Shown here: positions 1 through 64,000 of the stretch, one piece after another | Layout: every line of letters starts with the position of its first letter | How positions within the stretch are numbered: position 1 is the stretch's first letter | Virus record (IMG/VR): IMGVR_UViG_3300025011_000016 | Reading direction: 5' to 3' (one strand) | Origin: a virus | Taxonomy: Duplodnaviria; Caudoviricetes | DNA: 64,000 bases | Position numbers and translations under genes: made by a program | The notes under the pieces: model-generated | Seen by the model: the letters and a program-made list of their open reading frames with translations, nothing else | What the model was told of the DNA's origin: nothing | The model's database searches: none

Positions 1-111
1 CCAGAGGATGCTAATAATATGTCAATAAGTGAAATATTCGAACGTCTTGAACGAACACAAGAAACTGCTTCCAATGAATTATCTATTGGTGATATTTTAA
101 AAATTAGTTAA
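1..111 (+). CDS. 3' end of a hypothetical protein (partial at window edge)
   Basis: Open frame from base 1 to TAA at 109-111. It ends LSIGDILKIS, similar to the LRVGDIV / LKSGDVV motif of the next two ORFs. Confidence 0.55.
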   Translation, partial: PEDANNMSISEIFERLERTQETASNELSIGDILKIS

Positions 112-137
112 ATATAAAAAAGGAGGAAAATAATATT

Positions 138-476
138 ATGAGTAAATTATATACGTTAAAACAAATTCGGGAATTTGCAAAGGTGTACCTTCAACCAGAA
201 TCTGAAACTGATAAATGTCGTGTTGTAGAAAATTCTCGTTTAAAGGTTTTTCTATGTGCCATTGCCGTAGATGATATAATTGATATTTTTCTAGATAATT
301 ATTTACGAGTGGGTGATATTGTTGTCAATAACGATGGTGTTAAAGGTATTATTATCACAAAAGATCATGATACTATAACCGTAAACTATGGAGATAATTC
401 TTGTATTATATATAGGGATATAGATGAAATAACCAAAGTGCAACATACCGTCAAAATGAGGAGTTTAGTGAAATGA
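138..476 (+). CDS. hypothetical protein (paralog of 473..832)
   Basis: AGGAGG RBS. Shares YTxxQIxxxAxxxLxP, ENxRLxxF and GDxV motifs with the next ORF. Confidence 0.8.
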   Translation: MSKLYTLKQIREFAKVYLQPESETDKCRVVENSRLKVFLCAIAVDDIIDIFLDNYLRVGDIVVNNDGVKGIIITKDHDTITVNYGDNSCIIYRDIDEITKVQHTVKMRSLVK

Positions 477-832
477 AAGACAAAACTTATACTATTGAAC
501 AAATAAAATCATATGCTGCGTATTGGTTAAAACCAGCAACTTGTTCTGATGTTAAAGATAGTGTTATTGAAAACGAACGATTGCAATCTTTTATACACTA
601 CATTGACATGGAAGACGATAGTTCAAATATCGATAAGGTCTTAGAGAAACAATTAAAATCTGGTGATGTTGTATATGATCCAAATAATGTTATCGGAGTT
701 GTTCGCACTATATATGGTAACGGTAGAGTCTCTGTGCAACAATTATCAGGGGATACAATTATTCAATGTTCATATGATACCCCAAAAGTATTATCTAAGT
801 TAAATCCTTTATTCACAGGAAAATTAAGATGA
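473..832 (+). CDS. hypothetical protein (paralog of 138..476)
   Basis: GAGGAG RBS, ATGA overlap with the upstream ORF, shared motifs. Confidence 0.8.
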   Translation: MKDKTYTIEQIKSYAAYWLKPATCSDVKDSVIENERLQSFIHYIDMEDDSSNIDKVLEKQLKSGDVVYDPNNVIGVVRTIYGNGRVSVQQLSGDTIIQCSYDTPKVLSKLNPLFTGKLR

Positions 833-1425
833 TTGAAAAAGAGATTAAGGTTCTAAATATTGATAAAACTACTATTGAGACATTATTGATATCTAAAGGT
901 TGTGCGTTATGTAAGGATGAGATTCAAGAGAATATTACCTATAGGGGAGATAGTTTAGGTTCCATACGATTGAGGAAAACTACATCTTCATTAACTGGTA
1001 ATGTATCATATGAATTAACTCGGAAAACTGATATTGAGAAACTTGATAATGAAGAATGTGTAATGCAAAATGAAAAGAGTATTGATATATCTGAACAAGA
1101 ATTTTGTACTGCTCAAAAACTATTTAACTGTATAGGTTTAATACAGGGAATTAGAGGAAAGAAACATCGTAGAAGTTTCCATTTAAATGGATTCTTATAT
1201 GAAATTGATAAATGGGTAGATGAAATTCTACCCATTACCTATTTAGAAGTAGAAACTCAAAATCCGAATTTAAGAATTATTAATGGATTAAAACAAATTT
1301 GGTCTGATGATGAAATTGCTACATTAGTTATAAGCACCGATGGTATTGGTACATTAGTTAAAATTCATAAGAATGTTGGAATTGAAGCTTATATTGAATC
1401 CCTTATGGTATTTCGTAGATCATAA
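829..1425 (+). CDS. CYTH-superfamily protein (class IV adenylate cyclase / triphosphatase-like)
   Basis: N-terminal ExExK (IEKEIKV), IRLR, K.R, IDKW and YLEVE match the CYTH pattern. Confidence 0.75.
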   Translation: MIEKEIKVLNIDKTTIETLLISKGCALCKDEIQENITYRGDSLGSIRLRKTTSSLTGNVSYELTRKTDIEKLDNEECVMQNEKSIDISEQEFCTAQKLFNCIGLIQGIRGKKHRRSFHLNGFLYEIDKWVDEILPITYLEVETQNPNLRIINGLKQIWSDDEIATLVISTDGIGTLVKIHKNVGIEAYIESLMVFRRS

Positions 1426-1437
1426 GTAAATAATATT

Positions 1438-1447
1438 TATATATTAT
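1438..1447 (+). promoter_or_regulatory. early-type promoter motif TATATATTAT
   Basis: The exact 10-mer also occurs upstream of genes at 5609, 7152, 9242, 15822, 16615, 18833, 24910, 62642 (+) and 23521, 58720, 59474 (-). Confidence 0.6.
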
Positions 1448-1527
1448 TAATGTGAAAGGAGGTCATTGATGATAATATTTAAATACTCCAGTGTGATAAA
1501 ATAATATGAAGAAAGAAGGGAACCATA

Positions 1528-4500
1528 ATGGCAGTAACACCACCAAAGAAAGTGGTCCCAAATTTATCATTGAAAGAAACATTGCAAGAGAAGGAACAAT
1601 TATATCATGGTAAAGATGATATATTCGGAATGACATTACTTACCAATCCAGGGTATATTAGTGCATCTCGAAACATTATGTTTACTTCTCATTTAAGACA
1701 ATTCGTAAATTTGAATAAACCGGATTTCCCAAAAGTATTAACGAATTATGAAAATCTTGTTGGTAAACATTCAACTGGATATTTCAAACCTAAGAATGAT
1801 TTAATCGTTGTGGATAAGATACCCAAGTTTAATGATATAAATGATGCAAATCATTTATATCTATTATTCTTATATGATAAGAAGACTAATACTTACTCCG
1901 TTATACAGAAAAAGATCGTTGAAGATCTAACAGAGAAGTTTGGTTTTAAATATAAGAATGATCTTATGGATTCTAAATCTATCGGAGATAAAATACAAGG
2001 AGGTAAAACATTATATTCATCCACATCATATGATGAAGATGATAATTATAACTATGGTAGAAATATTAAGTTTATGTATCTACTTGAAAACAATACTATT
2101 GAAGATGCCATAAAGTGCTCTGAATCGTTATCTAAAGAAATGACTTCGACTGAGGTTGAAACTGTAAAGATATCATTCAATGATAATGAAATCATGTGTA
2201 ATCTTTATGGCAACAATGATGAATACAAAGGTTTTCCAGATATTAATGAAAGGGTTAAAGATAAGATCATATGTGCCAAAAGAAGAATTCATAACAATCA
2301 ATTATTATTCGATCTAAAGAAATCAAATCTACGTAAGATTAATTTTATGTCAGATAACTTATTCTTTATTGATGGAAAGATTGTTGATATTACTATCTAT
2401 TCAAATAAACCTATTGGAGAAATTGAAGATAATATCTTTAATCATCAAATGTTAAAATACCTTAAAATGCAAAAAGAATTTTATACTAAAGTTTTAGATA
2501 GGTGTAAAAAGATAATTGCATCTGGAGCTAAATATTCAAATGAAATAAATTTCTATTATAAGAAAGCTAAGAATATATTAGACGATAATTACATGTACAA
2601 GGAAGAAGATAACAGTGTATTTAGTAATATGGTTATTGAATTCCTTGTTGAACGAGAAGTTCCTTTATCAGTAGGACAGAAGATTACTGGTCGTTACGGT
2701 AATATAATTGCTGTATTTTCTTTAATTGTCGGGGATATCCTTATAGCTTAAACTACTATTAGTAACAAGTTTAAGATTGGACAATTCGCAGCCAAGATTG
2801 TTAATAAACAATAAGGTTCAACGACTAGAGTGAAAACTCGTAGATTCGAAAGAATTGAAATGGGAAAACGATAGATTTTAATCTATTGAAGATATAGTCT
2901 AATATCCTAATGGAAGTTAGGGAAGTTCATAAGAGAACTGCATTATATAATAATGTGAATACTTGAATAAAGGTATTATAAGTCAGATCATACCAGATGA
3001 AGAAATGCCATTTCTTGAAACTGGTGAACGTGTCGATTGTATATTCAACTCCCTAAAATTTTGGGGCTTTATGTAGTGATATATAATGAAAACTACTTTA
3101 ATTGCGGGAAAATTCTTATGGCTTTATAATATAAAGATTGGACAATCCGCAGCCAAGATTGTTAGTAAACAATAAGGTTCAACGACTAGAGTGAGAACTC
3201 GTAGATATTAATATCGAAATTGGTAGAATCTTCTATATAGAAGATTATGAGATAGTCTGGTATCCTATATAACTATAGGGAAGTTCATAAGGGAACTGCA
3301 TTAATTAATAATTACTGTGAACACAACGAGGTGTGATAAATCGCTTAACTGAGAAGGTCCGGGCGATGTAAAACCTTTCTAATTGCGGGGACATTTGTTA
3401 ATTTCAATTTACCAAGTTAATATATTAATGGCTTAGTCCAATCAACTAAGGTATGGTAATAAGAATTGAAATTGAGTAATCCGCAGCCAAGATTGTTAAT
3501 AAACAATAAGGTTCAACGACTAGAGTGAAAACTCGTAGGTTTATTTATAAGCCGAAACGGAAGGCTGGTAATACTTAATATTATTAGAAGATATAGTCTA
3601 AAACATTTGTGAACTCATTTCAGTTATATGAGCAGTCAATAAATTTTATATGTAATCGCATAAGAGAAAGAATTGCGATAACAGAAGATATCTCTATAAA
3701 AGAACAAATGGTATTTAGTATTGTGGGTCATTTTAATCCTGAAGAACAAAGAAGACTTAGGATATATTATGATAAGTTATCAGATAATGGTAAGGATCAT
3801 TTCTTCGATGATATAGTCAAGCAAGGTATCTATATACACATTCCTCCACTTTGGGAAGACGTATGTTTATTCGATAAACTAAGAGCAATATATGCTGAAT
3901 TCACATGGATAAAACCATACTCAGTTTATGTGAATAAATTTGGAAGAAAGATCAAAATGATGAAGGATTTAATTGTCGGAGAAATGTATGTTCTTAAATT
4001 AAATCAAACTTCAAAGAAAGGTTTTTCAGCCAGATCCACTGGTTCGTTATCGAAGAGAGGAATTCCTATTTATTTATATGGGACTATATAGAGTAATCTA
4101 TATTGTGAAAACATTTTAATTGACGGGAAACTCCTTAGAACTTCTTAATTGAAGATTGGACAATCCGCAGCCAAGTCTCTTATAATAAGAGAAAGGTTCA
4201 ACGACTAATTTAGAGCTCAAGTGAGTGGATGAGAATCCTTTTAAATCAAAATAAATGTCATCCGTAAAAATAATAAATAACGGATGGTGATATAGTCTTG
4301 TATCCTATATAGTTATAGGGAAGTTCATAAGAGAACTGCATAGATTAACGACCTATGTGAAAGTATCGGAGAAATCAAATAAAGCAAAAACCCATCAAGA
4401 ATTATATCCACATACGCCTCAATTTGTAGGGGCTGTTGTATAGTAATATATAATGAATCTTTCTTAATTGACGGGAACCTTCTTAGAGCCTTATTTACTA

Positions 4501-5552
4501 AACTATAAGTATTATAGTGGCCAGAATAATTAACTGGGTATAGTAATAAAAATAAGGATTGGATAATCCGCAGCCAAGATTCTTATATAAGAATAAGGTT
4601 CAACGACTATCGAAAGCTTTTAATTAAGTTAGTAGAGTAAGCTCACAAGTCAATAATGGTGAGTTAAAACAGAAAGCTCCTAGAAATAGGATAAAGATAT
4701 AGTCTGCTATCTCAAGGAAACTTGAGGAGTTCATAATGGAACTGCATAAATTGACGATTTATGTGAACAAAAAAGGATACGAATTGGAGATTACTTATAT
4801 AGTTTCCCTGCATAGTAATATGCAGTTTAACAACTCTTTTAATTGACGGGAAACTCCTTAGTGCTTTATAATATAAAGATTGGACAATCCGCAGCCAAGC
4901 CTCTTTATGAGAGAAAGGTTCAACGACTAGAGCATTGCTCATAGATTTACAAGTTAATGGTAAGTCGAAATGGAGAGCTCTATTAATAAACTTTATTAAT
5001 AGATGAAGATATAGTCTGCACCTTAAAGAAATTTAAGGACAATCTTTTGAATTGTAATACATGTTACGAATGTATTTAACATATTGGCAGGAAAATATTA
5101 ACAGTATGATAGGTGTCGATCCAGACATCATAGCTAAACTACATTTATTCTATAGGTCTTCAGTTGTTGGAAGAAGAAACTTAGGTGAAACTTTGGCAAC
5201 TAGACTTAAGTTATTAAATGATTTTAAGTATTCTGCGGAATTCAAAAATAGAAATGTTGAAATTTTACAGGCATATTTAAAAGCTATGGGCGTAAAGATT
5301 GTATTTGAAAATGAGAATATGTATATTGAAATCTATACTGATCAGTTAGAAGAATATTCATCTGAGGGTAGGATATATATATGTACTAAACGTGAGTTTG
5401 AAGCCGTTCAGAGAGAAGCAGAAGTTCGCAGAGAGTTCCGTGAGGATAAGTGCTTAGTGGGAACTCATGCTGAAGTTGAAGCTATTATTCAAGCTCGTAT
5501 CAGCGATCTAAACAAACGAGATACTCATTATGTAATTGACATAAATTTATAA
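1528..5552 (+). CDS. rpoB: phage multisubunit RNA polymerase beta subunit, C-terminal half; 7 exons, about 755 aa after splicing (probably the non-virion enzyme)
   Basis: Exons 1528-2700, 2966-3054, 3329-3345, 3610-4067, 4369-4419, 4777-4791, 5088-5552 total 2268 nt, in frame. Joining restores GQKITGRYG|NKG, FNSL|GVINRL|N, SARSTG and TP|IRIGD|QE, matching beta motifs GDKxxGRHGNKG, NPLGVPSRMN, HARSTG and RFGEME. Confidence 0.9.
2701..2965 (+). ncRNA. group I intron, ORF-less (beta-C intron 1)
   Basis: 5' exon TACGGT|, IGS ATTGCTG. Core AATTGTCGGG / ATTCGCAGCCAAG / GTTCAACGACTA / AAGATATAGTCT. Ends ...AATACTTG. Confidence 0.9.
3055..3328 (+). ncRNA. group I intron, ORF-less (beta-C intron 2)
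   Basis: CTCCCT|AAAA pairs with TTTTGGGG (U-G at the splice site). Full P/Q/R/S. Ends ...ACACAACG. Confidence 0.9.
3346..3609 (+). ncRNA. group I intron, ORF-less, apparently lacking P9 (beta-C intron 3)
   Basis: ATCGCT| pairs with IGS GGCGAT. Full P/Q/R/S. Only about 10 nt (AAAACATTTG) separate S from the inferred terminal G. Confidence 0.75.
4068..4368 (+). ncRNA. group I intron, ORF-less (beta-C intron 4)
   Basis: TTCCT|AT pairs with ATGGGA. Full core. Ends ...AAGTATCG. Confidence 0.9.
4420..4776 (+). ncRNA. group I intron, ORF-less (beta-C intron 5)
   Basis: GCCT|C pairs with GGGGC. Full core with a longer P5 extension. Ends ...AAAAAAGG. Confidence 0.85.
4792..5087 (+). ncRNA. group I intron, ORF-less (beta-C intron 6)
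   Basis: GGAGAT|T pairs with AGTTTCC. Full core. The 3' site is G5087 (gives RIGDQE) or, less likely, G5090. Confidence 0.8.
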
Positions 5553-5582
5553 GGTGTGTTTATCACACCTTATTCTTTTTTT
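5550..5582 (+). terminator. intrinsic terminator after the beta-C gene
   Basis: AAGGTGTG-TTTAT-CACACCTT followed by a T tract. Confidence 0.75.
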
Positions 5583-5693
5583 ATTTCCGTATATATAGGA
5601 TTTATAAGTATATATTATAATATTAATAAACCTAAGAGTGTAAGTTAAGTTATACATATAAAGAGATATTTAGAAGGAGAGGAGAAATTTACT

Positions 5694-6518
5694 ATGATCC
5701 TTAAGAAAAATCTATTACCTATTATTAATACAACTGGAATTGCAAAGGTTATTGTGGTTGCTACTCAAAAAGGTGGATCTGCTAAGACAACATCTACATG
5801 TAATCTAGCTGTTGCTATGGCGGAACGAACAGGTAAACGAGTTGCCATAATTGATTTCGATCCACAAGGTCATGTTAGTACAACTTTTGGATATGATAAG
5901 ACAGCATATAAATCTACAATATATGATGTCCTTATTGGAGATCAACCATTAAGTTCAATCCGAGTAAAAACCAAATATGGAGTAGACATATATCCATCTA
6001 ATAGGGAACTTGCCAATATTGAACATGAAATCATCTTAAACAGAATTATGTTTCCAAGAGACAAGTTTGTGCTTAGAAATGTTATTGATGATATAAAACA
6101 TAGATATGATTATATCTTCATTGATACACCACCGAGTTTAAGTTTGATAACATTAAATGCTCTAGTGGCGGCAGATGAAATTCTTATTCCTGTCCAAATG
6201 GAACCATTGGGTGCTGACGGTCTAGTTGAATTGTTAGAAACTATAAGTTCAATAGTTAGACAATACAATCCCGATATTGTTATCAAAGGGGTTATTGGTA
6301 CTATGCTCGATAGACGAGCTAAGTCTATGGTTACTCAACTTGTCCAGGATATAAATATGTTCTGTGACAAAAATAAGATTCATATCTGTGAGACTTTCGT
6401 TAGGAGAGCGCCACGAATGTCTTATATTGGCGGTATACCTGTTATCTTAGGTGATCGTAAATGTGAAGCCGTTATGGATTATAAAAAAATATTAGAGGAG
6501 CTGTTCTGTTATGAGTAA
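5694..6518 (+). CDS. parA: ParA/Soj-family partitioning ATPase
   Basis: Deviant Walker A (KGGSAKTT), AIIDFDPQG, YIFIDTPP, ALVAADEILIPV. Confidence 0.9.
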   Translation: MILKKNLLPIINTTGIAKVIVVATQKGGSAKTTSTCNLAVAMAERTGKRVAIIDFDPQGHVSTTFGYDKTAYKSTIYDVLIGDQPLSSIRVKTKYGVDIYPSNRELANIEHEIILNRIMFPRDKFVLRNVIDDIKHRYDYIFIDTPPSLSLITLNALVAADEILIPVQMEPLGADGLVELLETISSIVRQYNPDIVIKGVIGTMLDRRAKSMVTQLVQDINMFCDKNKIHICETFVRRAPRMSYIGGIPVILGDRKCEAVMDYKKILEELFCYE

Positions 6519-7092
6519 GAAAGAAAAAATGCAACGTAGTACGTTAACACATTCACTTGAGCCGGTTGAATCACAAGGCTTTGATGACGAAGATTCTATT
6601 AGAAATGAGGAGGAAACTGCAATGAACAAAATTACCGAGGGAGAACAATCTAAACCGGATGGGAATATTGAAAATTTAATCGGGAGTATCAACAAAGAAG
6701 AAATCACTAGTGATAGTCAAATAAATGAAGTTTCAGGCACTACGGATGATAATGATCAACGTGTCCGTGTTCAATTACCCGAAAACGCGCTATATGATCA
6801 CAATGCAAAACAAGTGGTTGCCTTTGATTGTAGAGTTGGCGTTATATTGAATGGTGTGGAATTCAATCCAGAACAAATTGTTCAGAGAATATGGGATAGT
6901 ATCGAACGAAAAAGACTTGAGGGAATTAACGAGCCGCCCCGTATCATTCAATGGAAAAATAAACGTGAAGTCGAAAAGCCTAAACTAATAATTATTCCGG
7001 ACGTTCCTAAACAGGTATCAAAACCTGTAGTTACTCATAAGCCGGGTGCAGCTATATCAGCAATTGGAAGACAATTCGGAATGATGATTTAG
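6511..7092 (+). CDS. hypothetical protein translationally coupled to ParA
   Basis: 8-nt overlap with the parA stop. Acidic low-complexity N-half. No ParB motif recognised. Confidence 0.75.
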   Translation: MSKKEKMQRSTLTHSLEPVESQGFDDEDSIRNEEETAMNKITEGEQSKPDGNIENLIGSINKEEITSDSQINEVSGTTDDNDQRVRVQLPENALYDHNAKQVVAFDCRVGVILNGVEFNPEQIVQRIWDSIERKRLEGINEPPRIIQWKNKREVEKPKLIIIPDVPKQVSKPVVTHKPGAAISAIGRQFGMMI

Positions 7093-7100
7093 CAAATTAA

Positions 7101-7130
7101 TAGGAGGATTTTACAGATCCTTCTTTTTTT
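7101..7130 (+). terminator. intrinsic terminator after the parA operon
   Basis: GGAGGAT...ATCCTTC followed by a T tract. Confidence 0.7.
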
Positions 7131-7186
7131 TCTCTTAATATCAAATTTAAATATATATTATATAGTTGGATTAAAAAATATATGGG

Positions 7187-10100
7187 GTGAAAGATATGGA
7201 TAAGCAAAATATAATATCACAATTAAGTGATATTCATCAAAGGTTATTAGAAAAAGAAGATTTTGTTGATACTATACAGAGACTAGAATTAATGAAGATC
7301 AATAGACTTATCAATTATCTTTTATATGCAATTACTGAATATGATCCAGATGACAAATTAATACTTCAATTATTAATAAGGATATTGCAAAATATCTTTA
7401 ATAATAGTAGTGAAATATCTCCTGTGACCGATGAGGATTATGATAAATTATATGAGTTAAACAGACAATTTAATAATGAAGAAATTGTTGGATCGTCTTT
7501 TAATAAATCCAATAAGATAATTTCAAGTCATAAATATCCTGATTTGAGAGGAACTCTAGATAAGGTCCATTTCATTAGAATTAAAGATAAGGGTAAAGAC
7601 AAACGAAGATCTATAGAAGATTTTATTAATACTGTAGAAAATAAAATAGGCAGATCTTTAACTAAGGATGAATCATTCGCCTATCTATTTCCTAAATGGG
7701 ATGGTATATCATGTATATTCGAATGTGATGAAAATGGTAATACCGATAAGGCATTATCTAGAGGTGATACTGATATAAATGAAGCGGTCGACTGGACTAA
7801 ATTGTTTAAAGGATCTAATTTCAAGTATGTGTTCGGTAATGATATAAATAGATTATTTGGTTTAAAAACAGAGATTGTAATGAGTCGTTCAAATTATAAA
7901 TTAATATGTGAAAAAGAAGGAGATCTTAAAAGTCCAAGGAGTGCCGTATCGTCTATATTAACTTCATTAACTGGTGACACATCGAATTTACCATATCTAA
8001 CTATAATACCTTTACAGACTCAGGAGTTTGAAACTAAATCTATATATACTCCAACTATAGTATATGATGAGTTTCCATACAGTGGAGGATATTTAAACAA
8101 TTTAGATGAGATCGAATTAAGAATGTTGGAGTTAAGAGAACGTATTTATACTGAAATGGATATAGATACAGATGGTGTGGTTTTTCGTTTAGCTGATCCA
8201 TATATACAAAAACTATTGGGTCGGGAAGATAAGATAAATAAATATGAGTTTGCATATAAATTCCCTCCAGAACAAAAGAAAACTATAATTAAAAATGTTA
8301 ATTTCTCAGTTGGTCTTTTAGGTTCAGTGCGACCAGTAGCAGTAATAAAACCTGTTACAATAAAAGGTAATACTATAACCAATATATCATTGGGTTCTAT
8401 AGATAGATTTGAAGAATTGGATTTAAGATTAGGTGATGAAGTTATAATAAAATATGATGTTATACCATACCTATCAATAGATTCAACATGTAGAAAAGGA
8501 GATGGGACTAAGTTTACAACTCCAACAAAATGTATATATTGTAAGGAAGAATTAGTTAAAGATCCCATATTGAAATGTATTAACGAAAAATGTAATTGTC
8601 GAATTATAGGTAAGATTCTAAACTATACTAGTAAGATGAGTATTTCAAATATGGATGTTGGAACAGTAACCACTTTATTTGAAAATAAGTTATTACGATC
8701 TATTGGTGATCTATATAAACTCAAAGATCATAAATCTGATATAGTTTCATTAAGTGGTTTTGGTGAAAAATCCTTTAATAATATTATTAAAGGTATTGAT
8801 TCAAGACGAGATGTTTATGATTATGAGTTATTGGGTTCATTGGGTATTACAGATATAGGTAGGAAAATGTTTAAGCGAATTTTAAATATATATTATATTG
8901 ATGAACTTATAGATTCAAGTACATGAGTCTCATTGCATAGTGATATGTAATAGTAATTACTTTAATTGCGGGGATCTCCTTAGAACTTAAAACACTCTAA
9001 AGTAATAATGTTTAAGATTGGACAATCCGCAGCCAAGATTCTTAATAAAGAATAAGGTTCAACGACTATCCCAGTGGATGTGAAATTCATCATTAGGAGT
9101 AGGGCTCAAGTGAGTTGGGTGAAATCCCATTAAATCGAAATGAGTAACCCCATTATAAACCATTATAATGGGTGAAGATATAGTCTGTGCTTTAAGGAAA
9201 CTTAAAGATATAACTTAATCGTAAGTCCTAAAAATTTCATTTATATATTATTACTATGATACTAACAAATAATATAAGAAAGGAGGTGAATTAAATTGAT
9301 TAAAACTTTTAAAACAAGAATACGACCGACGAAAGAACAAGAAGTATATTTAAACAAATGCTTTGGATACAGAAGGTTTATATATAATAATGCTTTAGAA
9401 TACTTTAATACGATCTTAGAATTCAATGGTAATAATCTGGATAAAACATTAAAGAAGTTCTTTAATAAGTTTGATTATATCACTAATATATATTCTAAGA
9501 AAGAAAAAGAACCTGAACTGGAATGGACTAGGGAATATAATAAAAACATAAAGGATCAGGTATCTAGTGATTTTAATATAGCTGTTAATAGATTCTTTAA
9601 CGATATTAAAAATAAGAAGCGATGTAAACTTCATTTTAAAAGAAAGATCCATGGAAATGGGTCTTTTAGAATATACAATAAAAATAAAGGTAATGTTAAA
9701 ATTCTTGATAAAAACATATTCTCTTTTATTATTAATAGAGAATATGGTCATATGTCATTAAAAACATATGAAGATATAAGCTTTTTATATCATCATGATA
9801 TAAAAACTATGTCTATTCGTATGAAGAATTTTAAATATTATGTTTCATTCACCTATGAATTGGACATTCCAAAGCATGATCATGAGAAAGACATCATAGG
9901 TATAGACTTAGGGATACATAATCCAGTAGTTTGTTTTGATGGAAAAGATGTCATAGCTCCTAAATTTCCGAAAGGAATTATTAAGAGACTAGAGAAGAAA
10001 GTCGATAAGTTTTCAACGATAGTTTCTAAGAAGAAATATGATAAACGTAATCCATCAAAGAACTATATAAAAGCGAGAACCAAGCTTAATGATATTTATA

Positions 10101-10952
10101 TTAAAATAACAAATATCAGAATGGATTATATCCAGAAGGTATCTACATTTTTAGCTAAAACTTATAAAAACGTTATAGTTGATGAATTTAGTTTTAAGGA
10201 TGTATTAACAGAGTCTGATGGTATTGAGCGTATAAATAGAGGTATACACAGAGTTGGTGCCTTTACATTTACCACAGTGTTAAAATATAAATGCCACTTT
10301 TATGGTAGTGAATATATTTTAGCATTACCTAACAGTACGAACACATGCTCTGTTTGTAATCATAAAGTTAAAACTAAAATGAAGTTATCTCAAAGAGTCT
10401 TTAATTGCCCACAATGTGGACATATAGATGATAGAGATAACAATGCGGCTATTAATATCTATAATACATTTAAACGATCTTTATTAACTAACGTAAATAA
10501 AGATTTCGCCGTTGGTCGGACGGTTCAAAGAACCTAAACGGTTAAGTTATTATGGTATCTAACGAATACCATTAACACGACAGTTATGCCTAAAGAATAA
10601 GATGGGAGGGCTGTTATTAATCCGTGGGATTAAAGAAATAACAGCCGTTAAAATTATTGAGGGCATAAAGTCGAATAAAAAACTTATTGATTTATTACGA
10701 TCCGAGATTAATTTAAGGAGGGATGTAAGACGATATACAATTAAAGTATGTTTTACTAAAGTTAGAGATAAAGATTTTGAGAAATTTCTTGAAAGTAAGA
10801 ATGTATTGGTTCTTGAAAAATATAATAAGGAGGTTGATGTGTTAATCATACCTTATAAAGATATTGATTCAGTCAAAGTTACTACTGCGAAGAAAGATGG
10901 TAAGGATATCGTAACCATCGATGAAGCTTATAAGATGTTTGGTTATAAGTAG
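7187..10952 (+). CDS. ligA: NAD-dependent DNA ligase, 2 exons (about 698 aa)
   Basis: KWDG adenylation motif, SRGD, DGVV, AYKFPP, a Cys4 zinc finger and HhH repeats in exon 1 (7187-8914). Exon 2 (10584-10952) continues ELID|LCLKNK... into a BRCT-like C-terminus. Confidence 0.92.
9242..9251 (+). promoter_or_regulatory. early-type promoter motif inside the ligA intron, upstream of tnpB
   Basis: TATATATTAT lies downstream of the ribozyme core, 45 nt before the tnpB start. Confidence 0.55.
9296..10537 (+). CDS. tnpB: TnpB RNA-guided nuclease (IS200/IS605/IS1341-type)
   Basis: N-terminal HTH (RIRPTKEQ...CFGYRRFIYN), RuvC-I GIDLG, RuvC-II VDE, CxxC-CxxC zinc finger, RuvC-III DRDNNAAINI. AAGGAGGT RBS with TTG start. 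Confidence 0.93.
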   Translation: MIKTFKTRIRPTKEQEVYLNKCFGYRRFIYNNALEYFNTILEFNGNNLDKTLKKFFNKFDYITNIYSKKEKEPELEWTREYNKNIKDQVSSDFNIAVNRFFNDIKNKKRCKLHFKRKIHGNGSFRIYNKNKGNVKILDKNIFSFIINREYGHMSLKTYEDISFLYHHDIKTMSIRMKNFKYYVSFTYELDIPKHDHEKDIIGIDLGIHNPVVCFDGKDVIAPKFPKGIIKRLEKKVDKFSTIVSKKKYDKRNPSKNYIKARTKLNDIYIKITNIRMDYIQKVSTFLAKTYKNVIVDEFSFKDVLTESDGIERINRGIHRVGAFTFTTVLKYKCHFYGSEYILALPNSTNTCSVCNHKVKTKMKLSQRVFNCPQCGHIDDRDNNAAINIYNTFKRSLLTNVNKDFAVGRTVQRT

Positions 10953-11027
10953 CATTAATAAGAAATTATTTGCTACCTAACATATTAGTAAGGAAAAAAT
11001 AAAAAGAAGAAATGGGAGGGTTTAAAC

Positions 11028-11393
11028 ATGTCTAATTCAAACGAACAAGACAATTCACGCCTAATCGAAATCCGGGAAAACGTAAAGGAAATCAGCAAAA
11101 TTGCGGATCGGGCCGCCAAGTACCTTGATGAGGAAAACCGTATTACGATTACTCACTCACTGGCGATTCCGACGATCGTGTACGCATTCATGCGAGAAGC
11201 GATCAACTTCCTTACTGAAAATAAGGTGGTTGGTTCAGATATTGAAATTAATTTAATGCAGCTTTTGGATCTTGGTATTTCATACCGCGAAAACGACGAA
11301 GCCGAGAAAGAGGGTAATTTTACTCCTTATGCTCGACCGGGACAGGAATTTAAACTCCTCGTTAAGAGCGATGAAGATACTGAAGAGGCCTAA
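11028..11393 (+). CDS. hypothetical protein, possibly distantly HU/IHF-like
   Basis: GGGAGG RBS, own promoter motif and terminator, GC-richer codon usage. C-terminal YARPGQEFKLLVK resembles HU FKPGKELK. Confidence 0.7.
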   Translation: MSNSNEQDNSRLIEIRENVKEISKIADRAAKYLDEENRITITHSLAIPTIVYAFMREAINFLTENKVVGSDIEINLMQLLDLGISYRENDEAEKEGNFTPYARPGQEFKLLVKSDEDTEEA

Positions 11394-11403
11394 AACTGGC
11401 AAC

Positions 11404-11444
11404 GACATAGACAATGAGTTATTAACTAACTCATTGTCTATGTC
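11404..11444 (+). terminator. long perfect inverted repeat / terminator
   Basis: GACATAGACAATGAGTTA / TAACTCATTGTCTATGTC. Confidence 0.65.
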
Positions 11445-11525
11445 AATTTAATGATACAATTTTTTTATTAATTAAGAGATGTTTTGTAATAGTTTAAACA
11501 TTATAGAGAGTTGGGGGAGTAATTC

Positions 11526-14500
11526 TTGAAGGACTTCATAAAGGATTATAACAACACCAATGAAGAAAATATCAATTTTGATCTAATGACACGATCACAT
11601 GATGCTGATTTAACAGAGTATGTTGTTAATACCTGTAAATCATTAGAAGTTCTTAAATATATTAAATTCATTGGTTATGAATATATAACTGATGAAACGA
11701 AAATAGATATTAATTACTATATGAGTACGAGGAAGAAAAGTAAGAAGAAAAATGAAACAAAGTATATGTACCTGCAAGATAGTCGATATGGTGAAATGCA
11801 TTTAAAGTTTCATTTAAAATGTAAAGATCGATCATTAACTTTTATCAAGAAGATATTATTACCAGTGGCTGATGATAATGATTATTATTTAGTTAAAGGT
11901 AAAAGACATTCATTATTATATCAACTAGTTGATAGTTCAACTTATACAACTAGACAGAATTTAACATTAAAATCATTAAGACCTATTACGATGAAACGAA
12001 CTGAAAGAATATATTCAGATACAGATGGTACTAAACATTCAGCTCCTTCATATGCAATTTATATCTTCAAGAAAGAAGTAGATATATTATTATTCTATTT
12101 TGCAAAGATAGGTGTGTCAAGAACTTTAGAATATTTTTCAGTAAATCATATAATGAAGTTTAAATCAGAAATTGAAGATACTATCAATAATATATATTTC
12201 TCAATTAATAGTAAATTACATGTAGAGATCAATAGACATTTCTTTGATAAATATCCATATGTTAAGAGTATAGTATTTATGATATTGAATATTTGCACTA
12301 ATAGATTAACTGTTGAAGATCTAGAAAATAAATCTTTCTGGATTGAAAAGATAGGCTCTATGAATGCGACTAATGCATATAACTATCTAGAAAAAGGTAC
12401 TAATACTTTAGTATTCTTTGATAGGTTATTAGATGAAACAACTAAGAATATTTTAAAAATTCATGATGAGAATAATAAAAATATATACTCTGTAATTCGT
12501 TGGATTAAATTATAGTCCCATTATAGAGTGATCTATATTGAAAACTTCTTTAATTGTCGGGAAACTCCTTAGTGCTTTATAAAGATAAAGATTGGACAAT
12601 CCGCAGCCAAGATTCTTATAATAGGAATAAGGTTCAACGACTAATTTAGAGCTCAAGTGAGTGAGTTTAATATAACTCTTAAATCGAAATAAGAAGCATC
12701 TTATATAAGATGATGATATAGTCTGTGCTTTATTGAAAGATAAAGAAAGATAACATCTTTACATTATCTAACGAATAATGTTAACACTCAGGTTTCAAAA
12801 CTTTAATGAATTACGTAAGAAAGATAATCTTGATCTTGCCAATAAACGTTTACGATGTAATGAACTCATCGCATCATTATTAACTAAAGCTTTTAGTACT
12901 AGAGTTGATAGAATTATTGGTTTTGGTAATAAAGTTACGTTAGATAACATTAAGGAAATATTCAAATTTCCAGGTGATGTAATAATGCAGCAATTGCATA
13001 AGTCAGGATTATTTAGATATGATATTTTATTGTCCATTATAGTAGTGATATTATAATGAATTTTCTTTAATTGGCGGGGACATTCTTAGGGCTTAAACTA
13101 CTAAAATATATCAGTGATGATATACTAACTAAGAGTAACTAACTTAGTATGAGTAATAATGTTTAAGATTGGACAATCCGCAGCTAAGCATCTTTATATA
13201 AACCCCCATAATTATTAATACGTTATACAATATAAAGGAGAGGTGTGACTGTAATGAAAGGACGATTGGGTGAAAATAAATGTCCCTCTTGTTACGAATA
13301 ATTATTCAATTAATTCTGAGGGATTTATTAGGAATGATAAATTCAATAGAATTTTGACCCGATGGAAAAATAATAGAGGTTATGAAGCTGTGCAATTATC
13401 ATGTATTGATGGTATAACAAGAAGTTTTACAATTCATAGATTGATGGCTCATCATTTTATACCAGGGTTCGACATTTCAGATAGATCCATTGTTGTTCAT
13501 CATAAGGACAGTGTAAATAAAACTAACTCATTAGATCTTCTAACCGTTTGTACTCAAAAAGAAAATATTAAGTATTCTATCGAAGAAGGTAATAAACCAA
13601 ATGGTGAAAAACATCCGATGGGTAAATTTCCAGATGAGCTGGCTAATAAAATAGTTGCCTTATTACAAAAAGAAAAAAGTACCGATGAAATATTTAATAT
13701 ATTAGATTTAGAAGTTAAGAAGAATATGCGTATATTTATAAATGATCTTAGAGCTAAACGAACCCGATTGTATTTAACTGAAGGTTTGGATTTAAAGAAG
13801 CATGTGCAGGAAAAACATGATATAAACTTGGTGAAGAGGGTGATTCGTTATATGAAGATAGGTATGACGGTAGATAATATAATCAATATGATTGGAAAAG
13901 GAAATGCTGGTAGGCATGAAAGGGAGAGATACTCCTCGTTAATACAAAGGATACATGACGGGAAAGCGTGGGGAAGATTATATAAAGATGATAGTTCAAC
14001 GACTAATGATGACTACATGGTTATTAAAATTAAAATGTAGTTATAGATTTACAAGCTAATGGTAAATCGAAATGGGGAACACCTCATATTAAGTTGATAT
14101 GAGATGAAGATATAGTCTGGTATCCTAATATTAAATTAGGGAAGTTCATAAGAGAACTGGGTTTCGTTGCGGAAAACCTGAACCTGGGGATAAAATTAAC
14201 GATCTCGACTTCTTTAGTAAGTTCAAATATACCCTAAATTTTGGGGCGTTATAGAGTGATCTATATAGATAAAATTCTTTAATTGTCGGGGAACTCCTTA
14301 GAACTTCTTAATTGAAGATTGGACAATCCGCAGCCAAGATTGTTGATAAACAATAAGGTTCAACGACTAGAGTATAACTCGTAGATATATAAGTTAATGA
14401 TATATCGAAATAAGTTTAATCTTCTTATAGAAGATTGTGATATAGTCTTGTATCCTATATAACATTAGGGAAGTTCATTTGAGAACTGTATAGAGTTACG

Positions 14501-15746
14501 ATCTATATGAAAGTATACGTAAAGGACCAAATTCCTTGGGTTTTAATAAATAGGCCCATGATCTTTTAATTGCGGGAAACTCCTTAGTACTTCTATATGA
14601 AGATTGGACAATCCGCAGCCAAAATTGTTGATAAACAATAAGGTTCAACGACTAGAGTATAACTCGTAGATATATAAGTTAATGATATATCGAAATATAG
14701 AACTATCGAAAGATAAAGAGATAGTCTGGTATCCTAATTAACATTAGGGAAGTTCACAGGAGAACTGCATTATTTTACGAATAATGTGAACTCATCGAAT
14801 AAAAATGATAATAATATCTCAGTTAAATATCGCGGCATACACCCGAGTTATCTGGCCCGCGTAGATATTAACGTTTGCGGTGAACGTAGAAATATAATTG
14901 CCGCCTTTTCTTTAATTGACGGGAACTCCCTTATAGCTTAAACTACTAATAGTAACAAGTTTAAGATTGGACAATCCGCAGCCAAGATTGTTATAAAACA
15001 ATAAGGTTCAACGACTAGAGTGATAACTCGTAGATTCGAAAGAATTGAAATGGGAAAACGATAGAGTTATTCTATTGAAGATATAGTCTAATATCCTAAT
15101 ATAAGTTAGGGAAGTTCATAAGAGAACTGCATAGATTGATAAACTGTGTGAATAAATGAATTCAGACCCTAGAAATAAATTTGGGGCAATATCGAGTGAT
15201 CGTTATTGTTAAACTACCTTGACTGCGGGAAACTTCTTAGAGCTTTAAATTGATAAAGATTGAACAATCCGCACCCGATATTCTATATAATAGAATAAAG
15301 TTCAACGACTAGAGCATATTTGCTCGTAGATATAAAGTTATATCGAAATTAGTAGAATCTCTTAGGAGATTATGAGATAGTCTGGTATCCTATATAACTA
15401 TAGGGAAGTTCATAAGAGAACTGTACTATTTAACGAATAGTATGAACACACGGGAACTAGTGGTATTATAACACCATTCTGTAAAACTAGTGGATTATTC
15501 TTCGATGGTGCATTTGAACCAGAAAGTTTTAAATATGATTTTGATAAGGAGATAACTGACTTTAGAAAATCAACTAGTAATAACATAATTGTTGATACTC
15601 ACTATGATAATATATCTGAGTATTTTGAAGGTAGAGAACGATTTAAAGAAATGAATAGTCGAATCAAAATATCAGAGATTGAACGAACTGATAATAGTAA
15701 GTATTATATTAAAATTAAGCTTGCTAGTAATACTGATGATATATAA
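11526..15746 (+). CDS. rpoB: phage multisubunit RNA polymerase beta subunit, N-terminal half; 7 exons, about 556 aa after splicing
   Basis: Exons 11526-12505, 12792-13023, 14189-14235, 14520-14541, 14798-14881, 15159-15170, 15453-15746 total 1671 nt, in frame. YYLVKGKRHSLLYQL corresponds to FIINGxERVxVSQL. Joining gives KYTL|KGPNSLG and RGIHPSYLARVDINVCG|NSDP|GTSG (beta GPGG and [23 protein letters not shown]). Confidence 0.88.
12506..12791 (+). ncRNA. group I intron, ORF-less (beta-N intron 1); closest 'empty' relative of the two TnpB introns
   Basis: GGAT|TA pairs with TAGTCC. Full core. The 3' domain GTCTGTGCTTTA...CTAACGA...TAACACTCAG parallels that of the TnpB introns. Confidence 0.9.
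13024..14188 (+). mobile_element. group I intron carrying an HNH endonuclease in P6 (beta-N intron 2)
   Basis: TGAT|A pairs with TTGTC. Q at ~13176 and R at ~13994 are separated by the ORF, with arms CATCTTTATA / TATAAAGATG. Ends ...AACCTGGG. Confidence 0.85.
13270..14040 (+). CDS. intron-encoded HNH homing endonuclease
   Basis: GYEAVQL, IHRLMAHHF, VHHKD..NK.N..L, QKEN. Its last codons overlap the intron R element. Confidence 0.8.
   Translation: MKINVPLVTNNYSINSEGFIRNDKFNRILTRWKNNRGYEAVQLSCIDGITRSFTIHRLMAHHFIPGFDISDRSIVVHHKDSVNKTNSLDLLTVCTQKENIKYSIEEGNKPNGEKHPMGKFPDELANKIVALLQKEKSTDEIFNILDLEVKKNMRIFINDLRAKRTRLYLTEGLDLKKHVQEKHDINLVKRVIRYMKIGMTVDNIINMIGKGNAGRHERERYSSLIQRIHDGKAWGRLYKDDSSTTNDDYMVIKIKM
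14236..14519 (+). ncRNA. group I intron, ORF-less (beta-N intron 3)
   Basis: CCCT|AAA pairs with TTTGGGG. Full core. Ends ...AGTATACG. Confidence 0.9.
14542..14797 (+). ncRNA. group I intron, ORF-less (beta-N intron 4)
   Basis: GGGT|TT pairs with AGGCCC. Full core. Ends ...CTCATCG. Confidence 0.88.
14882..15158 (+). ncRNA. group I intron, ORF-less (beta-N intron 5)
   Basis: GCGGT|GA pairs with TTGCCGC. Full core. Ends ...AATAAATG. Confidence 0.9.
15171..15452 (+). ncRNA. group I intron, ORF-less (beta-N intron 6)
   Basis: CCCT|AG pairs with TTGGGG. Variant core ACTGCGGG / ATCCGCACCCG / GTTCAACGACTA / GAGATAGTCT. Ends ...ACACACG. Confidence 0.88.
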
Positions 15747-15821
15747 GGAAACTAAAATTTCCATTATATTCCTGCTCTAATAAAATAAAGATAAGGGCTT
15801 AAAAACCCTTATTTTTTTAAA

Positions 15822-15855
15822 TATATATTATATAATGAATCAAGTAAATATATAA
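15822..15855 (+). repeat. 34-bp exact direct repeat, copy 1 (promoter and leader cassette)
   Basis: TATATATTATATAATGAATCAAGTAAATATATAA, identical at 16615-16648. Confidence 0.9.
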
Positions 15856-15870
15856 AGGGGGAATTACATA

Positions 15871-16539
15871 ATGACTGACAAAGAAAAAATTAAACAACAT
15901 CCTGCGTATATCCAGTACATTAAAAACCCTAGTAAAAAACTTCAAAAAATTGCACTTAAGAAAAGTGGAGGTAGTATATTCAAGTATATTAAAAAACCAA
16001 GTAAGAAAATTCAATTTCTTGCAGTTTCATTATTTGATCGTAATATTAAATACATCAAAAATCCGCGTGAAGGATTGCAATTAGCGGCAGTTCAAAATGA
16101 TGGATCGAATATTCAATATATTAAAAATCCGAGTACTATGATTCAACATAAGGCGGTATCTACAAATGGTGACGCTATTAAATATATCAAAAATCCGAGT
16201 GAGGAAATACAATTAGCTGCTATATATGAAAACCCATGGAGTATTAAATATATCAATAACCCCAATAAACGTGTGCAGTTAGCTGCTGTGACGTTAGTTG
16301 GTCATGTAATTCAATACATTAATACAGACCTTGACAAAGACGTGCAGTTAGCTGCAATAAAAGAGAATAAATATGTAAGTAAATATGAACATGAAAACAT
16401 TACCATCGACCCATATGATACGGATGATGGATGTTCTGTGTTGCCATATCGATATATGCGTCGTGATATATTACCATTCGCGTATATTCAAAACCCAGAT
16501 CCTGATGTAATTGACTATATGGTGCGGAATATATTATAA
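15871..16539 (+). CDS. tandem-repeat protein (DUF4116-like)
   Basis: About 22-aa repeats IQYIKNPSxxxQLAAV. Confidence 0.75.
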   Translation: MTDKEKIKQHPAYIQYIKNPSKKLQKIALKKSGGSIFKYIKKPSKKIQFLAVSLFDRNIKYIKNPREGLQLAAVQNDGSNIQYIKNPSTMIQHKAVSTNGDAIKYIKNPSEEIQLAAIYENPWSIKYINNPNKRVQLAAVTLVGHVIQYINTDLDKDVQLAAIKENKYVSKYEHENITIDPYDTDDGCSVLPYRYMRRDILPFAYIQNPDPDVIDYMVRNIL

Positions 16540-16614
16540 ATATAAAACTAAAAATAGGAATGTTGCATCTTTCAATATTCCTATTTTTTTATTAAACTTA
16601 ATAAAGTATTTAAC

Positions 16615-16648
16615 TATATATTATATAATGAATCAAGTAAATATATAA
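16615..16648 (+). repeat. 34-bp exact direct repeat, copy 2
   Basis: Identical to 15822-15855, followed by a GGAGGT RBS. Confidence 0.9.
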
Positions 16649-16661
16649 GGAGGTAAATGAC

Positions 16662-17000
16662 ATGACTATTCAAGTATCATATTCCGATGAGTATAAAGGT
16701 ATACATGGGGTTTCAATTGCTACTTATACACCAAGTGGTTTTAATGGTAAAGTTTACAAGAAATTAGCTCCTTCTAAATTATTAGTACATAGATTCAAAA
16801 CTATCACTGATAATACTTTACGTAAGGAAATATATAAAGAAGAGGTTTTGGACAAATTAGATCCATATGAAGTTTTGGATAAACTTGGAGTGAATATAGT
16901 GCTATTGTGTAATAGAGGAAGAGATACGTTTCCTCATCATATCGAAGCCGCTAAATGGCTATCTGAGAAAACTGGTATAGAATTATTGGAGGTTGAATAA
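16662..17000 (+). CDS. DUF488-like protein
   Basis: LAPS..L, Y..EVL..LDP..V, LLC and A.WL pattern. The usual CHR is replaced by PHH. Confidence 0.55.
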   Translation: MTIQVSYSDEYKGIHGVSIATYTPSGFNGKVYKKLAPSKLLVHRFKTITDNTLRKEIYKEEVLDKLDPYEVLDKLGVNIVLLCNRGRDTFPHHIEAAKWLSEKTGIELLEVE

Positions 17001-17002
17001 AT

Positions 17003-17524
17003 ATGCTTTTTAATAATGTGCCAAAACAATATTTGATTCTTGAATGTACATTGATCACCGGCGTTAAAGAATATTTCTATATTGAAAACTTAGCTGCAAA
17101 TACTCTTAACTATTTAGACACTAATAGGACACCAGTAAGGTGTTATAAAATTAAAGACCTGTATTTAGGAAATACTGCTCTTATTTTAGAGAACTTAGAT
17201 AAGACTAAGGTTATTAATTTACATATAAATAACCTTTTGACCTATTCAAATATAACTAAGAATATTTTATTAATGAGTTTACGTGAATATAATGAGTTTA
17301 TCACTAAAAATTGTATCACTGATTGTATTCATTGGAAATCACCTCATTGTAAATTAAATATTGAGAATACTGATGATCTAGGAGTGCATTGTAATAATAT
17401 TGCTTTACTACATAATACACCCGATAATGAGAAAGGTGGTATTATAAAAGTATATTCTGTCTGGGATGGAATTAAAATGTTTGTCCACAAACTAATCAAA
17501 ACAATATATAAAGGTGGTGGATAA
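17003..17524 (+). CDS. hypothetical protein
   Basis: GGAGG RBS, in operon context. Confidence 0.75.
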   Translation: MLFNNVPKQYLILECTLITGVKEYFYIENLAANTLNYLDTNRTPVRCYKIKDLYLGNTALILENLDKTKVINLHINNLLTYSNITKNILLMSLREYNEFITKNCITDCIHWKSPHCKLNIENTDDLGVHCNNIALLHNTPDNEKGGIIKVYSVWDGIKMFVHKLIKTIYKGGG

Positions 17525-17527
17525 ACG

Positions 17528-17749
17528 ATGAAGAAAATGCCAACTATTGTAATTGAATTTAATAAGGATATTATTTTCACATTCAGTAAGTATATTAGTA
17601 ATGATGATATCAGAATATCTACATTAACTCTTATTGGAAAAACTACTGATGGAGATTGTGAATGTATTGTAAACTCCCGTTATATTGTGAAAATTGACCA
17701 TAGAGATATTATGAAGATTACTTATGTGAAGGAGAATGTAAATGTTTAA
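17528..17749 (+). CDS. hypothetical protein (paralog of 17742..18023)
   Basis: Shares IxIEFNxxIxF, GDxxCxVN and VxIDxRDI with the next ORF. Confidence 0.7.
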   Translation: MKKMPTIVIEFNKDIIFTFSKYISNDDIRISTLTLIGKTTDGDCECIVNSRYIVKIDHRDIMKITYVKENVNV

Positions 17750-18023
17750 TCATCAACCTATTAAAATCGAATTTAATGATGAGATACGCTTCACTGAGCT
17801 TTGTGATGGTAATGTTGAAGAGTTACGAACTGCTGAATTGTTGTTGGTTGAAAAAAGTTCATGTGGAGATTTGTTATGTGTAGTTAATGAAGGACAATAT
17901 CTTGTAGATATAGATAGTAGGGATATTAAAAACGTACGATATATTGAAACTTTAAAAAGTTATATTAAGAGAGTGAGCTTAAATCATTTTGATATTGATA
18001 CTTTAGATTGGGATAAGAAATAA
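17742..18023 (+). CDS. hypothetical protein (paralog of 17528..17749)
   Basis: AAGGAG RBS, overlap with the upstream ORF, shared motifs. Confidence 0.7.
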   Translation: MFNHQPIKIEFNDEIRFTELCDGNVEELRTAELLLVEKSSCGDLLCVVNEGQYLVDIDSRDIKNVRYIETLKSYIKRVSLNHFDIDTLDWDKK

Positions 18024-18097
18024 CTACATAATGAACTCATATATAAAGGGAAGAATTTATCTTCCCTTTATATTTTTATTATTAAAGAGGTGATATA

Positions 18098-18829
18098 TTG
18101 ACACAAACAAATGGAGAATTGGAAAAAATAAGCAGGGTTATAATACGACCAACTAAAGAATTATCATTAAGAATGCATGTTAGATTATTAAGAGAAACCG
18201 ATGGGAGAAAAGAAAACTTCCATAAAGTAGTTACATATGGTAGTAAGAACTACCTTAGTTTAGATATTCAAGGATATCTTACTCTTGAACTTAAAAGAGA
18301 TGACTGGTCACCAGATAAATGGCTGAGAATAACTCAAGCTAATATTTTTCATGTCATTAAAGGTTTTAAAGCGATGTTAAACTCTATATATACTGGAGAT
18401 ATATTCGCAGTCACTAAAGGTAAGAAAACGATTATGTATAAGGGCAAAGTTAATGAGCATACCCAAAACTTAAATAATTTGGGTACTAATAATTGGTTAA
18501 GGATTTCACCGGCAATTATATATGATGAAAATGACATATCATATGAAGGAGTGATTCTATATATTAATAAAACTGAAAACTATGTACCATTATCAATTGA
18601 TGAATTTGAATCATTATTATATGCTCTTGAAAAAGTAGATATTTTCTTATATTCACAGGAGATACTGAATTATTTTATGCTTAGTCTAAAAGATCAAAAA
18701 TTAGAAATTCAACCTACATTTAAGAAAGTATTTAATAAATCCGATCATCCTATATTTAATAAGGAAGCTGAAGAAGTTAAAAGTACAATATTCAAAGAAG
18801 AAAGTCCTAAAGAATTCTTTGGTATTTAG
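18098..18829 (+). CDS. hypothetical protein
   Basis: GAGGTG RBS with TTG start, 243 aa. Confidence 0.8.
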   Translation: MTQTNGELEKISRVIIRPTKELSLRMHVRLLRETDGRKENFHKVVTYGSKNYLSLDIQGYLTLELKRDDWSPDKWLRITQANIFHVIKGFKAMLNSIYTGDIFAVTKGKKTIMYKGKVNEHTQNLNNLGTNNWLRISPAIIYDENDISYEGVILYINKTENYVPLSIDEFESLLYALEKVDIFLYSQEILNYFMLSLKDQKLEIQPTFKKVFNKSDHPIFNKEAEEVKSTIFKEESPKEFFGI

Positions 18830-18879
18830 AAATATATATTATAATGCTAATATAACAAAATAAAGGAGGTAAAAATACT

Positions 18880-19263
18880 ATGAAACTATTAGATAAATAC
18901 GAGGATATCTCTACATCATTAGAGCATATCGTAAGGAACTTTAGCTTATATCAAATCAAAGATATTAATTTCTACACTGAGCCACAAAAAGATCAAAGGA
19001 TTAAAGACATAATTCTATATATAAAAGGAGTCACTTTGTATGATCCTATCAGTGGAAGAGAGGTTGAGATTGCATGTAAATATGATGGACCTTTCTTAAC
19101 AACCTTTAATATATTCTCAGTTACTATTTCAAACTCATTAGATAGTTCAATTATTACTATATCAACTAATATTGATGCTCTTGAAGAATCTATTGAGCGT
19201 ACCAACATAATTAAGATCATTGGATTGTTAAAAACTAAGCGTAGACAAAGATCGAGTAGATAA
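18880..19263 (+). CDS. hypothetical protein
   Basis: AGGAGGT RBS, TATATATTAT motif upstream. Confidence 0.75.
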   Translation: MKLLDKYEDISTSLEHIVRNFSLYQIKDINFYTEPQKDQRIKDIILYIKGVTLYDPISGREVEIACKYDGPFLTTFNIFSVTISNSLDSSIITISTNIDALEESIERTNIIKIIGLLKTKRRQRSSR

Positions 19264-19271
19264 AAAGAGGT

Positions 19272-19931
19272 GTGAGGATGAAAGAAGAGAAGATAAGAGT
19301 GTTCATGGGGAGATTGGTATTGACTTCAGGGGATGAATTTCATGAAGTTGAATTATTCTATCCGAGTAAGAAACTTAAGAAAGGTTTCGGTTACATTAAA
19401 GGAAATCTAGTATATATTTTTCATGGTCGGATAGAAAAGTTTAAGAAGAGTAGTCTAAAAGCTGGGGTATATAGTAAAGGTAATGAGTACATATTTATTG
19501 AACCGACTATAGATAAAAGTCTATATTCTCTAGATAACATAATCGAATTGAATCTTGATAAGATATTTAACGAAGTTTCCAAGGATGAGACTAACTTTAT
19601 TTCACCAGAAGATATTGAGGTCATAAATATTAATGCTGAAGTTTATGTACCTACGATAAAGGAAGATGATGATTTTCTAAAGTACATTGTTAAGAGAATA
19701 ATCATTGAGAAAAAAATTAATCTTAAAAACTATAAGGGCAAATTCACCAATCAATATGCCCTTAATAATATGAAATCTGGTTTAAACAAAGAAACCAAAA
19801 TGACAGTAACTAATTTTAAAATCTGGTGTGAAATCCTAGATGTCAAATGGGAAATTATGATTTCTGATAATGGAACTGATAAGTTGAATCCATTATCAGA
19901 TGATATAATAGTTTCTAGTAATCAATTCTAA
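19272..19931 (+). CDS. hypothetical protein, possible C-terminal HTH-like domain
   Basis: 219 aa, start probably ATG at 19278. The C-terminal MT..NF..WCEILD pattern is only weakly suggestive. Confidence 0.75.
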   Translation: MRMKEEKIRVFMGRLVLTSGDEFHEVELFYPSKKLKKGFGYIKGNLVYIFHGRIEKFKKSSLKAGVYSKGNEYIFIEPTIDKSLYSLDNIIELNLDKIFNEVSKDETNFISPEDIEVININAEVYVPTIKEDDDFLKYIVKRIIIEKKINLKNYKGKFTNQYALNNMKSGLNKETKMTVTNFKIWCEILDVKWEIMISDNGTDKLNPLSDDIIVSSNQF

Positions 19932-19955
19932 AATTAGGGAAGGGGTGTTTTTATA

Positions 19956-20123
19956 GTGTGGCCCAGTTGGTATGAAAATTATTATTCAAGTTCATTCTGT
20001 AGTTGTATGGATATTGATTTTGAAAGTATTCAATATTATTTATTTGAATGGCGTGAATTAACAAGTAAAGTAATTCGATGTTATATAGATAAAGGGGATT
20101 TACGTTCTTCTCATCCACCGTAG
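19956..20123 (+). CDS. small hypothetical protein (55 aa; not in the ORF track)
   Basis: GGAAGGGG RBS-like sequence, GTG start, open to TAG 20121-20123 (MWPSWYENYY...). Confidence 0.45.
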   Translation: MWPSWYENYYSSSFCSCMDIDFESIQYYLFEWRELTSKVIRCYIDKGDLRSSHPP

Positions 20124-20178
20124 TATTTAATCAATTTGATATCTATATAAATTTAAATAAAAGAGGAGAGAGTGTAGG

Positions 20179-20595
20179 ATGAGTGAATTTTGGTTATCTG
20201 AAAAGTCTAAGGAGAAAATCGATAAACACATTATAGATGTCTTTATCGATAGTATTAACTTTGCTATGGATTTGTGCACTATCGATAATCAAGATAGTGA
20301 AGAAAATCCCCTTACCCAGAAACATATCGAATGTATAATTAGGAATAGTAAAACTGTAATTAGTCATTGGTATCCACCAGAGTGTATACATGATGTTGAA
20401 ATAACATTCGTTGGTCGTATGGCTAAAATACAAGTTGATGTTGATTTTGAAGTCATTGAGAAATATTTATTGTCACAGAATAACGGTAAGCCTCCATCGG
20501 GTAGCAGTATAACCCATGAAAATAAACCTAAAAAATCTAAATCAAAACCTAAGAATACTAAACCCATAATTACTAAACCGAATTACTTAAACTAA
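20179..20595 (+). CDS. hypothetical protein
   Basis: GAGGAG RBS, Lys/Pro-rich tail, followed by a terminator. Confidence 0.75.
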   Translation: MSEFWLSEKSKEKIDKHIIDVFIDSINFAMDLCTIDNQDSEENPLTQKHIECIIRNSKTVISHWYPPECIHDVEITFVGRMAKIQVDVDFEVIEKYLLSQNNGKPPSGSSITHENKPKKSKSKPKNTKPIITKPNYLN

Positions 20596-20630
20596 TAAAA
20601 ATAACGGAGAGAAATCTCCGTTATTTTTTT
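20596..20630 (+). terminator. intrinsic terminator
   Basis: AAAAATAACGGAGA-GAAA-TCTCCGTTATTTTTT. Confidence 0.8.
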
Positions 20631-20691
20631 ATAATCACTTTTAAAACAAGAGTTAACAAATTTATAATAGACTTACGAATGGAGTGATTAA

Positions 20692-23358
20692 ATGCGAATA
20701 CTTTATTTATGTCTTAAGAATTATGCTAGTATATATACTGCAATGAAAAAGAAGAAATTAATATTGGATCTTAGTAAATCTAAGAATAGGATAGTGTTAT
20801 TAATTGGAGACAATGGTACAGGAAAGACATCAATTATGAGTGCACTACAACCATTTGCTTATTCAGGTAATGGTGATGTACGTAACTCTGAAGATTTAAT
20901 ACTACCTGAAGTTGATGGTTATAAAGAGATCCATATAGAAAATGGAGAAGTTGTTTATATCATAAAACATCACTATATTTATAATAAAACTACTGGAAGA
21001 ACTATTAAGAGTTTCATTACTAAAGATGGTATTGAACTAAATTCAAATGGTAATGTTAAATCATTTATAGAGATAGTATTATTGGAACTGGGTCTTGAAA
21101 TTGATTTTTTAAAATTATTAAGATTGGGATCGAATGTGACTAATTTCATAGATATGAAAGCATCTGAAAGAAAGAACTTTACATCTGAATTATTATCAGA
21201 TATTGACATATACTCACAATTTTATAAAAAAATAAATGAAGATACTAGAATATTAAAAACCGTGTTAAGATCGGTTATAGAGAAGATCGATAAATTAAAA
21301 ATCCTAGATGAACAAGATATAGTTAATGAAATATTATTATTGAGTAATAAATTAACTGATTTAAATCTAAAGAAAGATAATATTAATAGTTCTATGTGGA
21401 CTAAACGAGGCGCTTTAGAAAGTCTAGTTCCAGAGGGAGTTAAAGAATTTTTAACTACATTAAATGATGAAAGTGAACAGGCTAAAGTTTTAGCTAATAT
21501 AATAAAACATGATCGAGATAAACTTAAGAAACTGGATGTAATAATTATAGATAGTGTCGATGATAGTTTAATGACTATCTCATCCAATATAAATAATAAT
21601 GAGAATTTGATTACCACCAATACTAATATGATAAATTTCTATTTTAAACAATTAGAAATCTATTTTACACAAAAAGACGAAAAAGAAAATAGTCTAAAGT
21701 ATATATCATCAGATTCAGAATATAGTAAATTAAGTGATATGTATCTACAGTTCAGTAAGACTAAAGAAAAATATGATAAATTATATAAAAATTATGTATC
21801 TAAATGTACTAAAGAAGATATGTTAACCGCTCTTAGACTAATGCAAGAAATTGATAGTTTCATATCCAATATCCATACATTTAATCATGATGGGGTAGTT
21901 AAAGTCATTGATCACATCATGAATAGAGATAACATTGATTACATAATTAAAGAAAATGTTAATGATATTGACAGTAAGATTTCCAATCTAAAACTTATGA
22001 ATTCAAATAATGATACTAATAAGAATAAAGTATTCATACTAATGAAACCAACAGAATGTAGAGTAAATAATTGCTCGTATATAAATTTCTATAAAACTAT
22101 GAGTGGGAATACAAATGAGACTCCAATTAGTAAAATTAAGAAGGATATTAATATATTAGAAGATAAAAGAGAATTCTTTTTATCATTAGGAGATATTAAT
22201 AAGAATATAGAGTATATATTACTTCTTATTAAATCAAATTCAGTTCTTATTAATAAGATGCCCGAACCATTCTTTGATATAACAAAATTATTAACCTCAA
22301 TTAAGAATTGTTTACCTTTCTTTAATGAAAATAAAGTAACTGCATATATAACTGCTTTAGAAGAATTAGAAGATTATAGACAGTTGAAAGATAAGCTTAA
22401 AGATATTAAAAAGGAATTAACCTTTATAGAGAAAAATGCCGTATCATTATCATCCATGAGAAAAGAATTAAGTGATTTAGATATTAACATTTACAAGATA
22501 CAAACGGATATAGAGAAATTAAAGACAGATAACTTAAAACTTACTAAAAGAAACGATAATTTTAGGGTTTTATTCGAGTCTTTAAGTACGTACAAAGAGA
22601 TATCTCTAAATATCGAGCTTAAACGAAAAGAACTAGAACGTTTGCTCTCGTCGATAGAAAATAAGAAAGGGATAAGTAAAAGGATCGAAGAATTTGTACT
22701 TTTCAAACAAGATCAAGAGAAAAAAATCATCGTGTTAAATAATGAAATAAAGAAAATTGAAGATAATATCAATAATAATAAATTTAAACTAAAAGAATTT
22801 GAGTTATTAAGTAAAGAAAGAATTCTTTTGGAAGATAAGTTTGACGAAATAAGTATTTTGAGAGAAGCTCTTTCATCTAATAAAGGAATGCCATTATTAT
22901 TTATTCAGTTATATCTTAAGAATACCAAAATGATAGTTAATAACCTATTGGACTTTATATTTAAGGGCGAATTAGAGATTGATGATTTTGAAATTAATGA
23001 TAAAGAGTTTAAAATCCCTTATATTAAAAATGGCATTAGAGTAAATGATATTATATCCACGTCCCAAGGTGAAATGAGTTTTGTATCTTTAGCATTATCA
23101 TTCGCATTAATAACTCAATCTATAGAGAAATATAATATATTATTATTAGATGAAATTGATTCGACATTAAGCCAAAAAAATAGACCTTTGTTTCTAAGCA
23201 TACTTGAAAAACAATTGGATATCATAAATGCTAAACAAGCTTTTCTTACAACACATAGTAATGTATTTGATAATTACCCAGTTGATCTAATAATAACATC
23301 AGATGTTAATATAGATAATTATACTGACGTTAATATATTATTTTCATATGCGGCATAA
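20692..23358 (+). CDS. sbcC: SbcC/Rad50-like SMC ATPase
   Basis: Walker A GDNGTGKTS, Q-loop, long coiled coil, signature SQGE, Walker B LLLDE, H-loop TTHS. Confidence 0.88.
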   Translation: MRILYLCLKNYASIYTAMKKKKLILDLSKSKNRIVLLIGDNGTGKTSIMSALQPFAYSGNGDVRNSEDLILPEVDGYKEIHIENGEVVYIIKHHYIYNKTTGRTIKSFITKDGIELNSNGNVKSFIEIVLLELGLEIDFLKLLRLGSNVTNFIDMKASERKNFTSELLSDIDIYSQFYKKINEDTRILKTVLRSVIEKIDKLKILDEQDIVNEILLLSNKLTDLNLKKDNINSSMWTKRGALESLVPEGVKEFLTTLNDESEQAKVLANIIKHDRDKLKKLDVIIIDSVDDSLMTISSNINNNENLITTNTNMINFYFKQLEIYFTQKDEKENSLKYISSDSEYSKLSDMYLQFSKTKEKYDKLYKNYVSKCTKEDMLTALRLMQEIDSFISNIHTFNHDGVVKVIDHIMNRDNIDYIIKENVNDIDSKISNLKLMNSNNDTNKNKVFILMKPTECRVNNCSYINFYKTMSGNTNETPISKIKKDINILEDKREFFLSLGDINKNIEYILLLIKSNSVLINKMPEPFFDITKLLTSIKNCLPFFNENKVTAYITALEELEDYRQLKDKLKDIKKELTFIEKNAVSLSSMRKELSDLDINIYKIQTDIEKLKTDNLKLTKRNDNFRVLFESLSTYKEISLNIELKRKELERLLSSIENKKGISKRIEEFVLFKQDQEKKIIVLNNEIKKIEDNINNNKFKLKEFELLSKERILLEDKFDEISILREALSSNKGMPLLFIQLYLKNTKMIVNNLLDFIFKGELEIDDFEINDKEFKIPYIKNGIRVNDIISTSQGEMSFVSLALSFALITQSIEKYNILLLDEIDSTLSQKNRPLFLSILEKQLDIINAKQAFLTTHSNVFDNYPVDLIITSDVNIDNYTDVNILFSYAA

Positions 23359-23359
23359 T

Positions 23360-23400
23360 AAAAAAAGAAGTTGTGTATTAATACACAACTTCTTTTTATT
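23360..23400. terminator. bidirectional terminator after sbcC
   Basis: AAAAAGAAGTTGTGTATT / AATACACAACTTCTTTTT. Confidence 0.8.
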
Positions 23401-23476
23401 ATTCCAATATAAGCTCACAACCAAAATCTAATAAATCCTTTTCCTCAAAATAAACACCCCATGGTATAATACTCAT
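23399..23476 (-). CDS. 25-aa peptide in its own transcription unit (not in the ORF track)
   Basis: MSIIPWGVYFEEKDLLDFGCELILE. GAGGT RBS, TATATATTAT motif at 23521-23530, terminator at 23360-23400. Confidence 0.5.
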   Translation of the reverse strand: MSIIPWGVYFEEKDLLDFGCELILE

Positions 23477-23602
23477 TTCAAAAACCTCTTTCATATTATA
23501 TTTTTATTCTATCTATTAATATAATATATACTTGAATATATCAACATTACGAATCTTATAAATTAATGAGGATGTACATATTATGTACATCCTCATTAAT
23601 TT

Positions 23603-24850
23603 TCAATTATCTGTGGGTGAATACCATTCTATTACTTTATATGCTCTTCCAGATACATCAGTAGCATAGTTTCCATCATTACTAAATTTAATTTTACCAA
23701 CATCTCTCTTAGTTGGTATGGGGTAATCATTTATTTGTTGTGAGTCTCTATCTAGAGCGATAAAGTGCCATTCACCGGTGTCTATACATTTCTTTATATA
23801 GATTTGAACACCACGATTTTCATATTCAATATATTTATTACCGGCTTCACTTCTAAAGGGTCTATCCATACCATCAAGCCTATCTTGAATCATCTGATCG
23901 TACCTGTCGGTATCTTCATCATTATCTGACATACCCCGTAAGTTACCTAATAATTCACGGGGATCTAAACCCTCATCCTCTTTAGTATTACCATAATCTC
24001 TGATAAAGTTACCCCTACCATGACTAATAATTTTAGATAAATAAGCTGAAGCTAAACGATCATTACTATTACCACCTTCAGCTTCTTTAGTTTTAGCATC
24101 TACTTTGAATTTGAAATCAGTAACTATCTTCTTAACATTGGCTATCTCTTTTATAACAGATAATTTATTTACTTTAGATGCTAAAACAGTTTGTGCCAAG
24201 TCAGTTATATACTTACTGATACCACGAACTTTAGCATCTTCCATTTGTCGATATTTCTTTTCTAAATCTTTAGAAAATATATTAACTTCATTTAATAATG
24301 CGTATAAGAGAGTAAGTTCTTCAGCGAATTCTTTTTTATAGGGATTATCTTGCTTTTTAAGTTTATCATAACCTCGTCTTTGTTCATCGATAATACCATC
24401 TTCAATATCATCATCTTCATCTCGATGTAAGAGTTCATCAATATCAATAAGATTAGATAAGGCATCGTCATTTTTATTACCGATTTCATTCTCTTCTGAA
24501 AAATCAGTAATTGTTCCCATTGACATCATAGTTGCATTTAATCCACTATGTTTTTTATTCTTCTTTTTTTTCTTAGTATGTGATGAGAATAATATTTGTT
24601 CAGGTTCATCTTGAATAATAACTTGTTTAGATTCACTCTTAGGTTTTTCTTTAACTTCCTTTATTGGTTCTATAATAGGATTTATTTTTGCCTTAGGCTC
24701 TGGACTTTTAGGTTTAGTATATTCAGGACTATATTTTGTCTGATTAACAACAGGTATACGTTTTTTTAAAGATTTAATCTCAGAAATCATATCATTTCTA
24801 TTAATAGGCATATTAATTTGGATATGGTATCTTTCGTCCATAAAAACCAC
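23603..24850 (-). CDS. hypothetical protein
   Basis: 415 aa, AGGAAGG RBS with GTG start, low-complexity N-half and a coiled-coil middle. Confidence 0.8.
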   Translation of the reverse strand: MVFMDERYHIQINMPINRNDMISEIKSLKKRIPVVNQTKYSPEYTKPKSPEPKAKINPIIEPIKEVKEKPKSESKQVIIQDEPEQILFSSHTKKKKKNKKHSGLNATMMSMGTITDFSEENEIGNKNDDALSNLIDIDELLHRDEDDDIEDGIIDEQRRGYDKLKKQDNPYKKEFAEELTLLYALLNEVNIFSKDLEKKYRQMEDAKVRGISKYITDLAQTVLASKVNKLSVIKEIANVKKIVTDFKFKVDAKTKEAEGGNSNDRLASAYLSKIISHGRGNFIRDYGNTKEDEGLDPRELLGNLRGMSDNDEDTDRYDQMIQDRLDGMDRPFRSEAGNKYIEYENRGVQIYIKKCIDTGEWHFIALDRDSQQINDYPIPTKRDVGKIKFSNDGNYATDVSGRAYKVIEWYSPTDN

Positions 24851-24989
24851 CCTTCCTTAGTAATATGTATTAATTATTATAATGAATGACATTGATCATG
24901 ATAAATGTTTATATATTATAATAAGGTACAGTTTGAATTATTATTTTCGTTTTAACAATTGTATAATAGAAAGGTGTTGATTTATATTT

Positions 24990-27900
24990 ATGGATTTCAT
25001 GAAAGGTATTAATAAAGAGAATGTCATGTTAATTAATATAATATATCATAATAAGAGAAAAGAGAATAATTATAATGATTACTTAGATATTATCACTAAA
25101 GATTTAACCACAGGTGAAAAAATACTTACAACTATCGAGAATCCTGAAATGGATATATATTTTACAAAAGAGGAGCATAGAAATTATGACTATAATAAGA
25201 ACTTTATGGAAATTGATAAGACTGATAGACATAGATTTAAATATAAAGATCTAACTAGATCCATAGCTAAAATGGCTGGGCCTAGTTATGAGAACTTCAT
25301 TAAACAATCTATAGAAACACAAAATTATGCTAGAATAAATAATATCCATAAATATAAATATGTATTTGGATCTGATGTTGATATTGAAAATTGGTATAGA
25401 ATTCAATGGTTATTAAATTATGATAATAATAAACCTAAATCCGTAACTAAGCTATTTCTCGACATAGAAGTCGACGGTCGGGATGTACCTGGATTCCCCA
25501 GAGATGGTGAAGTGCCAATTAATGCTGTAACGATAGTAGATGAATTTAGTAATCAATCATTTACATTCTTATTGGATAATCCATTAAACCCTCAAATAGA
25601 AGATTTTAAAAATGATGTGGAATCTTTTGTTGAAGAACTACATAATGATTTTGATGAATCATATGGGGAATTAAAATATAACTTATTTATTTATGATGAT
25701 GAAGTTCAAATGTTAATAGATGTATTTAAATTGATTAACACTCTGAACCGAGATTTCCTATTAGTGTGGAATATGAGTAAAATGATGCTCCTTATAAAGG
25801 CGACTTTATAAGAAAATTTCTTTAACTGCTGGAAACTCCTTAGAGCCTTTATTATCAGAGTATAATAATATAAAGGATTGGGCAATCAGCAATCAAGTTC
25901 AATAACAAACTAAGTTTTATTACATTTATTAGAGGAGGGTAAAACATGTATATAGTAATACGCAAAGATAAAGAAGTATTTAAATTATCAACTTATCCTG
26001 GGATTAAAAAAGATATGTATTCTATTAGTAACTACGGGTCTATACGTAATAATGTGACAAACGAGATATTTTTTCCAACATCGAGAAACTCAGCAGGTTA
26101 TGTACACACTTCTTTATGTACAGAATCATTTAAAGTTTACACTAGTGTTTTGGTATCACGTTTAGTTGCTTGGGAATTTTGTGATGGTTATGATAAGGAA
26201 CTAAATAGGGTGGAAGTCAATCATAAAGATATCAACAGGGCTAATAATTATTATGAGAATTTAGAATGGGTGACTCGGGGAGAAAATACTAAATTTGCCT
26301 ACGTGCATGGCAATCGTAAGGTGATAGTGCCAGATTCTAGGGGACCAAGAGCAAAGATACGCGGATCATTAAATCCCAAGAATGTTTTCAGTGAAGAGTT
26401 TGTACATGAACTCTGTCAGTTATTCACGGACGGTAAGAGCACTAAAGAGATATTAAAAATATTCAATACGAGTAAAAAATTAAATACACAACTCTATTCA
26501 TTACTCATGACTTTGAAACATAGAAAAGGATGGGGACATATTACGGAAAAATATGTATATTGATATTTGTTATTGAAAAGATTCAACGACTAGAGTGAGA
26601 ACTCGTAGACCCTTTTCATGGGGTGGACATAATAAGTCCTTCGCGAAATGGGAAACATCTCCGATGTGGAGATGAAGATATAGTCTGATATCTTAGGGAA
26701 ATCCTAAGGAAGTTCATAAGAGAACTGCGTAGTATAAAAAACTATGTGAACTGTTTGTTCGATGTGCCGTACATGATCGCACGTATGTTAGAATTAGGAA
26801 TGAATCCTGTTGAAGTGATGTGTCATAAAGATTTTAAAATACAAGAAGCTTTTTTCAAAAAAGATCTTCGAAATTTTATGATAGCTAATAAAGGAGATTA
26901 TTTTAAGATATCATCTTATACTGTATATTTAGACCAAATGATAGTATATGCCAGTTTAAGAAAAGGAGGTAGTCAGTTACGATCAAATGCTCTTAGCTAC
27001 ATTGCTCAAGTTGAAATTGGTGATGAAAAATTAGACTATTCTGAAGATGCTAATATCAAAACTTTACCATATGTTAATTACAAGAAATTCGTTAAATACA
27101 ATATCAAAGACGTTTTACTACAACTTGGAATTGAGAGAAAAACTCATGATATTGATAATGTTTATTTAAGATCGTATACAAATGTAACAGCTTATTCAAA
27201 AGTATTTAGACAAACGGTATTTTATAGTGCCGGTGATTCTTTAATTGACGGGAAACTCCTTATAGCTTCTTAATGAAGATTGGACAATCCGCAGCCAAGA
27301 TTCTTATAATAAGAATAAGGTTCAACGACTAGAGTATAACTCGTAGGTTTAATAACTGAAATGGGAAACCGATAGAATTTATTCTATTGAAGATATAGTC
27401 TATTATCCTAAAGTAATTTAGGGAAGTTCATAAGAGAACTACATTATCTTACAAATAATGTGAATTATAGGTTCTTAAAAAACAGAGCATTTTTAGAGTT
27501 TTATAAACAAGGTTTGATTATTGGTAATAATACCAATATTGATTATGGATTACCTCCTCAGATAGCTAAAGAAAAAGATGAGGATGATGAGAAATTTGCA
27601 GGTGCATTAGTTGGTGATCCTGAATTGAATAGTAAGACTGGTATAATGATGTTAGGAACTCCAAGTAAATACATCTATGATAACGTTGTAGATATGGATA
27701 GCTTTGTCCCATTATGTAGTAATATGTAATGAAAACTTCTTTAATTGACGGGGAACTCCTTAGAACTTCTTAATCGAAGATTGGACAATCCGCAGCCAAG
27801 ATTCTTATTATATAGAATAAGGCTCAACGACTATCCCATTGGTATTGAAATATACAACAGGAGTAGGGCTCAAATGAGTGGGTGAAATTCCCTTAAATCG

Positions 27901-28600
27901 AAATAAGAAGCATCTTATATAAGATGATGATATAGTCTGAACTCATATGAGAATATGAGAGAGTTTACTTTATATTATCTAATAAATAATATTAACAAAT
28001 TGATGGGTAAATATTGCTCATATAAAACTTCTTTAATTGACGGGAAACTCCTTAGAACTTCTTAACTGAAGATTGGACAATCCGCAGCCAAGATTCTTAC
28101 ATAAGAATAAGGTTCAACGACTAGAGTGTGACTCGTAGATATAAAGTTATATCGAAATGAAAAGCTCTCTTAATAAGAGATGAAGATATAGTCTAATATC
28201 CTATATAATTATAGGGAAGTTCATAAGAGAACTGTATAGAGTTACGATCTATATGAATACCATGGCGTTTTATCCTAATATGATTATGGCTTTTAATATA
28301 TCACCAAATTGTATAATCGGTAAATTACTCTTAGACACAACCATAGAAGACCTATATAATATCAAAGATATTGAAGCCGATATATATGATTGTGGGCGAG
28401 ACTTCGTAGATAACATGTTAATTAACAATCCTGGTAACATGGGCAGTAAATGGTTTAATCTTCCGAAAATAGAAGAACTTAATGAGTTAATACGAGAGAA
28501 GTTCTTAATGAATAAGAAGACTAAACTAATTATACCTGACTCATATAAAGATAAGTTATTTATTGAGAATCTAGTAATAAATATTAAAGGAGTGAAATGA
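24990..28600 (+). CDS. polB: split family-B DNA polymerase, N-terminal chain (3'-5' exonuclease plus motif A); 5 exons, about 606 aa
   Basis: Exons 24990-25778, 26758-27218, 27471-27699, 28003-28008, 28265-28600 total 1821 nt, in frame. ExoI LDIEV, ExoII WNMS|FDVPY, ExoIII YNIKD, motif A VVDMD|MG|AFYPN. Confidence 0.88.
25779..26757 (+). mobile_element. group I intron carrying an HNH endonuclease in P6 (pol intron 1)
   Basis: GAGT|A pairs with TGCTC. The P4 pairing is compensated (TGCTGG/TCAGCA instead of TGCGGG/TCCGCA). R at ~26582, S at ~26675. Ends ...CTGTTTG. Confidence 0.88.
25946..26563 (+). CDS. intron-encoded HNH homing endonuclease (NUMOD4-HNH-like)
   Basis: YSISNYGSI, GYVHTSL, SRLVAWEF, VNHKDINRANNYYENLEWVT..EN. 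Confidence 0.88.
   Translation: MYIVIRKDKEVFKLSTYPGIKKDMYSISNYGSIRNNVTNEIFFPTSRNSAGYVHTSLCTESFKVYTSVLVSRLVAWEFCDGYDKELNRVEVNHKDINRANNYYENLEWVTRGENTKFAYVHGNRKVIVPDSRGPRAKIRGSLNPKNVFSEEFVHELCQLFTDGKSTKEILKIFNTSKKLNTQLYSLLMTLKHRKGWGHITEKYVY
27219..27470 (+). ncRNA. group I intron, ORF-less (pol intron 2)
   Basis: CGGT|ATT pairs with AGTGCCG. Full core. Ends ...ATTATAG. The join gives RQTV|FLKNR. Confidence 0.9.
27700..28002 (+). ncRNA. group I intron, ORF-less (pol intron 3)
   Basis: GGAT|AG pairs with TTGTCC. Full core. Ends ...CAAATTG. Confidence 0.85.
28009..28264 (+). ncRNA. group I intron, ORF-less (pol intron 4)
   Basis: TGGGT|AA pairs with TTGCTCA. Full core. Ends ...TACCATG. Confidence 0.85.
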
Positions 28601-28601
28601 A

Positions 28602-29258
28602 ATGATTAATTCACCTATAATGGAATTAACCTCGAAGGACATTAAGAAGTTAAATGAATTCAATCAAATTGTAAAAAGAGTTTTTAATGGTATTTATATA
28701 TTTAGTGATGGGATAATTATGACTGATCCAGAAATAGGTAATAGAGTTAATAAAGGTGTTCATTTTGCAACAACTTCAATACAACCTATTGATAATATAC
28801 CGAGTAATTATTATATGTCTCTTAAATGTGATAAGATATTTAAATTCATTCGTGATAATAAAAAGAATATACGATATTTAACAATAGATGGAGGTGATTT
28901 ATATATTGATCTTAAAGATGAGAGTAAAGAAATTATTGGACGTATTTTTGATGCTGATGATAATCTTTATTTGAAGAAACGCGCCATATCAAACACTATA
29001 GAGTATCATAAAACACATTCATCATTAGTGTCTCAGAATGTTATTGAATCATTATCTGATAACGAAATATATACTTATGGTGATGATGAATATAGAGTCC
29101 GAATAACTAAGGAATTATTACCGGCTCTAAAGAGGGATATGAAAGTTAATATTTCATTCAGAGATGAAGTCGGTGATCCAACACTTTTTTATATTATATT
29201 ATCTGTGGATAAAGGTGATGTTATAACATATCATATGTATAAGTGTATAAAGTACTAA
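28602..29258 (+). CDS. hypothetical protein directly downstream of the DNA polymerase chain
   Basis: AGGAG RBS, starts 1 nt after the polymerase stop. Confidence 0.8.
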   Translation: MINSPIMELTSKDIKKLNEFNQIVKRVFNGIYIFSDGIIMTDPEIGNRVNKGVHFATTSIQPIDNIPSNYYMSLKCDKIFKFIRDNKKNIRYLTIDGGDLYIDLKDESKEIIGRIFDADDNLYLKKRAISNTIEYHKTHSSLVSQNVIESLSDNEIYTYGDDEYRVRITKELLPALKRDMKVNISFRDEVGDPTLFYIILSVDKGDVITYHMYKCIKY

Positions 29259-29331
29259 TATAAAATAATGGTATGAATTTAATTCATACCATTATTTTTT
29301 TTGCTAAATTTCACTAATTAAATTATTCAGG

Positions 29332-29343
29332 AACAGAACTATA
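29332..29343 (+). promoter_or_regulatory. late-type promoter AACA-N6-TA upstream of the portal gene
   Basis: AACAGAACTATA, 30 nt before the ATG. Confidence 0.5.
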
Positions 29344-29373
29344 ATATATCATACATGAAAGGGAAGGTGTATA

Positions 29374-32300
29374 ATGGCTAATCCCAAAGATAATGATTCG
29401 AATTTAGTCAAAAAAGTAGAAAAACCTTTGGCTAAATTAAATACTCTATTTAATGATATCATGGATACTATTTCGTTTAACACTTTTAATACGGATAGTA
29501 AGCATGAGAAAGAATTACAGAAATTTGCTAAGGAAATTGATGAGGTTGTTTCCCAAGAAATTAAGAACTTAACCACATTTACGGGAGATGACATATCAAC
29601 TTTCTTAGTAAAATTATTTAATGAATATGATAATAATGCCAATACTGACTTTAAGAATATCGAAGATATATTCAATACAAAAGACAATAGTGTTTTTCAA
29701 TTCTTTCAAGATAAATATAAAAATGTAAATTTATTATATGATGATCTAAATATGATCTGTAGTAAATTATCGGAATTAAATGAAGCCGTCTTAGCGACTA
29801 GAGATGCTATTGTAACTTCAGACGATATAGGTCAATCGATAACGCGTACATTGAAATTTAAAGAAGTTGTTGAAAGTAATGAGAATACAAGTTATATAAA
29901 GCTTATTGAGAATATGGAAAAGAAATTTAAATTAACTCAGAAACTTAAGAATCATATCATTCCAAAAACACTTCAATATGGTAAGTATTATGCGTATATA
30001 ATACCATATGCTAAATTATTTGAAAGATATTACAATGATAAGGTAAAAGATGATAGAATGGTTTCCTCTTTAGAGTCATCAGTAACACCTGACTTTATAA
30101 CTGAAGTTAAAGAAAGTGTAAATGCTATATCTAAAACGAATATATTACCTAACGATATGTCTAAAGCACTAAAAGGTTATTTAGAAGGTATTGAAGTTCA
30201 TAATGATGAGATCGCAATTCCAGTTATTGAAGGAATTGATATCAGTATATTATTAGAGGATATGTTAGATGATCCTGATGAATTTAAATCAAATGTTGAA
30301 AAAACATTAAAGAATTCCACTAAGAAATCTAAAGGAAAAACTACTACCGATATATTTCCAGAATCAACTATTAATATGAAAAAATCGAATAAAGATAGTG
30401 ATTTTGTTAATATAAAAGGTTGTTATGTTAAGCTAATAGAACCTAGAAAAATAATACCTGTAAAGATACTTGATCAAGTAATTGGGTATTATTTTATTCA
30501 TGATACAGCATATGATACTCATAAATCCCCATTTACTACAACTATTAAAATGAATCCCGCTAATAATACCAATGATGCTGAAAATATGTTCTTATCTAAA
30601 ATAACAGATAAAGTTGTTAAAGCATTCGATAAAAGTTTTTTAGAAAAGAATATTAAGTTTAAAGAACTTATTATGAATGCTTTAACATATAATGATATTT
30701 ACAAAAAGCAACTAAAATTTCAATTTATACCTAAGGATTATATCCAAGAATTTACCGTTAATGAAGATGAGGAAGGTGAAGGTACATCTATATTAATGCC
30801 TTCATTGTTTTATGCTAAATTATACTTAGCGTTACTTATCTTTAAGATGATGTCTATCATCACTAAATCTAATGATACCAAAGTTAATTATGTAAAACAA
30901 TCTGGAATTGATACTAATGTTGTTAATAAGGTTCAAGAAGTTGCTCGGTCAATTAAGGATCGTCAGGTAAATTTCATGGACATATTGAATTATAATAGTA
31001 TTATCTCTAAGATTGGAGCTAATAAGGAGCTCTTTATTCCTGTGGGCCGCTCTGGGGAACGTGGACTTGAATTTGACATTATTTCAGGGCAAGAGATTTC
31101 CCTGAACACAGAACTAATGGAAATGCTAAAATCGAGCTTCATTAGCTTGACTGGAGTCCCCTCGGTAAAATAATATATAGCCGATGATAAACTTCTTTAA
31201 TTGACGGGAATATCCTCAGAGCTTTAAACTACTAAACTAGTATAGTGATATGCTAAGTGGCTAGGAGTAATTAACCTAGGTATAGTAATAATGTTTAAGA
31301 TTGGATAATCCGCAACCAAGATTCTAATGTTATTAAATATTATTTCTTATATTCATCATAACAGAGCTATAAATATAATTATATGAAAGGATTGTGAGTA
31401 ATGCGAAATATAGTTGAAATATTTAAACCGATTTATATTTATGGTGAACGCACTAATTATTTAGTTAGTGATTGGGGGACTGTAATGAATGGGACTACCA
31501 AGAAGGAGTTAAAACAACGTCTTAATGCTGATAACTATTATGAAGTTACATTATGGGTAAATAATAAAGCCGTTAATCGAAGGATACATAGATTGGTGGC
31601 CGAAACCTTTCTTGAGAATCCAAATAATTATCCTGTAGTAAATCATAAAAAAGGTGGATTAACAGAGGATGGGCAATGGAATAATTGTGTTTTAAACTTA
31701 GAACATACAACTATTTCATATAATACAAAACATGCATATGATACGGGTTTAAAGAACCCTTTAGTTGGAGAGGAATGTGGGTTTAATATATATCCGGAAC
31801 CATTAATAGATAAAATTATCAATAAACTATTAATGGCTATACCACCGGACATTATAGCCGATGAACTTGGGGTAAAAGTATCATTAGTTACAAGTGTGCG
31901 TGATGGATATTCATGGAAACATAAAATTAAAGGTCTTGTTTTTCCTAAACCTGCTTTTGCCCACACTAATGAATATACATATGAATTAAAATTTAAAATT
32001 TTGAATTTATTATATGTGGGTAAAACAACAAAGGAAATTATAGAAAGACTTGATCTTCCGAAAAAAAATAAATTTAAAAGTTTAATCGACAATATAAGAC
32101 GACGAAATATGGAGAGGATGATAATAAATATTAGATGAAGGCCCAACGACTATTGAAAGATATGTTTTCCGTTCAACATATTAAGTAATGTAGATATACA
32201 AGTCAATTAATGGTATATCGAAATATGAGGCAATCCCTTTAAATATAAGGGTTTGAAGATATAGTCTGGTATCCTATAGAAATATAGGGAAGTTCATAAT

Positions 32301-33134
32301 AGAACTGCATTATCTGACGAATAGTGTGAACATATCTCGTATTATGAATTTCATTAACGAAGCAGATCGAGAAATCCATGTCTGCATATACAGTGATGTA
32401 TATTAAAAAACTATTTTAATTGTCGGGGATCTCCTTAATGCTTTATTTAATAAAGATTGGACAATCCGCAGCCAAGATTCTATTTAATAGAATAAGGTTC
32501 AACGACTATCGAAAGCTTTTAATTAAGTTAGTAGAGTAGATTACATATTGATGGTAATCGAAGTGGAGAGCTCCAATATTAAAATTAATTAATTTTAATA
32601 TTGGATGAAGATATAGTCTAGTATCCTAATGTAAATTAGGGAAGTTCATAAGAGAACTGCATGTGAGTTATGACATATGTGAATATATCGTATGCCAAAA
32701 CCCTAGTCATGGCAAATGCTAAGTTTGTCGGTCGAGTTATAACACATCAGGGATCATTTAATGGATCAGTTACTGAATTCTATAAGAAACTAATGGGATT
32801 TGCAACTGAAATACCTGAGAATTTAATCGATGAATTTGAATATATATTTGCTGCACCGAAAACATTAACTAATACTAATCTAACTGATCTTATATCTAAT
32901 GCTGAACAAACTGCTACATTTATTGTGAAATCATTAACTGGTGATAATTCATCCCCTAGTGATGATGATAACTTATTAAAAGATTTGTTATTTAATAAAA
33001 TCTCTAGAGAATTCCTACCAATGATTCCATGGAGTACTGCTGATACAATATTAGAGGAGTGTAAGATAGAATTGGAGAAGTTGAAAGCTGAAAAGAAAAT
33101 GACTACTCCTGAAGGTACTGAAGACGTACAATAA
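29374..33134 (+). CDS. portal protein (T4 gp20-like), 3 exons, about 754 aa
   Basis: Exons 29374-31166, 32340-32367, 32691-33134 total 2265 nt, in frame. ELFIPVGRSG..GLEFDIISGQ...FISLTGVPS resembles the gp20-type pattern. Located in the morphogenesis cluster. Confidence 0.75.
31167..32339 (+). mobile_element. group I intron carrying an HNH endonuclease in P6 (portal intron 1)
   Basis: TCGGT| pairs with GCCGA. Q at ~31306, R at ~32142, S at ~32255. Ends ...TATCTCG. Confidence 0.87.
31401..32138 (+). CDS. intron-encoded HNH homing endonuclease
   Basis: YLVSDWGTV, YYEVTL, IHRLVAETFL, VVNHK, NNCVLNLEHTT..YN. Confidence 0.88.
   Translation: MRNIVEIFKPIYIYGERTNYLVSDWGTVMNGTTKKELKQRLNADNYYEVTLWVNNKAVNRRIHRLVAETFLENPNNYPVVNHKKGGLTEDGQWNNCVLNLEHTTISYNTKHAYDTGLKNPLVGEECGFNIYPEPLIDKIINKLLMAIPPDIIADELGVKVSLVTSVRDGYSWKHKIKGLVFPKPAFAHTNEYTYELKFKILNLLYVGKTTKEIIERLDLPKKNKFKSLIDNIRRRNMERMIINIR
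32368..32690 (+). ncRNA. group I intron, ORF-less (portal intron 2)
   Basis: GCAGAT| pairs with GTCTGC. Full core. Ends ...TATATCG. Confidence 0.88.
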
Positions 33135-33180
33135 AAAAATAAGTCTATGATGGTTAATTCCATCATAGACTTATTTTTAT
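33133..33180. terminator. bidirectional terminator between portal and tube
   Basis: AAAAATAAGTCTATGATGG / CCATCATAGACTTATTTTT. Confidence 0.8.
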
Positions 33181-33183
33181 TAT

Positions 33184-34044
33184 TTAATCTTGAATATTTA
33201 TATTTTCAGAAATTGGCCAGTTTTTGATAACTGGCGCGGTGAGAGCCGCAATTTCAGTCGGAAGATAACCAGATTGTACACTGAGATAGTTTCTTAAAAT
33301 TAAGAACTTGCTTATCAGTGCCTTAGCAACATCATTGATTTGAGGCGATTCGTATTTAGTACAAGTAAATGGAACGTCAACTTGTACGACTGGGTGTGAT
33401 CCGGCCTCATAATTAAGGTGATCTTTCTTAACATTTTTTGGCATCATGTTAGAAAGTAAACATGCATATTCAATATTATCAGTCCGTCCAGTTGGGTCTG
33501 TCGTCACATAAATTGCTTCTGCTGAATGATTAGTCTGAGAATATGAGAGGCTATTGGCGGCAGTCGCCATATCCATCGCCCCATGGTAATGTGCAACACC
33601 AGTGTGGGGGTCTGAAATGCCAGTTATCCACATATCAGTATATTCTCTTACAGGAGAACCTGCAAACTCATATAGTTTTAATGTAATTTCATTTGTTTCA
33701 TCTTTGGCAGTTGTTGCAACGTCAAATGATTTCCCAGCATACCCGCCAGTAATTTGTTCAAAGTCTAAAGTAGTTCCTTGGATTCCATCGACTCCGACAA
33801 ATCCATATTCAAATAAATGCTTTATTCGCTTAGTTTTTTCAGGAAGAACTAGTTGCAAGAACGGTGGCATTTTCACGAAAAATATCCTAGAGTAACCGAC
33901 TTTTAATGGATCATACTGTGCTAAGCTTTTTGATGTTACATCCAATCCACCTAGAAATAATGAATAATCTCTCATATCTTTTTCATGAGTTTTAATACCA
34001 CTTTGTAACGTTCTAACGTCTGTAGTACCGTTCGGTCCTGCCAT
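33184..34044 (-). CDS. probable tail tube protein
   Basis: Co-transcribed immediately after the sheath gene, 286 aa, high-expression codon bias. Assigned mainly by position. Confidence 0.55.
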   Translation of the reverse strand: MAGPNGTTDVRTLQSGIKTHEKDMRDYSLFLGGLDVTSKSLAQYDPLKVGYSRIFFVKMPPFLQLVLPEKTKRIKHLFEYGFVGVDGIQGTTLDFEQITGGYAGKSFDVATTAKDETNEITLKLYEFAGSPVREYTDMWITGISDPHTGVAHYHGAMDMATAANSLSYSQTNHSAEAIYVTTDPTGRTDNIEYACLLSNMMPKNVKKDHLNYEAGSHPVVQVDVPFTCTKYESPQINDVAKALISKFLILRNYLSVQSGYLPTEIAALTAPVIKNWPISENINIQD

Positions 34045-34072
34045 TTTGACTCACTCCTTTACTGTTTATTTA

Positions 34073-36472
34073 CTATACTCGTTTGTTAATATCAATTTCA
34101 ACAATACCACGCTTGGCCATAGTTCGGAAAATAACACTTAGATAACAGTGAATAATACTCCTCTCTTCTTCCCAAGCACTCATATCAAAATATACTTGGG
34201 CGTCTCTACATTGCTTACCGCGGTAATTGCTAAATACTCTATCCGCAGCTTCAGTGAAGTTCTTACGATCTTCAGCTTCGGCGAACTGATATCTTTTAGA
34301 GGCTGTCATACTCTCGACGATACGTTTCATCTCAAGTAAAACATGCATATTATTTTCTTCAGATAGATCTGACCATATAAGTTGCGAAGTGCCTTGTGTA
34401 CCCCGAACAAATGTATTCTCGGCGATACATTCAAAGTAGTTAACTCGGGCCACATATAGTGCTTCTTTGATTTCAGCATCATCGGCGTCTACAATTGGTT
34501 TTAGACTACCTCGAATCCCACCAACCAGTTTACCGAACACATCACCAGCAAGAGGGACATGTTTCCCGACGGTTTTGAAGTGTACTGGTAATTGACCGGC
34601 TAGAAAGTAGGTTGTCGTCACGGGAATACTCTTACCGGTAAATGCATCTCGAATGTAATAATGTTGACATTCTTTAGAGAAGATTCTATCACCAAGACTA
34701 CCAAAAGAGGTCGCCCAATTGATAACCGATGTGTTGGTATTATGAAGCCCAGCATCAACAAATCCATATGCGTCATATCGTTTTAACATTAAACCAACTA
34801 ATGCTCGTTTAACCTCATCAGAATAACACGCATCTAATATTAACTCAGCCGGGGTTTGTCTTTTACTAAGGATTTTAGGATCTGTAGTGCCTTCGAATGC
34901 AGCGATATATGCAGCATCGATTGCAGTTTCTCTCTCAGCCAATGTAGCCACATCGTATGTGAAAGATCCGTCGTCCCCACCACTCAACAATAGACCTTCA
35001 ACGTTGTCGAGGGAGACTGAATTAACACCAGCCGTGAACTCGATGGTCGGTATTACTACTCCAGCAGGCGTTAGACCTGTAATGACATCAAACGTTGCCA
35101 TTGTGATTGTAGTAGTCGGATCGACTGATGTTTTGTATAGTGTTAGTAGATCATTGAACGACGTCTCGCAGACATACATCCCCATTTTAGTACTACCAGT
35201 GTCTGGATCACTTATAACATCATTCATGAACAGAGATGTCACAGCGCTATCAACTGCATCGGGGAAGAATGATCCTGAGAAAATTTCTTTTCGGTGAATT
35301 CCGCCAACACTGTCAAGAACTTCAATCCTAAAATTTTTATAACCATTATCTTTGTCCATTTGTAAGTCAGAGCTTAAGCGAATTCGTAGATCGTTACCAT
35401 ACAATCCTCGGCCTAAAACATATGTGCCGAATAATGGATAAGTTTTAAATCCATCACTATCGGCCACTGTAGTTGCCATTGCATCCACAAGGGTAGAGAA
35501 GTCGGTTTTATCAGCGAAATCTGGAATAAAGACGGACTCATGTTTAATCACCAATTGAGTATTCGCAGGGATTACTGGTGCGGTATCCACTGTTAATTCA
35601 GCAAAAACGACTTCAGTGGCATCTTTGTACGCGGATAACTTAAAGGTATACCCGGTATCAGGAGTCAGCCCTGTCATTGTTCCAGTGAAAACTCCTGTTG
35701 AAATATCCACTGTCGTGGGCGAATATAAAGATCCAGCCGTACTCAATTTTTTATAAAGTCTGAACGCCACTCCAACTTGAGCAGTAGTTAACTTCCAATT
35801 AAATACAACACTAGTGGTTGTTATTGCTCCAGTGCTAAATGCATTTAATACATCTTCTGTAACAATATCCGAATTATATGTTATAACTGTTTTTTCACTA
35901 GGTGCTGATAAAATAACCCCATTTTTTCCAATTATATGATAAGTATGAGTACCTGTTGCAATAGTTGTTAAGTCATACGTGGTGACGACTCCGACTGATG
36001 CAATCTTGGTAACTCCTTCATATATGTCATAACCAGTTGCTCCGACCACAGCCGACCATGTGAATGTGAATTTAGCTGCATCTAAAACTACTTTGAAATC
36101 AGTAGGTGTTAATGGGTCCACTTCCACCACCTTAGCTTTTGCCAATACTACAACATTTGCATAGGTAGCATCATCGGGCATAACCCTCATACACCACGCT
36201 TTAGCTTGAGCCGTCAAAAGGGCGGTATATGGCATATATCCAGACTGACCGAACAATTTATAATTGGGATTACCATACTCTTCCAAATATTTGGAAGATA
36301 CATCAAAAGGCAACAACACTCCATCTCGTCCTTTAGACGAAGTTAGTGCACAAATAAATCTTACACCATCTTGAGGTGGACTAACTACTTCTTCAAAAAC
36401 GGTATTATCGTTAATGAAAGTTTCAGTATGGGGATGTAAATATGATGGTACGATTTGTCCTGTTATCGGCAT
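34073..36472 (-). CDS. contractile tail sheath protein with inserted FN3/Ig-like domains
   Basis: N-terminal HPHTETFINDNT and C-terminal sheath-like region (...YLSVIFRTMAKRGIVEIDINKRV). Internal FTWSAVVGATGYDIY and GLTPDTGYTFKLSAY are FN3-like. Confidence 0.75.
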   Translation of the reverse strand: MPITGQIVPSYLHPHTETFINDNTVFEEVVSPPQDGVRFICALTSSKGRDGVLLPFDVSSKYLEEYGNPNYKLFGQSGYMPYTALLTAQAKAWCMRVMPDDATYANVVVLAKAKVVEVDPLTPTDFKVVLDAAKFTFTWSAVVGATGYDIYEGVTKIASVGVVTTYDLTTIATGTHTYHIIGKNGVILSAPSEKTVITYNSDIVTEDVLNAFSTGAITTTSVVFNWKLTTAQVGVAFRLYKKLSTAGSLYSPTTVDISTGVFTGTMTGLTPDTGYTFKLSAYKDATEVVFAELTVDTAPVIPANTQLVIKHESVFIPDFADKTDFSTLVDAMATTVADSDGFKTYPLFGTYVLGRGLYGNDLRIRLSSDLQMDKDNGYKNFRIEVLDSVGGIHRKEIFSGSFFPDAVDSAVTSLFMNDVISDPDTGSTKMGMYVCETSFNDLLTLYKTSVDPTTTITMATFDVITGLTPAGVVIPTIEFTAGVNSVSLDNVEGLLLSGGDDGSFTYDVATLAERETAIDAAYIAAFEGTTDPKILSKRQTPAELILDACYSDEVKRALVGLMLKRYDAYGFVDAGLHNTNTSVINWATSFGSLGDRIFSKECQHYYIRDAFTGKSIPVTTTYFLAGQLPVHFKTVGKHVPLAGDVFGKLVGGIRGSLKPIVDADDAEIKEALYVARVNYFECIAENTFVRGTQGTSQLIWSDLSEENNMHVLLEMKRIVESMTASKRYQFAEAEDRKNFTEAADRVFSNYRGKQCRDAQVYFDMSAWEEERSIIHCYLSVIFRTMAKRGIVEIDINKRV

Positions 36473-36504
36473 AATATCTCAACCTCCTTAATTGATTTAT
36501 TTTT

Positions 36505-36516
36505 TATTTAAATGTT
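36505..36516 (-). promoter_or_regulatory. late-type promoter AACA-N6-TA upstream of sheath and tube
   Basis: AACATTTAAATA followed by an A-run, as at 47106. Confidence 0.6.
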
Positions 36517-36527
36517 CTTTTATATAC

Positions 36528-37259
36528 TTACATCTTTATTATTTTTTCGATAGGAGATTCAGTTTCTTGTTTATTATAGTTCTTTATGTTCAGAGATGTA
36601 GTAATCATAGAATCTAGATCTTCGAAAGTTAAAGCAGCGAATGTTGAGTTTCTTGCACAAATTTCTCGTATATTCGCTGTTCTATATCCATATGGTGAAA
36701 CTGCAGGATCTTTACCTATTACTTTAGCAAAAGTTTGTTCAGGTTTTTTCTTATCACGGTAAATCTCAGCAATGATAAGTTCAAGAACAGTAGATGTTAC
36801 CTCTATCTTAACCCCATTAAGACTTAGGTTCTTTTGCCAAATACTTAATATTGATCCATATGGAATTGTTTTAGGTATCTTCCCCCTAAATAAGAAATCG
36901 ATAAATAATTCAACATTAGTTGCATCTTGTGCTATATTACTAGCCATTATCTTATTACCTTTATAAAATTTAGCTACATAATAAGACTCAACTTCACCAT
37001 CATCTACAAGTTGTATATCTTTTTTTTCACTTTCTGTTGGATAGATATATATCATTGATGGAATATTAAATGTCTCTAATTTCATAGGTGCACCTTTATT
37101 TGAAAATACTCTGGCATTAAATATCCCAAATACATTTATAGCAGACCCATAATTTTCAGCAAATTTAGACTCGAAGTAAAATGCTGGTATATAGAATTCT
37201 AAATAATCTCCAATGAAAATCATATTCACTCCGTCGTTTTTAATAACATCTTTTAACAA
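36528..37259 (-). CDS. probable RNA polymerase beta'-like C-terminal fragment (candidate virion RNAP subunit)
   Basis: STFAALTFE..........SPIEKII resembles the beta' C-terminal SFxSAASFQ...LKENVI segment. Lies among virion genes. Confidence 0.5.
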   Translation of the reverse strand: MLKDVIKNDGVNMIFIGDYLEFYIPAFYFESKFAENYGSAINVFGIFNARVFSNKGAPMKLETFNIPSMIYIYPTESEKKDIQLVDDGEVESYYVAKFYKGNKIMASNIAQDATNVELFIDFLFRGKIPKTIPYGSILSIWQKNLSLNGVKIEVTSTVLELIIAEIYRDKKKPEQTFAKVIGKDPAVSPYGYRTANIREICARNSTFAALTFEDLDSMITTSLNIKNYNKQETESPIEKIIKM

Positions 37260-37361
37260 TTATATCACCCCCTATAAATTAGCAAAAAAAACATATGGAT
37301 AAAGGCTTAGTGCCTTTATCCATATGTTTTTGTTATTAATAGGAAGTAGGTATAGTTAAAT

Positions 37362-38381
37362 TTAATCTTTATAAAATAGATCAAGAACTCTTTGAATTGA
37401 TTTAATGAAAACATCTTTTGTTTCGATATTTGTAAAATTATCGGAAAAAAGGCTTTTCAAATAAACTGTAAATTGAGTTAGAAAAATACCATCAGTTAAT
37501 CTAGTAGCAGAATCTGTTCTATATGCGAAATATTTAATTACTGCAAATAGAAAAAGATTCGGGTATTGATGATATTTCTCCGGAAGATGTTTTAGTTCAA
37601 GTCCATCAAAACGAGTCAGATCAATTTTTATATTTAATTTTTTCATCGTTTTCATATATTTTTCATACATTCTTTCAGCATGTGATGAATAGTCACGTAT
37701 CGTATTCATTGTACTGAATTTAGTATAATGATTAAATAATGTATTTAAGTGCAATGCATCGTCAAAACTTTCTATACTACATTTAAATTTATTTTTACTC
37801 TCTTCAGTATCGGCATTATCGAAATCAGTTACAAGCTTTTGTCTGATAAATGCAGATAAATCACCGAATTGGGTTAATAAGTTATTTAATTCAGATTCAT
37901 TCTTTGCCATCTCACTCTCCATCATAACGAGACTCTCATCAATTTGAGCAACAGCAATACTGCTTTCTTTCTTATAAATAAGAAAGTCTCGTTTAAATTC
38001 AAAAGCCCTATGATCATTCTCCATCTCAATATCTAAAACTATCGGTTCACCATTCATTGTATATATTAGGTCAATATCATAGGGTGTTAATAATTTAATT
38101 TGTTTTACTGTTAATCTTGATATGGCTCGATCAAGATGATCCGACATCTCATCATTGTTAAGGACATTAACCTGTTTACCGATAATTTCCTCCCGCATGT
38201 CTCTCATATCATCAACATGTTGTTTCATGCCTAATAAATGAAAGGCACTAGTTGTATCAATAATAGGGGTTGGCACTTCCATAGATGGACTCGCTGGAGT
38301 ATATAATGTTTCAATTTCACCATCGGTCATTATGTCACGTACAAAACTACCCTCATCTATTAAATTAATCAATTCACCCAT
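37362..38381 (-). CDS. hypothetical protein
   Basis: 339 aa, GAGAGGGG RBS, coiled-coil middle. Confidence 0.8.
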   Translation of the reverse strand: MGELINLIDEGSFVRDIMTDGEIETLYTPASPSMEVPTPIIDTTSAFHLLGMKQHVDDMRDMREEIIGKQVNVLNNDEMSDHLDRAISRLTVKQIKLLTPYDIDLIYTMNGEPIVLDIEMENDHRAFEFKRDFLIYKKESSIAVAQIDESLVMMESEMAKNESELNNLLTQFGDLSAFIRQKLVTDFDNADTEESKNKFKCSIESFDDALHLNTLFNHYTKFSTMNTIRDYSSHAERMYEKYMKTMKKLNIKIDLTRFDGLELKHLPEKYHQYPNLFLFAVIKYFAYRTDSATRLTDGIFLTQFTVYLKSLFSDNFTNIETKDVFIKSIQRVLDLFYKD

Positions 38382-38441
38382 TTAATTAATCCCCTCTCTT
38401 ATCCCCACACTACTTTAATTGATTGTAATACATATTAGATT

Positions 38442-39194
38442 CTATAAACCTTTTTTTATAAACTTTAGCTTAATATCAGTTTGAATCTCATCCATAACAT
38501 CATCATATTCATTAACTAACAAATTAAAATATGCTGTAACAAAATTACCTGTCATAATACCATTTGTAATTAATTGTTTAATTATACTACCTTCATAGCA
38601 TTCATCATCTGTAACATATTCCATAAAGTCTAGTGCATCAATATCCAAATTAATTATATGCTTTATTATACTTGGTAAATTTGATAATATAATGACATCA
38701 TCTTTATTCTTAACTTGTTTCCGTAATGATATTGACGTCACATCTTTCTTTTTAGGAACTTTATCCATCCTCTCTACTAGAATCTTCTTATTTCTAGTAA
38801 TATAGGTATAGATGTATTTACTAATATTTTTTTTATAACGTAATATCATAAAGTTATATAGTGCTTCTCCTACCGATATTACAAAATTATCAGATTCTTC
38901 TGAAGTATCTATATCTAAACCAAATTTATTATCTATTTCATTAATAACGAAATCAAAAAAGCTTCGTAATGCTGAATTGATATTAATTATAACCTCCATA
39001 TTAATATCTTGATATTGGTATTTAACGACATCACATTTTTCTGTAATTGTATTAACATAGTTAATATTAGTTGATAATGGGTCATTAATCTGATCCCTTA
39101 TATTTTCTTTCATCAAATCAAATGGTAGATCGGTTAATAAATTATCTATAACCAAATCACTACTTACTTCAAAATTTTCATTATCATAAAACAT
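38442..39194 (-). CDS. hypothetical protein
   Basis: 250 aa, AGGAGG RBS, AACA-N6-TA motif upstream. Confidence 0.8.
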   Translation of the reverse strand: MFYDNENFEVSSDLVIDNLLTDLPFDLMKENIRDQINDPLSTNINYVNTITEKCDVVKYQYQDINMEVIININSALRSFFDFVINEIDNKFGLDIDTSEESDNFVISVGEALYNFMILRYKKNISKYIYTYITRNKKILVERMDKVPKKKDVTSISLRKQVKNKDDVIILSNLPSIIKHIINLDIDALDFMEYVTDDECYEGSIIKQLITNGIMTGNFVTAYFNLLVNEYDDVMDEIQTDIKLKFIKKGL

Positions 39195-39295
39195 TGCATA
39201 TTCCTCCTATTTTTAAACATTTCTACTTATGAATTTGTTATATTCATAATTAAAAGATATATAAGTAAGTTTAAACTTACTTATATATCTTTTAA

Positions 39296-42200
39296 TTATG
39301 AATTGAGTTCATCGAAGAAATCCAATGGTATACCTGTTTCTGATGACATATCATCATCAAAATTTTCAACATAATTTTTTGGTGGAATTAACATATCACT
39401 ATGCTTCATTTCCCTACGAGCTTTTTGGATTTCTTCAATTAATTTTATATTATAATCGTCTTGAGTTTTAACACCAACATCTTTAAAATATCCCTTGCTA
39501 TCATCCGAGAGTTCTTCATATAGTTCATCATATGTTAACCCTTTATTACGTTTTTCTTCGTCGGGTATATCTCCCCTGACAAAACCGAATCTATGAAGAT
39601 TATTTCCATGATAGAATACATATAGAACTATTAGATATGACATTATTGAATCGTCATGAAAAGAAGTCCCTGCAGCTATTTTACCAGTTTTAGTTTTAAC
39701 TAGTCGTAATAGATCATCAATAATATTACAGGTAACAAATTTATCTTTAAATTCATTCACATGTCGTTCAAGTAAACTCCTGTCGTGTTAGTAGTATTCG
39801 TTAGATACCACGATAACTTAACCGTTTAGGTTCTTTGAACCGTCCGACCAACGGCGAAATCTTTATTTACGTTAGTTAATAAAGATAGTTTAAATGTATT
39901 ATAAATATTAATAGCCGCATTGTTATCTCTATCATCTATATGTCCACATTGTGGGCAATTAAAGACTCTTTGAGATAACTTCATTTTAGTTTTAACTTTA
40001 TGATTACAAACAGAGCATGTAATGGTACTATTCGGTTCTGCTAAAATATATTCACTACCATAAAAACGACATTTATATTTTAACACCTGCGTAAACGTAA
40101 AGGCTCCAACTCTATGAATACCCCTATTAATACGCTTAATACCATCAGACTCTGTTAATAAATCTTTAAAACTAAATTCATCAACTACTACGTTTCTATA
40201 GGTCTTGGCTAAGAATGTAGATACCTTCTGAATATAATCCATTCTAATATTCACTATTTTGGCGTGAATATCATTAAGCTTGGTTCTCGCTTTTATATAG
40301 TTCTTTGATGGATTACGTTTATCATATTTCTTCTTAGAAACTATTTCCGAAAGCTTATCAGTTTTCTTCTCTAGTTTCTTAATCTTCCCTTTCGGAAATT
40401 TAGGATTTATGATATCTTTTCCATCAAAACAAACTACTGGATTATGTATCCCTAGGTCTATACCTATAGTATTTTTCTCATGGTTATGACTTGGATTATC
40501 TATTTCATATGTGAATGATACATAATATTTAAAATTCTCCATACTAATACTCATTGTTTTCATCTCATGATGATATAAGAAGCTTATATCTTCATATGTT
40601 TTTAATTCCATATGCCCATATTCTCTATTAATAATAAAAGAGAATTTATTTTTATCGAGAATCTTAACAGCAGCTTGCTTAATATATATTCTAAAAGAAC
40701 CATTTCCATGAATCTTTCTTTTGAAATGTAGTTTACATCGCTGCTTATTTTTAATATCTTTAAAGAACTTATTAACGGCTAAGTTAACATCACTAACCGT
40801 TTCATTTTTTATAGACTTATTATATTCTCCAGTCCATTCAAATCCAGGTTCCTTTTCTTTCTTAGAATATATATGAGTAATAAAATCAAATTTATCAAAG
40901 AACTTCCTTAAATCTTTATCTACAATATTACCATTAAATTCTAGGATCTTATTAAAATACTCTAAAGTATTATTATATACAAATCGTCTATAACCAAAGC
41001 ATTTGTTTAAATATGTTACTTGTTCTTTAGTTGGTCGTATTCTTGTTTTAAAAGTCTTAATCAATTTTTATTCACCTCCTTTCTTATATTATTTGTTAAA
41101 GGTATAATATAATTGTATTAGGAATGAATTAGTAAGACTTACGGTTAAGTTATTCTCTAAGTTTCCTTAAAGCACAGACTATATCTTCACCCATTATAAT
41201 AATAATTATAATGGGGCCACCCATTTCGATTTAAGGGATTCTCACCCACTCACTTGAGCCCTACTCCTTTACGGATAGTCGTTGAACCTAAATCTATAAA
41301 TAGATCATTGGCTGCAGATTGTCCAATCTTAAACATTGTTACTTTGTTGTAGTTTAAGCACTAAGGAGTTTCCCGCAATTAAAGTAGTTTCAATTACATA
41401 TTACTATGCAACGTGACTCATACATGAATCATAACTTCTCTGGACTTATCTCCGGTCCAAACACCATATAGTTTTCGTCTAGCTGATTCTAATTTTAACA
41501 TACCTTCTGAGTCAAGTTTATCATCAAGTCCGGATGAAACAAGATCTTTATCATTATCAAAGTATAAATTAGAGCGTATATCTGTTAATTTTAAAGAATC
41601 CATTATGGCTTCACCATTAAAATTACGTTCTATACATAATATAGACTTAGGGATATGATGTTTGATAAGAGTAGTTATAAATTTAATAGTCTGAACTACA
41701 CCTATATATGGTGATTTAAATTCAGCAACAGGTTTTATAGTATATGGGTCAAATACCGTAACGGCAGTATTATCTTTACCATAACCATTAGAGGTATCAA
41801 CTCCAACGAAGTATATCCTATCTTTCTTCAAGGGTTCATATATATCTAATTTAAATAGTTTATTTATAAATATTTCTTCCTTAATTGGCTTCTTCATTTC
41901 TTCAATAGTGGCCAAATCTTCTGCGGGGAAAGGAGATTCGGATGAACCCCTCATTCTTTGAAGGAAGACCTCTCTTTTAATCTTTACTGGATTATTCAGT
42001 AAGATCTGACAGATACTTTTAAACCATATTTCATCTTTACCAAGTTGTTGATATTGGTATTCAATATAGACGATTCCACTTTCAGAATTAATTGCAATAT
42101 ATTCATCTAAATCTTCTTTAGTCCAATCATAAAACTTTTCAGTCCAACGACAAGTTGTAGCGATAATCTTTAATGCGTCCTGACCTGCTGAAGTATCTAA

Positions 42201-44014
42201 ATCTCCCGTTTATATTCATATGAATCGTTAATTCATATAGTCCATACGGACATCCCTAAGTTTCTTTAGGATACTAGACTATATCTTCATCTCTTAATAA
42301 AGTAATTACTCATCAATAAGAGAGTTTCTTATTTCGATTTAAGGGATTTTTTTACCCACTCACTTGAGCCCTACTATTTAGTCGTTGAACCTTTCTCTGC
42401 TTAATAGTTATATTCTTTATTAATGTGATTCCAAAGTTTCCTATGCTTTATTGCAATAATTAGTGCGTAAAAACTATTATTTTCTTTCTTTTCTTTATAA
42501 CCATAAAAATTCATAATTTTCATCATAGATAACTTTTGTGTCAGCATATTACATATTTCTCTAATTGTTTCCTCACTATAAACATTATTATTGTTACTAA
42601 TTCCTCTACAATAATTATTCCCATGATCAACCGCGTGTAAATTATTTTCCGAATATGTTGTCCATTCCAAATTTTCAAAATAATTATTTTCAGTATTACT
42701 GTCTTTATGATTTACAATAATCCTCCCGACAGTTTCATCAAAACCTTTACAAAATTCCCATGCAACTAATCGATGCACACCTATATATCTTCTGACATTA
42801 TCATTATCTCTTAAATGTATCTTAACATATCCATTTTTATCTCTAAAATTAATTTTCCGTATTTTATCTTTCTTAATATCAAACACTTTCCCATAATTAC
42901 TAATCATATACCTATCTTTTTGTATATTCGGATAAGTAACTGGCCTGAATTCTTCCTTTTCCATAGCTATTATAATATGCATAGTATCGATTTCCTCCTT
43001 CTTTTATTAATTAGTTTAATTGAATGTATAATCTTATTTAAATATTAAACAGAGACTTGGCTGCGGATTGTCCAATTCTAAACATTATTATCTTAATCTA
43101 GGTTAATTACTCCCAGCCACTATTATAGAAATATAATAGTTTGATAGTCTAGACTCTAAGAGGTTCCCCGCAATTAAAGAAAATCCTATGTGATATCACC
43201 ATCACATAGCCCTAGTTAAAGGTGTACTTGTGAAAATACGTCCATATTGGGCATTATTCCTTTTGGCATTTTGAGAGGCTGTAAGATATGCTGGACCCGA
43301 TGCTTCAACTATAGTTTTAATAAAAAGGGTAAATTCAACTTCATCACAGTACTGAATCGGCTGAGTTGATCCGCGACCGATACCCTCAGCTCCTTCTACT
43401 GAACGAGCCGATGGTTTGGCAATTATTTTATTATTATTAGTTGGGTTGGAGAGAGATTTGACATTGTCGTCACCTTCTACTTTTTTACCCTCATCATTAT
43501 AAACAACTTTAAATTGTAAATATTTAGGTAATAAATCTCTCTGTTTTTTCATTCGCAACAAATTATCATTAGCATCCTCTTGACGCTTATTTAAAAACAT
43601 CATTTCTGAATTTGTTGTCCCGAACAAAAAGCTCCAATCAATAATTGCCAAAGCAGACTGTGTTTTACCTATTTGACGTGGAATTACCTCATATAAATCA
43701 ATTCCATTTAGGAAACACCAAGTAGCAGCTAAATTCGCCCTATTTAATTGATACGGAATTCCAGTTCCACCTTGATCTGGGATTAAACAAACTTCCCTTA
43801 AAAAATACCATGGATTAACAAGACACTCATTAATTATTCTGAATATTTGTTCGTCGGTTAAAAAAGGGGAGTATGGATCGACTCCCCTTAATGACATATC
43901 ATAGAGTTTCAAAAAGAACATATTATTCTTAATACCAAGTTGTCGTAAATCCATTGCAGTCTGTAGAAATGATATATTTCTGGTGTCTACATCATAATCA
44001 AATTTTCTAGCCAT
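39296..44014 (-). CDS. terL: terminase large subunit, 3 exons, about 685 aa
   Basis: Exons 44014-43220, 42206-41428, 39779-39296 total 2058 nt, in frame. Walker A PRQIGKT, Walker B CDEVEF, coupling motif TSTP|GD, nuclease GVDTSNG..D, ERN and HDDSIMS. Confidence 0.92.
39780..41427 (-). mobile_element. TnpB-carrying group I intron (IStron-like, no tnpA) in terL (intron 2)
   Basis: TGAT|TC pairs with IGS GAGTCA. Full core. The arms ATAACTTAACCGT / ACGGTTAAGTTAT flank tnpB. Ends ...AACACGACAG, and the join gives REVMM|SLLERH. Confidence 0.9.
39826..41064 (-). CDS. tnpB: TnpB RNA-guided nuclease (second copy)
   Basis: Colinear homolog of 9296..10537 with the GIDLG / VDE / DRDNNAAINI catalytic motifs and zinc finger intact. 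Confidence 0.93.
   Translation of the reverse strand: MIKTFKTRIRPTKEQVTYLNKCFGYRRFVYNNTLEYFNKILEFNGNIVDKDLRKFFDKFDFITHIYSKKEKEPGFEWTGEYNKSIKNETVSDVNLAVNKFFKDIKNKQRCKLHFKRKIHGNGSFRIYIKQAAVKILDKNKFSFIINREYGHMELKTYEDISFLYHHEMKTMSISMENFKYYVSFTYEIDNPSHNHEKNTIGIDLGIHNPVVCFDGKDIINPKFPKGKIKKLEKKTDKLSEIVSKKKYDKRNPSKNYIKARTKLNDIHAKIVNIRMDYIQKVSTFLAKTYRNVVVDEFSFKDLLTESDGIKRINRGIHRVGAFTFTQVLKYKCRFYGSEYILAEPNSTITCSVCNHKVKTKMKLSQRVFNCPQCGHIDDRDNNAAINIYNTFKLSLLTNVNKDFAVGRTVQRT
42207..43219 (-). mobile_element. group I intron carrying an HNH endonuclease in P6 (terL intron 1)
   Basis: CCT|T pairs with AGGG. Full core split by the ORF. Ends ...TATAAACG. Confidence 0.88.
42401..42982 (-). CDS. intron-encoded HNH homing endonuclease (NUMOD4-HNH-like)
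   Basis: YMISNYGKV, GYVKIHL, VHRLVAWEF, VNHKDSNTENNYFENLEWTT..EN. N-terminus similar to 25946..26563. Confidence 0.9.
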   Translation of the reverse strand: MHIIIAMEKEEFRPVTYPNIQKDRYMISNYGKVFDIKKDKIRKINFRDKNGYVKIHLRDNDNVRRYIGVHRLVAWEFCKGFDETVGRIIVNHKDSNTENNYFENLEWTTYSENNLHAVDHGNNYCRGISNNNNVYSEETIREICNMLTQKLSMMKIMNFYGYKEKKENNSFYALIIAIKHRKLWNHINKEYNY

Positions 44015-44032
44015 AAAGAGCCACCTTCTTTT

Positions 44033-45274
44033 TTATGACTCATATCCTTTTGGATATTTAATAAATACACCATATTGCTTTTCTTTGATCTGCATTTGTA
44101 TAATACGTTCTCTAGTTTTTTCAAGTTGAGTTTTAAGATTTATCAAAGTTTGTTTCGACTGCTTGACTTTAGTGATATCACCTTTATTAATAATATCAAT
44201 AGATGAATTAACTAGATCTAATTTATCATAGATTCTATCTAAGACATAAATGCGGTCGTCGTTATTTTGAATTTTGTCAACTTCAATTAGAATCATGTCA
44301 ATATCGATCTGACTAATCTTTTTGACATTACCCGCAACATCAAACCAATCAAGGAAGGACTCATTAACTATCTTAAGTTTAGTATCAATGATAAATTGTT
44401 CAGTTACCATATTTTTATAAGTATTAACATCCATACCAAAAAAAGCTTGTTTGATTGAATTAAAAACAACCCTAATGAAATGACTTGGATTTCTATATAA
44501 TTCGGTTTGTATAGCATGTTTTAGTTTATTCTTTCTAAATTCAAGTTCAGTGATATTATCAACACTCCATAGTATAATAGTTTTAACATCACCGTCCATT
44601 TCTCCAGAACTTCTATTAATCAAACTATTCCCTTTAGTTGCAATTAATTTAGTGATGAAGTTATCAAGCTCAGTTCCATAACCCATTTTAACAACAAAAT
44701 TATCTGCGATTCTCTCAGATTGTACGTTGGTATAATGGAAGTTCTTTGAACTACAAGCTTCGGCTATTACTAGATCAAATAATTTACGGATCTTATTGTT
44801 TTCACATAATTTCTTAACGGCATAATCAGTTTGCATTATTTGATAACGCAAAATAGAATTTACTCTTTGGGGAATAGAATTGGAATATACTACATGGCCG
44901 ATTTCATGTAATAACACAGCAGTAATTTCTGCTGGATTTGCATTGAGATTCTTGTCGTATAATATAATGGAATCAATCTCAACAAACCATTCTTTGTTAC
45001 CATTCCATATTTCAACAACAACATCAGCATGAGATTTTTGAGTTAGAATGGCATCAATCATTAAGTTGATAGTATTAATAGTTGGATATATATTCATACC
45101 AAAAAATTGATTCGTATCGTTCTCCACTATAGAGATATTAAATGTTAAATCAAATGATCTTTTGATTATAGTTGATATCTTTGATAAGTTATTAATAATA
45201 TCTACCTTGTCCTTTATAGCCGAAAAACATTTTTCAATCAGTAAGAAATCCTGAGACTTATTTCCTATTGTCAT
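44033..45274 (-). CDS. hypothetical virion-cluster protein with a HEXXH zinc-peptidase motif
   Basis: LLHEIGH plus a downstream E..AD.F..K.GYG..L. Lies between the capsid and terminase genes. Confidence 0.6.
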   Translation of the reverse strand: MTIGNKSQDFLLIEKCFSAIKDKVDIINNLSKISTIIKRSFDLTFNISIVENDTNQFFGMNIYPTINTINLMIDAILTQKSHADVVVEIWNGNKEWFVEIDSIILYDKNLNANPAEITAVLLHEIGHVVYSNSIPQRVNSILRYQIMQTDYAVKKLCENNKIRKLFDLVIAEACSSKNFHYTNVQSERIADNFVVKMGYGTELDNFITKLIATKGNSLINRSSGEMDGDVKTIILWSVDNITELEFRKNKLKHAIQTELYRNPSHFIRVVFNSIKQAFFGMDVNTYKNMVTEQFIIDTKLKIVNESFLDWFDVAGNVKKISQIDIDMILIEVDKIQNNDDRIYVLDRIYDKLDLVNSSIDIINKGDITKVKQSKQTLINLKTQLEKTRERIIQMQIKEKQYGVFIKYPKGYES

Positions 45275-45303
45275 TTTTAAATCATCCTCCTAAAAAGTAA
45301 TAG

Positions 45304-45343
45304 TAAAACGAGAACTCTTCTTATAGAAGAGTTCTCGTTTTTT
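45304..45343 (-). terminator. terminator after the capsid gene
   Basis: AAAACGAGAACTCTTCT / AGAAGAGTTCTCGTTTT. Confidence 0.75.
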
Positions 45344-45362
45344 GCTTTTATACACACAAGTT

Positions 45363-47072
45363 TTAGGCTGTGGTACTGTAGAAGCCGTTGTTGGTCAAAG
45401 AGAATTCTCCTTGAATTGGAAGGACTTCCGTGGTCAAGTAACGGGCAGTTCCCATAATGTTTGGAGTTAATGGGGTCAGCGCGTTGCGGTAAATGTTTTC
45501 GATGTTTAAGCTGTATTTGTAATGCTTAAATGTAATGATTTCCTTACTTAATGGATAAGCGATTATCCTAAGGCCCTTAGACACAGCAACTTTCAATGAG
45601 CTAACAACATGGATTCGGTTTTTGTTCCCGGTCATGACACCGAAACTGTAATCCAACTGGATGCCGCCGATTTTCGTGTTTTCGTCAATTACCCATTTCA
45701 CATCATCTTGAATAAGGCTGATGTTATTCGGATTGCCGTATACAACAAACATGAGGTCCGTGGTTTTCAGCTTAGTTTTCAGCCGATCAATAAGACGATT
45801 AAGATTAAATTTCAACTCTGTGGCAATCCACGAAGAGTTCGTAACGAACACGTTCGCCGGAGGAATACAACTGAATGAGGAAGTTTCAACAAATCCTTCA
45901 GTGTAGCCGAAAGGAAGATTCTTTTTACCTGTCCATTTAGCGAGGCTGTCATCCATGAATGACATAACGGTACTGTCTTCGAACTGAGTTAAGACTTCAC
46001 TCATATCCGCAATGATCTCGGATGTGATATCCAAGTCAAGCAAAGCTTTGTTATCCTTAATTCGCTCAATAGTTAAACCAGTGTTGATTCTCTGTCCGTC
46101 AGGAATCTTCCACTCCATGGTTTCTCTTTCGCGATCGAGTTCGACAGTTTCCATGTTATTCTCGTTGGATAAATGGCCGCCAAATCTTACCTGAGTAATT
46201 TTACCAGCACTAGATGCAACGGATACCAAACCGGAATATTGATCAACTTGTCCCATGATATTGTCTTTGACAATTGCATCATTATCACCGGTGGCCGTAA
46301 CACTGAAGACAAATGAATTATTTGCTCCAAAGTTTGGTTGGATATTTAACCCTGATATGACTTTACTTACTGTCCCAGTTCCTGCTTCATCAGGAACTGT
46401 AATCTTGACAGCTTCAATACAGAAGTCATAAGCCAGCGAATCACGGGTTTCCATAGTCCCGCCTGATAATGTCATAATGGCCAGATCCTGAATAGGTAGT
46501 GTTCCCTCAGTTGGGTAAAACGCCGTGCTGATCAACTTACCTTTTGTTTTCTCAAGGACAGTTTTGTAACTGTCGTCGTAGAAAATATCTGGAATGTAAT
46601 ACTTGGCACCTGCTTTGTCTTTTAGGAATTTCCGCTCGAAGGCGTTTTTGATGATTGGTTTGGTTGGAACTTCGGTCATCACAATGTCTTTGGAATGACA
46701 CTCAATGAAGTTCTTTTTCAAAATAGGCAATGAAATGCCAACAATTGGTGACATATTACCGACAGACGATGCCTCTTTAATGATTTCCAAGGCGGAGTTT
46801 TCAAAAAGCTGTTCCAATTTTTGTGGCAGCATAGCGTAGTAAGGGTCCTCAAAACTTTCTTCTAAAACATCTCCAATGAGGCGTTGTTTATAATCTTCTT
46901 TAAGTGTGTCCACTTTAAGAATCTTTACGAGATCATCAATCGCGTCTACCGAATAAGCGCCCCGAAAACTTTCGAGGAGACTTTTCACTCCGTTTTTAAA
47001 ATCGGAATGTTTATCGACTGTAAAAGAGCCGATTACTGCTGTATGGTTTTTAGCTTCCAAGTATTCGTACAT
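45363..47072 (-). CDS. probable major capsid protein precursor
   Basis: 569 aa with strong codon bias, own late-type promoter and terminator, near the prohead protease. The N-terminal ~100 aa are rich in xxE[S/A] sites like a cleaved leader. Confidence 0.65.
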   Translation of the reverse strand: MYEYLEAKNHTAVIGSFTVDKHSDFKNGVKSLLESFRGAYSVDAIDDLVKILKVDTLKEDYKQRLIGDVLEESFEDPYYAMLPQKLEQLFENSALEIIKEASSVGNMSPIVGISLPILKKNFIECHSKDIVMTEVPTKPIIKNAFERKFLKDKAGAKYYIPDIFYDDSYKTVLEKTKGKLISTAFYPTEGTLPIQDLAIMTLSGGTMETRDSLAYDFCIEAVKITVPDEAGTGTVSKVISGLNIQPNFGANNSFVFSVTATGDNDAIVKDNIMGQVDQYSGLVSVASSAGKITQVRFGGHLSNENNMETVELDRERETMEWKIPDGQRINTGLTIERIKDNKALLDLDITSEIIADMSEVLTQFEDSTVMSFMDDSLAKWTGKKNLPFGYTEGFVETSSFSCIPPANVFVTNSSWIATELKFNLNRLIDRLKTKLKTTDLMFVVYGNPNNISLIQDDVKWVIDENTKIGGIQLDYSFGVMTGNKNRIHVVSSLKVAVSKGLRIIAYPLSKEIITFKHYKYSLNIENIYRNALTPLTPNIMGTARYLTTEVLPIQGEFSLTNNGFYSTTA

Positions 47073-47105
47073 AGTCTATAACACTTCCCTTCAGTTAAGT
47101 TTTTT

Positions 47106-47117
47106 TATTTAAATGTT
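47106..47117 (-). promoter_or_regulatory. late-type promoter AACA-N6-TA upstream of the capsid gene
   Basis: AACATTTAAATA, identical to the site upstream of the sheath gene. Confidence 0.6.
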
Positions 47118-47798
47118 TTAAGAATTAGCGATAAAAACATCTATTTTCTTAAGCATTTCAATATTTACTCTAAATGCCTCAGTAAAAAAGTTATATTGGT
47201 ATAAATTATTAACATATTTATTATTAGAAAACTTAAACACTATAAAATTATATATATGTCTTTTGATTAATACTAAATTGGAAAGAACTTGGGTAAGTAT
47301 TTTATTTATAAAGATATTTGTTTTATCAACATTGGATAGTTTACTGATAGTATTATTAGTTAGATTATACAAATTTATAAAGTCTGTCATAATTATGTTA
47401 TTCTTTTCATTCTCAGATCCATCTTCAGTATCTTCTGGTGTTTCTTCGTCTGGGTTATCAGTAGCGTCACCAAGATCGTCTGGATTATCTGAGTTTTCAT
47501 CACCACCTTCACCATCATCTTCCGTATAATCAGTAGTTTCGTCATCTGTAGTATCAGGGTCTTCATCAGTTTGAGGTTCTACGACTTCATCATCTTGTGT
47601 ATAGTCTGTTGCATCATCTTCTTCGGTATTTGGATCTCCATCACTATTAGTGTCAGGGGGGTCATCTGGTTTATCATCAATACTATCTGTGTAATCATCA
47701 GTTTCTTTATCAGGTTTAATCTGAATTGTTTTAGGAGGTTTTTTATTTTTAGAAGATATTCCAGTTTTTGCCTCCATCAATATATCCAAAAAGTCCAT
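47118..47798 (-). CDS. acidic (Asp/Glu/Thr-rich) hypothetical head protein, scaffold or core-like
   Basis: Long D/E/T low-complexity tract, immediately upstream of the capsid gene. Confidence 0.6.
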   Translation of the reverse strand: MDFLDILMEAKTGISSKNKKPPKTIQIKPDKETDDYTDSIDDKPDDPPDTNSDGDPNTEEDDATDYTQDDEVVEPQTDEDPDTTDDETTDYTEDDGEGGDENSDNPDDLGDATDNPDEETPEDTEDGSENEKNNIIMTDFINLYNLTNNTISKLSNVDKTNIFINKILTQVLSNLVLIKRHIYNFIVFKFSNNKYVNNLYQYNFFTEAFRVNIEMLKKIDVFIANS

Positions 47799-47818
47799 TT
47801 TATTTATAACCCCCTCAG

Positions 47819-49483
47819 TTAATCTAGATAATACTTTATTCTTCCTATATCATGTTCCAGTTTATGTTTTATACGCATTAGTTGATATTTCTTTTCTTTA
47901 TTTCGATCACCCCGAGCATCTTCAATCTTTTCATCACACATTTTTAATTCATTTTCTAATTCATGCAGAATCTCTTGTCTAGCATCACGATCTAATTTTT
48001 GATCAATCGCTATAGCTCCGAGTAATCCTATTACAGCTATAGCGGGGCTTACAGCAAATACAACACCTAAAGCAATACCATTTTTTAATATTTTAAATAA
48101 TTTGGCTTTAAACGCACCTTCAACAATCCGAGTACGTCTTTCATTTTTATCCATATCCTTAACAGCATTAATAGTATTACTAACAAGGGTATCTATGTGA
48201 CCTACAGTTCTTTTTGTGATATTAGGGGTACGCCCCAAATCCGATCCAATTTTTCGTGCACCATGAACTAATTTCTTAACACCCTCTTCATGTTTTAATG
48301 CGAGTTTACGGACAGTACTCTCTTCAAGTATAGCAGAATATTTATCAGAGGTTCTCATTAATTGATTAAAATTCTCTATAGTTACCTGAGATTCATTATC
48401 TCCAAATAATGTAATAAAACCCACACTGAATGCATGTTCTAATGTACCAAGTTCGTCATTATCATCAATAAATAATTCTGTATTAAATTCATCAGCGTCT
48501 TCTAAATCGTCGTCGAGATCTAAATCATCATCATCATAACCAATAATTTGACTACTAGTTGATAAACTTTCTTTTAGATATTTCTTCACCTGCGTAGTAT
48601 CAAGATTCTTTATTTTATAATCAAGTAATACTTTCTTAGCTTCAATTAACGATTGTTGATAATCATTTAATAATTTCTTTTTATTATCGTCCGATGGCCC
48701 TTTCTCAGTTTCAATTGATTGAATTTGTTTATTAATTACGGCTATATATGAATCTATATATTTTATGTTAATTTTATCGGAGATTAATTTATGGACTATA
48801 GCCATAGGTAGGCTAACAATCAATAATACTGATCCTGTCGCCAAAGTAACAGTAAGACCAATAACTAGTAATGTATTCCTAATAAGTATACCTACTAAGT
48901 GCGATGCGGTGACTTTACTTTTATTTGATTTAATATCCCTCAATAACTCTTGGTATTTATCCATAACTTGCGGTTCTGAATTTACATTCTGAATGATCTG
49001 ATCCATATCTTTATTAAATGAAGATTCTAATATAGGTTGAGGTAAGAAATTTAAATGTAAATTATATAAAGCTTCTTTCATTATATATGATGGATCTGTT
49101 TTGTTATTAATCAATGAATCAAGTAATCTTCCACATTCAGTTAATGTTGATATGAATTCAGGATTTAATGTATTTATACTCTCTACAGTTTTATATAGAT
49201 CAAATACTTTAGTTAATCCCTCTTTTTGAACTATCAATTCATTTAGAGTTAAATCATTTGTCTTTAATACAGTTAATAAGAAATCAGCTCCTGATCTGGG
49301 TTCTGAATAAATATATTGAGAATTCTCTAATATACTTTTTAAGTCCTGATGTCTAATGAAATCTAAGTATTTAATAGAATCTACAACACTATAATTTTCT
49401 TTTAATGAATCAAATCTTTGTTTAATTTGAGATGGTTTTTTAGCATCCAATATACGCTGGATATTAACATTCATCATCAACAC
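47819..49483 (-). CDS. hypothetical virion (internal head) protein
   Basis: 554 aa with two hydrophobic segments and several LES/KES/LEE motifs, in the head cluster. Confidence 0.6.
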   Translation of the reverse strand: MLMMNVNIQRILDAKKPSQIKQRFDSLKENYSVVDSIKYLDFIRHQDLKSILENSQYIYSEPRSGADFLLTVLKTNDLTLNELIVQKEGLTKVFDLYKTVESINTLNPEFISTLTECGRLLDSLINNKTDPSYIMKEALYNLHLNFLPQPILESSFNKDMDQIIQNVNSEPQVMDKYQELLRDIKSNKSKVTASHLVGILIRNTLLVIGLTVTLATGSVLLIVSLPMAIVHKLISDKINIKYIDSYIAVINKQIQSIETEKGPSDDNKKKLLNDYQQSLIEAKKVLLDYKIKNLDTTQVKKYLKESLSTSSQIIGYDDDDLDLDDDLEDADEFNTELFIDDNDELGTLEHAFSVGFITLFGDNESQVTIENFNQLMRTSDKYSAILEESTVRKLALKHEEGVKKLVHGARKIGSDLGRTPNITKRTVGHIDTLVSNTINAVKDMDKNERRTRIVEGAFKAKLFKILKNGIALGVVFAVSPAIAVIGLLGAIAIDQKLDRDARQEILHELENELKMCDEKIEDARGDRNKEKKYQLMRIKHKLEHDIGRIKYYLD

Positions 49484-49602
49484 CCCATTATAGTTTTTTA
49501 TTATATATTTGTTGTATGCTAAAAAATAAAGACTTCTTTATAATCGGCCAGTATAAACATTATCATAATGAAACTGGTAATACTGAAAGGAGTAGATGTA
49601 AT

Positions 49603-50436
49603 ATGTATAAACAACAAGTAGTAGCTTATTGCGTAATGGAGTCCACAATGGACCCTGTTAAACCAATAAATTTACAAGTCTTTGATCGGAATAATTCTTT
49701 CTTTTTAAGATTCCAAACATGTCTTCAAGAGTTTAATATACTAAATAGAAACAGACGTAAATATATTTTAGAACCAATGATGGAGTCATTACAAGCACCA
49801 CATATTAGTGAACTTATGCTTAAGCGATCATGGGCCGGTGAGGCTGGTCATCCTGATACAGATGAAGTTAAACGAATTCTTACTATAAATCCAAAATTAA
49901 CAAGTCATATAATAAATTCATTTAGTCTCAATGGTATTAAACTCATGGGTGAAATTGAAACACTCGATGATGGAATGTACGGAACTCAGATGACCAAAAA
50001 TATTCTTCAAGGTTTAGAACCGGCCTTTAGTCTAAGGGCATTAGCTCAATTAGCAAAACAAGGTGATGGTTCTCAAATAATGAGATCTAGAGCACATATT
50101 GTCACATACGATAGAGTTATTTTACCTAGTCATAATGGAGCATATCGTGATATGACAAAACCCATAGAAAAAATTATTAAGAATCTAGGAACTGTTGGCA
50201 ATACTATTACTGAGAATCTAACAGTTGCCGTAAAAGAATCTCAACTAATAGATTTCATTAAGATGGAATCCACAAATGTTAAATTAATATCTAATGTATG
50301 TGAAGTATCAATGGAATCAATGCAATTATCTAAAGATTTTAAACATGTTATTTTAAAAGAAAATGGTAATACATTCTTTGTAAATATTGATGATAAAATC
50401 AAACGTGACATTAATATGTTCATGAGTCACTTATAA
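49603..50436 (+). CDS. prohead protease (T4 gp21-like)
   Basis: NRNRRKY, GEAGHP, SHII, FSLRA and YDRVILPSH..A. Start re-assigned to ATG 49603 after the GAAAGGAG RBS (the ORF track starts at 49516). Confidence 0.8.
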   Translation: MYKQQVVAYCVMESTMDPVKPINLQVFDRNNSFFLRFQTCLQEFNILNRNRRKYILEPMMESLQAPHISELMLKRSWAGEAGHPDTDEVKRILTINPKLTSHIINSFSLNGIKLMGEIETLDDGMYGTQMTKNILQGLEPAFSLRALAQLAKQGDGSQIMRSRAHIVTYDRVILPSHNGAYRDMTKPIEKIIKNLGTVGNTITENLTVAVKESQLIDFIKMESTNVKLISNVCEVSMESMQLSKDFKHVILKENGNTFFVNIDDKIKRDINMFMSHL

Positions 50437-50519
50437 AATGAAATAATAGAGGTGGTGTAACTCCATCTGTATTATTTCATAATCGTTATTATAAACAATA
50501 CTATAAAAAAATATTATGA

Positions 50520-51488
50520 ATGGAGTTGTGTGGTATGAAACATATATTAACCTTTACTGTACCTAATGCGGATACAGTTACCGAGATACTGGGAGAATTA
50601 TTTAGATCTGAGGACGGTCCTTTTACTAGGACATATACTGATGATGAGTTCATTAATATCCAGAATATAATTGCATCTAATGATATTGAGATCATTTCCA
50701 ATGTAATTGATGATGTTGTTGATACTGATACTACAATTATTAGGGCCCGTAATACTGGTGTAGCGCATCGCAATGCCATAACAGTAGTCGACAAAATTCC
50801 AAAGATTACGATAACTGCCGCCGATCAGGCAGAGGTTGCAGGACTATTAACTGCTGTAGCGCATGGGATTGCTGTTGCTCCGGCCAATAGATATGGTACG
50901 GCAGGATCGAGTGCCATAGTAACAGTTACTCCAACAGTTGACAAATCGATAGATATAACCATTCCACGGTCTAGTAATGCAGAGTTTTACGACATATTTC
51001 TCTCAACTGATGTAGCTGGGCCATTGTGGGTTGCTCGAATTACTGAAGCTGAGCGTTTGGCCGGATGTGCTATTACAGCAGTAGGTGTGGTTGAAGCTGG
51101 TGGGGCTGCTGGTGTTGTAAATGTGGGAGCGGTAGGAACTGGTATTGCGAGCACCAACCTAATCCTAGTTCCTAACAATGGATATAGCCATACTGGCATT
51201 ACACCAGTATCGACTGTAGATAAACACAAGGCTTTTATTTACGTTAAATTGTCCGTAACCGATCTCAGGAGCGCTCCGGCTTTGAACATCGTACCATTTT
51301 TTCTAAATCAAGTTTCGGGTGAATATCATCAAGGCACATTAATAACTCTCAGATTGTCTGGTGATGGTGGTCAGAGTAATGCACAAGTTTTTGAAGTGGA
51401 TGTTGATGAGGCTGTAGAAATGAAGGTCCTTGTTGATTCGATTTTCGGACAAGGTGCGTCGGCCACTATTCATGTCGAACTGGTCTAA
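50520..51488 (+). CDS. hypothetical, probably structural protein
   Basis: Ala/Gly/Val/Thr-rich and beta-type in composition. Likely start ATG 50535. Confidence 0.7.
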   Translation: MELCGMKHILTFTVPNADTVTEILGELFRSEDGPFTRTYTDDEFINIQNIIASNDIEIISNVIDDVVDTDTTIIRARNTGVAHRNAITVVDKIPKITITAADQAEVAGLLTAVAHGIAVAPANRYGTAGSSAIVTVTPTVDKSIDITIPRSSNAEFYDIFLSTDVAGPLWVARITEAERLAGCAITAVGVVEAGGAAGVVNVGAVGTGIASTNLILVPNNGYSHTGITPVSTVDKHKAFIYVKLSVTDLRSAPALNIVPFFLNQVSGEYHQGTLITLRLSGDGGQSNAQVFEVDVDEAVEMKVLVDSIFGQGASATIHVELV

Positions 51489-51580
51489 TATAAAGAATGA
51501 TATAAGTGATTTAAATCACTTATATCATTCTTTATGTATTACATTATTATAATAACTAAACGATAAGGAGTGATAAATTT

Positions 51581-52306
51581 ATGATGAATTTGAGTGAACT
51601 GATGACTTCTATAAAAATGGATCTGGGCATTTATGGATTAGCATTACCTTTTAAAAATGCAGATCAAGCTTTATATGATGTTATAAAACTAAAAACTTTA
51701 AAAACATTTAGTCCATTCAGCCCACAGATTTTTGAAATGGTTTTTGATCTAAAGACTTTAGTATGTTTAGAATCATTATATACTAAATCTAAATATGAAT
51801 TACCGGATATATTTGGGGATCGGCGTATATTATATATCCAAAATGTAAGTCCTCGAAGTAAATTACTTGGAAATGGTTATTTATCTCCCTCTTATGATGA
51901 TAATGTCGATTCGTATGAGGGGTTAATGATGACCCAAGCTAATGCTAATTTGGTATCAATGGCAGCACCAGCAATTACTTTCAAATTTGAATCTCCAAAT
52001 ATAATGTATTTATATAATTTTGCTACAAGTTATGGAGAAGTTACAATATCTTTTGCCGTCGAACACGCGCCCAATTTATCATCTATTTCAGCAACTACAT
52101 GGCAAACTTTTTATGAATTAGCAACTTTTGATATACAGGCATTCTTATATAATACATTAAAACATTATAGTGAAATTCAAACTGCATACGGTACTATTAA
52201 TTTAAAAATCGATGACTGGTCTTCTGCCGCTAGTGAAAGAAAAGATATGTTGGAGAAAATGAAGGATCTATTCCATTTAGATAATCTAGCTTTCTATGTT
52301 ATCTAA
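51581..52306 (+). CDS. probable neck / head-completion protein (T4 gp13-like)
   Basis: IKMDLG at the N-terminus and the C-terminal LAT......LY..LK.......G.I.L.......A..E pattern recall gp13-type neck proteins. Confidence 0.45.
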   Translation: MMNLSELMTSIKMDLGIYGLALPFKNADQALYDVIKLKTLKTFSPFSPQIFEMVFDLKTLVCLESLYTKSKYELPDIFGDRRILYIQNVSPRSKLLGNGYLSPSYDDNVDSYEGLMMTQANANLVSMAAPAITFKFESPNIMYLYNFATSYGEVTISFAVEHAPNLSSISATTWQTFYELATFDIQAFLYNTLKHYSEIQTAYGTINLKIDDWSSAASERKDMLEKMKDLFHLDNLAFYVI

Positions 52307-52347
52307 TCTATAACGATCAACATTATAATAAAAAATAATTAGGTGGT

Positions 52348-52794
52348 GTGTTAATATTGGATTGTTTACAACGATTAATGGCTGCGCAAATATTATTTCA
52401 ACATAATCTAAAAATTTTACACTGGAACGTCATTGGTCTTGATTTCGATCCAGTACATGAATTACTTGGTGGGTATTATGAATATTTCAATGATCTTATT
52501 GATGATACTGCAGAATTTTGTAAATCATTGAGTGTTAATGTGATTAGTCTTCATGAAGCTATGGAAATTCTTGAGAATGATGATATTGCATTTATGAGTA
52601 TTAACGGTAGTGATTCATTTGTTTCTAAAGATTGTTTTGAAAAAGTTGGCAACATGTTTGATATTATGATAAAATTATATGATATGGCTTTCACATATGA
52701 TACTATTCCAGCATCTATCGTAAACAAAATGCAGGAATCTCAACAGTGGTTTAGAAAAGAGAGTCATTTCAAAAACAGACAACGTTTACGTTAA
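52348..52794 (+). CDS. dps: Dps / ferritin-like protein
   Basis: LHWNVIG..F..VHELL..YY.....DDTAE matches the Dps HWNVxG..F..LH..F......D..AE signature. Confidence 0.8.
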   Translation: MLILDCLQRLMAAQILFQHNLKILHWNVIGLDFDPVHELLGGYYEYFNDLIDDTAEFCKSLSVNVISLHEAMEILENDDIAFMSINGSDSFVSKDCFEKVGNMFDIMIKLYDMAFTYDTIPASIVNKMQESQQWFRKESHFKNRQRLR

Positions 52795-52848
52795 AAAATA
52801 AATATATCGGAGTTACTTTAAAGTAACTCCGATATATTTTATTAAAAA
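52795..52848. terminator. bidirectional terminator after dps
   Basis: AATATATCGGAGTTACTTT / AAAGTAACTCCGATATATT. Confidence 0.8.
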
Positions 52849-53321
52849 AAATTAATCATTCTCCTATTATGATACAATGGTGCGATCTCTAATATTAATG
52901 AGATTTCTTGAAAATATTTCGACATCATACATCTAGCAAAGTAATTGGCGTCATCCTCTTTATCTAATTTTGTCTTAAAGGTCTTTCCCCTAACATGCTG
53001 ATAACCATGTCTTAATTCATGAAATAGAGCAAAAACCATATATAATTTATTATAAGTAATTGAATGTTTACTATTACTGAAGTTAAATTTATAAATATAT
53101 ATTTTGTTATATTTATAATATATTCGCGCTATTGAATATCCGGTTAGTACATTAATAATGGATAAACCAATGTTTTCTGATATCTTATATTCTAACATGT
53201 TTAAATGAAATAAATATTTAAATCTGGATTTTAATATAATAACTCCAAAACCTAAATTATGATAACTCATTGGTAATAGTTGTATTAATTTAGAAACGTC
53301 CAATTCATTCATAATACTCAA
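52842..53321 (-). CDS. hypothetical protein with a HEXXH motif
   Basis: FALFHELRHGYQH...EDDANYFA. Confidence 0.65.
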   Translation of the reverse strand: MSIMNELDVSKLIQLLPMSYHNLGFGVIILKSRFKYLFHLNMLEYKISENIGLSIINVLTGYSIARIYYKYNKIYIYKFNFSNSKHSITYNKLYMVFALFHELRHGYQHVRGKTFKTKLDKEDDANYFARCMMSKYFQEISLILEIAPLYHNRRMINFF

Positions 53322-54769
53322 TCAACCCTTTCATTATTATATTTTAATTCCAGTATCTTAACACACTTAGTTTTAAAATGTTTCAAACGTTTTTTGTACA
53401 TATCGTATACTCTGCCGAACCCCCTATCTACTAATTCAATATAGAATGTGTACTCACTTGACGAATATTCCCTTAATCTACCTGATATTTGATTAGCTGT
53501 TATAGCTGATGAATAAGGTTCAGTCATTATAAGTATACGCAAACCTGGGATATCAGAACCGGTTCCAGTAGACTTAGGAGTTGAACTTATGATATCTGAT
53601 GTTAAAGCTATCAACTTATCGTTATCAGATACTTCAGAATTATATATAGCAATACTTTTATTTGTATAATTAGATCGAATATAATCAGCAATGATTTTAG
53701 ATGACTCTATTTTAGATGATAATACTAATGTTTTTCCTTCCTTATCATTAAAATAATTTAATAAATATAATATTACATCGTGTATCATACCATTCCGCAT
53801 TTGATAGTCAATATATTTATTTCTATCGAAACCATGTAATCCTTTAATGGATGCTTGTATATCTAAGGTGGGTTTTGAATTAAAGATAACTGATATATAT
53901 ACTATATGTTTCCTTTTATCATCTTTAGTCTCTATGCCATATTTAGCTATATTCTTAAAACACAGATTGAAAAGTTTGTTATCTTTATGCTCTGAACGTT
54001 CGAAGTTAGCTGTTAAATAGAATGTCTTCTTAGTATTAGTATAGAAGTCTATTTTTAAAGTATTATAGAATTCAATATGAGCTTCATCGATAACCTTTAC
54101 TCCTATAGCTATTTTTTTAAATAGATTGGATATTTTATCCCAACCATTTTTCTCACCATAAACTTGTAAAGTTCTATGATTTACCATATATACTTTATAT
54201 TTTAATGTTTTACTTTTCAGTATCAATTCTATAACAGAACTACCTTCGATATTACATATATATGAATCATCAAGGTCAGTCATTGATAATAAGGAGTCAT
54301 GCCATTGTTTCTTAATAGCATTATTATGTGTAATAATAAGAGATTTAACTTTCATAAATGTTAAAGCCGCTATTACACAATAAGTTTTACCAAAACTGGT
54401 CTGAAGATTAAGGGATAACTGTGAATATTTCTTTGTATAATTAAATGGGATTTCTCCTAATAGATATGAAATAGATTTCCTTTGAATATCATCACGTGGC
54501 TCGGTTTTTAAACGAAATGAAGCTGGTTCGTATGGATCAGGCTTATAATCAATTTCAATATTAGCATTAAAACTTTTCTCAAGATAACTTAAGTCTAATC
54601 CTCTAGGAATTAATAATTGTTTTAATTCAGGATCATACTGAAATCCTTTAGTATCATACCTGAAGTATGAATCATTCCATATAGATAACATTTTCTCTAA
54701 GTATAAATTGTCTCCTAAATTATAATTTGATATAATAATAGATGTATGATTAACTGTTATTTTATTCAT
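53318..54769 (-). CDS. superfamily 2 DNA helicase (UvsW-like)
   Basis: TSFGKT, IDEAH, LTAN, GTGSDIP, Q..GRLR. Confidence 0.88.
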   Translation of the reverse strand: MNKITVNHTSIIISNYNLGDNLYLEKMLSIWNDSYFRYDTKGFQYDPELKQLLIPRGLDLSYLEKSFNANIEIDYKPDPYEPASFRLKTEPRDDIQRKSISYLLGEIPFNYTKKYSQLSLNLQTSFGKTYCVIAALTFMKVKSLIITHNNAIKKQWHDSLLSMTDLDDSYICNIEGSSVIELILKSKTLKYKVYMVNHRTLQVYGEKNGWDKISNLFKKIAIGVKVIDEAHIEFYNTLKIDFYTNTKKTFYLTANFERSEHKDNKLFNLCFKNIAKYGIETKDDKRKHIVYISVIFNSKPTLDIQASIKGLHGFDRNKYIDYQMRNGMIHDVILYLLNYFNDKEGKTLVLSSKIESSKIIADYIRSNYTNKSIAIYNSEVSDNDKLIALTSDIISSTPKSTGTGSDIPGLRILIMTEPYSSAITANQISGRLREYSSSEYTFYIELVDRGFGRVYDMYKKRLKHFKTKCVKILELKYNNERVD

Positions 54770-54772
54770 AAA

Positions 54773-55135
54773 CTACCACAACTTTCTAAAGAAATTACAG
54801 AAATTAAATATAAGATCATTCACAAAATTAATTATAGTAGATATACATTCCCGTACTGATAGATCACCTTCAGAAACTTTTCGCATTTCTTTAGGTTCAA
54901 TTACATCTAAATTATCAATTAAGCTATCCATTGTTTCAGTTTCAATAGATTTTATCGAGTTGTCCAAACGGATATTTATTTCTGTTCGCAACATATTAAG
55001 TCTATTTTTACTGCACATGGGAACACGATTCCCTAATTCATCATATTCTTGCCCACTGTGAGATATAATTTCCTTTTCAAATAAAGTAATTAATTTATGA
55101 TTACTCATATTCTGTATAGTTTTATTAGGCTTCAT
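54773..55135 (-). CDS. hypothetical protein
   Basis: AAAGGG RBS, operon with the helicase. Confidence 0.7.
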   Translation of the reverse strand: MKPNKTIQNMSNHKLITLFEKEIISHSGQEYDELGNRVPMCSKNRLNMLRTEINIRLDNSIKSIETETMDSLIDNLDVIEPKEMRKVSEGDLSVRECISTIINFVNDLIFNFCNFFRKLW

Positions 55136-55240
55136 TTATCCAACCCTTTCTTAATAAAAAAATGACATGTTATGAATAGAAATAAAACTTTCTATTCATA
55201 ACATGTTTTATTAAATATTTGTTAAACGGTTAATTATATA

Positions 55241-55756
55241 TTAAAATTCTCCTTTGGATACTGAATCTATAGCTAATTTAGCTGTTGGATCAAAACAGCC
55301 ACTTGAATTACGCCATTCGTTGTGAGATAAAATAACATCGGCTTTGTTATAAATCCTATGTATTTCTTTCTTAGCCTTCTTTAATTTATTAGCATGATCA
55401 GTATGTGCCATTTTTCTAAGATGATTAATATGTTCTTGACTATACCCAGATTTTGTCAATTCATTAATTAAATAATTAATAAAGATATCACTATTAGTAG
55501 ATTTTTCACATTTCATTTGATGTTGTAAATTCTTTGTAAGATTAGTAATATATGTAACTTTTTCATTTCGTTTAGTTCTTAAAGTTCTAAGTAATACAAC
55601 GTCGGGTTCATTACTTTTTACATCATATAATATTATACTCTTTGTTAATTTTGCTATTTCAATATGTAATAAATTTTTCTCATCAGTTAATTGCTTTATT
55701 AGAATCTCATTCCTTGATATGTATCCCCCACACCCCGAACACCGATTTATGTCCAA
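55241..55756 (-). CDS. hypothetical protein
   Basis: 171 aa, N-terminal CSGC, coiled coil. Confidence 0.7.
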   Translation of the reverse strand: MDINRCSGCGGYISRNEILIKQLTDEKNLLHIEIAKLTKSIILYDVKSNEPDVVLLRTLRTKRNEKVTYITNLTKNLQHQMKCEKSTNSDIFINYLINELTKSGYSQEHINHLRKMAHTDHANKLKKAKKEIHRIYNKADVILSHNEWRNSSGCFDPTAKLAIDSVSKGEF

Positions 55757-55809
55757 TATTATCCACCCCCATTTTATACCATTATTCTCTTGTTTAAATC
55801 GAAGTATAA

Positions 55810-55850
55810 TAAAAAAATAACTAGAGATAAAATCTCTAGTTATTTTTTTA
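55810..55850 (-). terminator. terminator after the beta' gene
   Basis: AAAAAAATAACTAGAGAT / ATCTCTAGTTATTTTTTT. Confidence 0.8.
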
Positions 55851-55854
55851 TAGT

Positions 55855-58676
55855 TTATGGTCTGGATTTAAAGAAAGAATCTATATAAGAAGCTTCTCTC
55901 TTTTTAAATGTTAATGGATTAATAAGTTGTCGTCCTAATGCCTGGAAGGATAAACCTATTAAGACAGAAGGATGTTTTTCTAATGCGGATTCAACAGTCA
56001 TTATTTGATACTCAGCTTTTTCACCATACTTACTGAAATCCGGTCTATATAAGATATCCTTACTGTGTCTTAATAGAGGGTGTATCAACAATTCACCATG
56101 AACCGCATCTGAATCAATTTTAGATTCGATTAATAGATCTAACATCTTTTGACATAACTCATCAACAGATCTACATCCAACATGATCACTTCTATTAAGT
56201 AAATACATGATGTTATAAAGAGGACGTGTCAATTCGTTATTCTCAATTTCTAATACGAATATCTTAGAATCATCATCAATTTTAGCAAAGTCAATTTCAT
56301 AAGCGTCTTTATGAGATTTACTCTTATTCATTAACTCAACTATATCTGGAGATATATATAAGTCTTTCTGATTCAATTCCATACATTCTATAATCTCACC
56401 AGATTTTTTATGTTTAACATGGAATATAGTTACAAATGTATTGAAATCAGTATCATCATATTCATTAATACTAATAATATTTTTATTAATAATAACTAAA
56501 GAATAATCATTTAAGTTAATGTCGTCATTAGTTATATTAAGAAGAATTTCATTTGCATTAATAGTGAAAAACTTATAGAAATCAGCATTGAATTCTATCT
56601 TTTCCGAAACTGTTGTTAGTAGGTGTTTAGTTGATAATACTCTCTGAGATACAGGTTCTGTTATTCTTGATCCAGCATATCCACCAATAGAGATACCTTT
56701 ATTGGTATGATATAGTTGCCCATAACAATGCCAACATATTCCATCTTTAGCTGAACAAGTTGCTGGAGATTTAACATAGATAGTTTTACCAACAATATTT
56801 TCCTCATGACCTTCAATGACGTTATAATCTCTAGTATTCTCAAGACGATAATATCTTCCCTGTAATCGTCTTAAATGCTCTTTAGTTTTGATTTCGTATT
56901 GAATTGAATGAATGCTATTACATGTTTTAACAGTAGGACTTAATTTTATTCCTGATGTTAAAAGCATTACTAATCGTGCAAACGTATTTTCATATAGATC
57001 GTAAATCCATACAGTTCTCTAATGAACTTCCCTATAACTATATAGGATACAAGACTATATCACCATCCAATGATGGATGATTCTTATTTCAGTTTAACTA
57101 TAAACTTACGAGCTTTTACTCTAGTCGTTGAACCTTTCTCTTAGTAAGAGTATTGGCTGCGGATCGTCCAATCTTCAATTAAGAAGTTCTAAGGAGTTCC
57201 CCGTCAATTAAAGAAATTTTCTCATTATATATTACTATATAATGCCACCTGTAATTGATGGCCAGATCTACCCATACGTAAGTTGACATTATTCGTTACA
57301 TAATGTAGTCCACAAAGAACTCCCTATATTTCTATAGGATACCAGACTATCTCTTCTCATTTAATTAAATGAGTCTCTCCATTTCGATTTAAGAGTTTTC
57401 ACACCCACTCACTTTGAGCTCTAAATTAGTCGTTGAACCTTTCTCTTATTATAAAGAGACTTGGCTGCGGATTATCCAATCTTAAACATTATTACATTAG
57501 TAGTTTAAGCAGTAAGGAACTTCCCGTCAATTAAAAGAGAAATGGCTAAAAATTAACCAGTTTATTCATAATTAATGATTTTCTTCCACCACGATACTTT
57601 CACATAGGTCGTTAATCCATGCAGTTCTCTTATGAACTTCCCTAATATTTATTAGGATACAAGACTATATCACAATCTTCTATATAGAAGATTCCATTAA
57701 TTTCGATATAACTTTATATCTACGAGTCACGCTCTAGTCGTTGAACCTTATTCTTATATAAGAATCTTGGCTGCGGATTGTCCAATCTTCAATTAGAAGT
57801 TCTAAGGAGTTTCCCGTCAATTAAAATAGTTTTACAACATAAGTCCACCTATGCCGCCCCAAGTTGTTTTAGGGAGTCAATATAGTAATTAGTGATGTTG
57901 GATAATCCCCCTACTATGAAGTTACTATTGATCGGATGGGGGATTGTATTTCCAGAAAGATCCGGCTTCAGCCCCCCACTAATTGCGAACTCTGCTAACT
58001 GTTTATGTTTAATCCCAGCACCAGATTTTAGTATTGGCTGTAGCATATTTCCAACAGGATCATTTTCTAAAATGGCAACTTGCTCATGCATTAGATCATC
58101 TAGTAATGATTCTATTTCCGTAGGTTGAAGTCCGTCTGGAATAACCGTTCGTATGATTTCGTTAAATCTAGGTATACGTTCGCTTACGTCAATAAACGTC
58201 TCAATATTAATTGATAACCCCAATATCATATTAAAGTCAGTTGATATTCTAGATAGATTGTGGATCATATCTGCAATTACTTTATTCATTTTAGTATTAC
58301 TGATAATCTTTCTAAATGGTAAAACTATCTTTCTATCAACATATGATTTGATATAATCTGCCGATATCTTACTACAATCAACTATATAAGATTCATTCAA
58401 TCTATCAATATAACCCAACTTCATCATCGGTGACCAAAACATATAATTTGTTAAGAAATGTCTTAATTGGAGAGTATGAATTTGTTCTCCTTCTTTATCT
58501 GAAAATTTAAAATACACTGGGCATGTTCTCAACTCCTTAACTTCAAACCCTCGTTTTAAATAATCATAGAACAACTCTAGATTAGCTTTGTAGTCCTTCT
58601 TAGTAGCCATTAAGTTTGAGATAATAAAGATCTTATTGGATAGCTCACTGATTATTTTTCCTACATCCGAATCCAA
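55855..58676 (-). CDS. rpoC: phage multisubunit RNA polymerase beta' subunit, C-terminal half; 4 exons, about 662 aa
   Basis: Exons 58676-57871, 57591-57556, 57276-57258, 56982-55855 total 1989 nt, in frame. SGAG..Q...SGGLKPD, bridge-helix region YYIDSL|GGRKSLIMNKLV|MGRSGH|FARL, zinc site C..DGICWHCYG, trigger loop ITEPVSQRVLSTKH. Confidence 0.9.
56983..57257 (-). ncRNA. group I intron, ORF-less (beta' intron 3)
   Basis: GCCAT| pairs with GTGGC. Full core. Ends ...AAATACG. Confidence 0.9.
57277..57555 (-). ncRNA. group I intron, ORF-less (beta' intron 2)
   Basis: TGGT|TA pairs with TAGCCA. Full core. Ends ...ACTTACG. Confidence 0.9.
57592..57870 (-). ncRNA. group I intron, ORF-less (beta' intron 1)
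   Basis: CCCT|AA pairs with TTGGGG. Full core. Ends ...AAGTATCG. Confidence 0.9.
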
Positions 58677-58719
58677 AAATATGACCTCCTTCTTTTATAA
58701 TACTGTTTTTTCTATTATT

Positions 58720-58729
58720 ATAATATATA
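58720..58729 (-). promoter_or_regulatory. early-type promoter motif upstream of the beta' gene
   Basis: TATATATTAT on the minus strand, 44 nt from the start codon. Confidence 0.6.
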
Positions 58730-58797
58730 TTTATAGGTTTATTTATATTGGAACATACAAAAAAAAAGAATACCGTTGATGGCATTCTTTTTTATAA

Positions 58798-59436
58798 TTA
58801 TAATTTTAAAAATAATCGTTCTTTAACATACTCAATAACTGAAATATCAGGATTCTTAATAAGTAAGATATTATCTAATCTATCTTCTACTGCAATACGT
58901 TGACATTTAATACATGGAGATTTAATACCCATTATAGAGGTGCTGTCACCCTCAACTGCCACTAACTGTACATAGTCAGTTGGATTTTCGATAATACTTA
59001 TAGTATGTGGATTTAATTTAACTGCAAGTAATTGAGTCTCCTTTGTTGGATTTTTAATATACAACATGGATTTAGGTGTTGATTCGAGAGCAATTTCAAT
59101 GATTGTAGGTAAAGGATTTTTGATAAAATTTAAGAATCTATGATCGGTTTTAATAACATGTAATTGAGCACTATAACATGGAGTATCGATTAATTTAATA
59201 CGTGTAGGCTCGCAGACTACTGCCATCATTTGTATTAAGTCAGTTGGATTTTCAATATATCTGATAGCTAAAGGTTCACTTATAATAGCGTACATTTGTA
59301 CTCTTTCAGATGCCCCTTTAATAAATTGAATAATATTACCATTTAATTGAACAGCCATTACGTGTTCGTCCTCTGTTGGATTTTGAATGTCAATAAAGTT
59401 TAATACATCCGCTTTTATTAATTCCTCGTTAGTCAT
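58798..59436 (-). CDS. tandem-repeat protein (DUF4116-like)
   Basis: About 22-aa repeats I..I.NPT...Q..AV, same family as 15871..16539. Confidence 0.75.
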   Translation of the reverse strand: MTNEELIKADVLNFIDIQNPTEDEHVMAVQLNGNIIQFIKGASERVQMYAIISEPLAIRYIENPTDLIQMMAVVCEPTRIKLIDTPCYSAQLHVIKTDHRFLNFIKNPLPTIIEIALESTPKSMLYIKNPTKETQLLAVKLNPHTISIIENPTDYVQLVAVEGDSTSIMGIKSPCIKCQRIAVEDRLDNILLIKNPDISVIEYVKERLFLKL

Positions 59437-59579
59437 AATAAACTCCTCCCAAATATTTTTTATATCTACAATAATAATATATAATTAAAATCTATATAAG
59501 ATATACGTTATATTAACTTTAAACATATTATTAAAATACTCTAAACAAACTTTATTTAAAAGAGGGTAGGTGGATTAAT

Positions 59580-61655
59580 TTGTCAGACAATGGTTTGATT
59601 AGTATACATGAATTAAATCATACTATAGGAGATAAACTTACGACTTTAACACATACTAAATCTGGTGTAGATTCAAATGGTATTTATACTATAGTGGCTC
59701 ATAAACGTCCAGATAATACAATAGCTAGAGTTACTACACTTACTGGTGGAGTTTCACCTAGTTATGATACATTAAAAATTGAATCATATAAATTAGATGG
59801 TATAACTATTGAAACTACTGAAAATATATCACTAACATATGATGCCAATAATCAACCTATAATATCTAATGATTTAATGAAATTGCATGGGTTAGTTGAA
59901 GCCTCCTTTAATGCGTATAAGGCTGATAATGCGATACAATTACTAGACAATGCGATAAGTCCAGATATCTTTACAGGAACTGATTATCAAAAAGTACAAC
60001 AAGCATTAGACAACGCTATAGTAACCAATATAATGAGATTACCCAACACGACATACACCATTAATGAGTTGGTTACAATAGGTAGCGTTATTTCTGTTGC
60101 AATTTATAAGTGTACAGTTGCTGGTACTACTTCTTCGACCCTCAGTACATCTATCGTGTGGCCTAACAATGTTGGAGATACGATTGTAGACGGTGCTGTA
60201 ACTTGGATGGTTGTTAATACCCCTAGAAGGGCTGTTAAGTTTGCTAGAATGTACGACATAACAGGACAAGGAGCATTATTGATTAATAAATTACCGGACG
60301 CTCAAGACAGAAATGTTTTATATATAATAGGCGTTGGTGGGGGCATTATAAAAAATGATGCTGGATTCATTTTTACGTCCATAGTGGAAAATGTTGGCGA
60401 TATAAATGAAAGTTCTATGCGATACCATAGCATAACAGGGGCTGGGACTATGGTGTGGGATGGAGAAAAGATAATTCGTACAAAGTCCCATGATTTTAAT
60501 TGCAGAAACGTCGATTCTATTATCTATTCCCCTAATAGATATATACAATCTATGCAATTTTTTCATGGTAATATAACAGGTGGTGCTGGTTGGGCCGCAG
60601 GGTTTAAGGAAAGTTACGACAGTACCTTTGATGATATTTTGATCGAATTAAGGGAGAATGGTATAGGTAACACGGAAGGACTCGCTGGGTTCCAAAATCG
60701 CAATTTAAGGATAACCAATAACGTTATTGAATCATTAACAGGGATCGCGATACAAGTTGGTAGTTGTTTAGGTGGGGCAATTGAAGATAATTACCTTGAA
60801 CATAATAAGGTAGCAGATATCGACCTACACACCATTAATAAATGGTATCACTATGGATTGGGAACTAAGGGTAATAGGATATCTATGCACACGGATAGAC
60901 TAGTTAGGCAACCTGGTTTATGGACTCGAAATACTGTATATGCTCTAAATGCGTACGTAGTTTCAGACGTTACGCCATATCACATTCATAAATGTATCGT
61001 GGCTGGGACAAGCGGAGGTTCCGGGGGTACTTATCCATTATTCTCAACAACTCCCGGTGGTACAGTAGTTGATGGTACTGTTACGTGGCAAGAAGTAGAT
61101 GCACCTTTGGGAGCAGCAGGAATAGTGGTTGGTAGTACGTTTTATGCTACTACTGCCGTACAGTTTGACAATGAAAAATCCTCGTGTGTCTTTCAGAATA
61201 ATAGTTGTGATGGTGACTTATATTTAAAACTTGGAACAGGATTGTTAGTTAGCAATGGCGATTACTCACTATTAACAAAACTATTAACTAATAATAATAT
61301 TATAGTAGCGACAGGTGTTAATCGTGTGGCTAACCAACCCCAAAACACACCCATTCCCGATAATAGATCAAGTGGAATAATACGGGGGTATAGATACCCG
61401 ACCACAGTAACCCTATTGGCATCTGAAACAAAAGTCGTTACCATACCTATAATAAATGGTATCTTTTATGCCCCAATAAAACCCGAGGACAGTATATCTC
61501 TATACTGTTCACCCTGCGACAATGTTCAGATTTTATCAATGGAACCTAGTCATATATCGGCGAACATTGGTCAGGTTAAGGTTAATCTAAGAAACCTCAC
61601 AGCCGCCGAGTTAACATTTACGCTTACAATTGCTGTGCTGAAAATATTTAGTTAG
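59580..61655 (+). CDS. tailspike / tail-fibre-like protein with a beta-helix region and two carbohydrate-binding-like repeats
   Basis: Two copies of YKC.VAGT......G.T.VDG.VTW, an Asn/Gly/Ile-rich pectin-lyase-like centre, and ALQQALD-like start of the helix region. Confidence 0.55.
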   Translation: MSDNGLISIHELNHTIGDKLTTLTHTKSGVDSNGIYTIVAHKRPDNTIARVTTLTGGVSPSYDTLKIESYKLDGITIETTENISLTYDANNQPIISNDLMKLHGLVEASFNAYKADNAIQLLDNAISPDIFTGTDYQKVQQALDNAIVTNIMRLPNTTYTINELVTIGSVISVAIYKCTVAGTTSSTLSTSIVWPNNVGDTIVDGAVTWMVVNTPRRAVKFARMYDITGQGALLINKLPDAQDRNVLYIIGVGGGIIKNDAGFIFTSIVENVGDINESSMRYHSITGAGTMVWDGEKIIRTKSHDFNCRNVDSIIYSPNRYIQSMQFFHGNITGGAGWAAGFKESYDSTFDDILIELRENGIGNTEGLAGFQNRNLRITNNVIESLTGIAIQVGSCLGGAIEDNYLEHNKVADIDLHTINKWYHYGLGTKGNRISMHTDRLVRQPGLWTRNTVYALNAYVVSDVTPYHIHKCIVAGTSGGSGGTYPLFSTTPGGTVVDGTVTWQEVDAPLGAAGIVVGSTFYATTAVQFDNEKSSCVFQNNSCDGDLYLKLGTGLLVSNGDYSLLTKLLTNNNIIVATGVNRVANQPQNTPIPDNRSSGIIRGYRYPTTVTLLASETKVVTIPIINGIFYAPIKPEDSISLYCSPCDNVQILSMEPSHISANIGQVKVNLRNLTAAELTFTLTIAVLKIFS

Positions 61656-61660
61656 GGAGA

Positions 61661-61942
61661 GTGAAAAAAATGGCTATAATTAATAACGTTGAATTACCTA
61701 GTGGAATTATTGTTGAAAATGCCTATCGAAGAATTAGCGCTGTAAGCGGGAATAAAGAATTATTGGCGCTCTCGCTAGACTCATATATTTCTCAGCAGGC
61801 GTATGCCGAGGGTAAAAGTCTGGTTAATCAACAAGCATTTGCCTTTGCTCCTTCTGTTGATGAAACAGCACTTAATTTTATCAAGCAAGGATATGAATAT
61901 CTTAAAACTTTGCCCGAATTAGCAACCGCAGTTGATGTATAG
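61661..61942 (+). CDS. small protein accompanying the tail fibre or spike
   Basis: GGGAG RBS, coupled to the upstream gene. NAY.RI...G.K and Q.Y.YLKTLPE..AVDV are typical of fibre-adjacent genes. Confidence 0.6.
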   Translation: MKKMAIINNVELPSGIIVENAYRRISAVSGNKELLALSLDSYISQQAYAEGKSLVNQQAFAFAPSVDETALNFIKQGYEYLKTLPELATAVDV

Positions 61943-62039
61943 TTGACGCATTATACGACATAGATGATATTAAGTAAAATTCTAATTTTAAAATAATTAA
62001 TACTCGATAGATTAATCTATCGAGTATTAATTATTCGTT

Positions 62040-62513
62040 TTATTTGTGTGATCCACGGACTGGAATGGACGAATTTAGTTCACCGTGAACTTTAGCGGCA
62101 ACGCTCTTAACAATATTGGATTTTGTTCGCTGGGCGTTACTAACGGCTTGGCGAGCCATACGCTCTGCCTGGGCCCCATATTTCTTGTCAAGGAAATTTT
62201 CCAAGGCCCGTTCAATTCTCCATATAGTTATCAATTTTTTGAATTTAACATCTTTACGGGCTTTGGCGATTTCAAATATCGCCATCTTTTTCGCACGACT
62301 CATTTTAGCCTTTTTGTCTAAACGGACAATGGTTTTTTCGAGAAGGACTTGATCCCGTAATGCCGCTTGAACTTCTGTATGGTTTTCACAAAATGCATGT
62401 AATTCATCAGTAGTCATAACGTCTAACATAGCAGCCTCCATAATGAGGGCTTGAGATTCTGTACTAATTTCTTCAGTGCCAGATTCCAGTCCAGCGTCTT
62501 TACCAAAAATCAT
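62040..62513 (-). CDS. hypothetical, probably abundant virion protein
   Basis: Own late-type promoter, AGGAG RBS, strong codon bias, acidic N-terminus with LES/MEA sites and a basic C-terminus. Confidence 0.75.
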   Translation of the reverse strand: MIFGKDAGLESGTEEISTESQALIMEAAMLDVMTTDELHAFCENHTEVQAALRDQVLLEKTIVRLDKKAKMSRAKKMAIFEIAKARKDVKFKKLITIWRIERALENFLDKKYGAQAERMARQAVSNAQRTKSNIVKSVAAKVHGELNSSIPVRGSHK

Positions 62514-62671
62514 TATTCTTCAACTCCTATAAACATTTTTTATTTAATTGTTCATTAATATATTTTTACCACCATATGAAAACTAATTTCTATAGTAGAT
62601 AACAAATTAATGTCTTATTAACATTTTAATAAATATGAATTTATATATTATTAATTTAGTATTATAAAGAA

Positions 62672-63094
62672 ATGAGGATGATTTATATGTCAGAAAGAAG
62701 TACAGTAGTTATATTATTAAATAGTTCCGCTTATTTAAAAGGTGTAAAATGGATGAAAGATAACTCTATTTCAGATGAAAATAATCTATTGAAAAGTAAT
62801 GGTAATGTATATTATTTAAAAACCGGACATATTATTTTATTCTTTGAAGATAGTAAATGGTATTCTCATATTCAAGACGTCGGTAATATGATGCAGTTAT
62901 TAGCAACTCTTGATGATGAAGAATATCGTTTCGTTGAAGTTGATGGTTATGGTGGGGTTAATGAGATGGGTGATAATGATGGTCATGAGTTATATGCATA
63001 CACCCACTTAGTCATGCCTGATTTAAAATCCGAAGCAATAAAACTTGATCCAACTAAATATTATATCTTTATTAATATAAATGATGGTGAATGA
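62672..63094 (+). CDS. hypothetical protein (paralog of 63081..63491)
   Basis: Shares LL...AY, NLLKS..N.Y.L..G..LL and P..YYIFI with the next ORF. Confidence 0.75.
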   Translation: MRMIYMSERSTVVILLNSSAYLKGVKWMKDNSISDENNLLKSNGNVYYLKTGHIILFFEDSKWYSHIQDVGNMMQLLATLDDEEYRFVEVDGYGGVNEMGDNDGHELYAYTHLVMPDLKSEAIKLDPTKYYIFININDGE

Positions 63095-63491
63095 TATGAT
63101 TGTTTTATTATTAACAGGTGAAGCTTACGAAAAGATATTACTAGAATTATCAAACGATGCTGTTAGTGATGAGTTTAATTTGCTTAAAAGTTATGATAAT
63201 CTTTATTTATTACCCAGTGGAAATGTATTGTTATATATTGAATCTGATGATAATTATGATGATCAGGATATAGTTTTGGATGAGTATTTGGAAGAACATC
63301 TTGCTCTATGTGATTATCGTCTTATACGAATGAACTATGGTAATGTTGAATGGGACTGGGGTAGTTTATCAGCAGAAGAATTATATACTCTACATATCTG
63401 TACAATGCTTGATGAACCAGATTTACCTAAATTAAAACATATTGAACCTAATAGATATTATATCTTTATTAAAGTAGGTAATGTTAAATGA
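63081..63491 (+). CDS. hypothetical protein (paralog of 62672..63094)
   Basis: Tandem paralog, same shared motifs. Confidence 0.75.
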   Translation: MMVNDMIVLLLTGEAYEKILLELSNDAVSDEFNLLKSYDNLYLLPSGNVLLYIESDDNYDDQDIVLDEYLEEHLALCDYRLIRMNYGNVEWDWGSLSAEELYTLHICTMLDEPDLPKLKHIEPNRYYIFIKVGNVK

Positions 63492-64000
63492 GTAAACAAG
63501 GTAAATTTCTAACTGATTGGAAAAATCATTATGTATCTATATTCTCTACCATGTACCCTGATTTAAACGAGAAGGAACTTAGTAAATTCATTAAAAGCAT
63601 TGCTTCGGAAAGAGCAGTTAGTCCAAAAGGAAAAATTCATAATAACTATAACCATAAGGAGATAGACGTTGATTTACTTACTTTAATTGATTGGTATGAC
63701 AGAACTAAACCTATAGCTGCTGGATTTGGAGTATTCTTTAAGAATCAGGATCAAGAACTCAATCCCTCAGCAGTAATGTTGGATAATTTCCTAACTTTAA
63801 GAAAATCATATAAGGACAAACTTAAAGAATTTGACAGGAAATCATATGAGTATGCCACATTTGATAGGCTTCAGGGAACTGAGAAAATCAACGCAAATTC
63901 CTTCTATGGCTGTTCCGGGAACCGAAAATCAAACTTCTTCAACCTCTATACGGCCAGTAGTACAACATCTACTGGCCAATCTATAATATCTACAACAGAG
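63488..64000 (+). CDS. polB: split family-B DNA polymerase, C-terminal (catalytic) chain, 5' part (runs off the window; not in the ORF track)
   Basis: ATG 63488 overlaps the upstream stop and is open to the window end. Contains motif B as KINANSFYG (KxxxNSxYG), preceded by L..RK.YK. Confidence 0.82.
   Translation, partial: MSKQGKFLTDWKNHYVSIFSTMYPDLNEKELSKFIKSIASERAVSPKGKIHNNYNHKEIDVDLLTLIDWYDRTKPIAAGFGVFFKNQDQELNPSAVMLDNFLTLRKSYKDKLKEFDRKSYEYATFDRLQGTEKINANSFYGCSGNRKSNFFNLYTASSTTSTGQSIISTTE

Follow-up and report, generated by a model that had tools for sequence, protein, structure and literature searches.

The sequence analysed here (the window, 64,000 nt in full) belongs to an uncultured AR9/PBS1-like jumbo phage of ~272 kb, known from aquifer groundwater metagenome assemblies. 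Seven of its genes, all core/essential, are interrupted by 24 group I introns. They comprise the subunit parts beta-C (6 introns), beta-N (6) and beta'-C (3) of the non-virion RNA polymerase (nvRNAP), the NAD ligase (1), PolB (4), the portal (2) and TerL (2). The introns sum to 12,759 nt, or 19.9% of the window, and all fall within about a quarter of the phage genome. Eighteen have no ORF (252–357 nt), four carry HNH genes and two carry tnpB (Table 1). An earlier note, made from the letters of this DNA, had described 24 cores in these genes with the same number per gene, a share of about 20%, the same size range for the ORF-less copies, a cargo of four HNH and two TnpB nucleases and the avoidance of accessory genes; all of these points were borne out, those on cargo by domain/PHROG matches.

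Table 1. Group I introns and intron-borne nuclease genes of the window (a slash marks the exon border)
Feature	Coordinates	Strand	Size	Location and cargo	RF00028 (bits)	Site and remarks
bC1	2701..2965	+	265 nt	nvRNAP beta-C; no ORF	56.8	..GRYG/NKG..; P1 6 bp; spliced junction
bC2	3055..3328	+	274 nt	beta-C; no ORF	76	CCCT/; spliced junction
bC3	3346..3609	+	264 nt	beta-C; no ORF	56.6	after 17-nt exon 3329-3345; spliced junction
bC4	4068..4368	+	301 nt	beta-C; no ORF	78.7	spliced junction
bC5	4420..4776	+	357 nt	beta-C; no ORF	74	spliced junction
bC6	4792..5090	+	299 nt	beta-C; no ORF	94.6	after 15-nt exon 4777-4791; spliced junction
lig1	8915..10583	+	1669 nt	NAD ligase; tnpB after P9 (IStron-like)	80.3	P1 AGAT/TC with GAGTCT
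tnpB in lig1	9296..10537	+	413 aa	lig1		Pfam OrfB_IS605, Cas12f1-like_TNB, HTH_OrfB
bN1	12506..12791	+	286 nt	nvRNAP beta-N; no ORF	84.8	GGAT/; spliced junction
bN2	13024..14188	+	1165 nt	beta-N; HNH gene between P6 and P7	split match	core motifs; spliced junction
predicted HNH endonuclease	13270..14040	+	256 aa	bN2		phrog_59/959 HNH endonuclease
bN3	14236..14519	+	284 nt	beta-N; no ORF	59.1	CCCT/; spliced junction
bN4	14542..14797	+	256 nt	beta-N; no ORF	68.7	after 22-nt exon; spliced junction
bN5	14882..15158	+	277 nt	beta-N; no ORF	69.6	GCGGT/; spliced junction; 93% identity to bC1
bN6	15171..15452	+	282 nt	beta-N; no ORF	43.1 (< gathering score)	CCCT/; after 12-nt exon 15159-15170, encoding NSDP; spliced junction
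pol1	25779..26757	+	979 nt	PolB; HNH gene	split match	spliced junction
predicted HNH endonuclease	25946..26563	+	205 aa	pol1		Pfam HNH_3, phrog_59
pol2	27219..27470	+	252 nt	PolB; no ORF	71.6	ACGGT/; spliced junction
pol3	27700..28002	+	303 nt	PolB motif A; no ORF	85.6	GGAT/; 3' border +/- few nt
pol4	28009..28264	+	256 nt	PolB; no ORF	69.5	after ~6-nt micro-exon (28003-28008)
por1	31167..32339	+	1173 nt	portal; HNH/NUMOD4 gene	split match	TCGGT/; spliced junction
predicted HNH/NUMOD4 endonuclease	31401..32138	+	245 aa	por1		Pfam NUMOD4, phrog_59
por2	32368..32690	+	323 nt	portal; no ORF	64.1	after 28-nt exon; spliced junction
ter2	39780..41427	-	1648 nt	TerL; tnpB after P9 (IStron-like)	83.9	spliced junction
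tnpB in ter2	39826..41064	-	412 aa	ter2		Pfam OrfB_IS605, Cas12f1-like_TNB
ter1	42207..43219	-	1013 nt	TerL; HNH gene	split matches	spliced junction; site of an AR9 terL intron
predicted HNH/NUMOD4 endonuclease	42401..42982	-	193 aa	ter1		Pfam NUMOD4 + HNH_3
bP3	56983..57257	-	275 nt	nvRNAP beta'-C; no ORF	69.1	after 19-nt exon; spliced junction
bP2	57277..57555	-	279 nt	beta'-C; no ORF	67.8	after 36-nt exon; spliced junction
bP1	57592..57870	-	279 nt	beta'-C; no ORF	68.8	CCCT/; spliced junction

Scanning the DNA with a group I model, a check suggested earlier, was carried out with the Rfam covariance model RF00028. Its gathering score (50 bits) is reached by 19/24 introns, at 56.6–94.6 bits, with bN6 and the four HNH-bearing introns below it. 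The latter four appear as split matches of 20–30 bits, because an ORF of 0.6–0.8 kb lies between P6 and P7. A scan of the whole window returned 18 matches at or above the gathering score; lig1, detected by a local search, was missed there owing to the scan filters. The P4 motif has 22 matches in the window at no more than two mismatches, against 0.05 expected, and a P7 12-mer followed by a P8/P7' 10-mer occurs 24 times, always in the host genes named above. The 3' tails are conserved, ending in CG or TG (terminal omega G). RNAalifold analysis revealed compensatory double changes in 19 of 38 predicted pairs, located in P3, P6, P9 and P9.2; P4 and P7 are invariant and therefore uninformative on covariation either way.

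The 5' exon ends in T at all 24 introns and pairs with a G-started guide within the first 30 nt of the intron (U.G at the splice site). As had been claimed, each intron has its own guide (IGS) matching the local exon: P1 reaches at least 4 bp in 22/24, compared with 15% of controls with swapped exons and 25% of those at random T sites, and the mean exon/guide pairing of 4.5 bp drops to 2.5 bp with exons swapped. Enrichment of guide-matched sites is also what selection for splicing would produce, under any insertion chemistry. Among the 16 possible rules for the last exon base and the last intron base, T...G has the highest summed score in protein alignment, although G is the rarest base; gene by gene, it ranks top in 5/7, ties in the ligase and falls 1 point short in terL. 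By these sequence features, the 24 elements are genuine group I introns of the self-splicing type, presumably active.

Exon borders were set by spliced alignment to the uninterrupted orthologues of a syntenic relative (G001), except for the lig1 border, placed 4 nt off the spliced alignment after inspection of P1 and a paralogue. All seven genes re-join in frame and colinear with their G001 orthologues (59–70% identity), in agreement with the earlier note, and the re-joining of beta-C and beta-N is also backed by P0034 and P0122. Catalytic motifs contain exons down to 6–22 nt. The exon between pol3 and pol4 is only 1–6 nt long, and the best model, of 6 nt, provides the whole exon side of the 6-bp P1 of pol4. 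This micro-exon model alters the serine of motif A.

It is hardly credible that the host genes are broken and that the introns in them have decayed beyond splicing or arose as artefacts of assembly. The altered serine and the sub-threshold score of bN6 would suit such decay, and the case for splicing is drawn from the DNA itself. However, seven essential genes would then be dead, core pairs co-vary, the T...G rule applies and P1 pairing is kept. Furthermore, other assemblies of the aquifer study, filed under several different sample accessions, contain the window sequence at 100% identity, which argues against the swarm being a one-off assembly artefact.

Comparison across related phages, also suggested earlier, yielded loads from 0 to 21 RF00028 matches, with the closest relatives empty and high loads elsewhere. 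The two closest complete relatives (G001 and G002) have none, and further relatives have 0, 0, 2, 9, 14, 16, 18 and 21; four complete relatives altogether lack matches, and the 21 are found in a partial relative of 152 kb. In AR9, 18 matches are present in 251 kb. Around beta-N (+/-10 kb), where the present phage has 13 introns, 24/35 related loci are intron-free. Several sites are also filled in relatives (beta-C 443; beta-N 423, 438, 474 and 478; TerL 277, in AR9), among them that of bC3, the most divergent copy; some of the introns may thus be old or have been gained by homing.

The premise that phage genomes usually hold a handful of such introns is outdated. Apart from AR9 and the relative with 21 matches, an average of 18.5 group I introns per 360–402 kb genome is given for Jug (jumbo gut) phages, some junctions being supported by metatranscriptomes (PMC12880540), and up to 14 for crAss-like zeta phages (PMC7886860). 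The load of the window is the densest that could be found for any phage in the literature and genomes compared, and the swarm is a new, extreme case of an already known phenomenon.

The kinship of the introns points inwards. The best match of 22/24 lies inside the window, with identities of up to 93%, versus 69–78% outside. In the tree, 15 introns form a window-only clade, for which support is only moderate (0.76) and outgroup sampling uneven. The trio bC1/bN5/pol2 is joined with a support of 0.999, and its guides differ exactly at the positions where the exons differ. bC1 and bN5 form a mosaic, with ~95% identity in the core and unlike P1 and P9.2 regions, a pattern also compatible with gene conversion between resident introns.

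Introns whose 5' exons end in the same 4 nt show a pairwise identity of 79.3%, versus 69.7% for other pairs (guide region masked, p ~2e-4). The 3' exon gave no signal for intron kinship in the pairwise comparison, and no likeness beyond ~5 nt was found between the sites of related introns; those of close relatives have just 4–5 nt in common, the ones paired by the guide. That intron likeness follows the terminal tetramer of the 5' exon, without any wider likeness of the sites, favours guide-directed insertion over nuclease homing. These data hint that the introns spread inside the genome through insertion guided by RNA, probably reverse splicing. No reverse transcriptase was found among the ORFs scanned.

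It is likely that introns of an AR9-type family multiplied within this phage lineage, mostly by reverse splicing at guide-matched sites, with some homing and co-conversion. The family expansion in one lineage proposed in the earlier note is thus upheld as likely, on the grounds of the window-internal nearest kin, the 15-member clade and the empty closest relatives; the family itself is not private, with a P9.1 tail and several insertion sites common to AR9 and other relatives. The load would come mainly from this multiplication. An intron copy would move to a new site in another essential gene and survive only where its internal guide can pair with the final 4–6 bases (the very last being U) of the exon upstream; this guide would then be fine-tuned to the new exon. 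In the likeliest route, the excised intron RNA would reverse-splice into another phage transcript and be copied back to DNA. Homing and co-conversion beside the HNH/TnpB copies probably add spread between co-infecting phages. We infer gain rather than loss as the direction, an RNA route of insertion and splicing activity.

A further reading, considerably more tentative, is an active burst of movement of ORF-less introns in one genome, guided by RNA, through reverse splicing into other phage transcripts at sites set only by 4–6 guide-complementary bases, followed by copying into DNA. If true, no virus would be known with a denser intron load, and the long-postulated reverse-splicing route would gain its first statistical support in protein-coding genes. 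The DNA of PBS1 and AR9 contains uracil; in a bolder version still, if that of the present phage does as well, introns might integrate directly into single-stranded replication intermediates.

The bC1/bN5 mosaic would also suit old residents homogenised by gene conversion (concerted evolution), with intron-free relatives having lost their introns precisely, and similarity within genomes exceeds that between genomes in AR9, G003 and G004 too. This history is improbable: with four complete relatives at zero and synteny extending across the whole of G001, dozens of precise losses would be required; moreover, the match between target tetramer and intron likeness outside the guide region is left unexplained by conversion alone.

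All four predicted intron HNH proteins match PHROG 59/959, and 3/4 have Pfam HNH_3 and/or NUMOD4. In beta-N, PolB and portal, ORF-less introns have an HNH intron at a distance of 28–250 nt, and co-conversion is possible there. No nuclease gene was found inside beta-C (6 introns) or beta' (3 introns), nor in the adjacent ORFs scanned; two paralogous flanking genes that were checked encode DUF4116 repeat proteins, not recognisable nucleases. Among the spread routes put forward in the earlier note, reverse splicing is in line with the site data, which favour guide-directed insertion, and co-conversion may contribute in those three genes; nothing was found to support a role in trans for the HNH or TnpB nucleases. 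The six introns with nuclease genes, the ORF-less neighbours of HNH introns and the sites filled in relatives, including TerL 277, would be expected if each intron had reached its cognate site by homing or co-conversion during co-infection, with no movement within the genome. Such a horizontal collection is unlikely: the nearest kin of most copies is a window intron at a different site rather than an intron of another phage, beta-C and beta' are devoid of nuclease genes, and the 4–5 nt common to the sites of related introns are too few for protein recognition.

AR9/PBS1 (Takahashivirus) resemble the present phage in having two multisubunit RNA polymerases, syntenic genes, introns of one and the same family, with its P9.1 tail, and HNH genes within introns. 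Multi-intron genes exist in AR9 as well (the annotation divides terL into 5 pieces and g189 into 6), and one TerL intron site is identical. However, the AR9 orthologues of 6/7 host genes are intron-free, its densest comparable stretch has ~10 introns versus 24 per 64 kb here, and in the present phage most copies are ORF-less and two carry tnpB. Phages T4, Twort and SPO1 have one to few introns per genome, and their spread is ascribed to endonuclease homing. The self-splicing introns of these phages (T4 td/nrdB/sunY among them) likewise occupy conserved motifs of DNA/nucleotide-metabolism genes, some with homing endonucleases (see also PMC3984707). Jug and crAss-like zeta phages share with the window many small, mostly ORF-less introns that interrupt core genes, terL and polymerase among them; they belong to unrelated clades with unrelated hosts, their density per kb is ~8 times lower, and neither source, in the portions consulted, reports that intron kinship follows the target sequence.

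Reverse splicing to new sites is a textbook but unproven process, for which rDNA has so far provided the best evidence, of a circumstantial kind (PMC3984707). In fungal and lichen rDNA, related group I introns occupy non-homologous, guide-matched sites, as proposed by the reverse-splicing hypothesis; those are eukaryotic rRNA genes, whereas the present 24 copies lie in viral protein-coding genes of one stretch, which makes a statistical test of the hypothesis feasible. Related copies in unrelated genes of one genome, with a common tetramer and re-tuned guides, render reverse splicing testable with a handful of RNAs. With relatives ranging from zero to more than 20 introns and 24 in a quarter of the present genome, the clade offers a natural experiment on the invasion of dense viral genomes by selfish ribozymes and on how such genomes tolerate them. 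In practice, gene callers see the seven essential genes as fragments, and one intron escaped the default filters of Rfam; without intron-aware methods, phages of this type will be badly annotated.

Finally, lig1 and ter2 are sisters (86% core identity and a common tail) that resemble IStrons, in which a group I intron is combined with an IS200/IS605-type element with tnpB: in both, a 5' group I ribozyme is followed by a tnpB with complete domains, after a ..GAT site. Unlike IStrons, no tnpA ORF was seen with either, and they are located in essential phage genes. Their ribozymes group in the tree with other window introns, the IStron-like copies being 2/24 of the swarm.

The window (30.7% G+C) is syntenic with jumbo phages of the Bacillus phage AR9/PBS1 type. 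It encodes counterparts of the AR9 proteins beta-C (g089), NAD ligase (g095), beta-N (g105), portal (g128), the exonuclease part of PolB (g132), beta'-C (g154), SbcC, sheath and major capsid protein, and its TerL fragments match terminase PHROGs; a blastn search of its SbcC-like gene against cultured phages returned no match. By exact protein look-up, the window sequence lies on contigs from groundwater metagenomes, the longest of 272.5 kb, and 100% identity over 5-23 kb, PolB and portal introns included, was found in assemblies from several other sample accessions.

The four core motifs from which the earlier note had read 24 related group I introns occur well above chance. Against an expectation of 0.05, the P4 motif is matched 22 times in the window, and P7 with P8/P7' after it is found 24 times, always within the seven host genes. 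The group I model search called for in that note was run over the window with the Rfam model RF00028, giving 18 matches at or above the gathering score and six weaker ones. The ligase intron lig1 reaches 80.3 bits when searched alone and is counted as passing, so that 19 of the 24 introns attain the gathering score; bN6, in beta-N, scores 43 bits, and in each of the four HNH-bearing introns the ORF splits the match. The lig1 ribozyme was absent from both whole-window Rfam scans, even at E ≤ 1. In AT-rich DNA, the default Rfam filters can overlook even a strong group I intron.

Intron borders were set by a purpose-written protein-to-DNA spliced aligner, which accepted only introns preceded by T and ending in G (T...G). 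The uninterrupted orthologues used as references were the proteins P0034 for beta-C and P0122 for beta-N, and, for all seven genes, G001, a complete 218-kb IMG/VR genome syntenic with the entire window. All seven genes re-join colinearly with these references at 59-70% identity, as had been claimed, with junctions (marked by slashes) falling within conserved motifs: GRYG/NKG, FNS/LGVINR/L, NSDP/G, FTSTP/GD and polymerase motif A. The T...G rule gave the highest summed alignment score among 16 possible rules, though G is the rarest base (best in five of the seven genes, tied in the ligase and one point behind in terL); the successful re-joining is therefore not an artefact of this restriction. 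The 24 introns total 12,759 nt, or 19.9% of the window, and those without an ORF measure 252-357 nt, in agreement with the earlier estimates of about 20% and the same length range. Between tandem introns, exons go down to 12, 15, 17, 19 and 22 nt. With its introns, beta-C lies at 1528-5552 and beta-N at 11526-15743.

Some other approaches were abandoned. Spliced alignment guided by AR9 proteins, which are only 26-30% identical, led to false micro-exons within tnpB and to incorrect exons in beta-N, and the closer references replaced it. A naive nucleotide search of G001 for empty sites was correct for only about 11 of them, the remainder being too noisy. For lig1, an alternative placement offering one extra identical residue was rejected; after a 4-nt shift the exon/guide helix P1 has 6 bp and the tail is the same as that of its sister intron in terL, ter2.

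Polymerase motif A (DxxSLYP) is cut by two tandem introns, pol3 and pol4, with at most 6 nt of exon between them. Lengths of 1-6 nt were considered for this exon, and a 6-nt micro-exon is the preferred model: it would satisfy both P1 helices and preserve protein length, with the motif A serine replaced by alanine. Exons of 3 nt or 1 nt would retain the serine, but violate the P1 rule or the length. The P1 that Rfam proposes for pol3 was rejected, as it would put the conserved DNVVDMD residues within the intron.

Coordinates of individual features (window positions unless another locus is named)
Feature	Coordinates	Strand
lig1 ribozyme	8905-9207	
lig1, rejected borders	8911-10579	
lig1, favoured borders	8915-10583	
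HNH ORF of bN2, 3' end	13986-14040	
DUF4116 repeat protein gene, first	15871-16539	+
PolB motif A region	27690-28270	
PolB micro-exon, 6-nt model	28003-28008	
ter1 (intron in terL)	43219-42207	
Prohead protease gene	49516-50436	
DUF4116 repeat protein gene, second	58798-59436	-
terL of AR9	L124:34803-38004	

The indirect evidence that these elements would be working ribozymes is good, because compensatory changes and exon/guide pairing both point that way and because, without splicing, seven essential genes would be non-functional. Compensatory double changes occur in 19 of 38 predicted pairs (P3, P6, P9 and P9.2) among the 18 ORF-less copies. Exon/guide pairing averages 4.5 bp and reaches at least 4 bp in 22 of the 24 introns, compared with a mean of 2.5 bp and a frequency of 15% when exons are swapped, and with 25% at random T sites; the proposed match of each internal guide to its local exon is thereby upheld. 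The cargo is also as first described: HNH/NUMOD4 genes lie between P6 and P7 in four introns, full-length tnpB follows P9 in two (the IStron layout), and 18 have no ORF. In bN2, the HNH ORF and the ribozyme's P7 strand overlap at the 3' end of the ORF.

The view that phage intron loads are usually a handful is outdated. AR9 gives 18 RF00028 matches, 13 of them above threshold, and its record annotates terL in five pieces and g189 in six. Jug phages are reported to carry a mean of 18.5 introns per 360-402 kb (PMC12880540), and crAss zeta phages up to 14 (PMC7886860). The comparison across related phages suggested in the earlier note came out divided when RF00028 matches were counted in nine relatives from IMG/VR, of which eight have completeness ratings of 92% or more. 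By beta-C, the nearest relatives are P0002 and P0003 (79-82% identity). The closest complete relatives, G001 (IMGVR_UViG_3300009430_000004; beta-N identity 69%) and G002 (IMGVR_UViG_3300004463_000226, 234 kb; 62%), have zero matches, as do G007 and G008. However, other relatives are heavily loaded: after two matches in G006, the counts rise to nine in G005, 14 in G004, 16 in G003 and 21 (16 above threshold) in G009 (IMGVR_UViG_3300001528_000360; 152 kb, rated 62% complete). Because these counts reach 21, heavy intron loads do exist within the AR9-type clade, and the window swarm is an extreme case of the group I introns already known in AR9-type jumbo phages.

Intron density in the window is about twice that of the densest stretch seen among the relatives and about 5-8 times that of the AR9 or Jug phage genomes as a whole. 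Among 35 related loci, retrieved with an alignment of homologues as query, 24 are intron-free for 10 kb on each side of beta-N; the window phage has 13 introns there. Its contig measures 272.5 kb, against 218 kb and 234 kb for G001 and G002, and a good part of this excess may be due to introns. Uninterrupted core genes in the window include those for major capsid protein, sheath, SbcC, helicase and prohead protease. The AR9 counterpart of the last, g114, is annotated in two pieces; each of the two phages has introns in genes that are whole in the other.

The intron family is old and clade-wide, because its core motifs are generic and its P9.1 tail is common to AR9 and other relatives. Neither feature could be kept as a marker: the P7...P8 core matches more than 116 IMG/VR contigs, and the P9.1 tail is not specific to this lineage. 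The exact core is also present on two IMG/VR GVMAG contigs labelled as giant-virus MAGs (L025 and L028), and its consensus is thus not restricted to phages. Pairwise identity among the ORF-less copies is 52-90% (mean 68%). Of the 24 introns, 22 have their best match within the window (up to 93% identity, against 69-78% for the best outside), with a margin of at most one point for ter1, bC3 and por2; AR9, G003 and G004 display the same within-genome excess.

When the 24 introns were placed in a tree together with 104 others from AR9, G003, G004, other relatives and IMG/VR, 15 window introns formed a clade without outsiders (support 0.76), bC1/bN5/pol2 formed a trio (0.999), and the two tnpB introns, lig1 and ter2, came out as sisters. 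The introns bC3, bC5, bC6, bP2, ter1 and por2 look older. Sites occupied also in relatives are beta-C 443, beta-N 423, 438, 474 and 478, and TerL 277 (AR9); those occupied only in the window phage among the phages compared are beta-C 437, 596 and 613, beta-N 345 and 446, ligase 569 and TerL 536. The fourth terL intron of AR9 and ter1 interrupt the same codon (..TSTP/GD and ..TTTP/ND), where G001 has no intron.

The sites of closely related introns have only the final 4-5 nt of the exon upstream in common: ..CGGT for bC1, bN5, pol2 and por1; CCCT for bC2, bN3, bN6 and bP1; GGAT for bN1 and pol3; and ..GAT for lig1 and ter2. With the guide region masked, identity is 79.3% between introns that share the terminal tetramer and 69.7% between the rest (permutation p about 2e-4), and relatedness gave no signal against 3' exon sequence. 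Within bC1/bN5/pol2, guides differ exactly where the exons differ. This pattern fits a process in which the guide sequence governs where introns insert or survive, and a guide match is a requirement of reverse splicing (PMC3984707). The statistically supported link between relatedness and guide site makes the reverse-splicing hypothesis testable and, together with density and the contrast with intron-free close relatives, gives the swarm its value.

Reverse splicing, co-conversion and help in trans from the HNH and TnpB nucleases had all been offered as routes of spread. The first fits the guide-tetramer link, whereas nuclease-directed choice of new sites is disfavoured, because protein endonucleases require long sites spanning both exons and the shared 4-5 nt are too short. 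Reverse splicing depends on a reverse transcriptase, and a scan of about 30 window ORFs turned up none. Guide-matched sites would also become enriched through selection for splicing, by whichever chemistry the introns had inserted, and the mosaic bC1/bN5 pattern is compatible with gene conversion between copies as well. The genes beta-C and beta', with six and three introns, contain no nuclease gene. Free-standing homing endonucleases beside beta-N and beta' were rejected: the two paralogous inserted genes encode DUF4116 repeat proteins (repeats 34-41% identical), which are not recognisable nucleases and are not at syntenic places in G001. They are direct neighbours of beta-N and beta', two genes rich in introns. 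In beta-N, PolB and portal, co-conversion beside HNH introns during spread between phages is plausible.

Follow-up and report, generated by a model that had tools for sequence, protein, structure and literature searches.

We confirmed that, among 24 related group I introns located in a 64-kb window, the triplet preceding the insertion site predicts, beyond chance, whether an intron carries a P2 hairpin. With a probability of roughly 0.6, we attribute this link to the descent of a 5′ module in combination with the need for a G/C-rich P1 and not to structural necessity; since close relatives break the pattern, the link between triplet and P2 is no structural law. The window, i.e., the whole analyzed stretch of 64,000 nt, is part of the genome (roughly 272 kb) of an AR9-like groundwater jumbo phage, and its introns, predicted from their sequence to be self-splicing, interrupt seven essential genes.

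Excision of the 24 introns resulted in seven full-length ORFs of 755, 698, 556, 606, 754, 685, and 662 aa, and all 24 introns revealed a terminal G and an exon joining that restores the gene. The junctions in the RNAP beta gene agreed with metagenome protein homologues, while those in the remaining genes were checked against homologues in AR9 and LPJP1; the junctions of gene 3 are supported by a relative harboring an uninterrupted 556-aa gene 3. Using the Rfam covariance model RF00028 at the gathering threshold, 18 of the 24 introns scored at least 50 bits and one scored 43 bits, while the other five, split by ORF or IS inserts, gave partial hits only. An E-INS-i alignment covered all 24 introns through P3–P9 and indicated a single family with about 290 aligned columns and near-invariant P4, P6, and P7 strings. 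The Rfam alignments displayed an insert of 25–60 nt with two short hairpins between P7 and P3′, where P7.1/P7.2 of subgroup IA2 would be located. Their 3′ ends differed from the true 3′ splice sites: in the introns with a P9.1–P9.2 tail, which are the majority, the real terminal G lies about 45 nt beyond the Rfam end, and the two IStrons have their 3′ splice site past the tnpB cassette. Altogether, 18 of the 24 introns are ORF-less, and most copies are mini-introns of 252–357 nt. A Megablast search also revealed similarities of the window introns to introns of Staphylococcus phages.

On the plus strand, the RNAP beta gene (1528–5552) harbors an intron after GGT without P2 at the site between GRYG and NKG (2701..2965), one after CCT (CCCT, IGS UUGGGG) with a P2 capped by a GUGA loop (3055..3328), and, behind a 17-nt exon (3329–3345), one after GCT that has neither P2 nor the P9.1/P9.2 tail (3346..3609) and of which relative L108 holds an orthologous copy. 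Two further introns follow CCT (4068..4368 and 4420..4776) and one, preceded by a 15-nt exon (4777–4791), follows GAT (4792..5087), all three with P2. The NAD-dependent ligase gene carries an IStron-type intron with P2 after GAT (ATAGAT; 8915..10583) that contains tnpB (9296–10537). In the RNAP-subunit gene 3 (11526–15746), two introns with P2 follow GAT, one ending in TCAG as in IStrons (12506..12791) and the other with an ORF (13270–14040) without Pfam match (13024..14188). Next to them lie an intron with P2 after CCT (CCCT; 14236..14519), present as an orthologous copy in relative L017, and, after a 22-nt exon, an intron without P2 after GGT (14542..14797), which is missing from L017. The last two introns of this gene are one after GGT (CGGT) without P2, the sister of the intron at 2701 (14882..15158), and, behind a 12-nt exon, one after CCT (CCCT) with P2 (15171..15452).

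The DNA polymerase gene (24990–28600, plus strand) harbors an intron after AGT with P2 (GCGA loop) and an HNH ORF at 25946–26563 (25779..26757), one after GGT (CGGT) without P2 (27219..27470), one with P2 after GAT at the motif A aspartate (27700..28002), and, behind the 6-nt exon ATGGGT (28003–28008), one after GGT without P2 (28009..28264). In the virion protein gene (29374–33134, plus strand), an intron after GGT (CGGT) without P2 carries a NUMOD4 ORF at 31401–32138 (31167..32339), followed by one after GAT with P2 (32368..32690). On the minus strand, the large terminase (TerL) gene is interrupted after CCT, between TTP and D as in the TerL of AR9, by an intron with P2 and an HNH/NUMOD4 ORF at 42401–42982 (42207..43219), and after GAT (TATGAT) by an IStron-type intron with P2 and tnpB at 39826–41064 (39780..41427). 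The second RNAP subunit gene (58676–55855, minus strand) contains introns after CCT (CCCT) with P2 (57592..57870), after GGT (TGGT) without P2 (57277..57555), and after CAT with P2 (56983..57257).

Thus, seven introns each follow CCT, GAT, and GGT, and the other three follow GCT (5′ splice site 3345), AGT (25778), and CAT (57258). All 21 sites that the first-pass annotation had assigned to the three major triplets, giving the final exon base as the coordinate, were correct, as was its description of four CCCT introns with the IGS TTGGGG in three genes (3054, 14235, 15170, and 57871). Of all T positions in the coding sequences of the host genes, 14.9% belong to CCT, GAT, or GGT, but these triplets precede 21 of 24 introns (p = 6e-15). 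The information content of the sites is limited to positions −4 to −1, with none further up- or downstream, and exon flanks were no more similar within than between classes. Site choice is dominated by a G/C-rich P1: occupancy climbed with the G/C count at −4 to −2 (0/1564, 5/2099, 7/792, and 12/93 sites), from none of the 1564 WWWT sites to 12 of the 93 SSST sites, and introns occupy 4 of the 15 CGGT sites and likewise 4 of the 15 CCCT sites. G/C bias alone is insufficient to explain the choice of triplet, since GCT and CGT are underused compared to GGT and CCT (7, 7, 1, and 0 observed for GGT, CCT, GCT, and CGT versus 5.9, 3.2, 3.4, and 2.6 expected). Introns of AR9 also use GGT, CCT, GAT, GCT, and CAT.

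ViennaRNA folds of the 5′ regions revealed in all 24 introns a P1 in which the 5′ exon end pairs with the internal guide, with U.G at the splice site. Alignment and folds together displayed two 5′ hairpins, P1 and a tetraloop-capped P2, in 16 introns, among them all 14 CCT and GAT introns for which a P2 had been claimed, and P1 alone in eight, namely the seven GGT introns and the GCT intron at 3345. The first observation that every GGT intron lacks P2 therefore held throughout the window (7/7), while the total of P2-less introns became eight instead of seven by addition of the GCT intron. The association between GGT and the P2-less state was significant for the 24 window introns (Fisher p = 2.3e-5) and also after adding ten more introns from the same phage (p = 5e-6). 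Among the GGT sites sampled in this phage, ten held P2-less introns and one an intron with P2, and a P2-less intron was found at TGT, too.

When the core tree was examined by triplet class versus host gene, as the first-pass annotation had proposed, the classes were not recovered as clades. AU tests rejected clades of GGT (p = 0.0006), CCT (p = 0.0007), and P2-less introns (p = 0.0014); clustering by host gene was absent (p = 0.83), and the triplet signal on the tree was weak (10 versus 13.4 changes, p ~ 0.009). One starred clade unites the sister introns at 2700, 14881, and 27218, all at CGGT and located in three genes. The cores are mosaic, their nearest neighbour varying by core segment, e.g., P3–P6 of the GGT intron at 28008 is 95% identical to that of the adjacent GAT intron at 27699. 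Moreover, cores group by genome (support of 98/95 for the AR9 clade) and same-genome paralogues are more alike than introns at orthologous sites, which could in part stem from recent proliferation inside each genome and not from homogenisation. Since mosaic cores clustering by genome cannot trace the 5′ guide segment, the triplet test is confounded. As a practical warning, core phylogenies of such families are unusable for inferring site choice, because the cores of one genome undergo concerted evolution.

The explanation we favor would divide each intron into two parts with separate histories. The 5′ module, which comprises the P1 loop and the internal guide sequence together with P2 (or the lack of it), has to fit its own exon and would thus be tied to the insertion site and keep its ancestry, while the catalytic core (P3 to the 3′ end) would be shuffled and homogenised by recombination among introns of the same genome. 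In this AT-rich genome, the usable 5′ exon ends would be only those giving a G/C-rich P1, leaving few triplets, and the P2-less state would represent one or a few module lineages, which in this phage clade seem nearly always to bear a G-C-Y guide pairing with GGU. We infer that the P2-less modules are of common descent and that new genes were entered by modules at guide-matching sites. Nearly identical copies of a 5′ module turn up at sites that are non-homologous and have only about four exon bases in common, a pattern that fits guide-matched spread: a module at TTGGGT in the same phage is identical at 41 of 48 positions to a module of L108 in a different gene, and the window intron at 28008 (DNA polymerase) and an intron of relative L016 (RNAP beta) have AAAU..UGCUCAU in common at UGGGU. 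As the modules comprise 20–45 nt and are AT-rich, their common descent is beyond the reach of a tree test, and repeated independent loss of P2 could be an alternative to shared P2-less ancestry. In addition, the introns CCT_14235 and GAT_12505 possess identical P2 hairpins beside different guides, so that guide and P2 are separable, making a fixed module less plausible.

With respect to the route by which the introns reached their sites, a purely DNA-level account appears possible but unlikely. The introns would then not have spread within the genome; each would have been acquired or kept at its cognate site from co-infecting related phages by means of HNH, GIY-YIG, or TnpB, same-genome similarity would reflect gene conversion, and the triplets would mark only the sites that allow a stable P1. 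This account draws on the occupied TerL site common to the window and AR9 and on further shared sites, i.e., in RNAP beta between GRYG and NKG in L017 and between INR and L in L108, and in gene 3 between KFT and L in L017; ORFs of many relatives end at these sites. The by-genome grouping of cores, the closeness of same-genome paralogues, and the steep dependence of site use on G/C point in the same direction, as do the nuclease or TnpB genes inside six introns. Pfam domains OrfB_IS605, HTH_OrfB_IS605, and Cas12f1-like_TNB matched the ORFs 9296–10537 and 39826–41064; both are intronic and intron removal restores ligase and TerL, so that these copies combine an intron with TnpB as in group A IStrons, which target TTGAT, ATTAT, or TTTAT and end in TCAG (PMC4227781). 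Of the copies in this phage, the two inside the window are preceded by TAGAT and ATGAT, with ACAG at their 3′ ends, and a third lies at TTGAT; the ORF-less GAT intron at 12505 terminates in TCAG. Both tnpB introns form a starred clade with those at 12505 and 27699. As part of the explanation we favor, the GAT class appears, judging from sequence, to be related to IStrons, and by analogy the IS200/IS605-type target (TTGAT-like) may offer this class a DNA-level route. However, relatives harbor one to three introns per RNAP beta/ligase/gene 3 region versus 13 here, and since L017 also lacks the intron at 14541, many sites appear newly occupied in this lineage. Furthermore, the same 5′ module in non-homologous genes demands at least some ectopic moves, and no free-standing homing nuclease was found within the window.

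It has long been asked whether reverse splicing ever takes group I introns to new sites in nature, and the evidence for it is circumstantial and mostly derived from rDNA. The first-pass annotation had preferred this route over endonuclease homing for sub-lineages defined by their guide. By this route, the excised intron RNA would enter transcripts matching 4–6 nt of the guide, followed by reverse transcription and genomic recombination; we regard it as rather doubtful. What stood are sites alike solely at −4 to −1, the lack of host-gene clustering, the three sisters in different genes at CGGT, and two 5′ modules that are nearly unchanged in different genes and genomes, at GGGU sites without homology; the many ORF-less introns, the heavy occupancy of the rare 4-mers CGGT and CCCT, and the precedent of rDNA introns (PMC1299323; review PMC3984707) also argue for it. 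What found no support is the preference over homing, given the six introns with nuclease or TnpB genes, the IStron-type GAT target, several sites occupied in distant relatives, which suggest old residence or homing, and window ORFs of at least 100 aa among which no RVT family (reverse transcriptase) was found. In addition, triplet classes are not clades, sister introns differ at −4/−5 with compensating guide changes, and the common bases amount to just 3–4 nt, a match that any DNA-level insertion needing splicing for viability predicts as well. Between reverse splicing and DNA-level insertion with selection for splicing, the data favor neither. That the ORF-less mini-introns of this clade enter new genes by guide-directed integration, through reverse splicing or an equivalent ribozyme-guided step, with the guide module kept and cores continually homogenised per genome, can be put forward only tentatively; if true, these phages would represent a natural system for following RNA-guided intron transposition into protein-coding genes across sampled populations. 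Protein-coding genes of this clade hold closely related introns by the dozen, most of them ORF-less; relatives vary in occupied sites, and guide modules stay recognisable at unrelated ones.

The structural alternative named in the first-pass annotation, by which a GGU/GCC P1 would dock without P2 while CCU and GAU P1 helices require it, is highly improbable despite 7/7 GGT introns in the window and 10/11 in the sampled part of this phage. Natural counter-examples refute it. In AR9, GGT introns of the same family possess P2 at 95713 (validated), 89132, 152012, and 174563; the AR9 TerL gene has P2 in its intron at TATGGT but not in that at CTGGGT, both validated by frame and homology, and most AR9 junctions outside TerL were read by eye from P1 helices of 5–7 bp. 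A P2 is also present in a GGT intron of L108 (GGGT; exons joined between aa 388 and 389) and in one of the window phage itself (TTGGGT), located about 7 kb upstream of the window. Furthermore, AR9 has introns without P2 at TTGGAT and TTGCCT, and this phage has such introns at GCT and TGT. A striking sequence-to-architecture rule in one genome can be a founder effect.

Based on their sequences, the 24 introns seem to belong to the phage-type (IA2-like) group I family that also riddles Bacillus phage AR9; group I introns of AR9/PBS1 (Takahashivirus) were described with the AR9 genome (Lavysh et al. 2016, as cited in PMC12350094). Both phages have common P4/P6/P7 strings, the P9.1 AGUUCAUAAGAGAAC tail and the P9.1/P9.2 tail, host genes of the same kind (RNAP subunits, terminase), one identical insertion site (TerL, between TTP and D), and the same triplet repertoire, AR9 harboring about 18 copies according to Rfam. 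In AR9, however, P2 presence is unlinked to the triplet, while the window phage is more densely occupied (24 introns in 64 kb), also has tnpB-bearing copies, and encodes host proteins just about 42% identical. With group A IStrons of the CdISt1 type (Tourasse et al. 2014, PMC4227781; Zedaveinyte et al., bioRxiv 10.1101/2023.11.20.567912), the tnpB copies share an apparently IA2-type intron, an IS200/IS605 ORF B (TnpB) near the 3′ end, an insertion site preceded by a T-rich pentamer that has GAT as its last bases, and a 3′ end in CAG; unlike these, they lack tnpA, reside in a jumbo phage, and have the targets TAGAT and ATGAT instead of TTGAT, and the ORF-less introns at 12505 and 27699 of the same clade are without the IS part. 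As in nuclear rDNA group I introns, for which spread by reverse splicing was inferred (Bhattacharya et al. 2005, PMC1299323), related introns occupy heterologous sites similar only in a few guide-pairing bases, but in the present case protein-coding genes of a DNA phage host the introns, recombination has scrambled the phylogeny of the cores, and genes for DNA-level mobility are found in the same family. Like the introns of the SPO1/SP82 DNA polymerase genes and of Twort (PMC3984707), those of the window interrupt catalytic or conserved motifs in DNA polymerase and other essential genes and carry HNH ORFs within peripheral loops, while differing in being mostly ORF-less mini-introns with many paralogues per genome.

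Rfam searches of the window placed 18 group I introns above the threshold, with a further six matches being weaker or partial; no tRNA genes were found, and the G+C content was about 30%. The introns interrupt genes for two RNA polymerase (RNAP) beta-type subunits, a third RNAP-type subunit (gene 3), a NAD-dependent ligase, part of a family-B DNA polymerase, a virion protein, and the large terminase. The 5′ splice sites were set by P1 pairing and the 3′ splice sites by reading frame and homologues, and excision of the 24 introns led to uninterrupted ORFs of 755, 698, 556, 606, 754, 685, and 662 aa. In the first RNAP gene, six of six junctions agreed residue by residue with metagenome homologues, including those of two short exons, LGVINR (17 nt) and IRIGD (15 nt). 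DNA polymerase motif A was restored as DMD-MG-AFYPN over a 6-nt exon, ligase and terminase were restored over two tnpB-bearing introns of 1.65 kb, and an uninterrupted 556-aa version of gene 3 is present in one relative.

Very short exons separate adjacent introns at 3329–3345 (17 nt), 4777–4791 (15 nt), 14520–14541 (22 nt), 15159–15170 (12 nt), 28003–28008 (6 nt, ATGGGT), and 57258–57276 (19 nt). The ATGGGT exon lies within motif A and constitutes the entire exon strand of the following intron's P1. A shared 3′ tail outside the Rfam model was identified, consisting of P9, P9.1 (AGUUCAUAAGAGAACU), P9.2, GAA followed by 3–8 nt, and a terminal G. The P9.1/P9.2 tail is found in most introns of the window (e.g., 2891–2965) and also in AR9 (95600–95700), so that Rfam ends about 45 nt short for most introns.

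Among cultured phages, the AR9/PBS1 jumbo phages are the closest, with about 42% identity in RNAP beta and the same gene order; many closer relatives exist in metagenomes, and the runs containing the window sequence are groundwater metagenomes. A peptide-pattern scan of viral contigs returned no relatives of RNAP beta, and a search for the virion-RNAP gene with an AR9 exon returned no protein of the window phage's genome. Two separate genes, some 35 kb from each other, seem to encode the family-B DNA polymerase between them: the intron-rich one at 24990–28600 accounts for the N-terminal part up to motif A, and a 644-aa gene at the window end (63488–64000, running on; L161, 10408–12342) has a DNA_pol_B match. 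A tubulin (PhuZ-like) gene was located about 4.4–3.3 kb before the window start (L158, 4077–5213), and ParA/MinD-type and SMC/Rad50-like ATPases are encoded at 5694–6518 and 20692–23358, respectively.

The first-pass annotation had placed 21 introns after CCT, GAT, or GGT and described all GGT introns as lacking P2, and both points held: the 21 coordinates were correct (seven introns per triplet), and alignment and MFE folds revealed P1 alone in 7/7 GGT introns. The remaining three follow GCT (3345), AGT (25778), and CAT (57258). By the same approach, P1 and a tetraloop-capped P2 were detected in 16 introns, and GCT_3345 has P1 alone, like the seven GGT introns (GGT versus P2-less, Fisher p = 2.3e-5). 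In the seven coding sequences, CCT, GAT, and GGT together account for 14.9% of T positions, yet they precede 21/24 introns (p = 6e-15). Since the introns lie in mixed phases (15 in phase 0, eight in phase 2, one in phase 1), the triplets are not merely Gly, Pro, and Asp codons. Altogether, the link between triplet and P2 is real and statistically solid in the window.

A structural rule by which the P1 sequence sets the need for P2, raised as an alternative to the spread of sub-lineages, is refuted by GGT introns of the same family that carry P2 in AR9, in a close relative, and in the window phage itself. The introns of AR9 are of one family with those of the window. In the AR9 terminase, where junctions were checked by frame and homology to the window's TerL, the introns after CTGGGT and ACGCT lack P2, and those after TATGGT and ACTCCT possess it, the latter at the TTP/D site (the slash marking the splice site) that is also occupied by the intron at 43220 in the window. 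Further AR9 introns after GGT with P2 were found at 89132, 152012, and 174563, and P2-less ones after TTGGAT and TTGCCT, with P1 helices of 5–7 bp in both sets. In the close relative (L108; RNAP beta 66% identical), an intron with P2 follows GGGT at an ITG/RYG site. Walking along contigs of the window phage (overlap 99.99% identical) led to ten further introns. P2 is absent after GTGGT, CGGT, ACGGT, AAGGT, and GTGT; it is present after AGCCT, after GGAT, in an IStron after TTGAT, in an IStron-like intron after GGAT (junction uncertain), and after TTGGGT in an HNH-bearing intron located about 7 kb before the window start. With 10/11 GGT introns of this phage lacking P2 (Fisher 5e-6), the association is a strong tendency and no law.

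Concerning the triplets themselves, occupancy rose with the G/C count at positions −4 to −2, from 0/1564 sites (none) over 5/2099 (one) and 7/792 (two) to 12/93 (three), and CGGT and CCCT were each occupied at 4/15 sites. Thus, most of the triplet restriction is explained by P1 having to be stable in a genome rich in AT. AR9 has the same triplet repertoire. Outside positions −4 to −1, comparison of the insertion sites revealed no common sequence, and flank similarity was no higher within than between classes. The sole outlier pair was 3054 and 57871 (IFNS/LGV against YIDS/LGG), similar CCCT sites around which BLASTP did not align the two RNAP subunits, leaving their paralogy unconfirmed.

The first-pass annotation had explained the triplet classes by sub-lineages spreading to new genes by reverse splicing, so that a core phylogeny should follow triplet class rather than host gene. 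A core tree built with IQ-TREE (256 columns from P3 to the 3′ end, P1/P2 left out) did not bear this out. Host genes did not cluster (16 changes versus 15.4 expected, p = 0.83) and triplets clustered weakly (10 versus 13.4, p~0.009). The GGT state required five changes, and AU tests rejected clades of GGT (p = 0.0006), P2-less (0.0014), and CCT introns (0.0007). A GAT clade was not rejected (0.13).

The cores are mosaics. GGT_28008 is 95% identical in P3–P6 to GAT_27699, its neighbour 6 nt off, and similar to CCT and CAT introns in its other segments; GGT_14541 is similar to neighbouring CCT_14235. When AR9 and relatives were included, cores grouped by genome (AR9 clade 98/95) rather than according to triplet, P2 state, or site, and introns at orthologous sites of two genomes were less similar than paralogues inside one genome, a sign of concerted intron evolution within a phage genome. 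This means that the cores are subject to recombination or homogenisation and that a core tree is unable to track the short site-bound 5′ segment. With cores evolving in this concerted way, the sub-lineage reading fails on its own core tree; it is partly supported, for the short 5′ module only.

Two such modules were found again at unrelated sites. The window phage's TTGGGT intron and the L108 intron are identical at 41/48 positions from splice site to P3, with compensatory changes among the differences in P2; their host genes encode different RNAP subunits, and the exons have only GGGT in common. Likewise, the intron at 28008 (DNA polymerase) and one in RNAP beta of another genome (L016, SLG/V) share UGGGU before the splice site and AAAU..UGCUCAU without P2. 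Relatives carry far fewer introns, and one (L017) lacks the 14541 intron, so that many sites look newly filled in the window lineage. This agrees with the first-pass idea of lineages that keep their guide on moving; it does not discriminate between reverse splicing and insertion at the DNA level with only splicing-competent copies retained. The window ORFs of at least 100 aa include neither a reverse transcriptase nor tnpA nor a free-standing homing nuclease.

Genes are borne by six introns and encode HNH/NUMOD4 proteins (three), TnpB, or, in the gene 3 GAT intron, a 256-aa product without Pfam match (13270–14040). A further intron with a GIY-YIG gene lies about 20.4 kb past the window end on the minus strand (L163, ~11166–12447) in an RNAP beta′-type gene; its core was missed by nhmmer, and it ends 9 nt (TACGACGGT) ahead of the next, P2-less intron.

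Two versions of an automatic caller for 5′ splice sites and P2, working from sequence, recovered only 13/24 and 15/24 known sites, and about 179 family matches in IMG/VR were therefore not taken as a replicate set. Logan contigs from four groundwater and sediment runs were mapped to 1400–16000; all break or misjoin at the repeated cores, and none links the two splice sites of an intron exactly, which makes them uninformative on intron-less alleles. In runs X1, X2, and X4, core k-mer depth was 4–9 times exon depth (1400–2800 versus ~300 in X1), as expected of a multi-copy repeat, which makes such cores a trap when assembling these phages.

The GAT clade (8914, 41428, 12505, and 27699) is IStron-related. 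In published group A IStrons, the element follows TTGAT and terminates in TCAG (PMC4227781). IStron-type introns with tnpB and no tnpA are located in the ligase (8915–10583, plus strand), the terminase (39780–41427, minus strand), and a helicase-like gene (L160, ~4925–6700). The last ~60 nt of both window IStrons are conserved, with P9.1/P9.2-like hairpins and ..AACACGACAG. An additional tnpB gene about 12.4–13.6 kb past the window end (L162, 13816–15048), near which nhmmer with the intron core model detected no ribozyme, may represent either a diverged intron or what is left of a plain IS. An unrelated viral contig from IMG/VR (L090, 39.8 kb) is another intron-dense virus: its group I introns, about 15 within 12 kb, form part of a more distant subfamily. 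The system described here is a dense case of the already known AR9-type phage introns and IStrons.

Follow-up and report, generated by a model that had tools for sequence, protein, structure and literature searches.

Several group I introns have been found together in a single gene before. The mitochondrial cox1 gene of fungi, for example that of Agaricus bisporus, can hold a dozen or more group I introns and very short exons; most of these introns encode LAGLIDADG proteins and depend on maturases, and they are organellar and not viral. In 1999 Landthaler & Shub are said to have described three self-splicing group I introns of one family in orf142 of Staphylococcus phage Twort, a structural gene in which exon skipping between the tandem introns was reportedly observed; we know of no report of 15-17-nt exons in it. 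In phage T4, according to what Bryk & Belfort reportedly found in 1990, homologous intron cores recombine, giving laboratory-selected deletions between distant genes. In the Bastillevirinae phages, 37 genes across the subfamily contain 45 introns in all; the ribonucleotide reductase gene of phiNIT1 has a small exon between two group I introns, and an internal exon is skipped in SIOphi (PMC11878797). The group I intron in an RNA polymerase gene of PhiPA3 is accompanied by the HNH nuclease gp210; the occupied site is immune and an intron-less competitor is cut (PMC11620839). Intron-rich gut jumbo phages carry ~18.5 introns per 360-402-kb genome (PMC12880540). Beyond Twort, the Bastillevirinae and the Jug phages, literature searches gave no precedent for phage micro-exons or for six-intron phage genes.

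The gene described here lies at 1528-5552 (+) of the window, which is the whole 64,000-nt stretch of DNA that was analysed; its carrier is a giant groundwater phage. As the earlier note had remarked, the ORF track shows the gene as fragments, and only three ORFs of at least 100 aa cover it (1528-2751, 3609-4091 and 5061-5552). When seven exons are joined, they give 2,268 nt encoding 755 aa with no internal stops, and this product aligns with Bacillus phage AR9 gp089 at E = 4e-122, colinear and gap-free at all junctions. Non-colinearity with the AR9 beta-C subunit had been named in advance as the outcome that would count against the spliced gene model; the comparison was run, colinearity was found and the model stands. 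The introns had also been placed in or beside the most conserved beta motifs, and the alignment locates the junctions there: with junctions marked by slashes, the product reads GRYG/NKG, NSL/GVINR/LN and GIP/EKS...TP/IRIGD/QE opposite GRYGNKG, NPLGVFNRLN and GLPAKS...TPVRIGNME in AR9 gp089. The complete beta-C motif set of the AR9 gp089 / phiKZ gp71 type (GRYGNKG, NxLGVxNRLN, ARSTG and RIGxxE) is present.

Single exons give the same assignment. Exon 1 is 42.5% identical to the AR9/PBS1 beta-C (tblastn) and matches PDB chain 7S00_C with E = 3e-73, and the beta-C product also matches chain 7OGP_C. Exon 2 alone finds Pfam PF00562 (E = 1.6e-7) and bacterial RNAP beta chains in the PDB (E ~2e-5). 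Gene order is shared with AR9 from a recombinase-like gene through to the NAD-dependent ligase. Judged by its sequence, the gene is a homologue, and indeed the orthologue, of AR9 gp089, and its predicted product is the C-terminal half of the beta subunit of the non-virion multisubunit RNA polymerase. Structures of AR9 gp089 have been solved (7S00/7S01/7UM0/7UM1).

All parts of the gene are on the + strand. Exon 1 (1528-2700) has 391 codons and ends in GRYG; its last base, a U, pairs with a G of the guide (GCUGUA). Intron 1 (I1; 2701-2965, 265 nt, phase 0) occupies site S1 and ends in an SL1-SL2-GAA 3' tail. Exon 2 (2966-3054, 89 nt) encodes 29 residues plus 2 nt of a Leu codon, and is followed by intron 2 (I2; 3055-3328, 274 nt, phase 2) at site S2, also with the 3' tail. 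Exon 3 (3329-3345) is only 17 nt long: it completes the Leu codon, encodes G V I N R and supplies the first base of the next Leu codon, colinear with NPLGVFNRLN of AR9. Intron 3 (I3; 3346-3609, 264 nt, phase 1) at site S3 has neither a P9 hairpin nor the tail. Exon 4 (3610-4067, 458 nt) is colinear with AR9 gp089 and runs up to intron 4 (I4; 4068-4368, 301 nt, phase 0) at site S4, where the tail is present. Exon 5 (4369-4419, 51 nt, 17 residues) aligns to AKSKNFKEHKDLYSKTP of AR9, and this stretch is contiguous in two relatives (contigs L002 and L016). Intron 5 (I5; 4420-4776, 357 nt, phase 0, site S5) again has the tail. Exon 6 (4777-4791) comprises 15 nt encoding I R I G D, aligned to VRIGN of AR9; intron 6 (I6; 4792-5087, 296 nt, phase 0) occupies site S6; and exon 7 (5088-5552) encodes QENIN through to the stop codon, colinear with AR9 and the relatives up to residue 755. 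There is a terminator-like hairpin with a T-run at the gene end (5549-5573). Terminator-like matches inside the gene were rejected, as they are merely the P1 hairpins of I2 and I5, and sigma-70-type promoter matches were not enriched (28 found, 28.8 expected). In-frame stops occur 7-16 codons past each 5' splice site; this is about what chance gives at 30% G+C and was not taken as evidence.

The six introns and the exons of 89, 17, 51 and 15 nt that the earlier note had proposed are thus confirmed to the base. All six introns pass the RF00028 gathering score of 50 bits, with Rfam scores of 56.8, 76.0, 56.6, 78.7, 74.0 and 94.6 bits for I1 to I6. In each of them the terminal U of the 5' exon is paired with a guide G in a P1 of 4-6 bp (I1, UACGGU/GCUGUA; I2, CCCU/GGGG; I3, AUCGCU/GGCGAU; I4, UCCU/GGGA; I5, GCCU/GGGC; and I6, GGAGAU/GUUUCC), the guide is located 10-22 nt inside the intron and the last intron base is G. 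The exon pairing in P1 is only 4 bp for I2, I4 and I5. P10 is weak (2-4 bp) in five of the six, and I5 has a 9-bp P10 with nt 2-10 of exon 6. A covarying P9 hairpin is present in I1, I2, I4, I5 and I6; it is missing from I3 and also from the same-site relative of I3 in L002. In a consensus fold built from ten introns of the family, 25 of the 36 pairs have compensatory changes, which shows that the ribozyme folds are under selection. There is no sense-strand ORF of more than 50 aa in any of the six, and a 76-aa antisense intron ORF was dismissed as a by-product of the conserved core. Their sequences and predicted folds identify the six as ORF-less group I introns of one family, of which at least 24 copies are distributed over many genes in the 64-kb window.

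Self-splicing of each intron would be expected to follow the usual two steps, initiated by guanosine. The guide would pair with the final 4-6 nt of the exon just upstream, with a U.G pair at the cleavage site, and the 3' cut would be marked by the intron's terminal G. The last 6 nt of exon 3 match the P1 strand of I3, so even a 17-nt exon could provide P1. The 15-nt exon 6 would be nearly all in use, for P10 of I5 and P1 of I6. Because nt 2-10 lie in P10 of I5 and nt 10-15 pair in P1 of I6, these two introns probably splice successively. It follows directly from the gene structure that full-length beta-C requires six correct splicing events, as had been claimed.

A gene in seven pieces could be a decaying pseudogene, or an artefact of metagenome assembly from repeated cores. 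Repeats do confuse assemblers: the repeated cores are where several contigs break off, and contig L012 runs from I1 into I3. However, the seven exons are in order and in frame with no stops and no motif lost, and the ribozyme pairs covary. The identical 4-kb structure is found in two further assemblies from other samples (L008 and L009, 99.99-100% identity across the whole locus), and shuffled assembly would not reproduce colinearity with AR9. The groundwater sources of contigs of this phage are SRR1658467, SRR1658473, SRR3309327 and JGI 3300025000. We therefore regard a pseudogene or artefact as extremely improbable.

The earlier note had described the intron cores as near-identical. This holds for I1-I3, in which a 73-nt core (2773-2845, with copies at 3134-3206 and 3468-3540, all +) is 90-96% identical, but less so for I4-I6, in which the block is ~70% identical and whole-intron identity is 58-73%. 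I1 and I3 are identical over 57 nt (2787-2843 = 3482-3538). The 5' part of I1 is 83-85% identical to S1 introns in two relatives (L005 and L006) and only 47-51% identical to I2 and I3, whereas its core is 90-96% identical to I2 and I3 and only 70-71% identical to the L005/L006 introns. I3 has the same mosaic pattern when compared with the S3 intron of L002, and Fisher tests of the contrast gave p from 0.006 down to 1e-11. As the 5' parts of I1 and I3 match their same-site counterparts but the core is common to I1-I3, this indicates that the core of I1, I2 and I3 was homogenised within this gene by gene conversion. In group I introns the core is always the best-conserved part, which somewhat weakens the argument but not the contrast between 90-96% and 70-71%. 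The cores had also been put forward as recombination substrates. The homogenised core bears this out, and the junction in L012 is that of the predicted I1xI3 deletion, although it could be an assembly collapse.

The same gene was compared among relatives, which were recovered by protein search; a search of IMG/VR viral contigs with exon 1 found none. In the relatives this gene has at most one intron, which lies at one of the six sites or close to one. All six are absent from L003. L002 has only the S3 intron (3304-3596), with the same short 3' end as I3, and L005 and L006 have only an S1 intron, at a site identical to that of I1. L004 has one intron, related to I2, 4 nt downstream of S2, and L015 and L016 each have one 3 nt upstream of S6, the L016 intron containing an HNH_3 ORF. 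Where the site is shifted, the guide differs accordingly. L003, L002, L005 and L016 have the same junction sequences without interruption. The S1, S2+4 and S3 introns of relatives went undetected by Rfam at both thresholds, yet they clearly align with I1-I3. Same-site relatives of I2, I4 and I5 were not recovered at the DNA level.

Since relatives occupy S1, S3, near-S2 and near-S6 singly, and L003 has no intron, the six most likely arrived separately. We consider it probable that the array reflects separate, site-specific arrivals of selfish introns, followed by gene conversion of their cores, with no selected regulatory role, and that each intron splices out. Homing nucleases, since lost or acting in trans, would have driven the entry of mobile introns into conserved active-site motifs, and the cores of neighbouring introns would later have been homogenised. 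The introns would be selfish passengers whose occupied sites are immune to matching nucleases and whose imprecise loss would be lethal. A single founder intron could instead have spread within the gene, for instance by reverse splicing into short sequences that match the guides. The nearly identical cores of I1-I3 fit such a spread, as does the fact that I2, I4 and I5 all follow CCU and have GGG guides and the same tail. However, the 5' parts of I1 and I3 are far closer to introns at the same sites in other phages than to the neighbouring introns, and single occupation of S1, S3 and the positions beside S2 and S6 in relatives also speaks against it, making one founder an unlikely origin, though less clearly so for I2, I4 and I5.

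The tail shared by four of the six introns, and by at least 15 intron copies in the window, consists of a sequence-invariant hairpin (AGUUC-AUAAGA-GAACU), a covarying second hairpin and GAA. In I4, 42 nt of it (4320-4361) match the tail of an RNAP beta' intron in Vibrio phage vB_pir03 with 100% identity. The module is loosely similar to the 3' end of TnpB-carrying introns in the same genome. A TnpB intron lies nearby (8915-10583), and its ribozyme has 59-64% identity with all six; they thus share a family, but the six are without cargo. No TnpB or TnpA gene lies inside any of the six, so they do not qualify as IStrons, and no HNH, GIY-YIG or LAGLIDADG gene lies in or adjoins them. We also rejected the idea that they are miniature IStrons served by TnpB: the 5' exon ends (CGGT, CCCT, CGCT, TCCT, GCCT and AGAT) have no common TAM-like motif, I6 is just marginally nearer the TnpB intron (64%, against 59-62% for the others) and the same tail occurs in a Vibrio phage intron without tnpB. 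The ORF-less introns might be mobile or defended in trans, with the tail as a handle for a nuclease/TnpB-type guide complex or a maturase, and unspliced ends plus exon might direct the cutting of intron-less RNAP alleles in co-infecting phages; we give this little credence.

A rival view, which follows the timing or Mg/GTP-sensing suggestion of the earlier note, is that six introns form a selected regulatory device, either a timer or a GTP/Mg2+ sensor of RNAP output. Group I splicing requires guanosine and Mg2+, and six serial steps would multiply any inefficiency; the speculation that phage group I introns in core genes act as a GTP 'molecular switch' is already in print (PMC11878797, Discussion). 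However, close relatives do well with no more than one intron in this gene, and therefore the array is not required for regulation of the gene. Additionally, the window has 24 or more copies of the intron family over many genes, and the intron sites are conserved motifs, the usual sites of homing elements. The sequence offers nothing to tell a sensor from a parasite. A selected regulatory role for the array is not indicated, and we consider it very unlikely.

The locus is a genuine and extreme example of invasion by selfish DNA, and it shows the extent to which self-splicing introns can colonise a virus. The active-site region of an essential enzyme is built from seven pieces, two of them below typical primer length. 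The 15-nt exon is a natural test of two ribozymes sharing one short exon as P10 and P1 partner, and the mosaic introns are sequence-level evidence for concerted evolution of tandem phage introns through gene conversion. A practical consequence concerns annotation. Gene callers give this polymerase subunit as three unrelated fragments and, among 119 related gene models, 76 end at S1, seven at S3, six at S5 and 10 at S6. Most related metagenomic gene models thus end at intron sites, and RNAP genes of jumbo phages are therefore systematically mis-annotated.

Finally, the locus can be set beside the known systems. AR9 is of the same phage lineage and has introns in the same class of host genes, but its g089 is uninterrupted; the intron of the AR9 late gene g189 carries the early gene g190 and AR9 introns often have nuclease ORFs, whereas the six here are ORF-less. 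As in Twort orf142, several group I introns of one family lie in one phage protein gene, but there are six of them here and the gene is for an RNA polymerase. The presence of many group I introns in one conserved gene, separated by very short exons, is a likeness to fungal cox1. With T4 the locus shares group I intron cores that act as recombination substrates within one phage genome; here the signs are a naturally occurring patch of conversion in tandem introns and a single contig with a possible deletion. The Bastillevirinae have far fewer introns per gene than six, and theirs are in DNA-metabolism genes and terminase, not RNA polymerase (PMC11878797). PhiPA3 is likewise a jumbo phage with a multisubunit RNA polymerase gene that contains a group I intron, but there the intron stands alone, has its own nuclease and competition was experimentally shown, whereas the present array is known from sequence (PMC11620839). 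In comparison with intron-rich gut jumbo phages, the window, where one family supplies at least 24 introns in 64 kb, has several times the intron density (PMC12880540).

The gene at 1528-5552 (+) encodes the C-terminal half of the beta subunit of a non-virion RNA polymerase and is divided by six group I introns. Three sizeable fragments (1528-2751, 3609-4091 and 5061-5552) cover it in the plus-strand ORF list, and Rfam places the introns between and inside them, with 18 group I introns at gathering score in the whole 64-kb window. The coding pieces, all on the plus strand, are exon 1 (1528-2700), exon 2 (2966-3054, 89 nt), exon 3 (3329-3345, 17 nt), exon 4 (3610-4067, 458 nt), exon 5 (4369-4419, 51 nt), exon 6 (4777-4791, 15 nt) and exon 7 (5088-5552), all seven being delimited by reading the sequence. 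Introns 1 to 6 are 265, 274, 264, 301, 357 and 296 nt long, respectively. Joined, the exons give 2,268 nt and 755 residues with no stop. The exon lengths in the earlier note agree exactly with this reading, and its structural claims are borne out: the feature is real and has exact coordinates.

Exon 1 matches beta subunits from AR9/PBS1-type jumbo phages at 42.5% identity and, with E = 3e-73, 7S00_C, a chain of the solved AR9 non-virion RNA polymerase. The AR9 orthologue, g089, is an uninterrupted gene of 665 codons between a recombinase-like gene and an NAD-dependent ligase gene, and this neighbourhood is the same as that of the gene in the window. Over 643 residues the spliced product aligns with gp089 (E = 4e-122); the earlier note had proposed this comparison, and the alignment is colinear and free of gaps at all six junctions. 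The junctions, marked here by slashes, are GRYG/NKG, NSL/GVINR/LN and RGIP/EKS...HTP/IRIGD/QEN, against GRYGNKG, NPLGVFNRLN and RGLPAKS...KTPVRIGNME in AR9. Translated on its own, the 89-nt exon (29 codons) matches Pfam PF00562 (E = 1.6e-7) as well as bacterial beta chains among PDB entries. We take the interrupted motifs to be those that line the active site in bacterial beta (GRHGNKG, NPLGVPSRMN, HARSTG and GGQRFGEME in E. coli).

U is the last base of all six 5' exons, and G that of all six introns. A guide sequence 10-22 nt inside each intron pairs with the end of the exon immediately preceding that intron, and the pair at the cut is U.G. In this P1 helix, exon pairing spans 6 bp in introns 1, 3 and 6 and 4 bp in introns 2, 4 and 5. 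The one ambiguous junction is at intron 1, which is flanked by AAT on both sides; here the terminal-G rule and the P1 pairing fix the boundary. Related metagenomic phages carry uninterrupted alleles with the same junction sequences: L003 reads GGCCGTTATGGT-AATAAAGGT across site 1, and L002 reads ACTCCAATACGTATTGGGGATCAAGAA across sites 5 and 6. The entire gene recurs at 99.99-100% identity to the window in two contigs, L008 and L009, that come from other samples and other assemblers, so the six-intron structure is not peculiar to one assembly.

The protein search with exon 1 returned 119 related gene models, in which homology ends at site 1 in 76, site 3 in 7, site 5 in 6, site 6 in 10 and near residue 556 in 7, although some of these may be contig ends, and longer gene models were excluded by the length limit of the search. 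L003 (68% protein identity) has none of the six introns. L002 (80%) has an intron at site 3 only, and L005 and L006 (63-66%) at site 1 only, in each case at the same nucleotide. L004 (66%) has one intron, 4 nt downstream of site 2, and L015 and L016 (64% and 46%) have one each, 3 nt upstream of site 6; in these shifted introns the guide sequence fits the shifted exon end. The P6 loop of the L016 intron (5810-6902 of that locus, at IRMG/EQE) encloses a 226-aa ORF for an HNH_3/HTH nuclease, showing that nuclease-armed family members target the site 6 motif. Judged from these alleles, the sites are hot spots that are occupied singly across the clade, and among the phages sampled only this one combines six introns in the gene. 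The intron-less L003 allele also has a frame change near residue 498 (L003:6505-6515), and is called as 509 + 210 aa; a sequencing error, a genuine frameshift or a gene split in two could each explain this. Around the window gene, a CYTH-like gene (829-1425) lies directly upstream and a ParA/MipZ-type ATPase gene (5694-6518) directly downstream; in relatives, a gene for a PhuZ/TubZ-like tubulin is found a few kb upstream.

Whole-intron identity among the six is 58-73%, and the ORF list gives no ORF of note inside them. When these are folded together with four introns of relatives, the consensus contains 36 pairs, and compensatory changes occur at 25; the ribozyme folds are under selection. The family core AAGGTTCAACGACTA, allowing up to two mismatches, occurs at 24 sites in 64 kb. 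Those outside the gene include 9054, 12629, 13991, 14355, 14640, 15003, 15297, 26578, 27317, 27819, 28109, 32138 and 32494, and 41276, 42379, 57122, 57427 and 57735 on the minus strand. Against the 18 gathering-score matches, this means that Rfam misses about a quarter of the family in the window; the related introns of L002, L004, L005 and L006 are also undetected. Small antisense ORFs at 4116-4220 (-), 4712-4942 (-) and 8980-9093 (-) share the peptide VVEPFS/VVEPYS; they are no more than the conserved intron core translated in reverse, and were rejected as genes.

Introns 1, 2, 4 and 5 share a fixed 3' module (2924-2965, 3282-3328, 4322-4368 and 4728-4776, all +) reaching about 45 nt past the end of the Rfam model. 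A hairpin of invariant sequence, AGUUC-AUAAGA-GAACU, comes first, then another hairpin with covariation at 6 of 7 pairs, GAA, 4-7 nt and the terminal G. Eleven further copies lie in the window (e.g. 15113, 32643 and, on the minus strand, 57638), and one at L007:2503-2550. Over 42 nt the intron 4 module agrees at every position (100% identity) with an intron tail in Vibrio phage vB_pir03; that intron splits NAD/FDGD in the RNA polymerase beta' gene and is very different outside the tail. The final UGAA of the module is also complementary to UUCA in the first hairpin, and this alternative pairing might form a switch or a pseudoknot. Intron 3 (3346-3609) has neither the module nor the P9 hairpin, and only 10 nt separate its GATATAGTCT element from the terminal G. 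Its same-site relative (L002:3304-3596) has the same short 3' end and stands alone with no upstream neighbour intron, so the absence of P9 is a trait of the intron 3 lineage and independent of a neighbour, and the idea that intron 3 is assisted by the intron lying 17 nt upstream is disfavoured.

The introns are mosaic. The first 72 nt of intron 1 share 83-85% identity with the site 1 introns of L005 and L006, against 47-51% with introns 2 and 3; over the next 73 nt the values are 70-71% and 90-96%, respectively. Intron 3 shows the same reversal against the site 3 intron of L002 (Fisher tests: core, p = 0.003-0.006; 5' part, p = 3e-5 to 1e-11). The simplest reading is that the introns had separate, site-specific origins and that their cores were probably homogenised by gene conversion within the gene. 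Introns 1 and 3 have 57 consecutive identical bases in common, 695 bp apart, and one contig (L012; ena:ERZ28564009 scaffold_92665) joins window 1416-2843 to 3478-4169 through this shared core, as a crossover would; this exact 695-bp deletion removes exons 2 and 3. The hybrid intron, if spliced, would join GGT to TGA, so such a genome would be defective; the contig may represent a genuine recombinant of this kind or a k-mer collapse during assembly. The repeats are also where four other contigs (L010, L011, L013 and L014) break off. The suggestion that the cores are recombination substrates is thus strengthened, the mosaic introns 1 and 3 giving it direct support.

Each intron would self-splice by the usual guanosine-initiated reaction, each of the two micro-exons (17 and 15 nt) presumably acting as the 3' partner for the ribozyme before it and as the 5' partner for the one after it. 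Nearly all of exon 6 is engaged: nt 2-10 pair in the 9-bp P10 of intron 5 and nt 10-15 in P1 of intron 6, suggesting that these introns probably act in sequence. The earlier note also suggested that the array may be a regulatory bottleneck for timing or Mg/GTP sensing; this is possible but unsupported, and the relatives without the six-intron array and the spread of the same family across many genes of this phage speak against it. Exon skipping would be a risk for such an array, and this mis-joining has been observed experimentally in Twort and SIOphi (PMC11878797). Build-up of introns at active-site motifs would fit the standard view of homing elements, which settle at conserved targets where imprecise loss is lethal (PMC12908238). 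The six-intron gene takes a known phenomenon to an extreme.

What the first reader, a model, noticed from the sequence alone, without database searches (positions are those of the whole stretch)
8915..10583. TnpB-armed group I intron in a jumbo-phage DNA ligase: candidate RNA-guided homing intron
Seen: a complete group I intron (IGS GAGTCT pairs exon AGAT|) carries a full-length tnpB with all three RuvC acidic motifs and a zinc finger, and no tnpA. The intron ends at ...AACACGACAG, and excision restores the LigA frame (ELID|LCLKNK). Established: TnpB uses an omegaRNA scaffold from the element's right end plus the flanking sequence as guide, and cuts the empty site next to a TAM. Intron-IS fusions (IStrons) are known from Firmicute chromosomes, with TTGAT target sites for IS605-type ones. 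Inference: the guide would be the start of exon 2 (TTATGCCTAAAGAATAAG...) and the TAM the end of exon 1 (..TAGAT). TnpB would then cut exactly the intron-less ligA allele of a co-infecting relative, replacing a protein homing endonuclease with a reprogrammable RNA-guided one. I do not know of this being described in a lytic jumbo phage, but I cannot search.
Basis: partly seen in the sequence, partly recalled or inferred. Interest (0 to 1): 0.93.

Follow-up and report, generated by a model that had tools for sequence, protein, structure and literature searches.

The report
TnpB-carrying IStron in phage ligase
[quoted passage not shown] It belongs to the already described IStron class and is one of at least five related copies in that genome; whether its nuclease drives intron homing is untested.

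Summary
It holds a complete group I ribozyme (8915-9207; Rfam 80 bits), an intact tnpB (9296-10537) and a conserved ~108-nt 3' domain ending at the 3' splice site.

- **Splicing:** it gives a 698-aa LigA that aligns without gaps with intron-less ligases of related 200-270 kb contigs.
- **Other copies:** one in terL (39780-41427, minus), one in a helicase, a 591-nt tnpB-less mini copy, and a further right end (L023). All have the same ends.
- **Insertion sites:** every site whose left flank was seen ends in GAT (TTGAT, ATGAT, TAGAT, AGGAT), and the intron's guide sequence co-varies with it.
- **TnpB:** it keeps the RuvC triad and zinc finger; dN/dS is 0.13-0.28.
- **3' domain:** the last 20 codons have no synonymous change, and the domain survives in the mini copy.

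This is a TnpA-less, IS200/IS605-type (group A-like) IStron. That class is known, has been found in phages, and has experimentally shown TnpB-guide activity in one member. Homing by TnpA-less IStrons is already a published but untested hypothesis. Nothing here tests cleavage, and no near-identical intron-less ligase allele was found.

This scan has noted phage IStrons before on other DNA (78 notes, at least 22 genomes). Verdict: real, a new member of a known kind, of moderate interest.

The parts
7187..8914 (+). ligA exon 1 (NAD-dependent DNA ligase, adenylation and OB domains)
   Evidence: Pfam DNA_ligase_aden and DNA_ligase_OB. Colinear with intron-less homologues.
8910..8914 (+). TAGAT, the last 5 nt of exon 1. 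This is the TAM-equivalent position, and T8914 forms the U.G pair of P1.
   Evidence: Read. Sister copies have TTGAT, ATGAT and AGGAT at the same position.
8915..10583 (+). Whole IStron (1,669 nt): group I intron, tnpB and right end
   Evidence: Copy-to-copy homology starts and stops exactly here. Excision restores the LigA frame.
8915..9207 (+). Group I ribozyme core, P1 to P9. The internal guide sequence TGAGTCT lies at 8924-8930.
   Evidence: Rfam RF00028, 80.3 bits, model positions 1-253. The guide sequence co-varies with the exon among copies (GTCT for AGAT/GGAT, GTCA for TGAT).
9210..9222 (+). 5' arm of the long-range inverted repeat that encloses the tnpB module
   Evidence: 13-nt complement of 10538-10550 (one G.U in this copy, perfect in the terL copy) at the same relative position in both copies.
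9242..9251 (+). TATATATTAT, a promoter-like phage motif 45 nt upstream of tnpB (candidate internal promoter)
   Evidence: 15 copies in the window against 3.5 expected; 0 of 100 shuffles reach 15. By my comparison with ORF starts, 11 lie 20-80 nt upstream of a same-strand ORF start. Its function is inferred.
9296..10537 (+). tnpB (413 aa, TTG start, SD AGGAGGTG at 9281-9288)
   Evidence: Pfam. Aligned with ISDra2 TnpB with an intact D204/E297/D381 triad and zinc finger. dN/dS 0.13-0.28 between copies.
10476..10583 (+). Conserved 3' domain, a probable omegaRNA scaffold. It holds SL1 (10477-10504), SL2, SL3 (10552-10572) and the tail TAACACGACAG; the terminal G at 10583 is the omega-G.
   Evidence: 0/20 third-codon-position differences in all six copy pairs, against 5-7/22 just upstream in the five divergent pairs (1/22 for A/B). 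The tnpB-less mini copy keeps it (1-6 of 62 and 2-5 of 46 differences) while the adjacent former coding DNA has 23-26 of 63. Predicted stem-loops show one compensatory pair and G.U changes.
10538..10550 (+). 3' arm of the inverted repeat. It overlaps the predicted scaffold helices.
10584..10603 (+). Start of exon 2 (TTATGCCTAAAGAATAAGAT), the predicted guide/target segment. Its first 5 nt can form P10 with CATGA at 8922-8926.
   Evidence: The position follows from IStron/TnpB logic. This flank is unrelated between copies. P10 is read. Guide use is inferred.
10584..10952 (+). ligA exon 2 (HhH and C-terminal region)
   Evidence: In frame with exon 1 and colinear with intron-less LigA to the C-terminus.
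39780..41427 (-). Sister IStron copy in the terminase large-subunit gene (tnpB 39826-41064, 85% aa identity)
   Evidence: The Rfam gathering hit is 41155-41437. Splicing gives one open terL reading frame.

Best explanation
The element is a TnpA-less IStron of the IS200/IS605 (group A-like) type, in the ligase gene of an AR9/PBS1-like jumbo phage.

**What each part does**
- Shown by sequence: the 5' group I ribozyme can remove the whole 1,669 nt from the ligA transcript, so the insertion need not harm the essential gene.
- Inferred: a 13-bp long-range helix loops out tnpB and brings the distant 3' splice site back to the ribozyme core.
- Inferred: TnpB is translated from its own ribosome-binding site.
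- Inferred: the last ~108 nt of the element is the omegaRNA scaffold. On unspliced transcripts, or on transcripts from a candidate internal promoter, the scaffold runs on into exon 2 and so acquires a ~16-20 nt guide.

**Proposed action**
- The TnpB-omegaRNA complex would cut a ligA allele lacking the element, in which TAGAT directly abuts TTATGCC....
- The occupied allele is protected because ...GACAG stands where the TAM would be.
- In a cell co-infected with an intron-less relative, repair from the intron-bearing genome would copy the element in, which is intron homing. The same cut would restore the element after any excision.

**Spread to other genes**
Spread to new genes (helicase, RNAP leader, ligA, terL and others) needs a second mechanism. 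The likely candidates are a Y1 TnpA supplied in trans or reverse splicing at xGAT sites.
For: **Identity**
- Ribozyme match, TnpB domains and catalytic residues.
- Ends defined by five or more copies.
- The frame is restored and colinear with intron-less LigA.

**IStron features as defined in the literature**
- The splice sites coincide with the element ends.
- The exon ends in U, with the U.G pair flanked by base pairs.
- Sites are TTGAT-like. The helicase copy has exactly TTGAT.
- An inverted repeat encloses the ORF.
- It is multicopy and sits in unrelated genes.

**Signs of a working unit**
- dN/dS is 0.13-0.28 at dS 0.11-0.68 (0.26-0.68 without the A/B 3' segment).
- The triad and zinc finger are kept in all four full copies.
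- There are no synonymous changes in the last 20 codons in any pair. The same ~108 nt is kept in the tnpB-less mini copy while neighbouring former coding DNA decayed.
- Changes inside predicted helices are compensatory or G.U.
- Right flanks are unrelated between copies, as expected for guides.
- A promoter-like motif lies upstream of tnpB.

**Precedent**
- CboIStron TnpB-omegaRNA cleaves TAM plus target and promotes retention.
- Homing by TnpA-less IStrons has been proposed.
Against: - No experiment and no RNA data bear on splicing, omegaRNA ends or cleavage.
- The ligA site has TAGAT, not the canonical TTGAT. Only GAT is invariant among copies, and that could be imposed by the ribozyme's guide sequence (GTC) rather than by TnpB.
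- No omegaRNA family is matched in Rfam, and a nexus pseudoknot could not be established.
- The conserved 3' domain could partly serve 3' splice-site selection, since its 3' part forms the long-range helix.
- The only intron-less ligA allele found belongs to a 70%-identical relative and would mismatch both TAM and guide. No present-day homing substrate is therefore seen.
- Homing cannot explain five different insertion sites. No TnpA was found among the 60 longest non-overlapping ORFs of at least 95 aa in the window; the rest of the genome could not be searched.
Confidence: 0.6

Rival explanations
1. It is a transposon first. The element moves by a Y1 TnpA supplied in trans, from the host or from elsewhere in the phage. 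[quoted passage not shown] Homing between co-infecting phages would be negligible.
For: - At least five different insertion sites end in a TTGAT-like motif.
- An RE-type hairpin lies 11 nt from the end.
- The published function of TnpB is retention after TnpA excision.
- C. difficile IStrons likewise lack full TnpA.
Against: - No TnpA among the window's ORFs.
- No left-end hairpin resembling the right-end hairpin was seen (own reading).
- Without excision there is no empty site in the same genome to cut. Yet TnpB is under purifying selection in every copy.
Confidence: 0.2
2. It is an ordinary group I intron with a passenger ORF. The conserved 3' ~108 nt is a peripheral ribozyme domain (P9.x) needed to find the distant 3' splice site. 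TnpB would do something other than cutting the empty site, for example act as an RNA chaperone, as a regulator, or as a nuclease aimed at another target.
For: - The 3' arm of the long-range helix lies in the conserved domain.
- The domain is retained in the mini copy, which only needs to splice.
- No Rfam omegaRNA match.
Against: - SL1 and SL2 lie inside the looped-out segment, not next to the splice site. They are still kept almost unchanged in the mini copy.
- The RuvC triad and zinc finger are intact in all copies.
- The other introns listed in the window end within about 40 nt of the Rfam model's last position and have no such domain, and the right end was found only in the two tnpB-bearing copies.
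Confidence: 0.15
3. It is a decaying relic: an immobile insertion tolerated only because it splices, with tnpB drifting towards a pseudogene.
For: - One sister copy (helicase, L002) has a frameshift that removes the last ~17 residues.
- A tnpB-less mini copy exists.
Against: - dN/dS is 0.13-0.28 over dS 0.11-0.68 (0.26-0.68 without the A/B 3' segment).
- The ORF is full length with all catalytic residues here and in the terL copy.
Confidence: 0.05

Closest known systems
Group A (IS200/IS605-type) IStrons: CdISt1 and the CdiIStrons of Clostridioides difficile (Tourasse 2014, PMC4227781; Zedaveinyte 2023, doi 10.1101/2023.11.20.567912)
   Same: - Group I ribozyme at the 5' end, tnpB downstream, and element ends that coincide with the splice sites.
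- The exon ends in T, with the U.G pair flanked by base pairs.
- TTGAT-like left flank and no target duplication.
- A short, mixed-composition inverted repeat encloses the ORF.
- The guide-RNA region spans the 3' splice site.
- Multicopy in unrelated genes, and TnpA missing.
   Different: - It lies in an uncultured jumbo phage rather than a Firmicute or Fusobacterium chromosome.
- The 3' end is ACAG rather than TCAG.
- The left flank is relaxed to NNGAT (TAGAT here).
- The inverted repeat is 13 bp rather than 6-10 bp.
- There is no tnpA fragment to anchor the IS family.
- TnpB relatedness to CdISt1 ORF B was not measured.
Group B (IS607-type) IStrons: CboIStron, and CbISt3/CbISt4 of C. botulinum phages c-st and D-1873
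   Same: - Phage-borne IStrons exist.
- For CboIStron, TnpB-omegaRNA cleavage of TAM plus target, retention, and the conflict between splicing and guide RNA were shown by experiment.
   Different: - Group B inserts after GG (TGGG) and ends in CGG.
- Its exon ends in G.
- It has long AU-rich inverted repeats.
- It carries a serine TnpA.

None of these applies here.
IS200/IS605 TnpB-omegaRNA (ISDra2 and relatives)
   Same: - Same domain set, and an alignable RuvC triad and zinc finger.
- The scaffold overlaps the 3' end of tnpB and the right end.
- TTGAT-class flank.
   Different: - Here the left end is a ribozyme, and the right end doubles as a 3' splice site.
- Identity to any relative outside this element family is at most 38%; it was not measured against ISDra2.
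Phage group I introns carrying protein homing endonucleases (T4 td/I-TevI type; marker exclusion between co-infecting phages, reviewed in PMC13565253)
   Same: - A self-splicing intron in an essential phage gene.
- The proposed spread is by cutting the intron-less allele of a co-infecting relative.
   Different: - The nuclease would be RNA-guided, so its target is set by the flank and not by protein-DNA contacts.
- Its activity is not shown.
TnpB-only IS elements in lytic phages (for example ISCaje3 of Campylobacter phage CP220; free-standing tnpB of Staphylococcus jumbo phages)
   Same: A tnpB without tnpA in a large virulent-type phage genome.
   Different: The loci checked have no Rfam group I match (E up to 0.01) beside tnpB.

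Membership tests
IStron (group A, IS200/IS605 type) | Group I ribozyme forms the 5' part of the element | tested here: met
   RF00028 full-length match at 8905-9207, 80.3 bits.
IStron (group A, IS200/IS605 type) | IS-derived ORF B (tnpB) lies inside the intron, downstream of the ribozyme | tested here: met
   Three TnpB Pfam domains above their cut-offs.
IStron (group A, IS200/IS605 type) | Element ends coincide with the splice sites, and removal regenerates the host ORF | tested here: met
   The homology limits of the copies fall at 8915 and 10583. Spliced LigA is colinear with intron-less homologues.
IStron (group A, IS200/IS605 type) | [quoted passage not shown] | tested here: inconclusive
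   The ligA site is TAGAT. Sister sites are TTGAT, ATGAT and AGGAT, so only GAT is invariant. The U.G pair flanked by base pairs is met.
IStron (group A, IS200/IS605 type) | 3' terminus TCAG | tested here: not met
   All copies end in ACAG; only CAG is shared. This is a consensus from 16 elements, not a mechanistic requirement.
IStron (group A, IS200/IS605 type) | Short inverted repeat of mixed composition encloses the ORF region | tested here: met
   9210-9222 pairs with 10538-10550, 13 bp, conserved in the terL copy. This is longer than the published 6-10 bp.
IStron (group A, IS200/IS605 type) | ORF A (Y1 TnpA), or a remnant of it, assigns the IS family | tested here: not met
   There is no room in the element (88 nt and 46 nt of non-coding DNA). 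No Y1 or serine recombinase family appeared among the 25 of 31 matched Pfam families shown for the 60 ORFs scanned.
IStron (group A, IS200/IS605 type) | Multicopy, in unrelated genes | tested here: met
   ligA, terL, a helicase and an RNAP-gene leader, plus one or two further right flanks (L023, and L001 if it is not an assembly chimera).
IStron (group A, IS200/IS605 type) | Self-splicing demonstrated | not testable with these tools
   No listed RNA run is shown to hold the stretch.
TnpB-omegaRNA (OMEGA) nuclease | RuvC D-E-D triad and zinc finger | tested here: met
   D204/E297/D381 align with ISDra2 D191/E278/D361. CSVC and CPQC are conserved in four copies.
TnpB-omegaRNA (OMEGA) nuclease | Structured guide-RNA scaffold overlaps the 3' end of tnpB and the right end, with consecutive stem-loops and a nexus pseudoknot | tested here: inconclusive
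   There is strong non-coding constraint on 10476-10583 and 3-4 predicted stem-loops with one compensatory pair. No pseudoknot was established and there is no Rfam family match.
TnpB-omegaRNA (OMEGA) nuclease | TAM- and guide-dependent DNA cleavage | not testable with these tools
   This needs a plasmid-interference or in vitro assay.
Homing intron | Presence/absence polymorphism at the same site among close relatives, and cleavage of the empty allele | tested here: inconclusive
   Every listed contig with this ligase exon carries the element; the 576-aa exon-1 product recurs on 11 contigs. The nearest intron-less allele is only 70% identical, with TAGAC and 3 of 16 guide mismatches.

The most novel reading that the evidence does not exclude
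A whole family of TnpA-less IStrons in a jumbo phage works as RNA-guided homing introns. An internal phage promoter makes ribozyme-less tnpB-omegaRNA transcripts, which separates guide production from splicing. TnpB then cuts intron-less alleles of co-infecting relatives at several essential genes at once (helicase, ligase, terminase). tnpB-less mini copies are served in trans. The element would thus act both as a gene drive and as a weapon between competing phages.
Probability: 0.35. Interest if true: 0.7.

Novelty: new member of a known kind. Interest (0 to 1): 0.5.

Why it matters
IStrons and TnpB-guided retention are established. The idea that TnpA-less IStrons spread as RNA-guided homing introns is published but still awaits a test (PMC13565253).

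Co-infecting phage genomes are the natural setting for homing. This family offers several things that would make the idea testable with cloned parts:
- several full copies with different guides;
- a trans-dependent mini copy;
- a defined ~108-nt scaffold;
- co-varying intron guide sequences.

It also shows that the group A-like architecture occurs in jumbo phages, inside essential replication and packaging genes. Gene callers there truncate the host proteins; LigA, for example, is called as 576 aa. Because the phage is uncultured, tests would have to be heterologous.

Tried and rejected
- **Reference data:** no whole genome is held for the window, and contig records could not be searched as genomes. 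Megablast of 7000-11500 against 50,697 phage records found nothing.
- **IMG/VR:** scans with TnpB, LigA and a right-end pattern found nothing.
- **Pattern scans:** a 30-nt right-end pattern found nothing in metagenome contigs. A 21-nt core pattern found one further right end, L023, and nothing in species genomes.
- **RNA data:** no RNA holder was listed.
- **Logan contigs:** contigs of four groundwater DNA runs from one study were laid on 8000-11500. No contig joined 8914 to 10584, but contigs drop rare variants, so this says nothing about absence. One 'goes back 1584' joint (10584 to 9001, side 31) is most likely a repeat or k-mer artefact and was not pursued.
- **Rfam:** no family other than RF00028 matched 8700-10800 at E up to 1.
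- **Other phage tnpB loci:** those checked (Machias, LY01, CP220, P0075-type and P0008-type contigs) gave no group I match. Very small cores could be missed. L010 (TnpB 38% identical) does show the end of a ribozyme core upstream and CACGACA near its 3' end, but its contig is too short to use.
- **Scaffold pseudoknot:** candidate pairings of 3-4 bp were seen by eye only and are not claimed.
- **Left-end hairpin:** I looked for one resembling the right-end hairpin, as a Y1 TnpA would need, and found no similarity.
- **L001:** helicase exon 1 is followed by an unrelated right flank and by a tnpB 11% different from L002, despite an identical ribozyme. This may be an assembly chimera across repeat copies, so it was not counted as an independent site on the left side.
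Full report
**1. What is there**

The window is AT-rich phage DNA of about 30% GC. The region 7187-10952 reads as ligA exon 1, a 1,669-nt insert, then ligA exon 2.

- The insert begins with a complete group I ribozyme. Searched alone, 8905-9207 matches RF00028 over all 253 model positions (80.3 bits, E 2.7e-20).
- P1 is formed by AGAT|TCA (8911-8917) and TGAGTCT (8924-8930), with the U.G pair at T8914.
- The Rfam model's last G falls at 9207, but that cannot be the splice site. Joining there gives a stop after one codon, and no P10 is possible.
- At the distal site (10583|10584), TTATG of exon 2 can pair with CATGA (8922-8926).
- After an 88-nt spacer comes a 413-aa ORF with a strong Shine-Dalgarno sequence. 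It carries the three TnpB Pfam domains.
- The ORF aligns with ISDra2 TnpB across residues 3-389. The RuvC triad (D204, E297, D381) and both CxxC motifs are in place.
- There is no room for a tnpA.
- Joining 8914 to 10584 yields a 698-aa LigA. It aligns gap-free at the junction with ten intron-less ligases of 689-703 aa from contigs of up to about 245 kb.

**2. It is a repeated element with exact ends**

| Copy | Location | Host gene | Left flank | Notes |
|---|---|---|---|---|
| A | window 8915-10583 (+) | ligA | TAGAT | this finding |
| B | window 39780-41427 (-) | terminase large subunit | ATGAT | TnpB 85% identical; splicing gives one open terL frame |
| D | L002 | RecD/Pif1-type helicase | TTGAT | on the same 44-kb contig that also carries the ligase copy; exon 2 restores the helicase C-terminal motifs |
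| E | L020:1654-2244 | between SD and ATG of the next gene | AGGAT | 591 nt, 7.6 kb upstream of the window; lacks tnpB but keeps ribozyme and right end |
| F | L023 | not identified | not seen | right end only, with another flank |

- Similarity between copies A and B starts at the first intron base and stops at ...TAACACGACAG.
- All four left flanks seen end in GAT.
- The intron's internal guide sequence co-varies with the flank. It is GTCA opposite TGAT and GTCT opposite AGAT or GGAT.
- The right flanks are unrelated to one another.

**3. Evidence that the parts are under selection**

- Between the full copies, dN/dS is 0.13-0.28 at dS 0.11-0.68 (0.26-0.68 without the A/B 3' segment). TnpB has therefore been kept as a protein since the copies diverged.
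- The last 20 codons show 0/20 third-position differences in all six pairs. The preceding 22 codons show 5-7/22 in the five divergent pairs.
- The mini copy no longer has any coding constraint. In it, the 66 nt upstream of 10476 differ at 23-26 of 63 aligned positions. The segments 10476-10537 and 10538-10583 differ at only 1-6 of 62 and 2-5 of 46.
- Together these define a ~108-nt functional non-coding element that ends at the splice site.
- RNAalifold predicts consecutive stem-loops in it: SL1 at 10477-10504, a GC-rich SL2, a short helix, and SL3 at 10552-10572, followed by an 11-nt tail.
- The few substitutions inside helices are one A-U to G-C swap and several changes to G.U. That fits RNA pairing, but it is thin covariation support.
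- A 13-nt inverted repeat (9210-9222 with 10538-10550) encloses the tnpB module in both window copies.
- That repeat corresponds to the 'IR enclosing the ORF region' described for IStrons. Its 3' arm overlaps the predicted scaffold helices.
- Folding for splicing and folding as a guide RNA would therefore exclude each other. This is the conflict described for CboIStron.

**4. What it is**

These are the defining features of IStrons, specifically the IS200/IS605-type group A:
- ribozyme first and tnpB second;
- splice sites equal to the element ends;
- an exon ending in U, with the U.G pair flanked by base pairs;
- a TTGAT-like flank;
- a short inverted repeat of mixed composition;
- multiple copies in unrelated genes.

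Three features deviate. The end is ACAG rather than TCAG, the flank is relaxed, and there is no tnpA remnant. TnpB-only IStrons are normal: none of the eight C. difficile copies has a full TnpA.

**5. The host phage**

- Its contigs reach 248-272 kb.
- The terminase N-terminal exon is closest to Bacillus phages BpSp and Goe21 (44%) and to Staphylococcus jumbo phages.
- A tubulin-family gene lies just upstream of the window.
- 'Jumbo phage' is therefore supported. 'Lytic' is not established.

**6. How it most likely works**

Shown by sequence: the ribozyme, the frame-restoring ends, an intact and selected TnpB, and a selected 3' RNA-size domain.

Inferred from established IStron and TnpB biology:
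- Unspliced RNA provides a scaffold plus an exon-2 guide.
- TnpB cuts DNA in which the flank motif abuts the exon-2 sequence, which is the empty allele.
- The occupied allele is safe because GACAG replaces the motif.
- Recombination repair then copies the element in.

One further inference concerns transcription. The motif TATATATTAT occurs 15 times in the window against 3.5 expected. Eleven of these lie 20-80 nt upstream of a same-strand ORF start, and one sits 45 nt upstream of tnpB. Transcripts starting there would lack the ribozyme and could not splice. That would give guide-bearing RNA without loss of ligase mRNA.

**7. What argues for caution**

- Nothing here tests cleavage.
- GAT may be dictated by the ribozyme rather than by TnpB.
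- TAGAT departs from TTGAT.
- The nearest intron-less ligase allele (L003, 70% aa) has TAGAC and 3 mismatches in 16 nt, so no present homing substrate is visible.
- Five different sites require transposition or reverse splicing. No transposase was found among the 60 longest non-overlapping ORFs of the window, and the rest of the genome could not be searched.

**8. Novelty**

Already published:
- IStrons, TnpB-only IStrons and IStrons in C. botulinum phages.
- TnpB-omegaRNA activity in an IStron.
- The hypothesis that TnpA-less IStrons spread by intron homing, stated in a 2026 review as awaiting validation.

I found no paper describing IStrons in jumbo phages. This scan's own earlier notes report phage IStrons on other DNA (78 notes in at least 22 genomes) and note the sister copies in this genome.

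I checked the claims about the same genome that I could reach:
- terL copy: confirmed.
- Helicase copy: confirmed on L002.
- Mini copy: confirmed on L020.
- Guide-sequence co-variation: confirmed.
- Long-range helix: found independently.
- Truncated copy: its right flank matches L023.

The finding is real and well defined, but it is a new member of a known kind.

Noticed in passing
window 2665-5038, 12496-12745, 14225-15111, 27184-28216, 32358-32641, 57030-57880: 17 further group I introns pass Rfam's gathering score in 64 kb, besides the two tnpB-bearing copies. Many are back to back with exons of only tens of bases. Most share the same continuation, AAGTTCATAAGAGA, just after the Rfam model's end, so their true 3' ends lie further on.
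   Followed up: partly
window 39780-41427 (-): A sister IStron lies in the terminase large-subunit gene. Its tnpB is 85% identical, it sits after ATGAT, its guide sequence is GTCA, and splicing gives one open terL frame.
   Followed up: yes
L020:1654-2244 (7.6 kb upstream of the window start): A 591-nt tnpB-less mini-IStron lies between a Shine-Dalgarno sequence (AAAGGAGGAT|) and the ATG of the next gene. Only splicing brings the ribosome-binding site to a normal distance from the start codon.
   Followed up: partly
window 42404-42982 (-) and one other ORF: Two HNH_3/NUMOD4 endonuclease ORFs are present, one of them between terL exons. Protein homing endonucleases therefore coexist with the TnpB elements in this genome.
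   Followed up: no
window, 15 sites (for example 1438, 5609, 7152, 9242, 15822, 16615, 18833, 24910, 58720, 59474, 62642): TATATATTAT is over-represented about fourfold and mostly lies 20-80 nt upstream of same-strand ORF starts. It is probably a phage promoter element.
   Followed up: partly
L020:5467-6603: A tubulin-family (PhuZ/TubZ-like) gene lies just upstream of the window. A ParA-like ATPase is at window 5694-6518.
   Followed up: no
L001 versus L002: The two helicase-site copies have 100% identical ribozyme and right end, but their tnpB genes are 11% different and their right flanks differ. This points to recombination between copies or to an assembly chimera across the repeat.
   Followed up: partly
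L003:1760-3850: The nearest intron-less ligA allele has GAC instead of GAT for the Asp codon at the insertion point, in a genome that is about 70% A+T. A single case cannot show whether this is a resistant site.
   Followed up: no
window 8000-11500 laid with runs X1-X4: Several tnpB variant contigs, each at about the phage's own depth, suggest more copies per genome than the window shows.
   Followed up: no

Follow-up and report, generated by a model that had tools for sequence, protein, structure and literature searches.

The source phage is a jumbo phage of 248-272 kb seen in groundwater metagenomes, and 64,000 nt of it (the whole stretch of DNA analysed, hereafter the window) were available around the ligase gene. 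Split RNA polymerase subunits are encoded by the phage, with several beta-like subunit genes matching PHROGs 3295, 2943 and 3015, and the annotated phages with the most similar ligases are Staphylococcus jumbo phages and Bacillus phage AR9. The ligase gene is interrupted by an intron that carries a tnpB gene (Table 1). Intron boundaries were set by motif identity with sister introns and by the restored ligase protein; removal of the intron joins exon 1 to exon 2 without a gap relative to intronless ligases, and the element is a group I intron whose predicted splicing restores the host gene. Its TnpB is of the IS605 type, and the guide scaffold terminates at the 3' splice site. The Rfam search placed 18 group I introns in the window, and the ligase TnpB intron was not among the hits at the gathering threshold. 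No tnpA was found within the element or in three other phage records. No close relatives of this TnpB family, or of the sister family described below, were found in IMG/VR protein scans, nor was a diverged ortholog of the ligase TnpB copy found.

Table 1. Features of the ligase locus and of the related terL element (window coordinates)
Feature	Position	Strand	Remarks
Early promoter motif of host ligase gene	7152..7168	+	+1 G7168; 19.4 bits; gives the read-through transcript
NAD-dependent DNA ligase, exon 1	7187..8914	+	Pfam PF01653, PF03120; colinear at the junction with intronless relatives
Perfect early motif inside exon 1	8884..8903	+	+1 G8903; 19.0 bits
P1 of ligase intron	8912-8929	+	
Group I intron with tnpB, 1669 nt	8915..10583	+	Based on sequence, paralog alignments and restored frame
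P7 strands of ligase intron	9064-9068 and 9181-9185	+	
P9.0 5' strand	9186..9188	+	Pairs with 10580-10582; would be absent from internal transcripts
P9 hairpin	9190..9207	+	
P9.1 5' strand	9210..9222	+	13-bp long-range helix closing the ORF loop; would be absent from internal transcripts
Predicted RBS-sequestering hairpin	9234..9287	+	9234-9252 with 9268-9287
AR9-type early (virion RNA polymerase) promoter motif	9242..9258	+	Core 9242-9251; predicted start G9258
Late-promoter core AACA	9264..9276	+	AACA 9264-9267; possible start 9274 or 9276
tnpB Shine-Dalgarno	9281..9288	+	
tnpB, 413 aa	9296..10537	+	RuvC D204, E297, D381 and zinc finger present
Nexus-like hairpin of guide scaffold	10508..10524	+	Pseudoknot strand 1 at 10515-10518
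P9.1 3' strand	10538..10550	+	Inside guide scaffold; overlaps small hairpin 10531-10543
Terminal hairpin of scaffold / right end	10552..10572	+	Compensatory change between copies
Pseudoknot strand 2, P9.0 3' strand and terminal G	10578..10583	+	10578-10581, 10580-10582, 10583
Terminal G of ligase intron	10583	+	
Ligase exon 2	10584..10952	+	Predicted guide spans the first 16-20 nt (placement inferred from the IStron literature)
Paralogous TnpB intron in terL	39780..41427	-	8-mer at 41104-41111 is a hairpin arm

An earlier sequence-only reading of this DNA had described an exact motif between the ribozyme and tnpB that was common to 11 other genes. This was borne out: the 10-mer lies between P9 and the tnpB Shine-Dalgarno (SD), and 11 other copies are intergenic and aimed at genes, with a purine at 7 nt downstream in all 11. 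Matches to the 10-mer in the window numbered 15, against 3.5 +/- 1.7 expected, and three of them lie in coding DNA (8887 in sense, 12196 and 31179 in antisense orientation). Scored with a promoter matrix built from 16 sites of this phage (leave-one-out range of the training sites 7.5-21.3 bits), the intron site reached 18.2 bits, a value comparable to those of the 11 intergenic sites and ranking 12th in 128 kb. It has the 10-base core, 6-nt spacer and purine at +1 of AR9 early promoters, a consensus for which 33 of 34 predicted promoters were confirmed in AR9 (PMC5312081). The three bases upstream of the core are ATT in the intron and AAA in the AR9 consensus; since ATT, AAT, AAG, AAC and GTT all occur at that place in the phage's own intergenic sites, the difference limits identity with AR9 and not with the phage's own motif. 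The flanks of the intron motif are nearly letter-for-letter those of other sites of the phage (L008:1144, L002:3527), and no host sigma-70 promoter was found within 8850-9320. Judged by these features, transcription is quite likely to start at 9258.

The early motif inside exon 1 has its predicted start 12 nt before the 5' splice site. It is identical in the intronless relative L125 (position 3194) and is therefore older than the intron, so that an interpretation of the motif at 8887 as an adaptation to the intron was rejected. It is either a coding coincidence or an old internal promoter, and RNA from it could be splicing-competent with a 12-nt exon. L125 also holds the closest intronless ligase, in which the predicted target-adjacent motif ends in C in place of T and the first 12 guide bases have one mismatch, and which may for these reasons escape cleavage.

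The strands relevant to splicing and to the guide scaffold lie on both sides of tnpB. The P9.0 3' strand overlaps the second pseudoknot strand, as the earlier reading had held, and the pseudoknot covaries: the ligase family has GUCG/CGAC where the sister family has GUUG/UAAC, and copies of a single Staphylococcus family differ by GUC/GAC and GGU/ACC. A further family has a P9.0 of 6 bp that spans the entire pseudoknot strand. The conflict between pseudoknot and 3' splice site is already established in IStrons. The P9.1 helix had a pairing probability of 0.97 when the full transcript was folded, and other families have helices of 13-28 bp and unrelated sequence at the same position; AU-rich inverted repeats are known in IStrons (PMC4227781). 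Addition of the P9.1 5' segment lowered nexus pairing from 0.27 to 0.03 in a local model. The folding includes neither pseudoknot nor protein, and even by itself the scaffold folds only marginally in it. In the ligase and terL copies the tnpB frame stops adjoining the P9.1 3' strand, the ligase frame having run through the nexus hairpin to reach it. Codons 8-12 of tnpB (9317-9333) are also complementary to the nexus and pseudoknot strand 1 (10505-10517, -17.1 kcal/mol); this partner ranked first in the ligase, terL and L010 copies and close to first in L008, was not the best in the helicase copy and was not common to other families. Such a predicted pairing could couple guide folding to translation.

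A hairpin over the tnpB ribosome-binding site (RBS) had no place in the earlier reading, and neither had the long-range P9.1 helix or the close precedents in T4 and AR9. In the predicted folds of six families the layout is the same, with the 5' arm upstream of the transcription start and the 3' arm over the SD, and the position of the hairpin slides between copies in the alignment. Fold scores were z of about -2.4 in the terL, L008 and L010 copies and -5.0 in the sister family; the ligase copy is weak (-6.5 kcal/mol, z -0.95) and no better than its shuffles. In 15 of the 17 copies, drawn from six families, opening of the SD was at least 4.5 kcal/mol costlier in the read-through than in the internal RNA; the copies are mutually dependent, and the real sample is the six families. 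Such a difference was seen in 4 of 27 ordinary genes and in neither of two free-standing tnpB genes that have early promoters. Of the 17 copies, the ligase copy (4.7 versus 2.5) is one of the two that fall short. From this modelling, the hairpin probably gates tnpB translation across the family as a whole; gating in the ligase copy itself is possible and is put forward with some doubt.

Five paralogs of the element are present in the phage, in the ligase, terL and helicase genes and in L010 and L008, the last without a ribozyme. A 26-nt block (9263-9288) is identical in the ligase and terL introns, in agreement with the conservation noted earlier for both. The exact early motif occurs in the ligase copy alone; the other four have no early 10-base core and scored between -0.3 and 3.9 bits on the early matrix (3-4 bits for the helicase, L008 and L010 copies). 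The 8-mer that had been offered as the terL counterpart of the motif is better explained as a hairpin arm. Its score is -0.3 bits, which is equalled or exceeded at 393 sites in the window; the ligase motif aligns 6 nt upstream of it; and it is the reverse complement of part of the conserved block, with which it folds as the inner stem of the hairpin, while the outer stem covers the SD. A role as a weak early promoter was also rejected, sites with only the 8-mer not being enriched before genes. An antisense early-like 8-mer in the conserved block has two mismatches and in two copies no purine start.

The late-promoter core AACA stands at the start of the conserved block and is invariant in the five paralogs, although it lies mostly in the hairpin loop and the five bases before the block vary. 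In AR9 this core (-11 to -8) is essential and is followed after 6 nt by TA or TG (PMC5312081, PMC5449584), and the late motif is in use in the present phage, with 23 upstream hits at the 6 nt spacing against 7 and 3. In the introns the core is off register, with TA at 5 or 7 nt, so that late transcription could plausibly, though not canonically, begin at 9274 or 9276. Other spacing or bases were found at 17 of 118 non-early start sites of AR9 (PMC5312081), and substitutions at +1 strongly lowered transcription there (PMC5449584). This off-register core is the sole motif in the four non-ligase paralogs. The suggestion that TnpB expression is wired into the early programme thus fits the ligase copy and is not supported for the family, whose other members in this phage have the late core; late or sigma-70 motifs are used in other families. 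That some internal start exists in the TnpB-intron family is nonetheless very likely from the predicted sites.

Each of the six TnpB-intron families that were sampled from jumbo phages carries, between P9 and tnpB, a motif of canonical early or late type (chance 0.005-0.09 per family by dinucleotide shuffles), and in the six the P9.0 5' strand, the P9.1 5' strand and the anti-SD strand all lie upstream of the predicted start. In 3 of 3 copies of the sister TnpB family (36-38% identity; support 100/99), the same place is taken by the exact early motif with G at +1. Four more families, with canonical late or early motifs, came from Staphylococcus phages Machias and LY01 and from a gut jumbo phage; one of them has the early motif in copy L119 and the late motif in copy L117. 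Machias also shows an excess of the late motif ahead of its genes (8 against at most 3). Some TnpB introns of apparently host-polymerase phages have sigma-70 sites at this place (12/12 in L036 and L085, 11/12 in L095), and in other such introns no sigma-70 site was present at the equivalent position. Outside the two TnpB introns, a canonical motif was found at the equivalent place in 1 of 18 other S-element sites. The predicted layout is convergently supported across phage families. When aligned, the sister-family TnpB (L007, L013, L014; P0005, P0135) has no evident RuvC-II glutamate and may be altered or nuclease-dead, and the promoter, hairpin and scaffold are predicted to be kept all the same.

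On balance, the favoured reading is that the ligase-intron segment is a T4-style expression cassette for the intron nuclease TnpB, from which one DNA would yield two RNAs. Read-through ligase mRNA would carry the ribozyme plus three upstream strands and would be biased to splice: P9.0 would pair with the bases preceding the terminal G, P9.1 (9210-9222 with 10538-10550) would loop out the ORF and override part of the guide scaffold, and the anti-SD strand would hide the tnpB ribosome site and keep ribosomes off the 3' intron structure. Since the tnpB frames end beside the P9.1 3' strand, ribosomes on the read-through RNA would disturb this helix. The internal transcript would start at G9258 with the virion polymerase or at about 9274-9276 with the non-virion polymerase, would lack the P9.0, P9.1 and anti-SD strands, and would have its SD open. 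With a start downstream of the whole ribozyme it could not splice; this much of the sequence-only reading stands, and the layout recurs in six families. Scaffold and exon-2 guide would then stay joined on the unspliced RNA, supplying TnpB and guide in cis. The chance that most functional guide derives from the internal RNA is judged about even. Motif positions and scores, strand complementarity, recurrence across families and predicted SD occlusion are the parts of this scheme that were computed or read from sequence.

The earlier reading had gone on to make the separation of splicing from guide production the purpose of the promoter, and for this the case is weaker than was claimed. Early promoters also precede free-standing tnpB genes (L115 and L116), so promoter capture needs no intron, and in CboIStron TnpB supplied in trans represses splicing (bioRxiv 10.1101/2023.11.20.567912), so that internal expression could worsen the conflict; for these two reasons the separation may be a by-product. 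The host ligase promoter (7152) is moreover early as well, so there would be no separation in time as there is in T4.

Two other explanations were weighed against the favoured reading. The promoter may be real and yet be the ordinary means of expressing a mobile ORF in a phage with its own polymerases, with TnpB cutting guide from either transcript and with RNA stability and TnpB binding still deciding between splicing and guide, as they do in bacterial IStrons. The promoters of L115 and L116 agree with this, as do the late motifs of intron HNH genes (window 31401, Machias 58063). So does the CboIStron work, in which a single transcript was enough for active TnpB-guide complexes and cleavage (bioRxiv 10.1101/2023.11.20.567912), and so does the statement in PMC13521648 that bacterial IStron tnpA and tnpB are under one native promoter and that the trade-off persists. 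Set against these points, intron-borne copies have the anti-SD strand, which is missing from the two free-standing tnpB genes that have early promoters, and the predicted start is downstream of the P9.0 and P9.1 strands in 6 of 6 families, though there is little other room for it. This explanation is considered unlikely.

Still less probable is that the early motif of the ligase copy is a chance product of an AT-rich hairpin arm, the family promoter then being the invariant AACA core, or read-through and excised intron RNA being the only sources of tnpB expression. The early motif is missing from four of the five paralogs, AACA is invariant amid varying flanks, and the 3.5 or so chance matches expected per window can be set beside the three found in coding DNA. 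The hairpin arm supplies 8 of the 10 core bases; with these fixed by the stem, an exact match could arise by chance at about 0.06 per copy. One unrelated intron family (L095, L045, L052) has the 10-mer within a helix and a pyrimidine at +1. The sister family, however, retains the exact motif with G at +1, which favours retention over a lucky extension of a stem arm, and the flanks of the ligase motif are nearly identical to those of the phage's other sites; a motif born by chance would, besides, probably still be read by the polymerase.

The cassette reading has close precedents. [quoted passage not shown] As in T4, a nuclease ORF lies in a peripheral loop of a group I intron with its own phage promoter inside the intron, the predicted RBS hairpin belongs to the read-through RNA alone, and the end of the ORF runs into intron structure. 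Unlike in T4, TnpB is RNA-guided, so that the internal RNA would also carry the guide and escape guide-severing splicing; the T4 promoters are later than those of the host genes whereas the ligase-intron motif is early like its host's; and the hairpin is weaker in the ligase element. AR9 has the same 10-base core, 6-nt spacer and purine start and the same AACA late core, and one of its early promoters lies inside the g189 intron ahead of the intron ORF g190 (PMC5312081, PMC5449584). The ligase phage differs in the ATT upstream of the core, in the off-register late core and in being an uncultured phage whose starts are predicted from sequence.

Group A (IS200/IS605-type) IStrons, such as CdISt1 (PMC4227781) and CboIStron (bioRxiv 10.1101/2023.11.20.567912; PMC13521648), likewise combine an intron, tnpB and a scaffold ending at the 3' splice site, with insertion after a GAT-ending site, an AU-rich inverted repeat around the ORF and a pseudoknot overlapping 3' splice site bases. 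Relative to these, the phage element is without tnpA and resides in a lytic jumbo phage; its targets (TAGAT, ATGAT, TTGAT, TAGAT) are close but not identical to TTGAT/ATTAT/TTTAT, its terminus is ACAG rather than TCAG, and its ORF follows directly on P9 and the P9.1 5' strand rather than on P9.2. The balance between splicing and guide is explained by RNA stability and TnpB binding in the IStron papers (PMC4227781, bioRxiv 10.1101/2023.11.20.567912, PMC13521648), and keyword searches and selected sections of the same three contained no mapped internal start site or RBS hairpin. Literature searches on internal promoters in TnpB elements, and on jumbo phages with TnpB and introns, returned nothing relevant. 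An internal promoter as such is not new, since bacterial IStrons are said to have a native tnpA/tnpB promoter; the T4-type cassette and the IStron are both known parts, and what would be new is the I-TevI logic of T4 applied to an IStron, of which these searches gave no description.

Recent IStron work (PMC13521648) concludes that high splicing and an active guide may be mutually exclusive and asks whether different solutions have arisen in other lineages. The elements studied here sit in essential genes of a lytic phage (ligase, terminase), where poor splicing should be costly, and the two-transcript design, if true, would be such a solution. As a speculation judged less likely than not, phage IStrons may repeatedly have escaped the bacterial type of trade-off through alternative starts, with P9.0, P9.1 and the anti-SD strand holding read-through RNA to splicing despite the presence of TnpB, a promoter of any class available in the phage giving a dedicated nuclease-plus-guide RNA, and both functions working at high efficiency in essential genes. 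The cultured Staphylococcus jumbo phages Machias and LY01 have the same layout, with canonical promoters and hairpins stronger than that of the ligase copy. The layout also suggests that a native level of control may be missed when mini-IStrons are assayed under a synthetic promoter placed upstream.

Several further observations were made on the phage. At L008:4880-6300 the ribozyme has been lost upstream of the S element, with P9, the promoter region, tnpB and the scaffold kept, and this copy resembles a DNA version of the internal transcript. L001 joins the helicase 5' flank to the 3' flank of the L010 copy and is a misassembly or a paralog recombinant. Over their last 200 nt (window 10360-10583 and 39780-40000), the ligase and terL elements are 96-99% identical, against about 85% elsewhere, which suggests gene conversion between the two copies. 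Two HNH endonuclease genes in the window appear to be intron-borne; one (31401-32138) has a canonical late motif 41 nt upstream, as the intron HNH gene of Machias also has a late motif, and the other (25946-26563) has neither motif. Tandem group I introns separated by very short exons occur in RNA polymerase genes (window 2600-5100, 14100-15150 and 57000-57900). An ORF-less intron (window 12716-12791) ends in TCAG, and the loop of the terminal hairpin at its 3' end is the one seen in the TnpB introns; many other introns in the window end in a hairpin related to the terminal hairpin of the TnpB introns.
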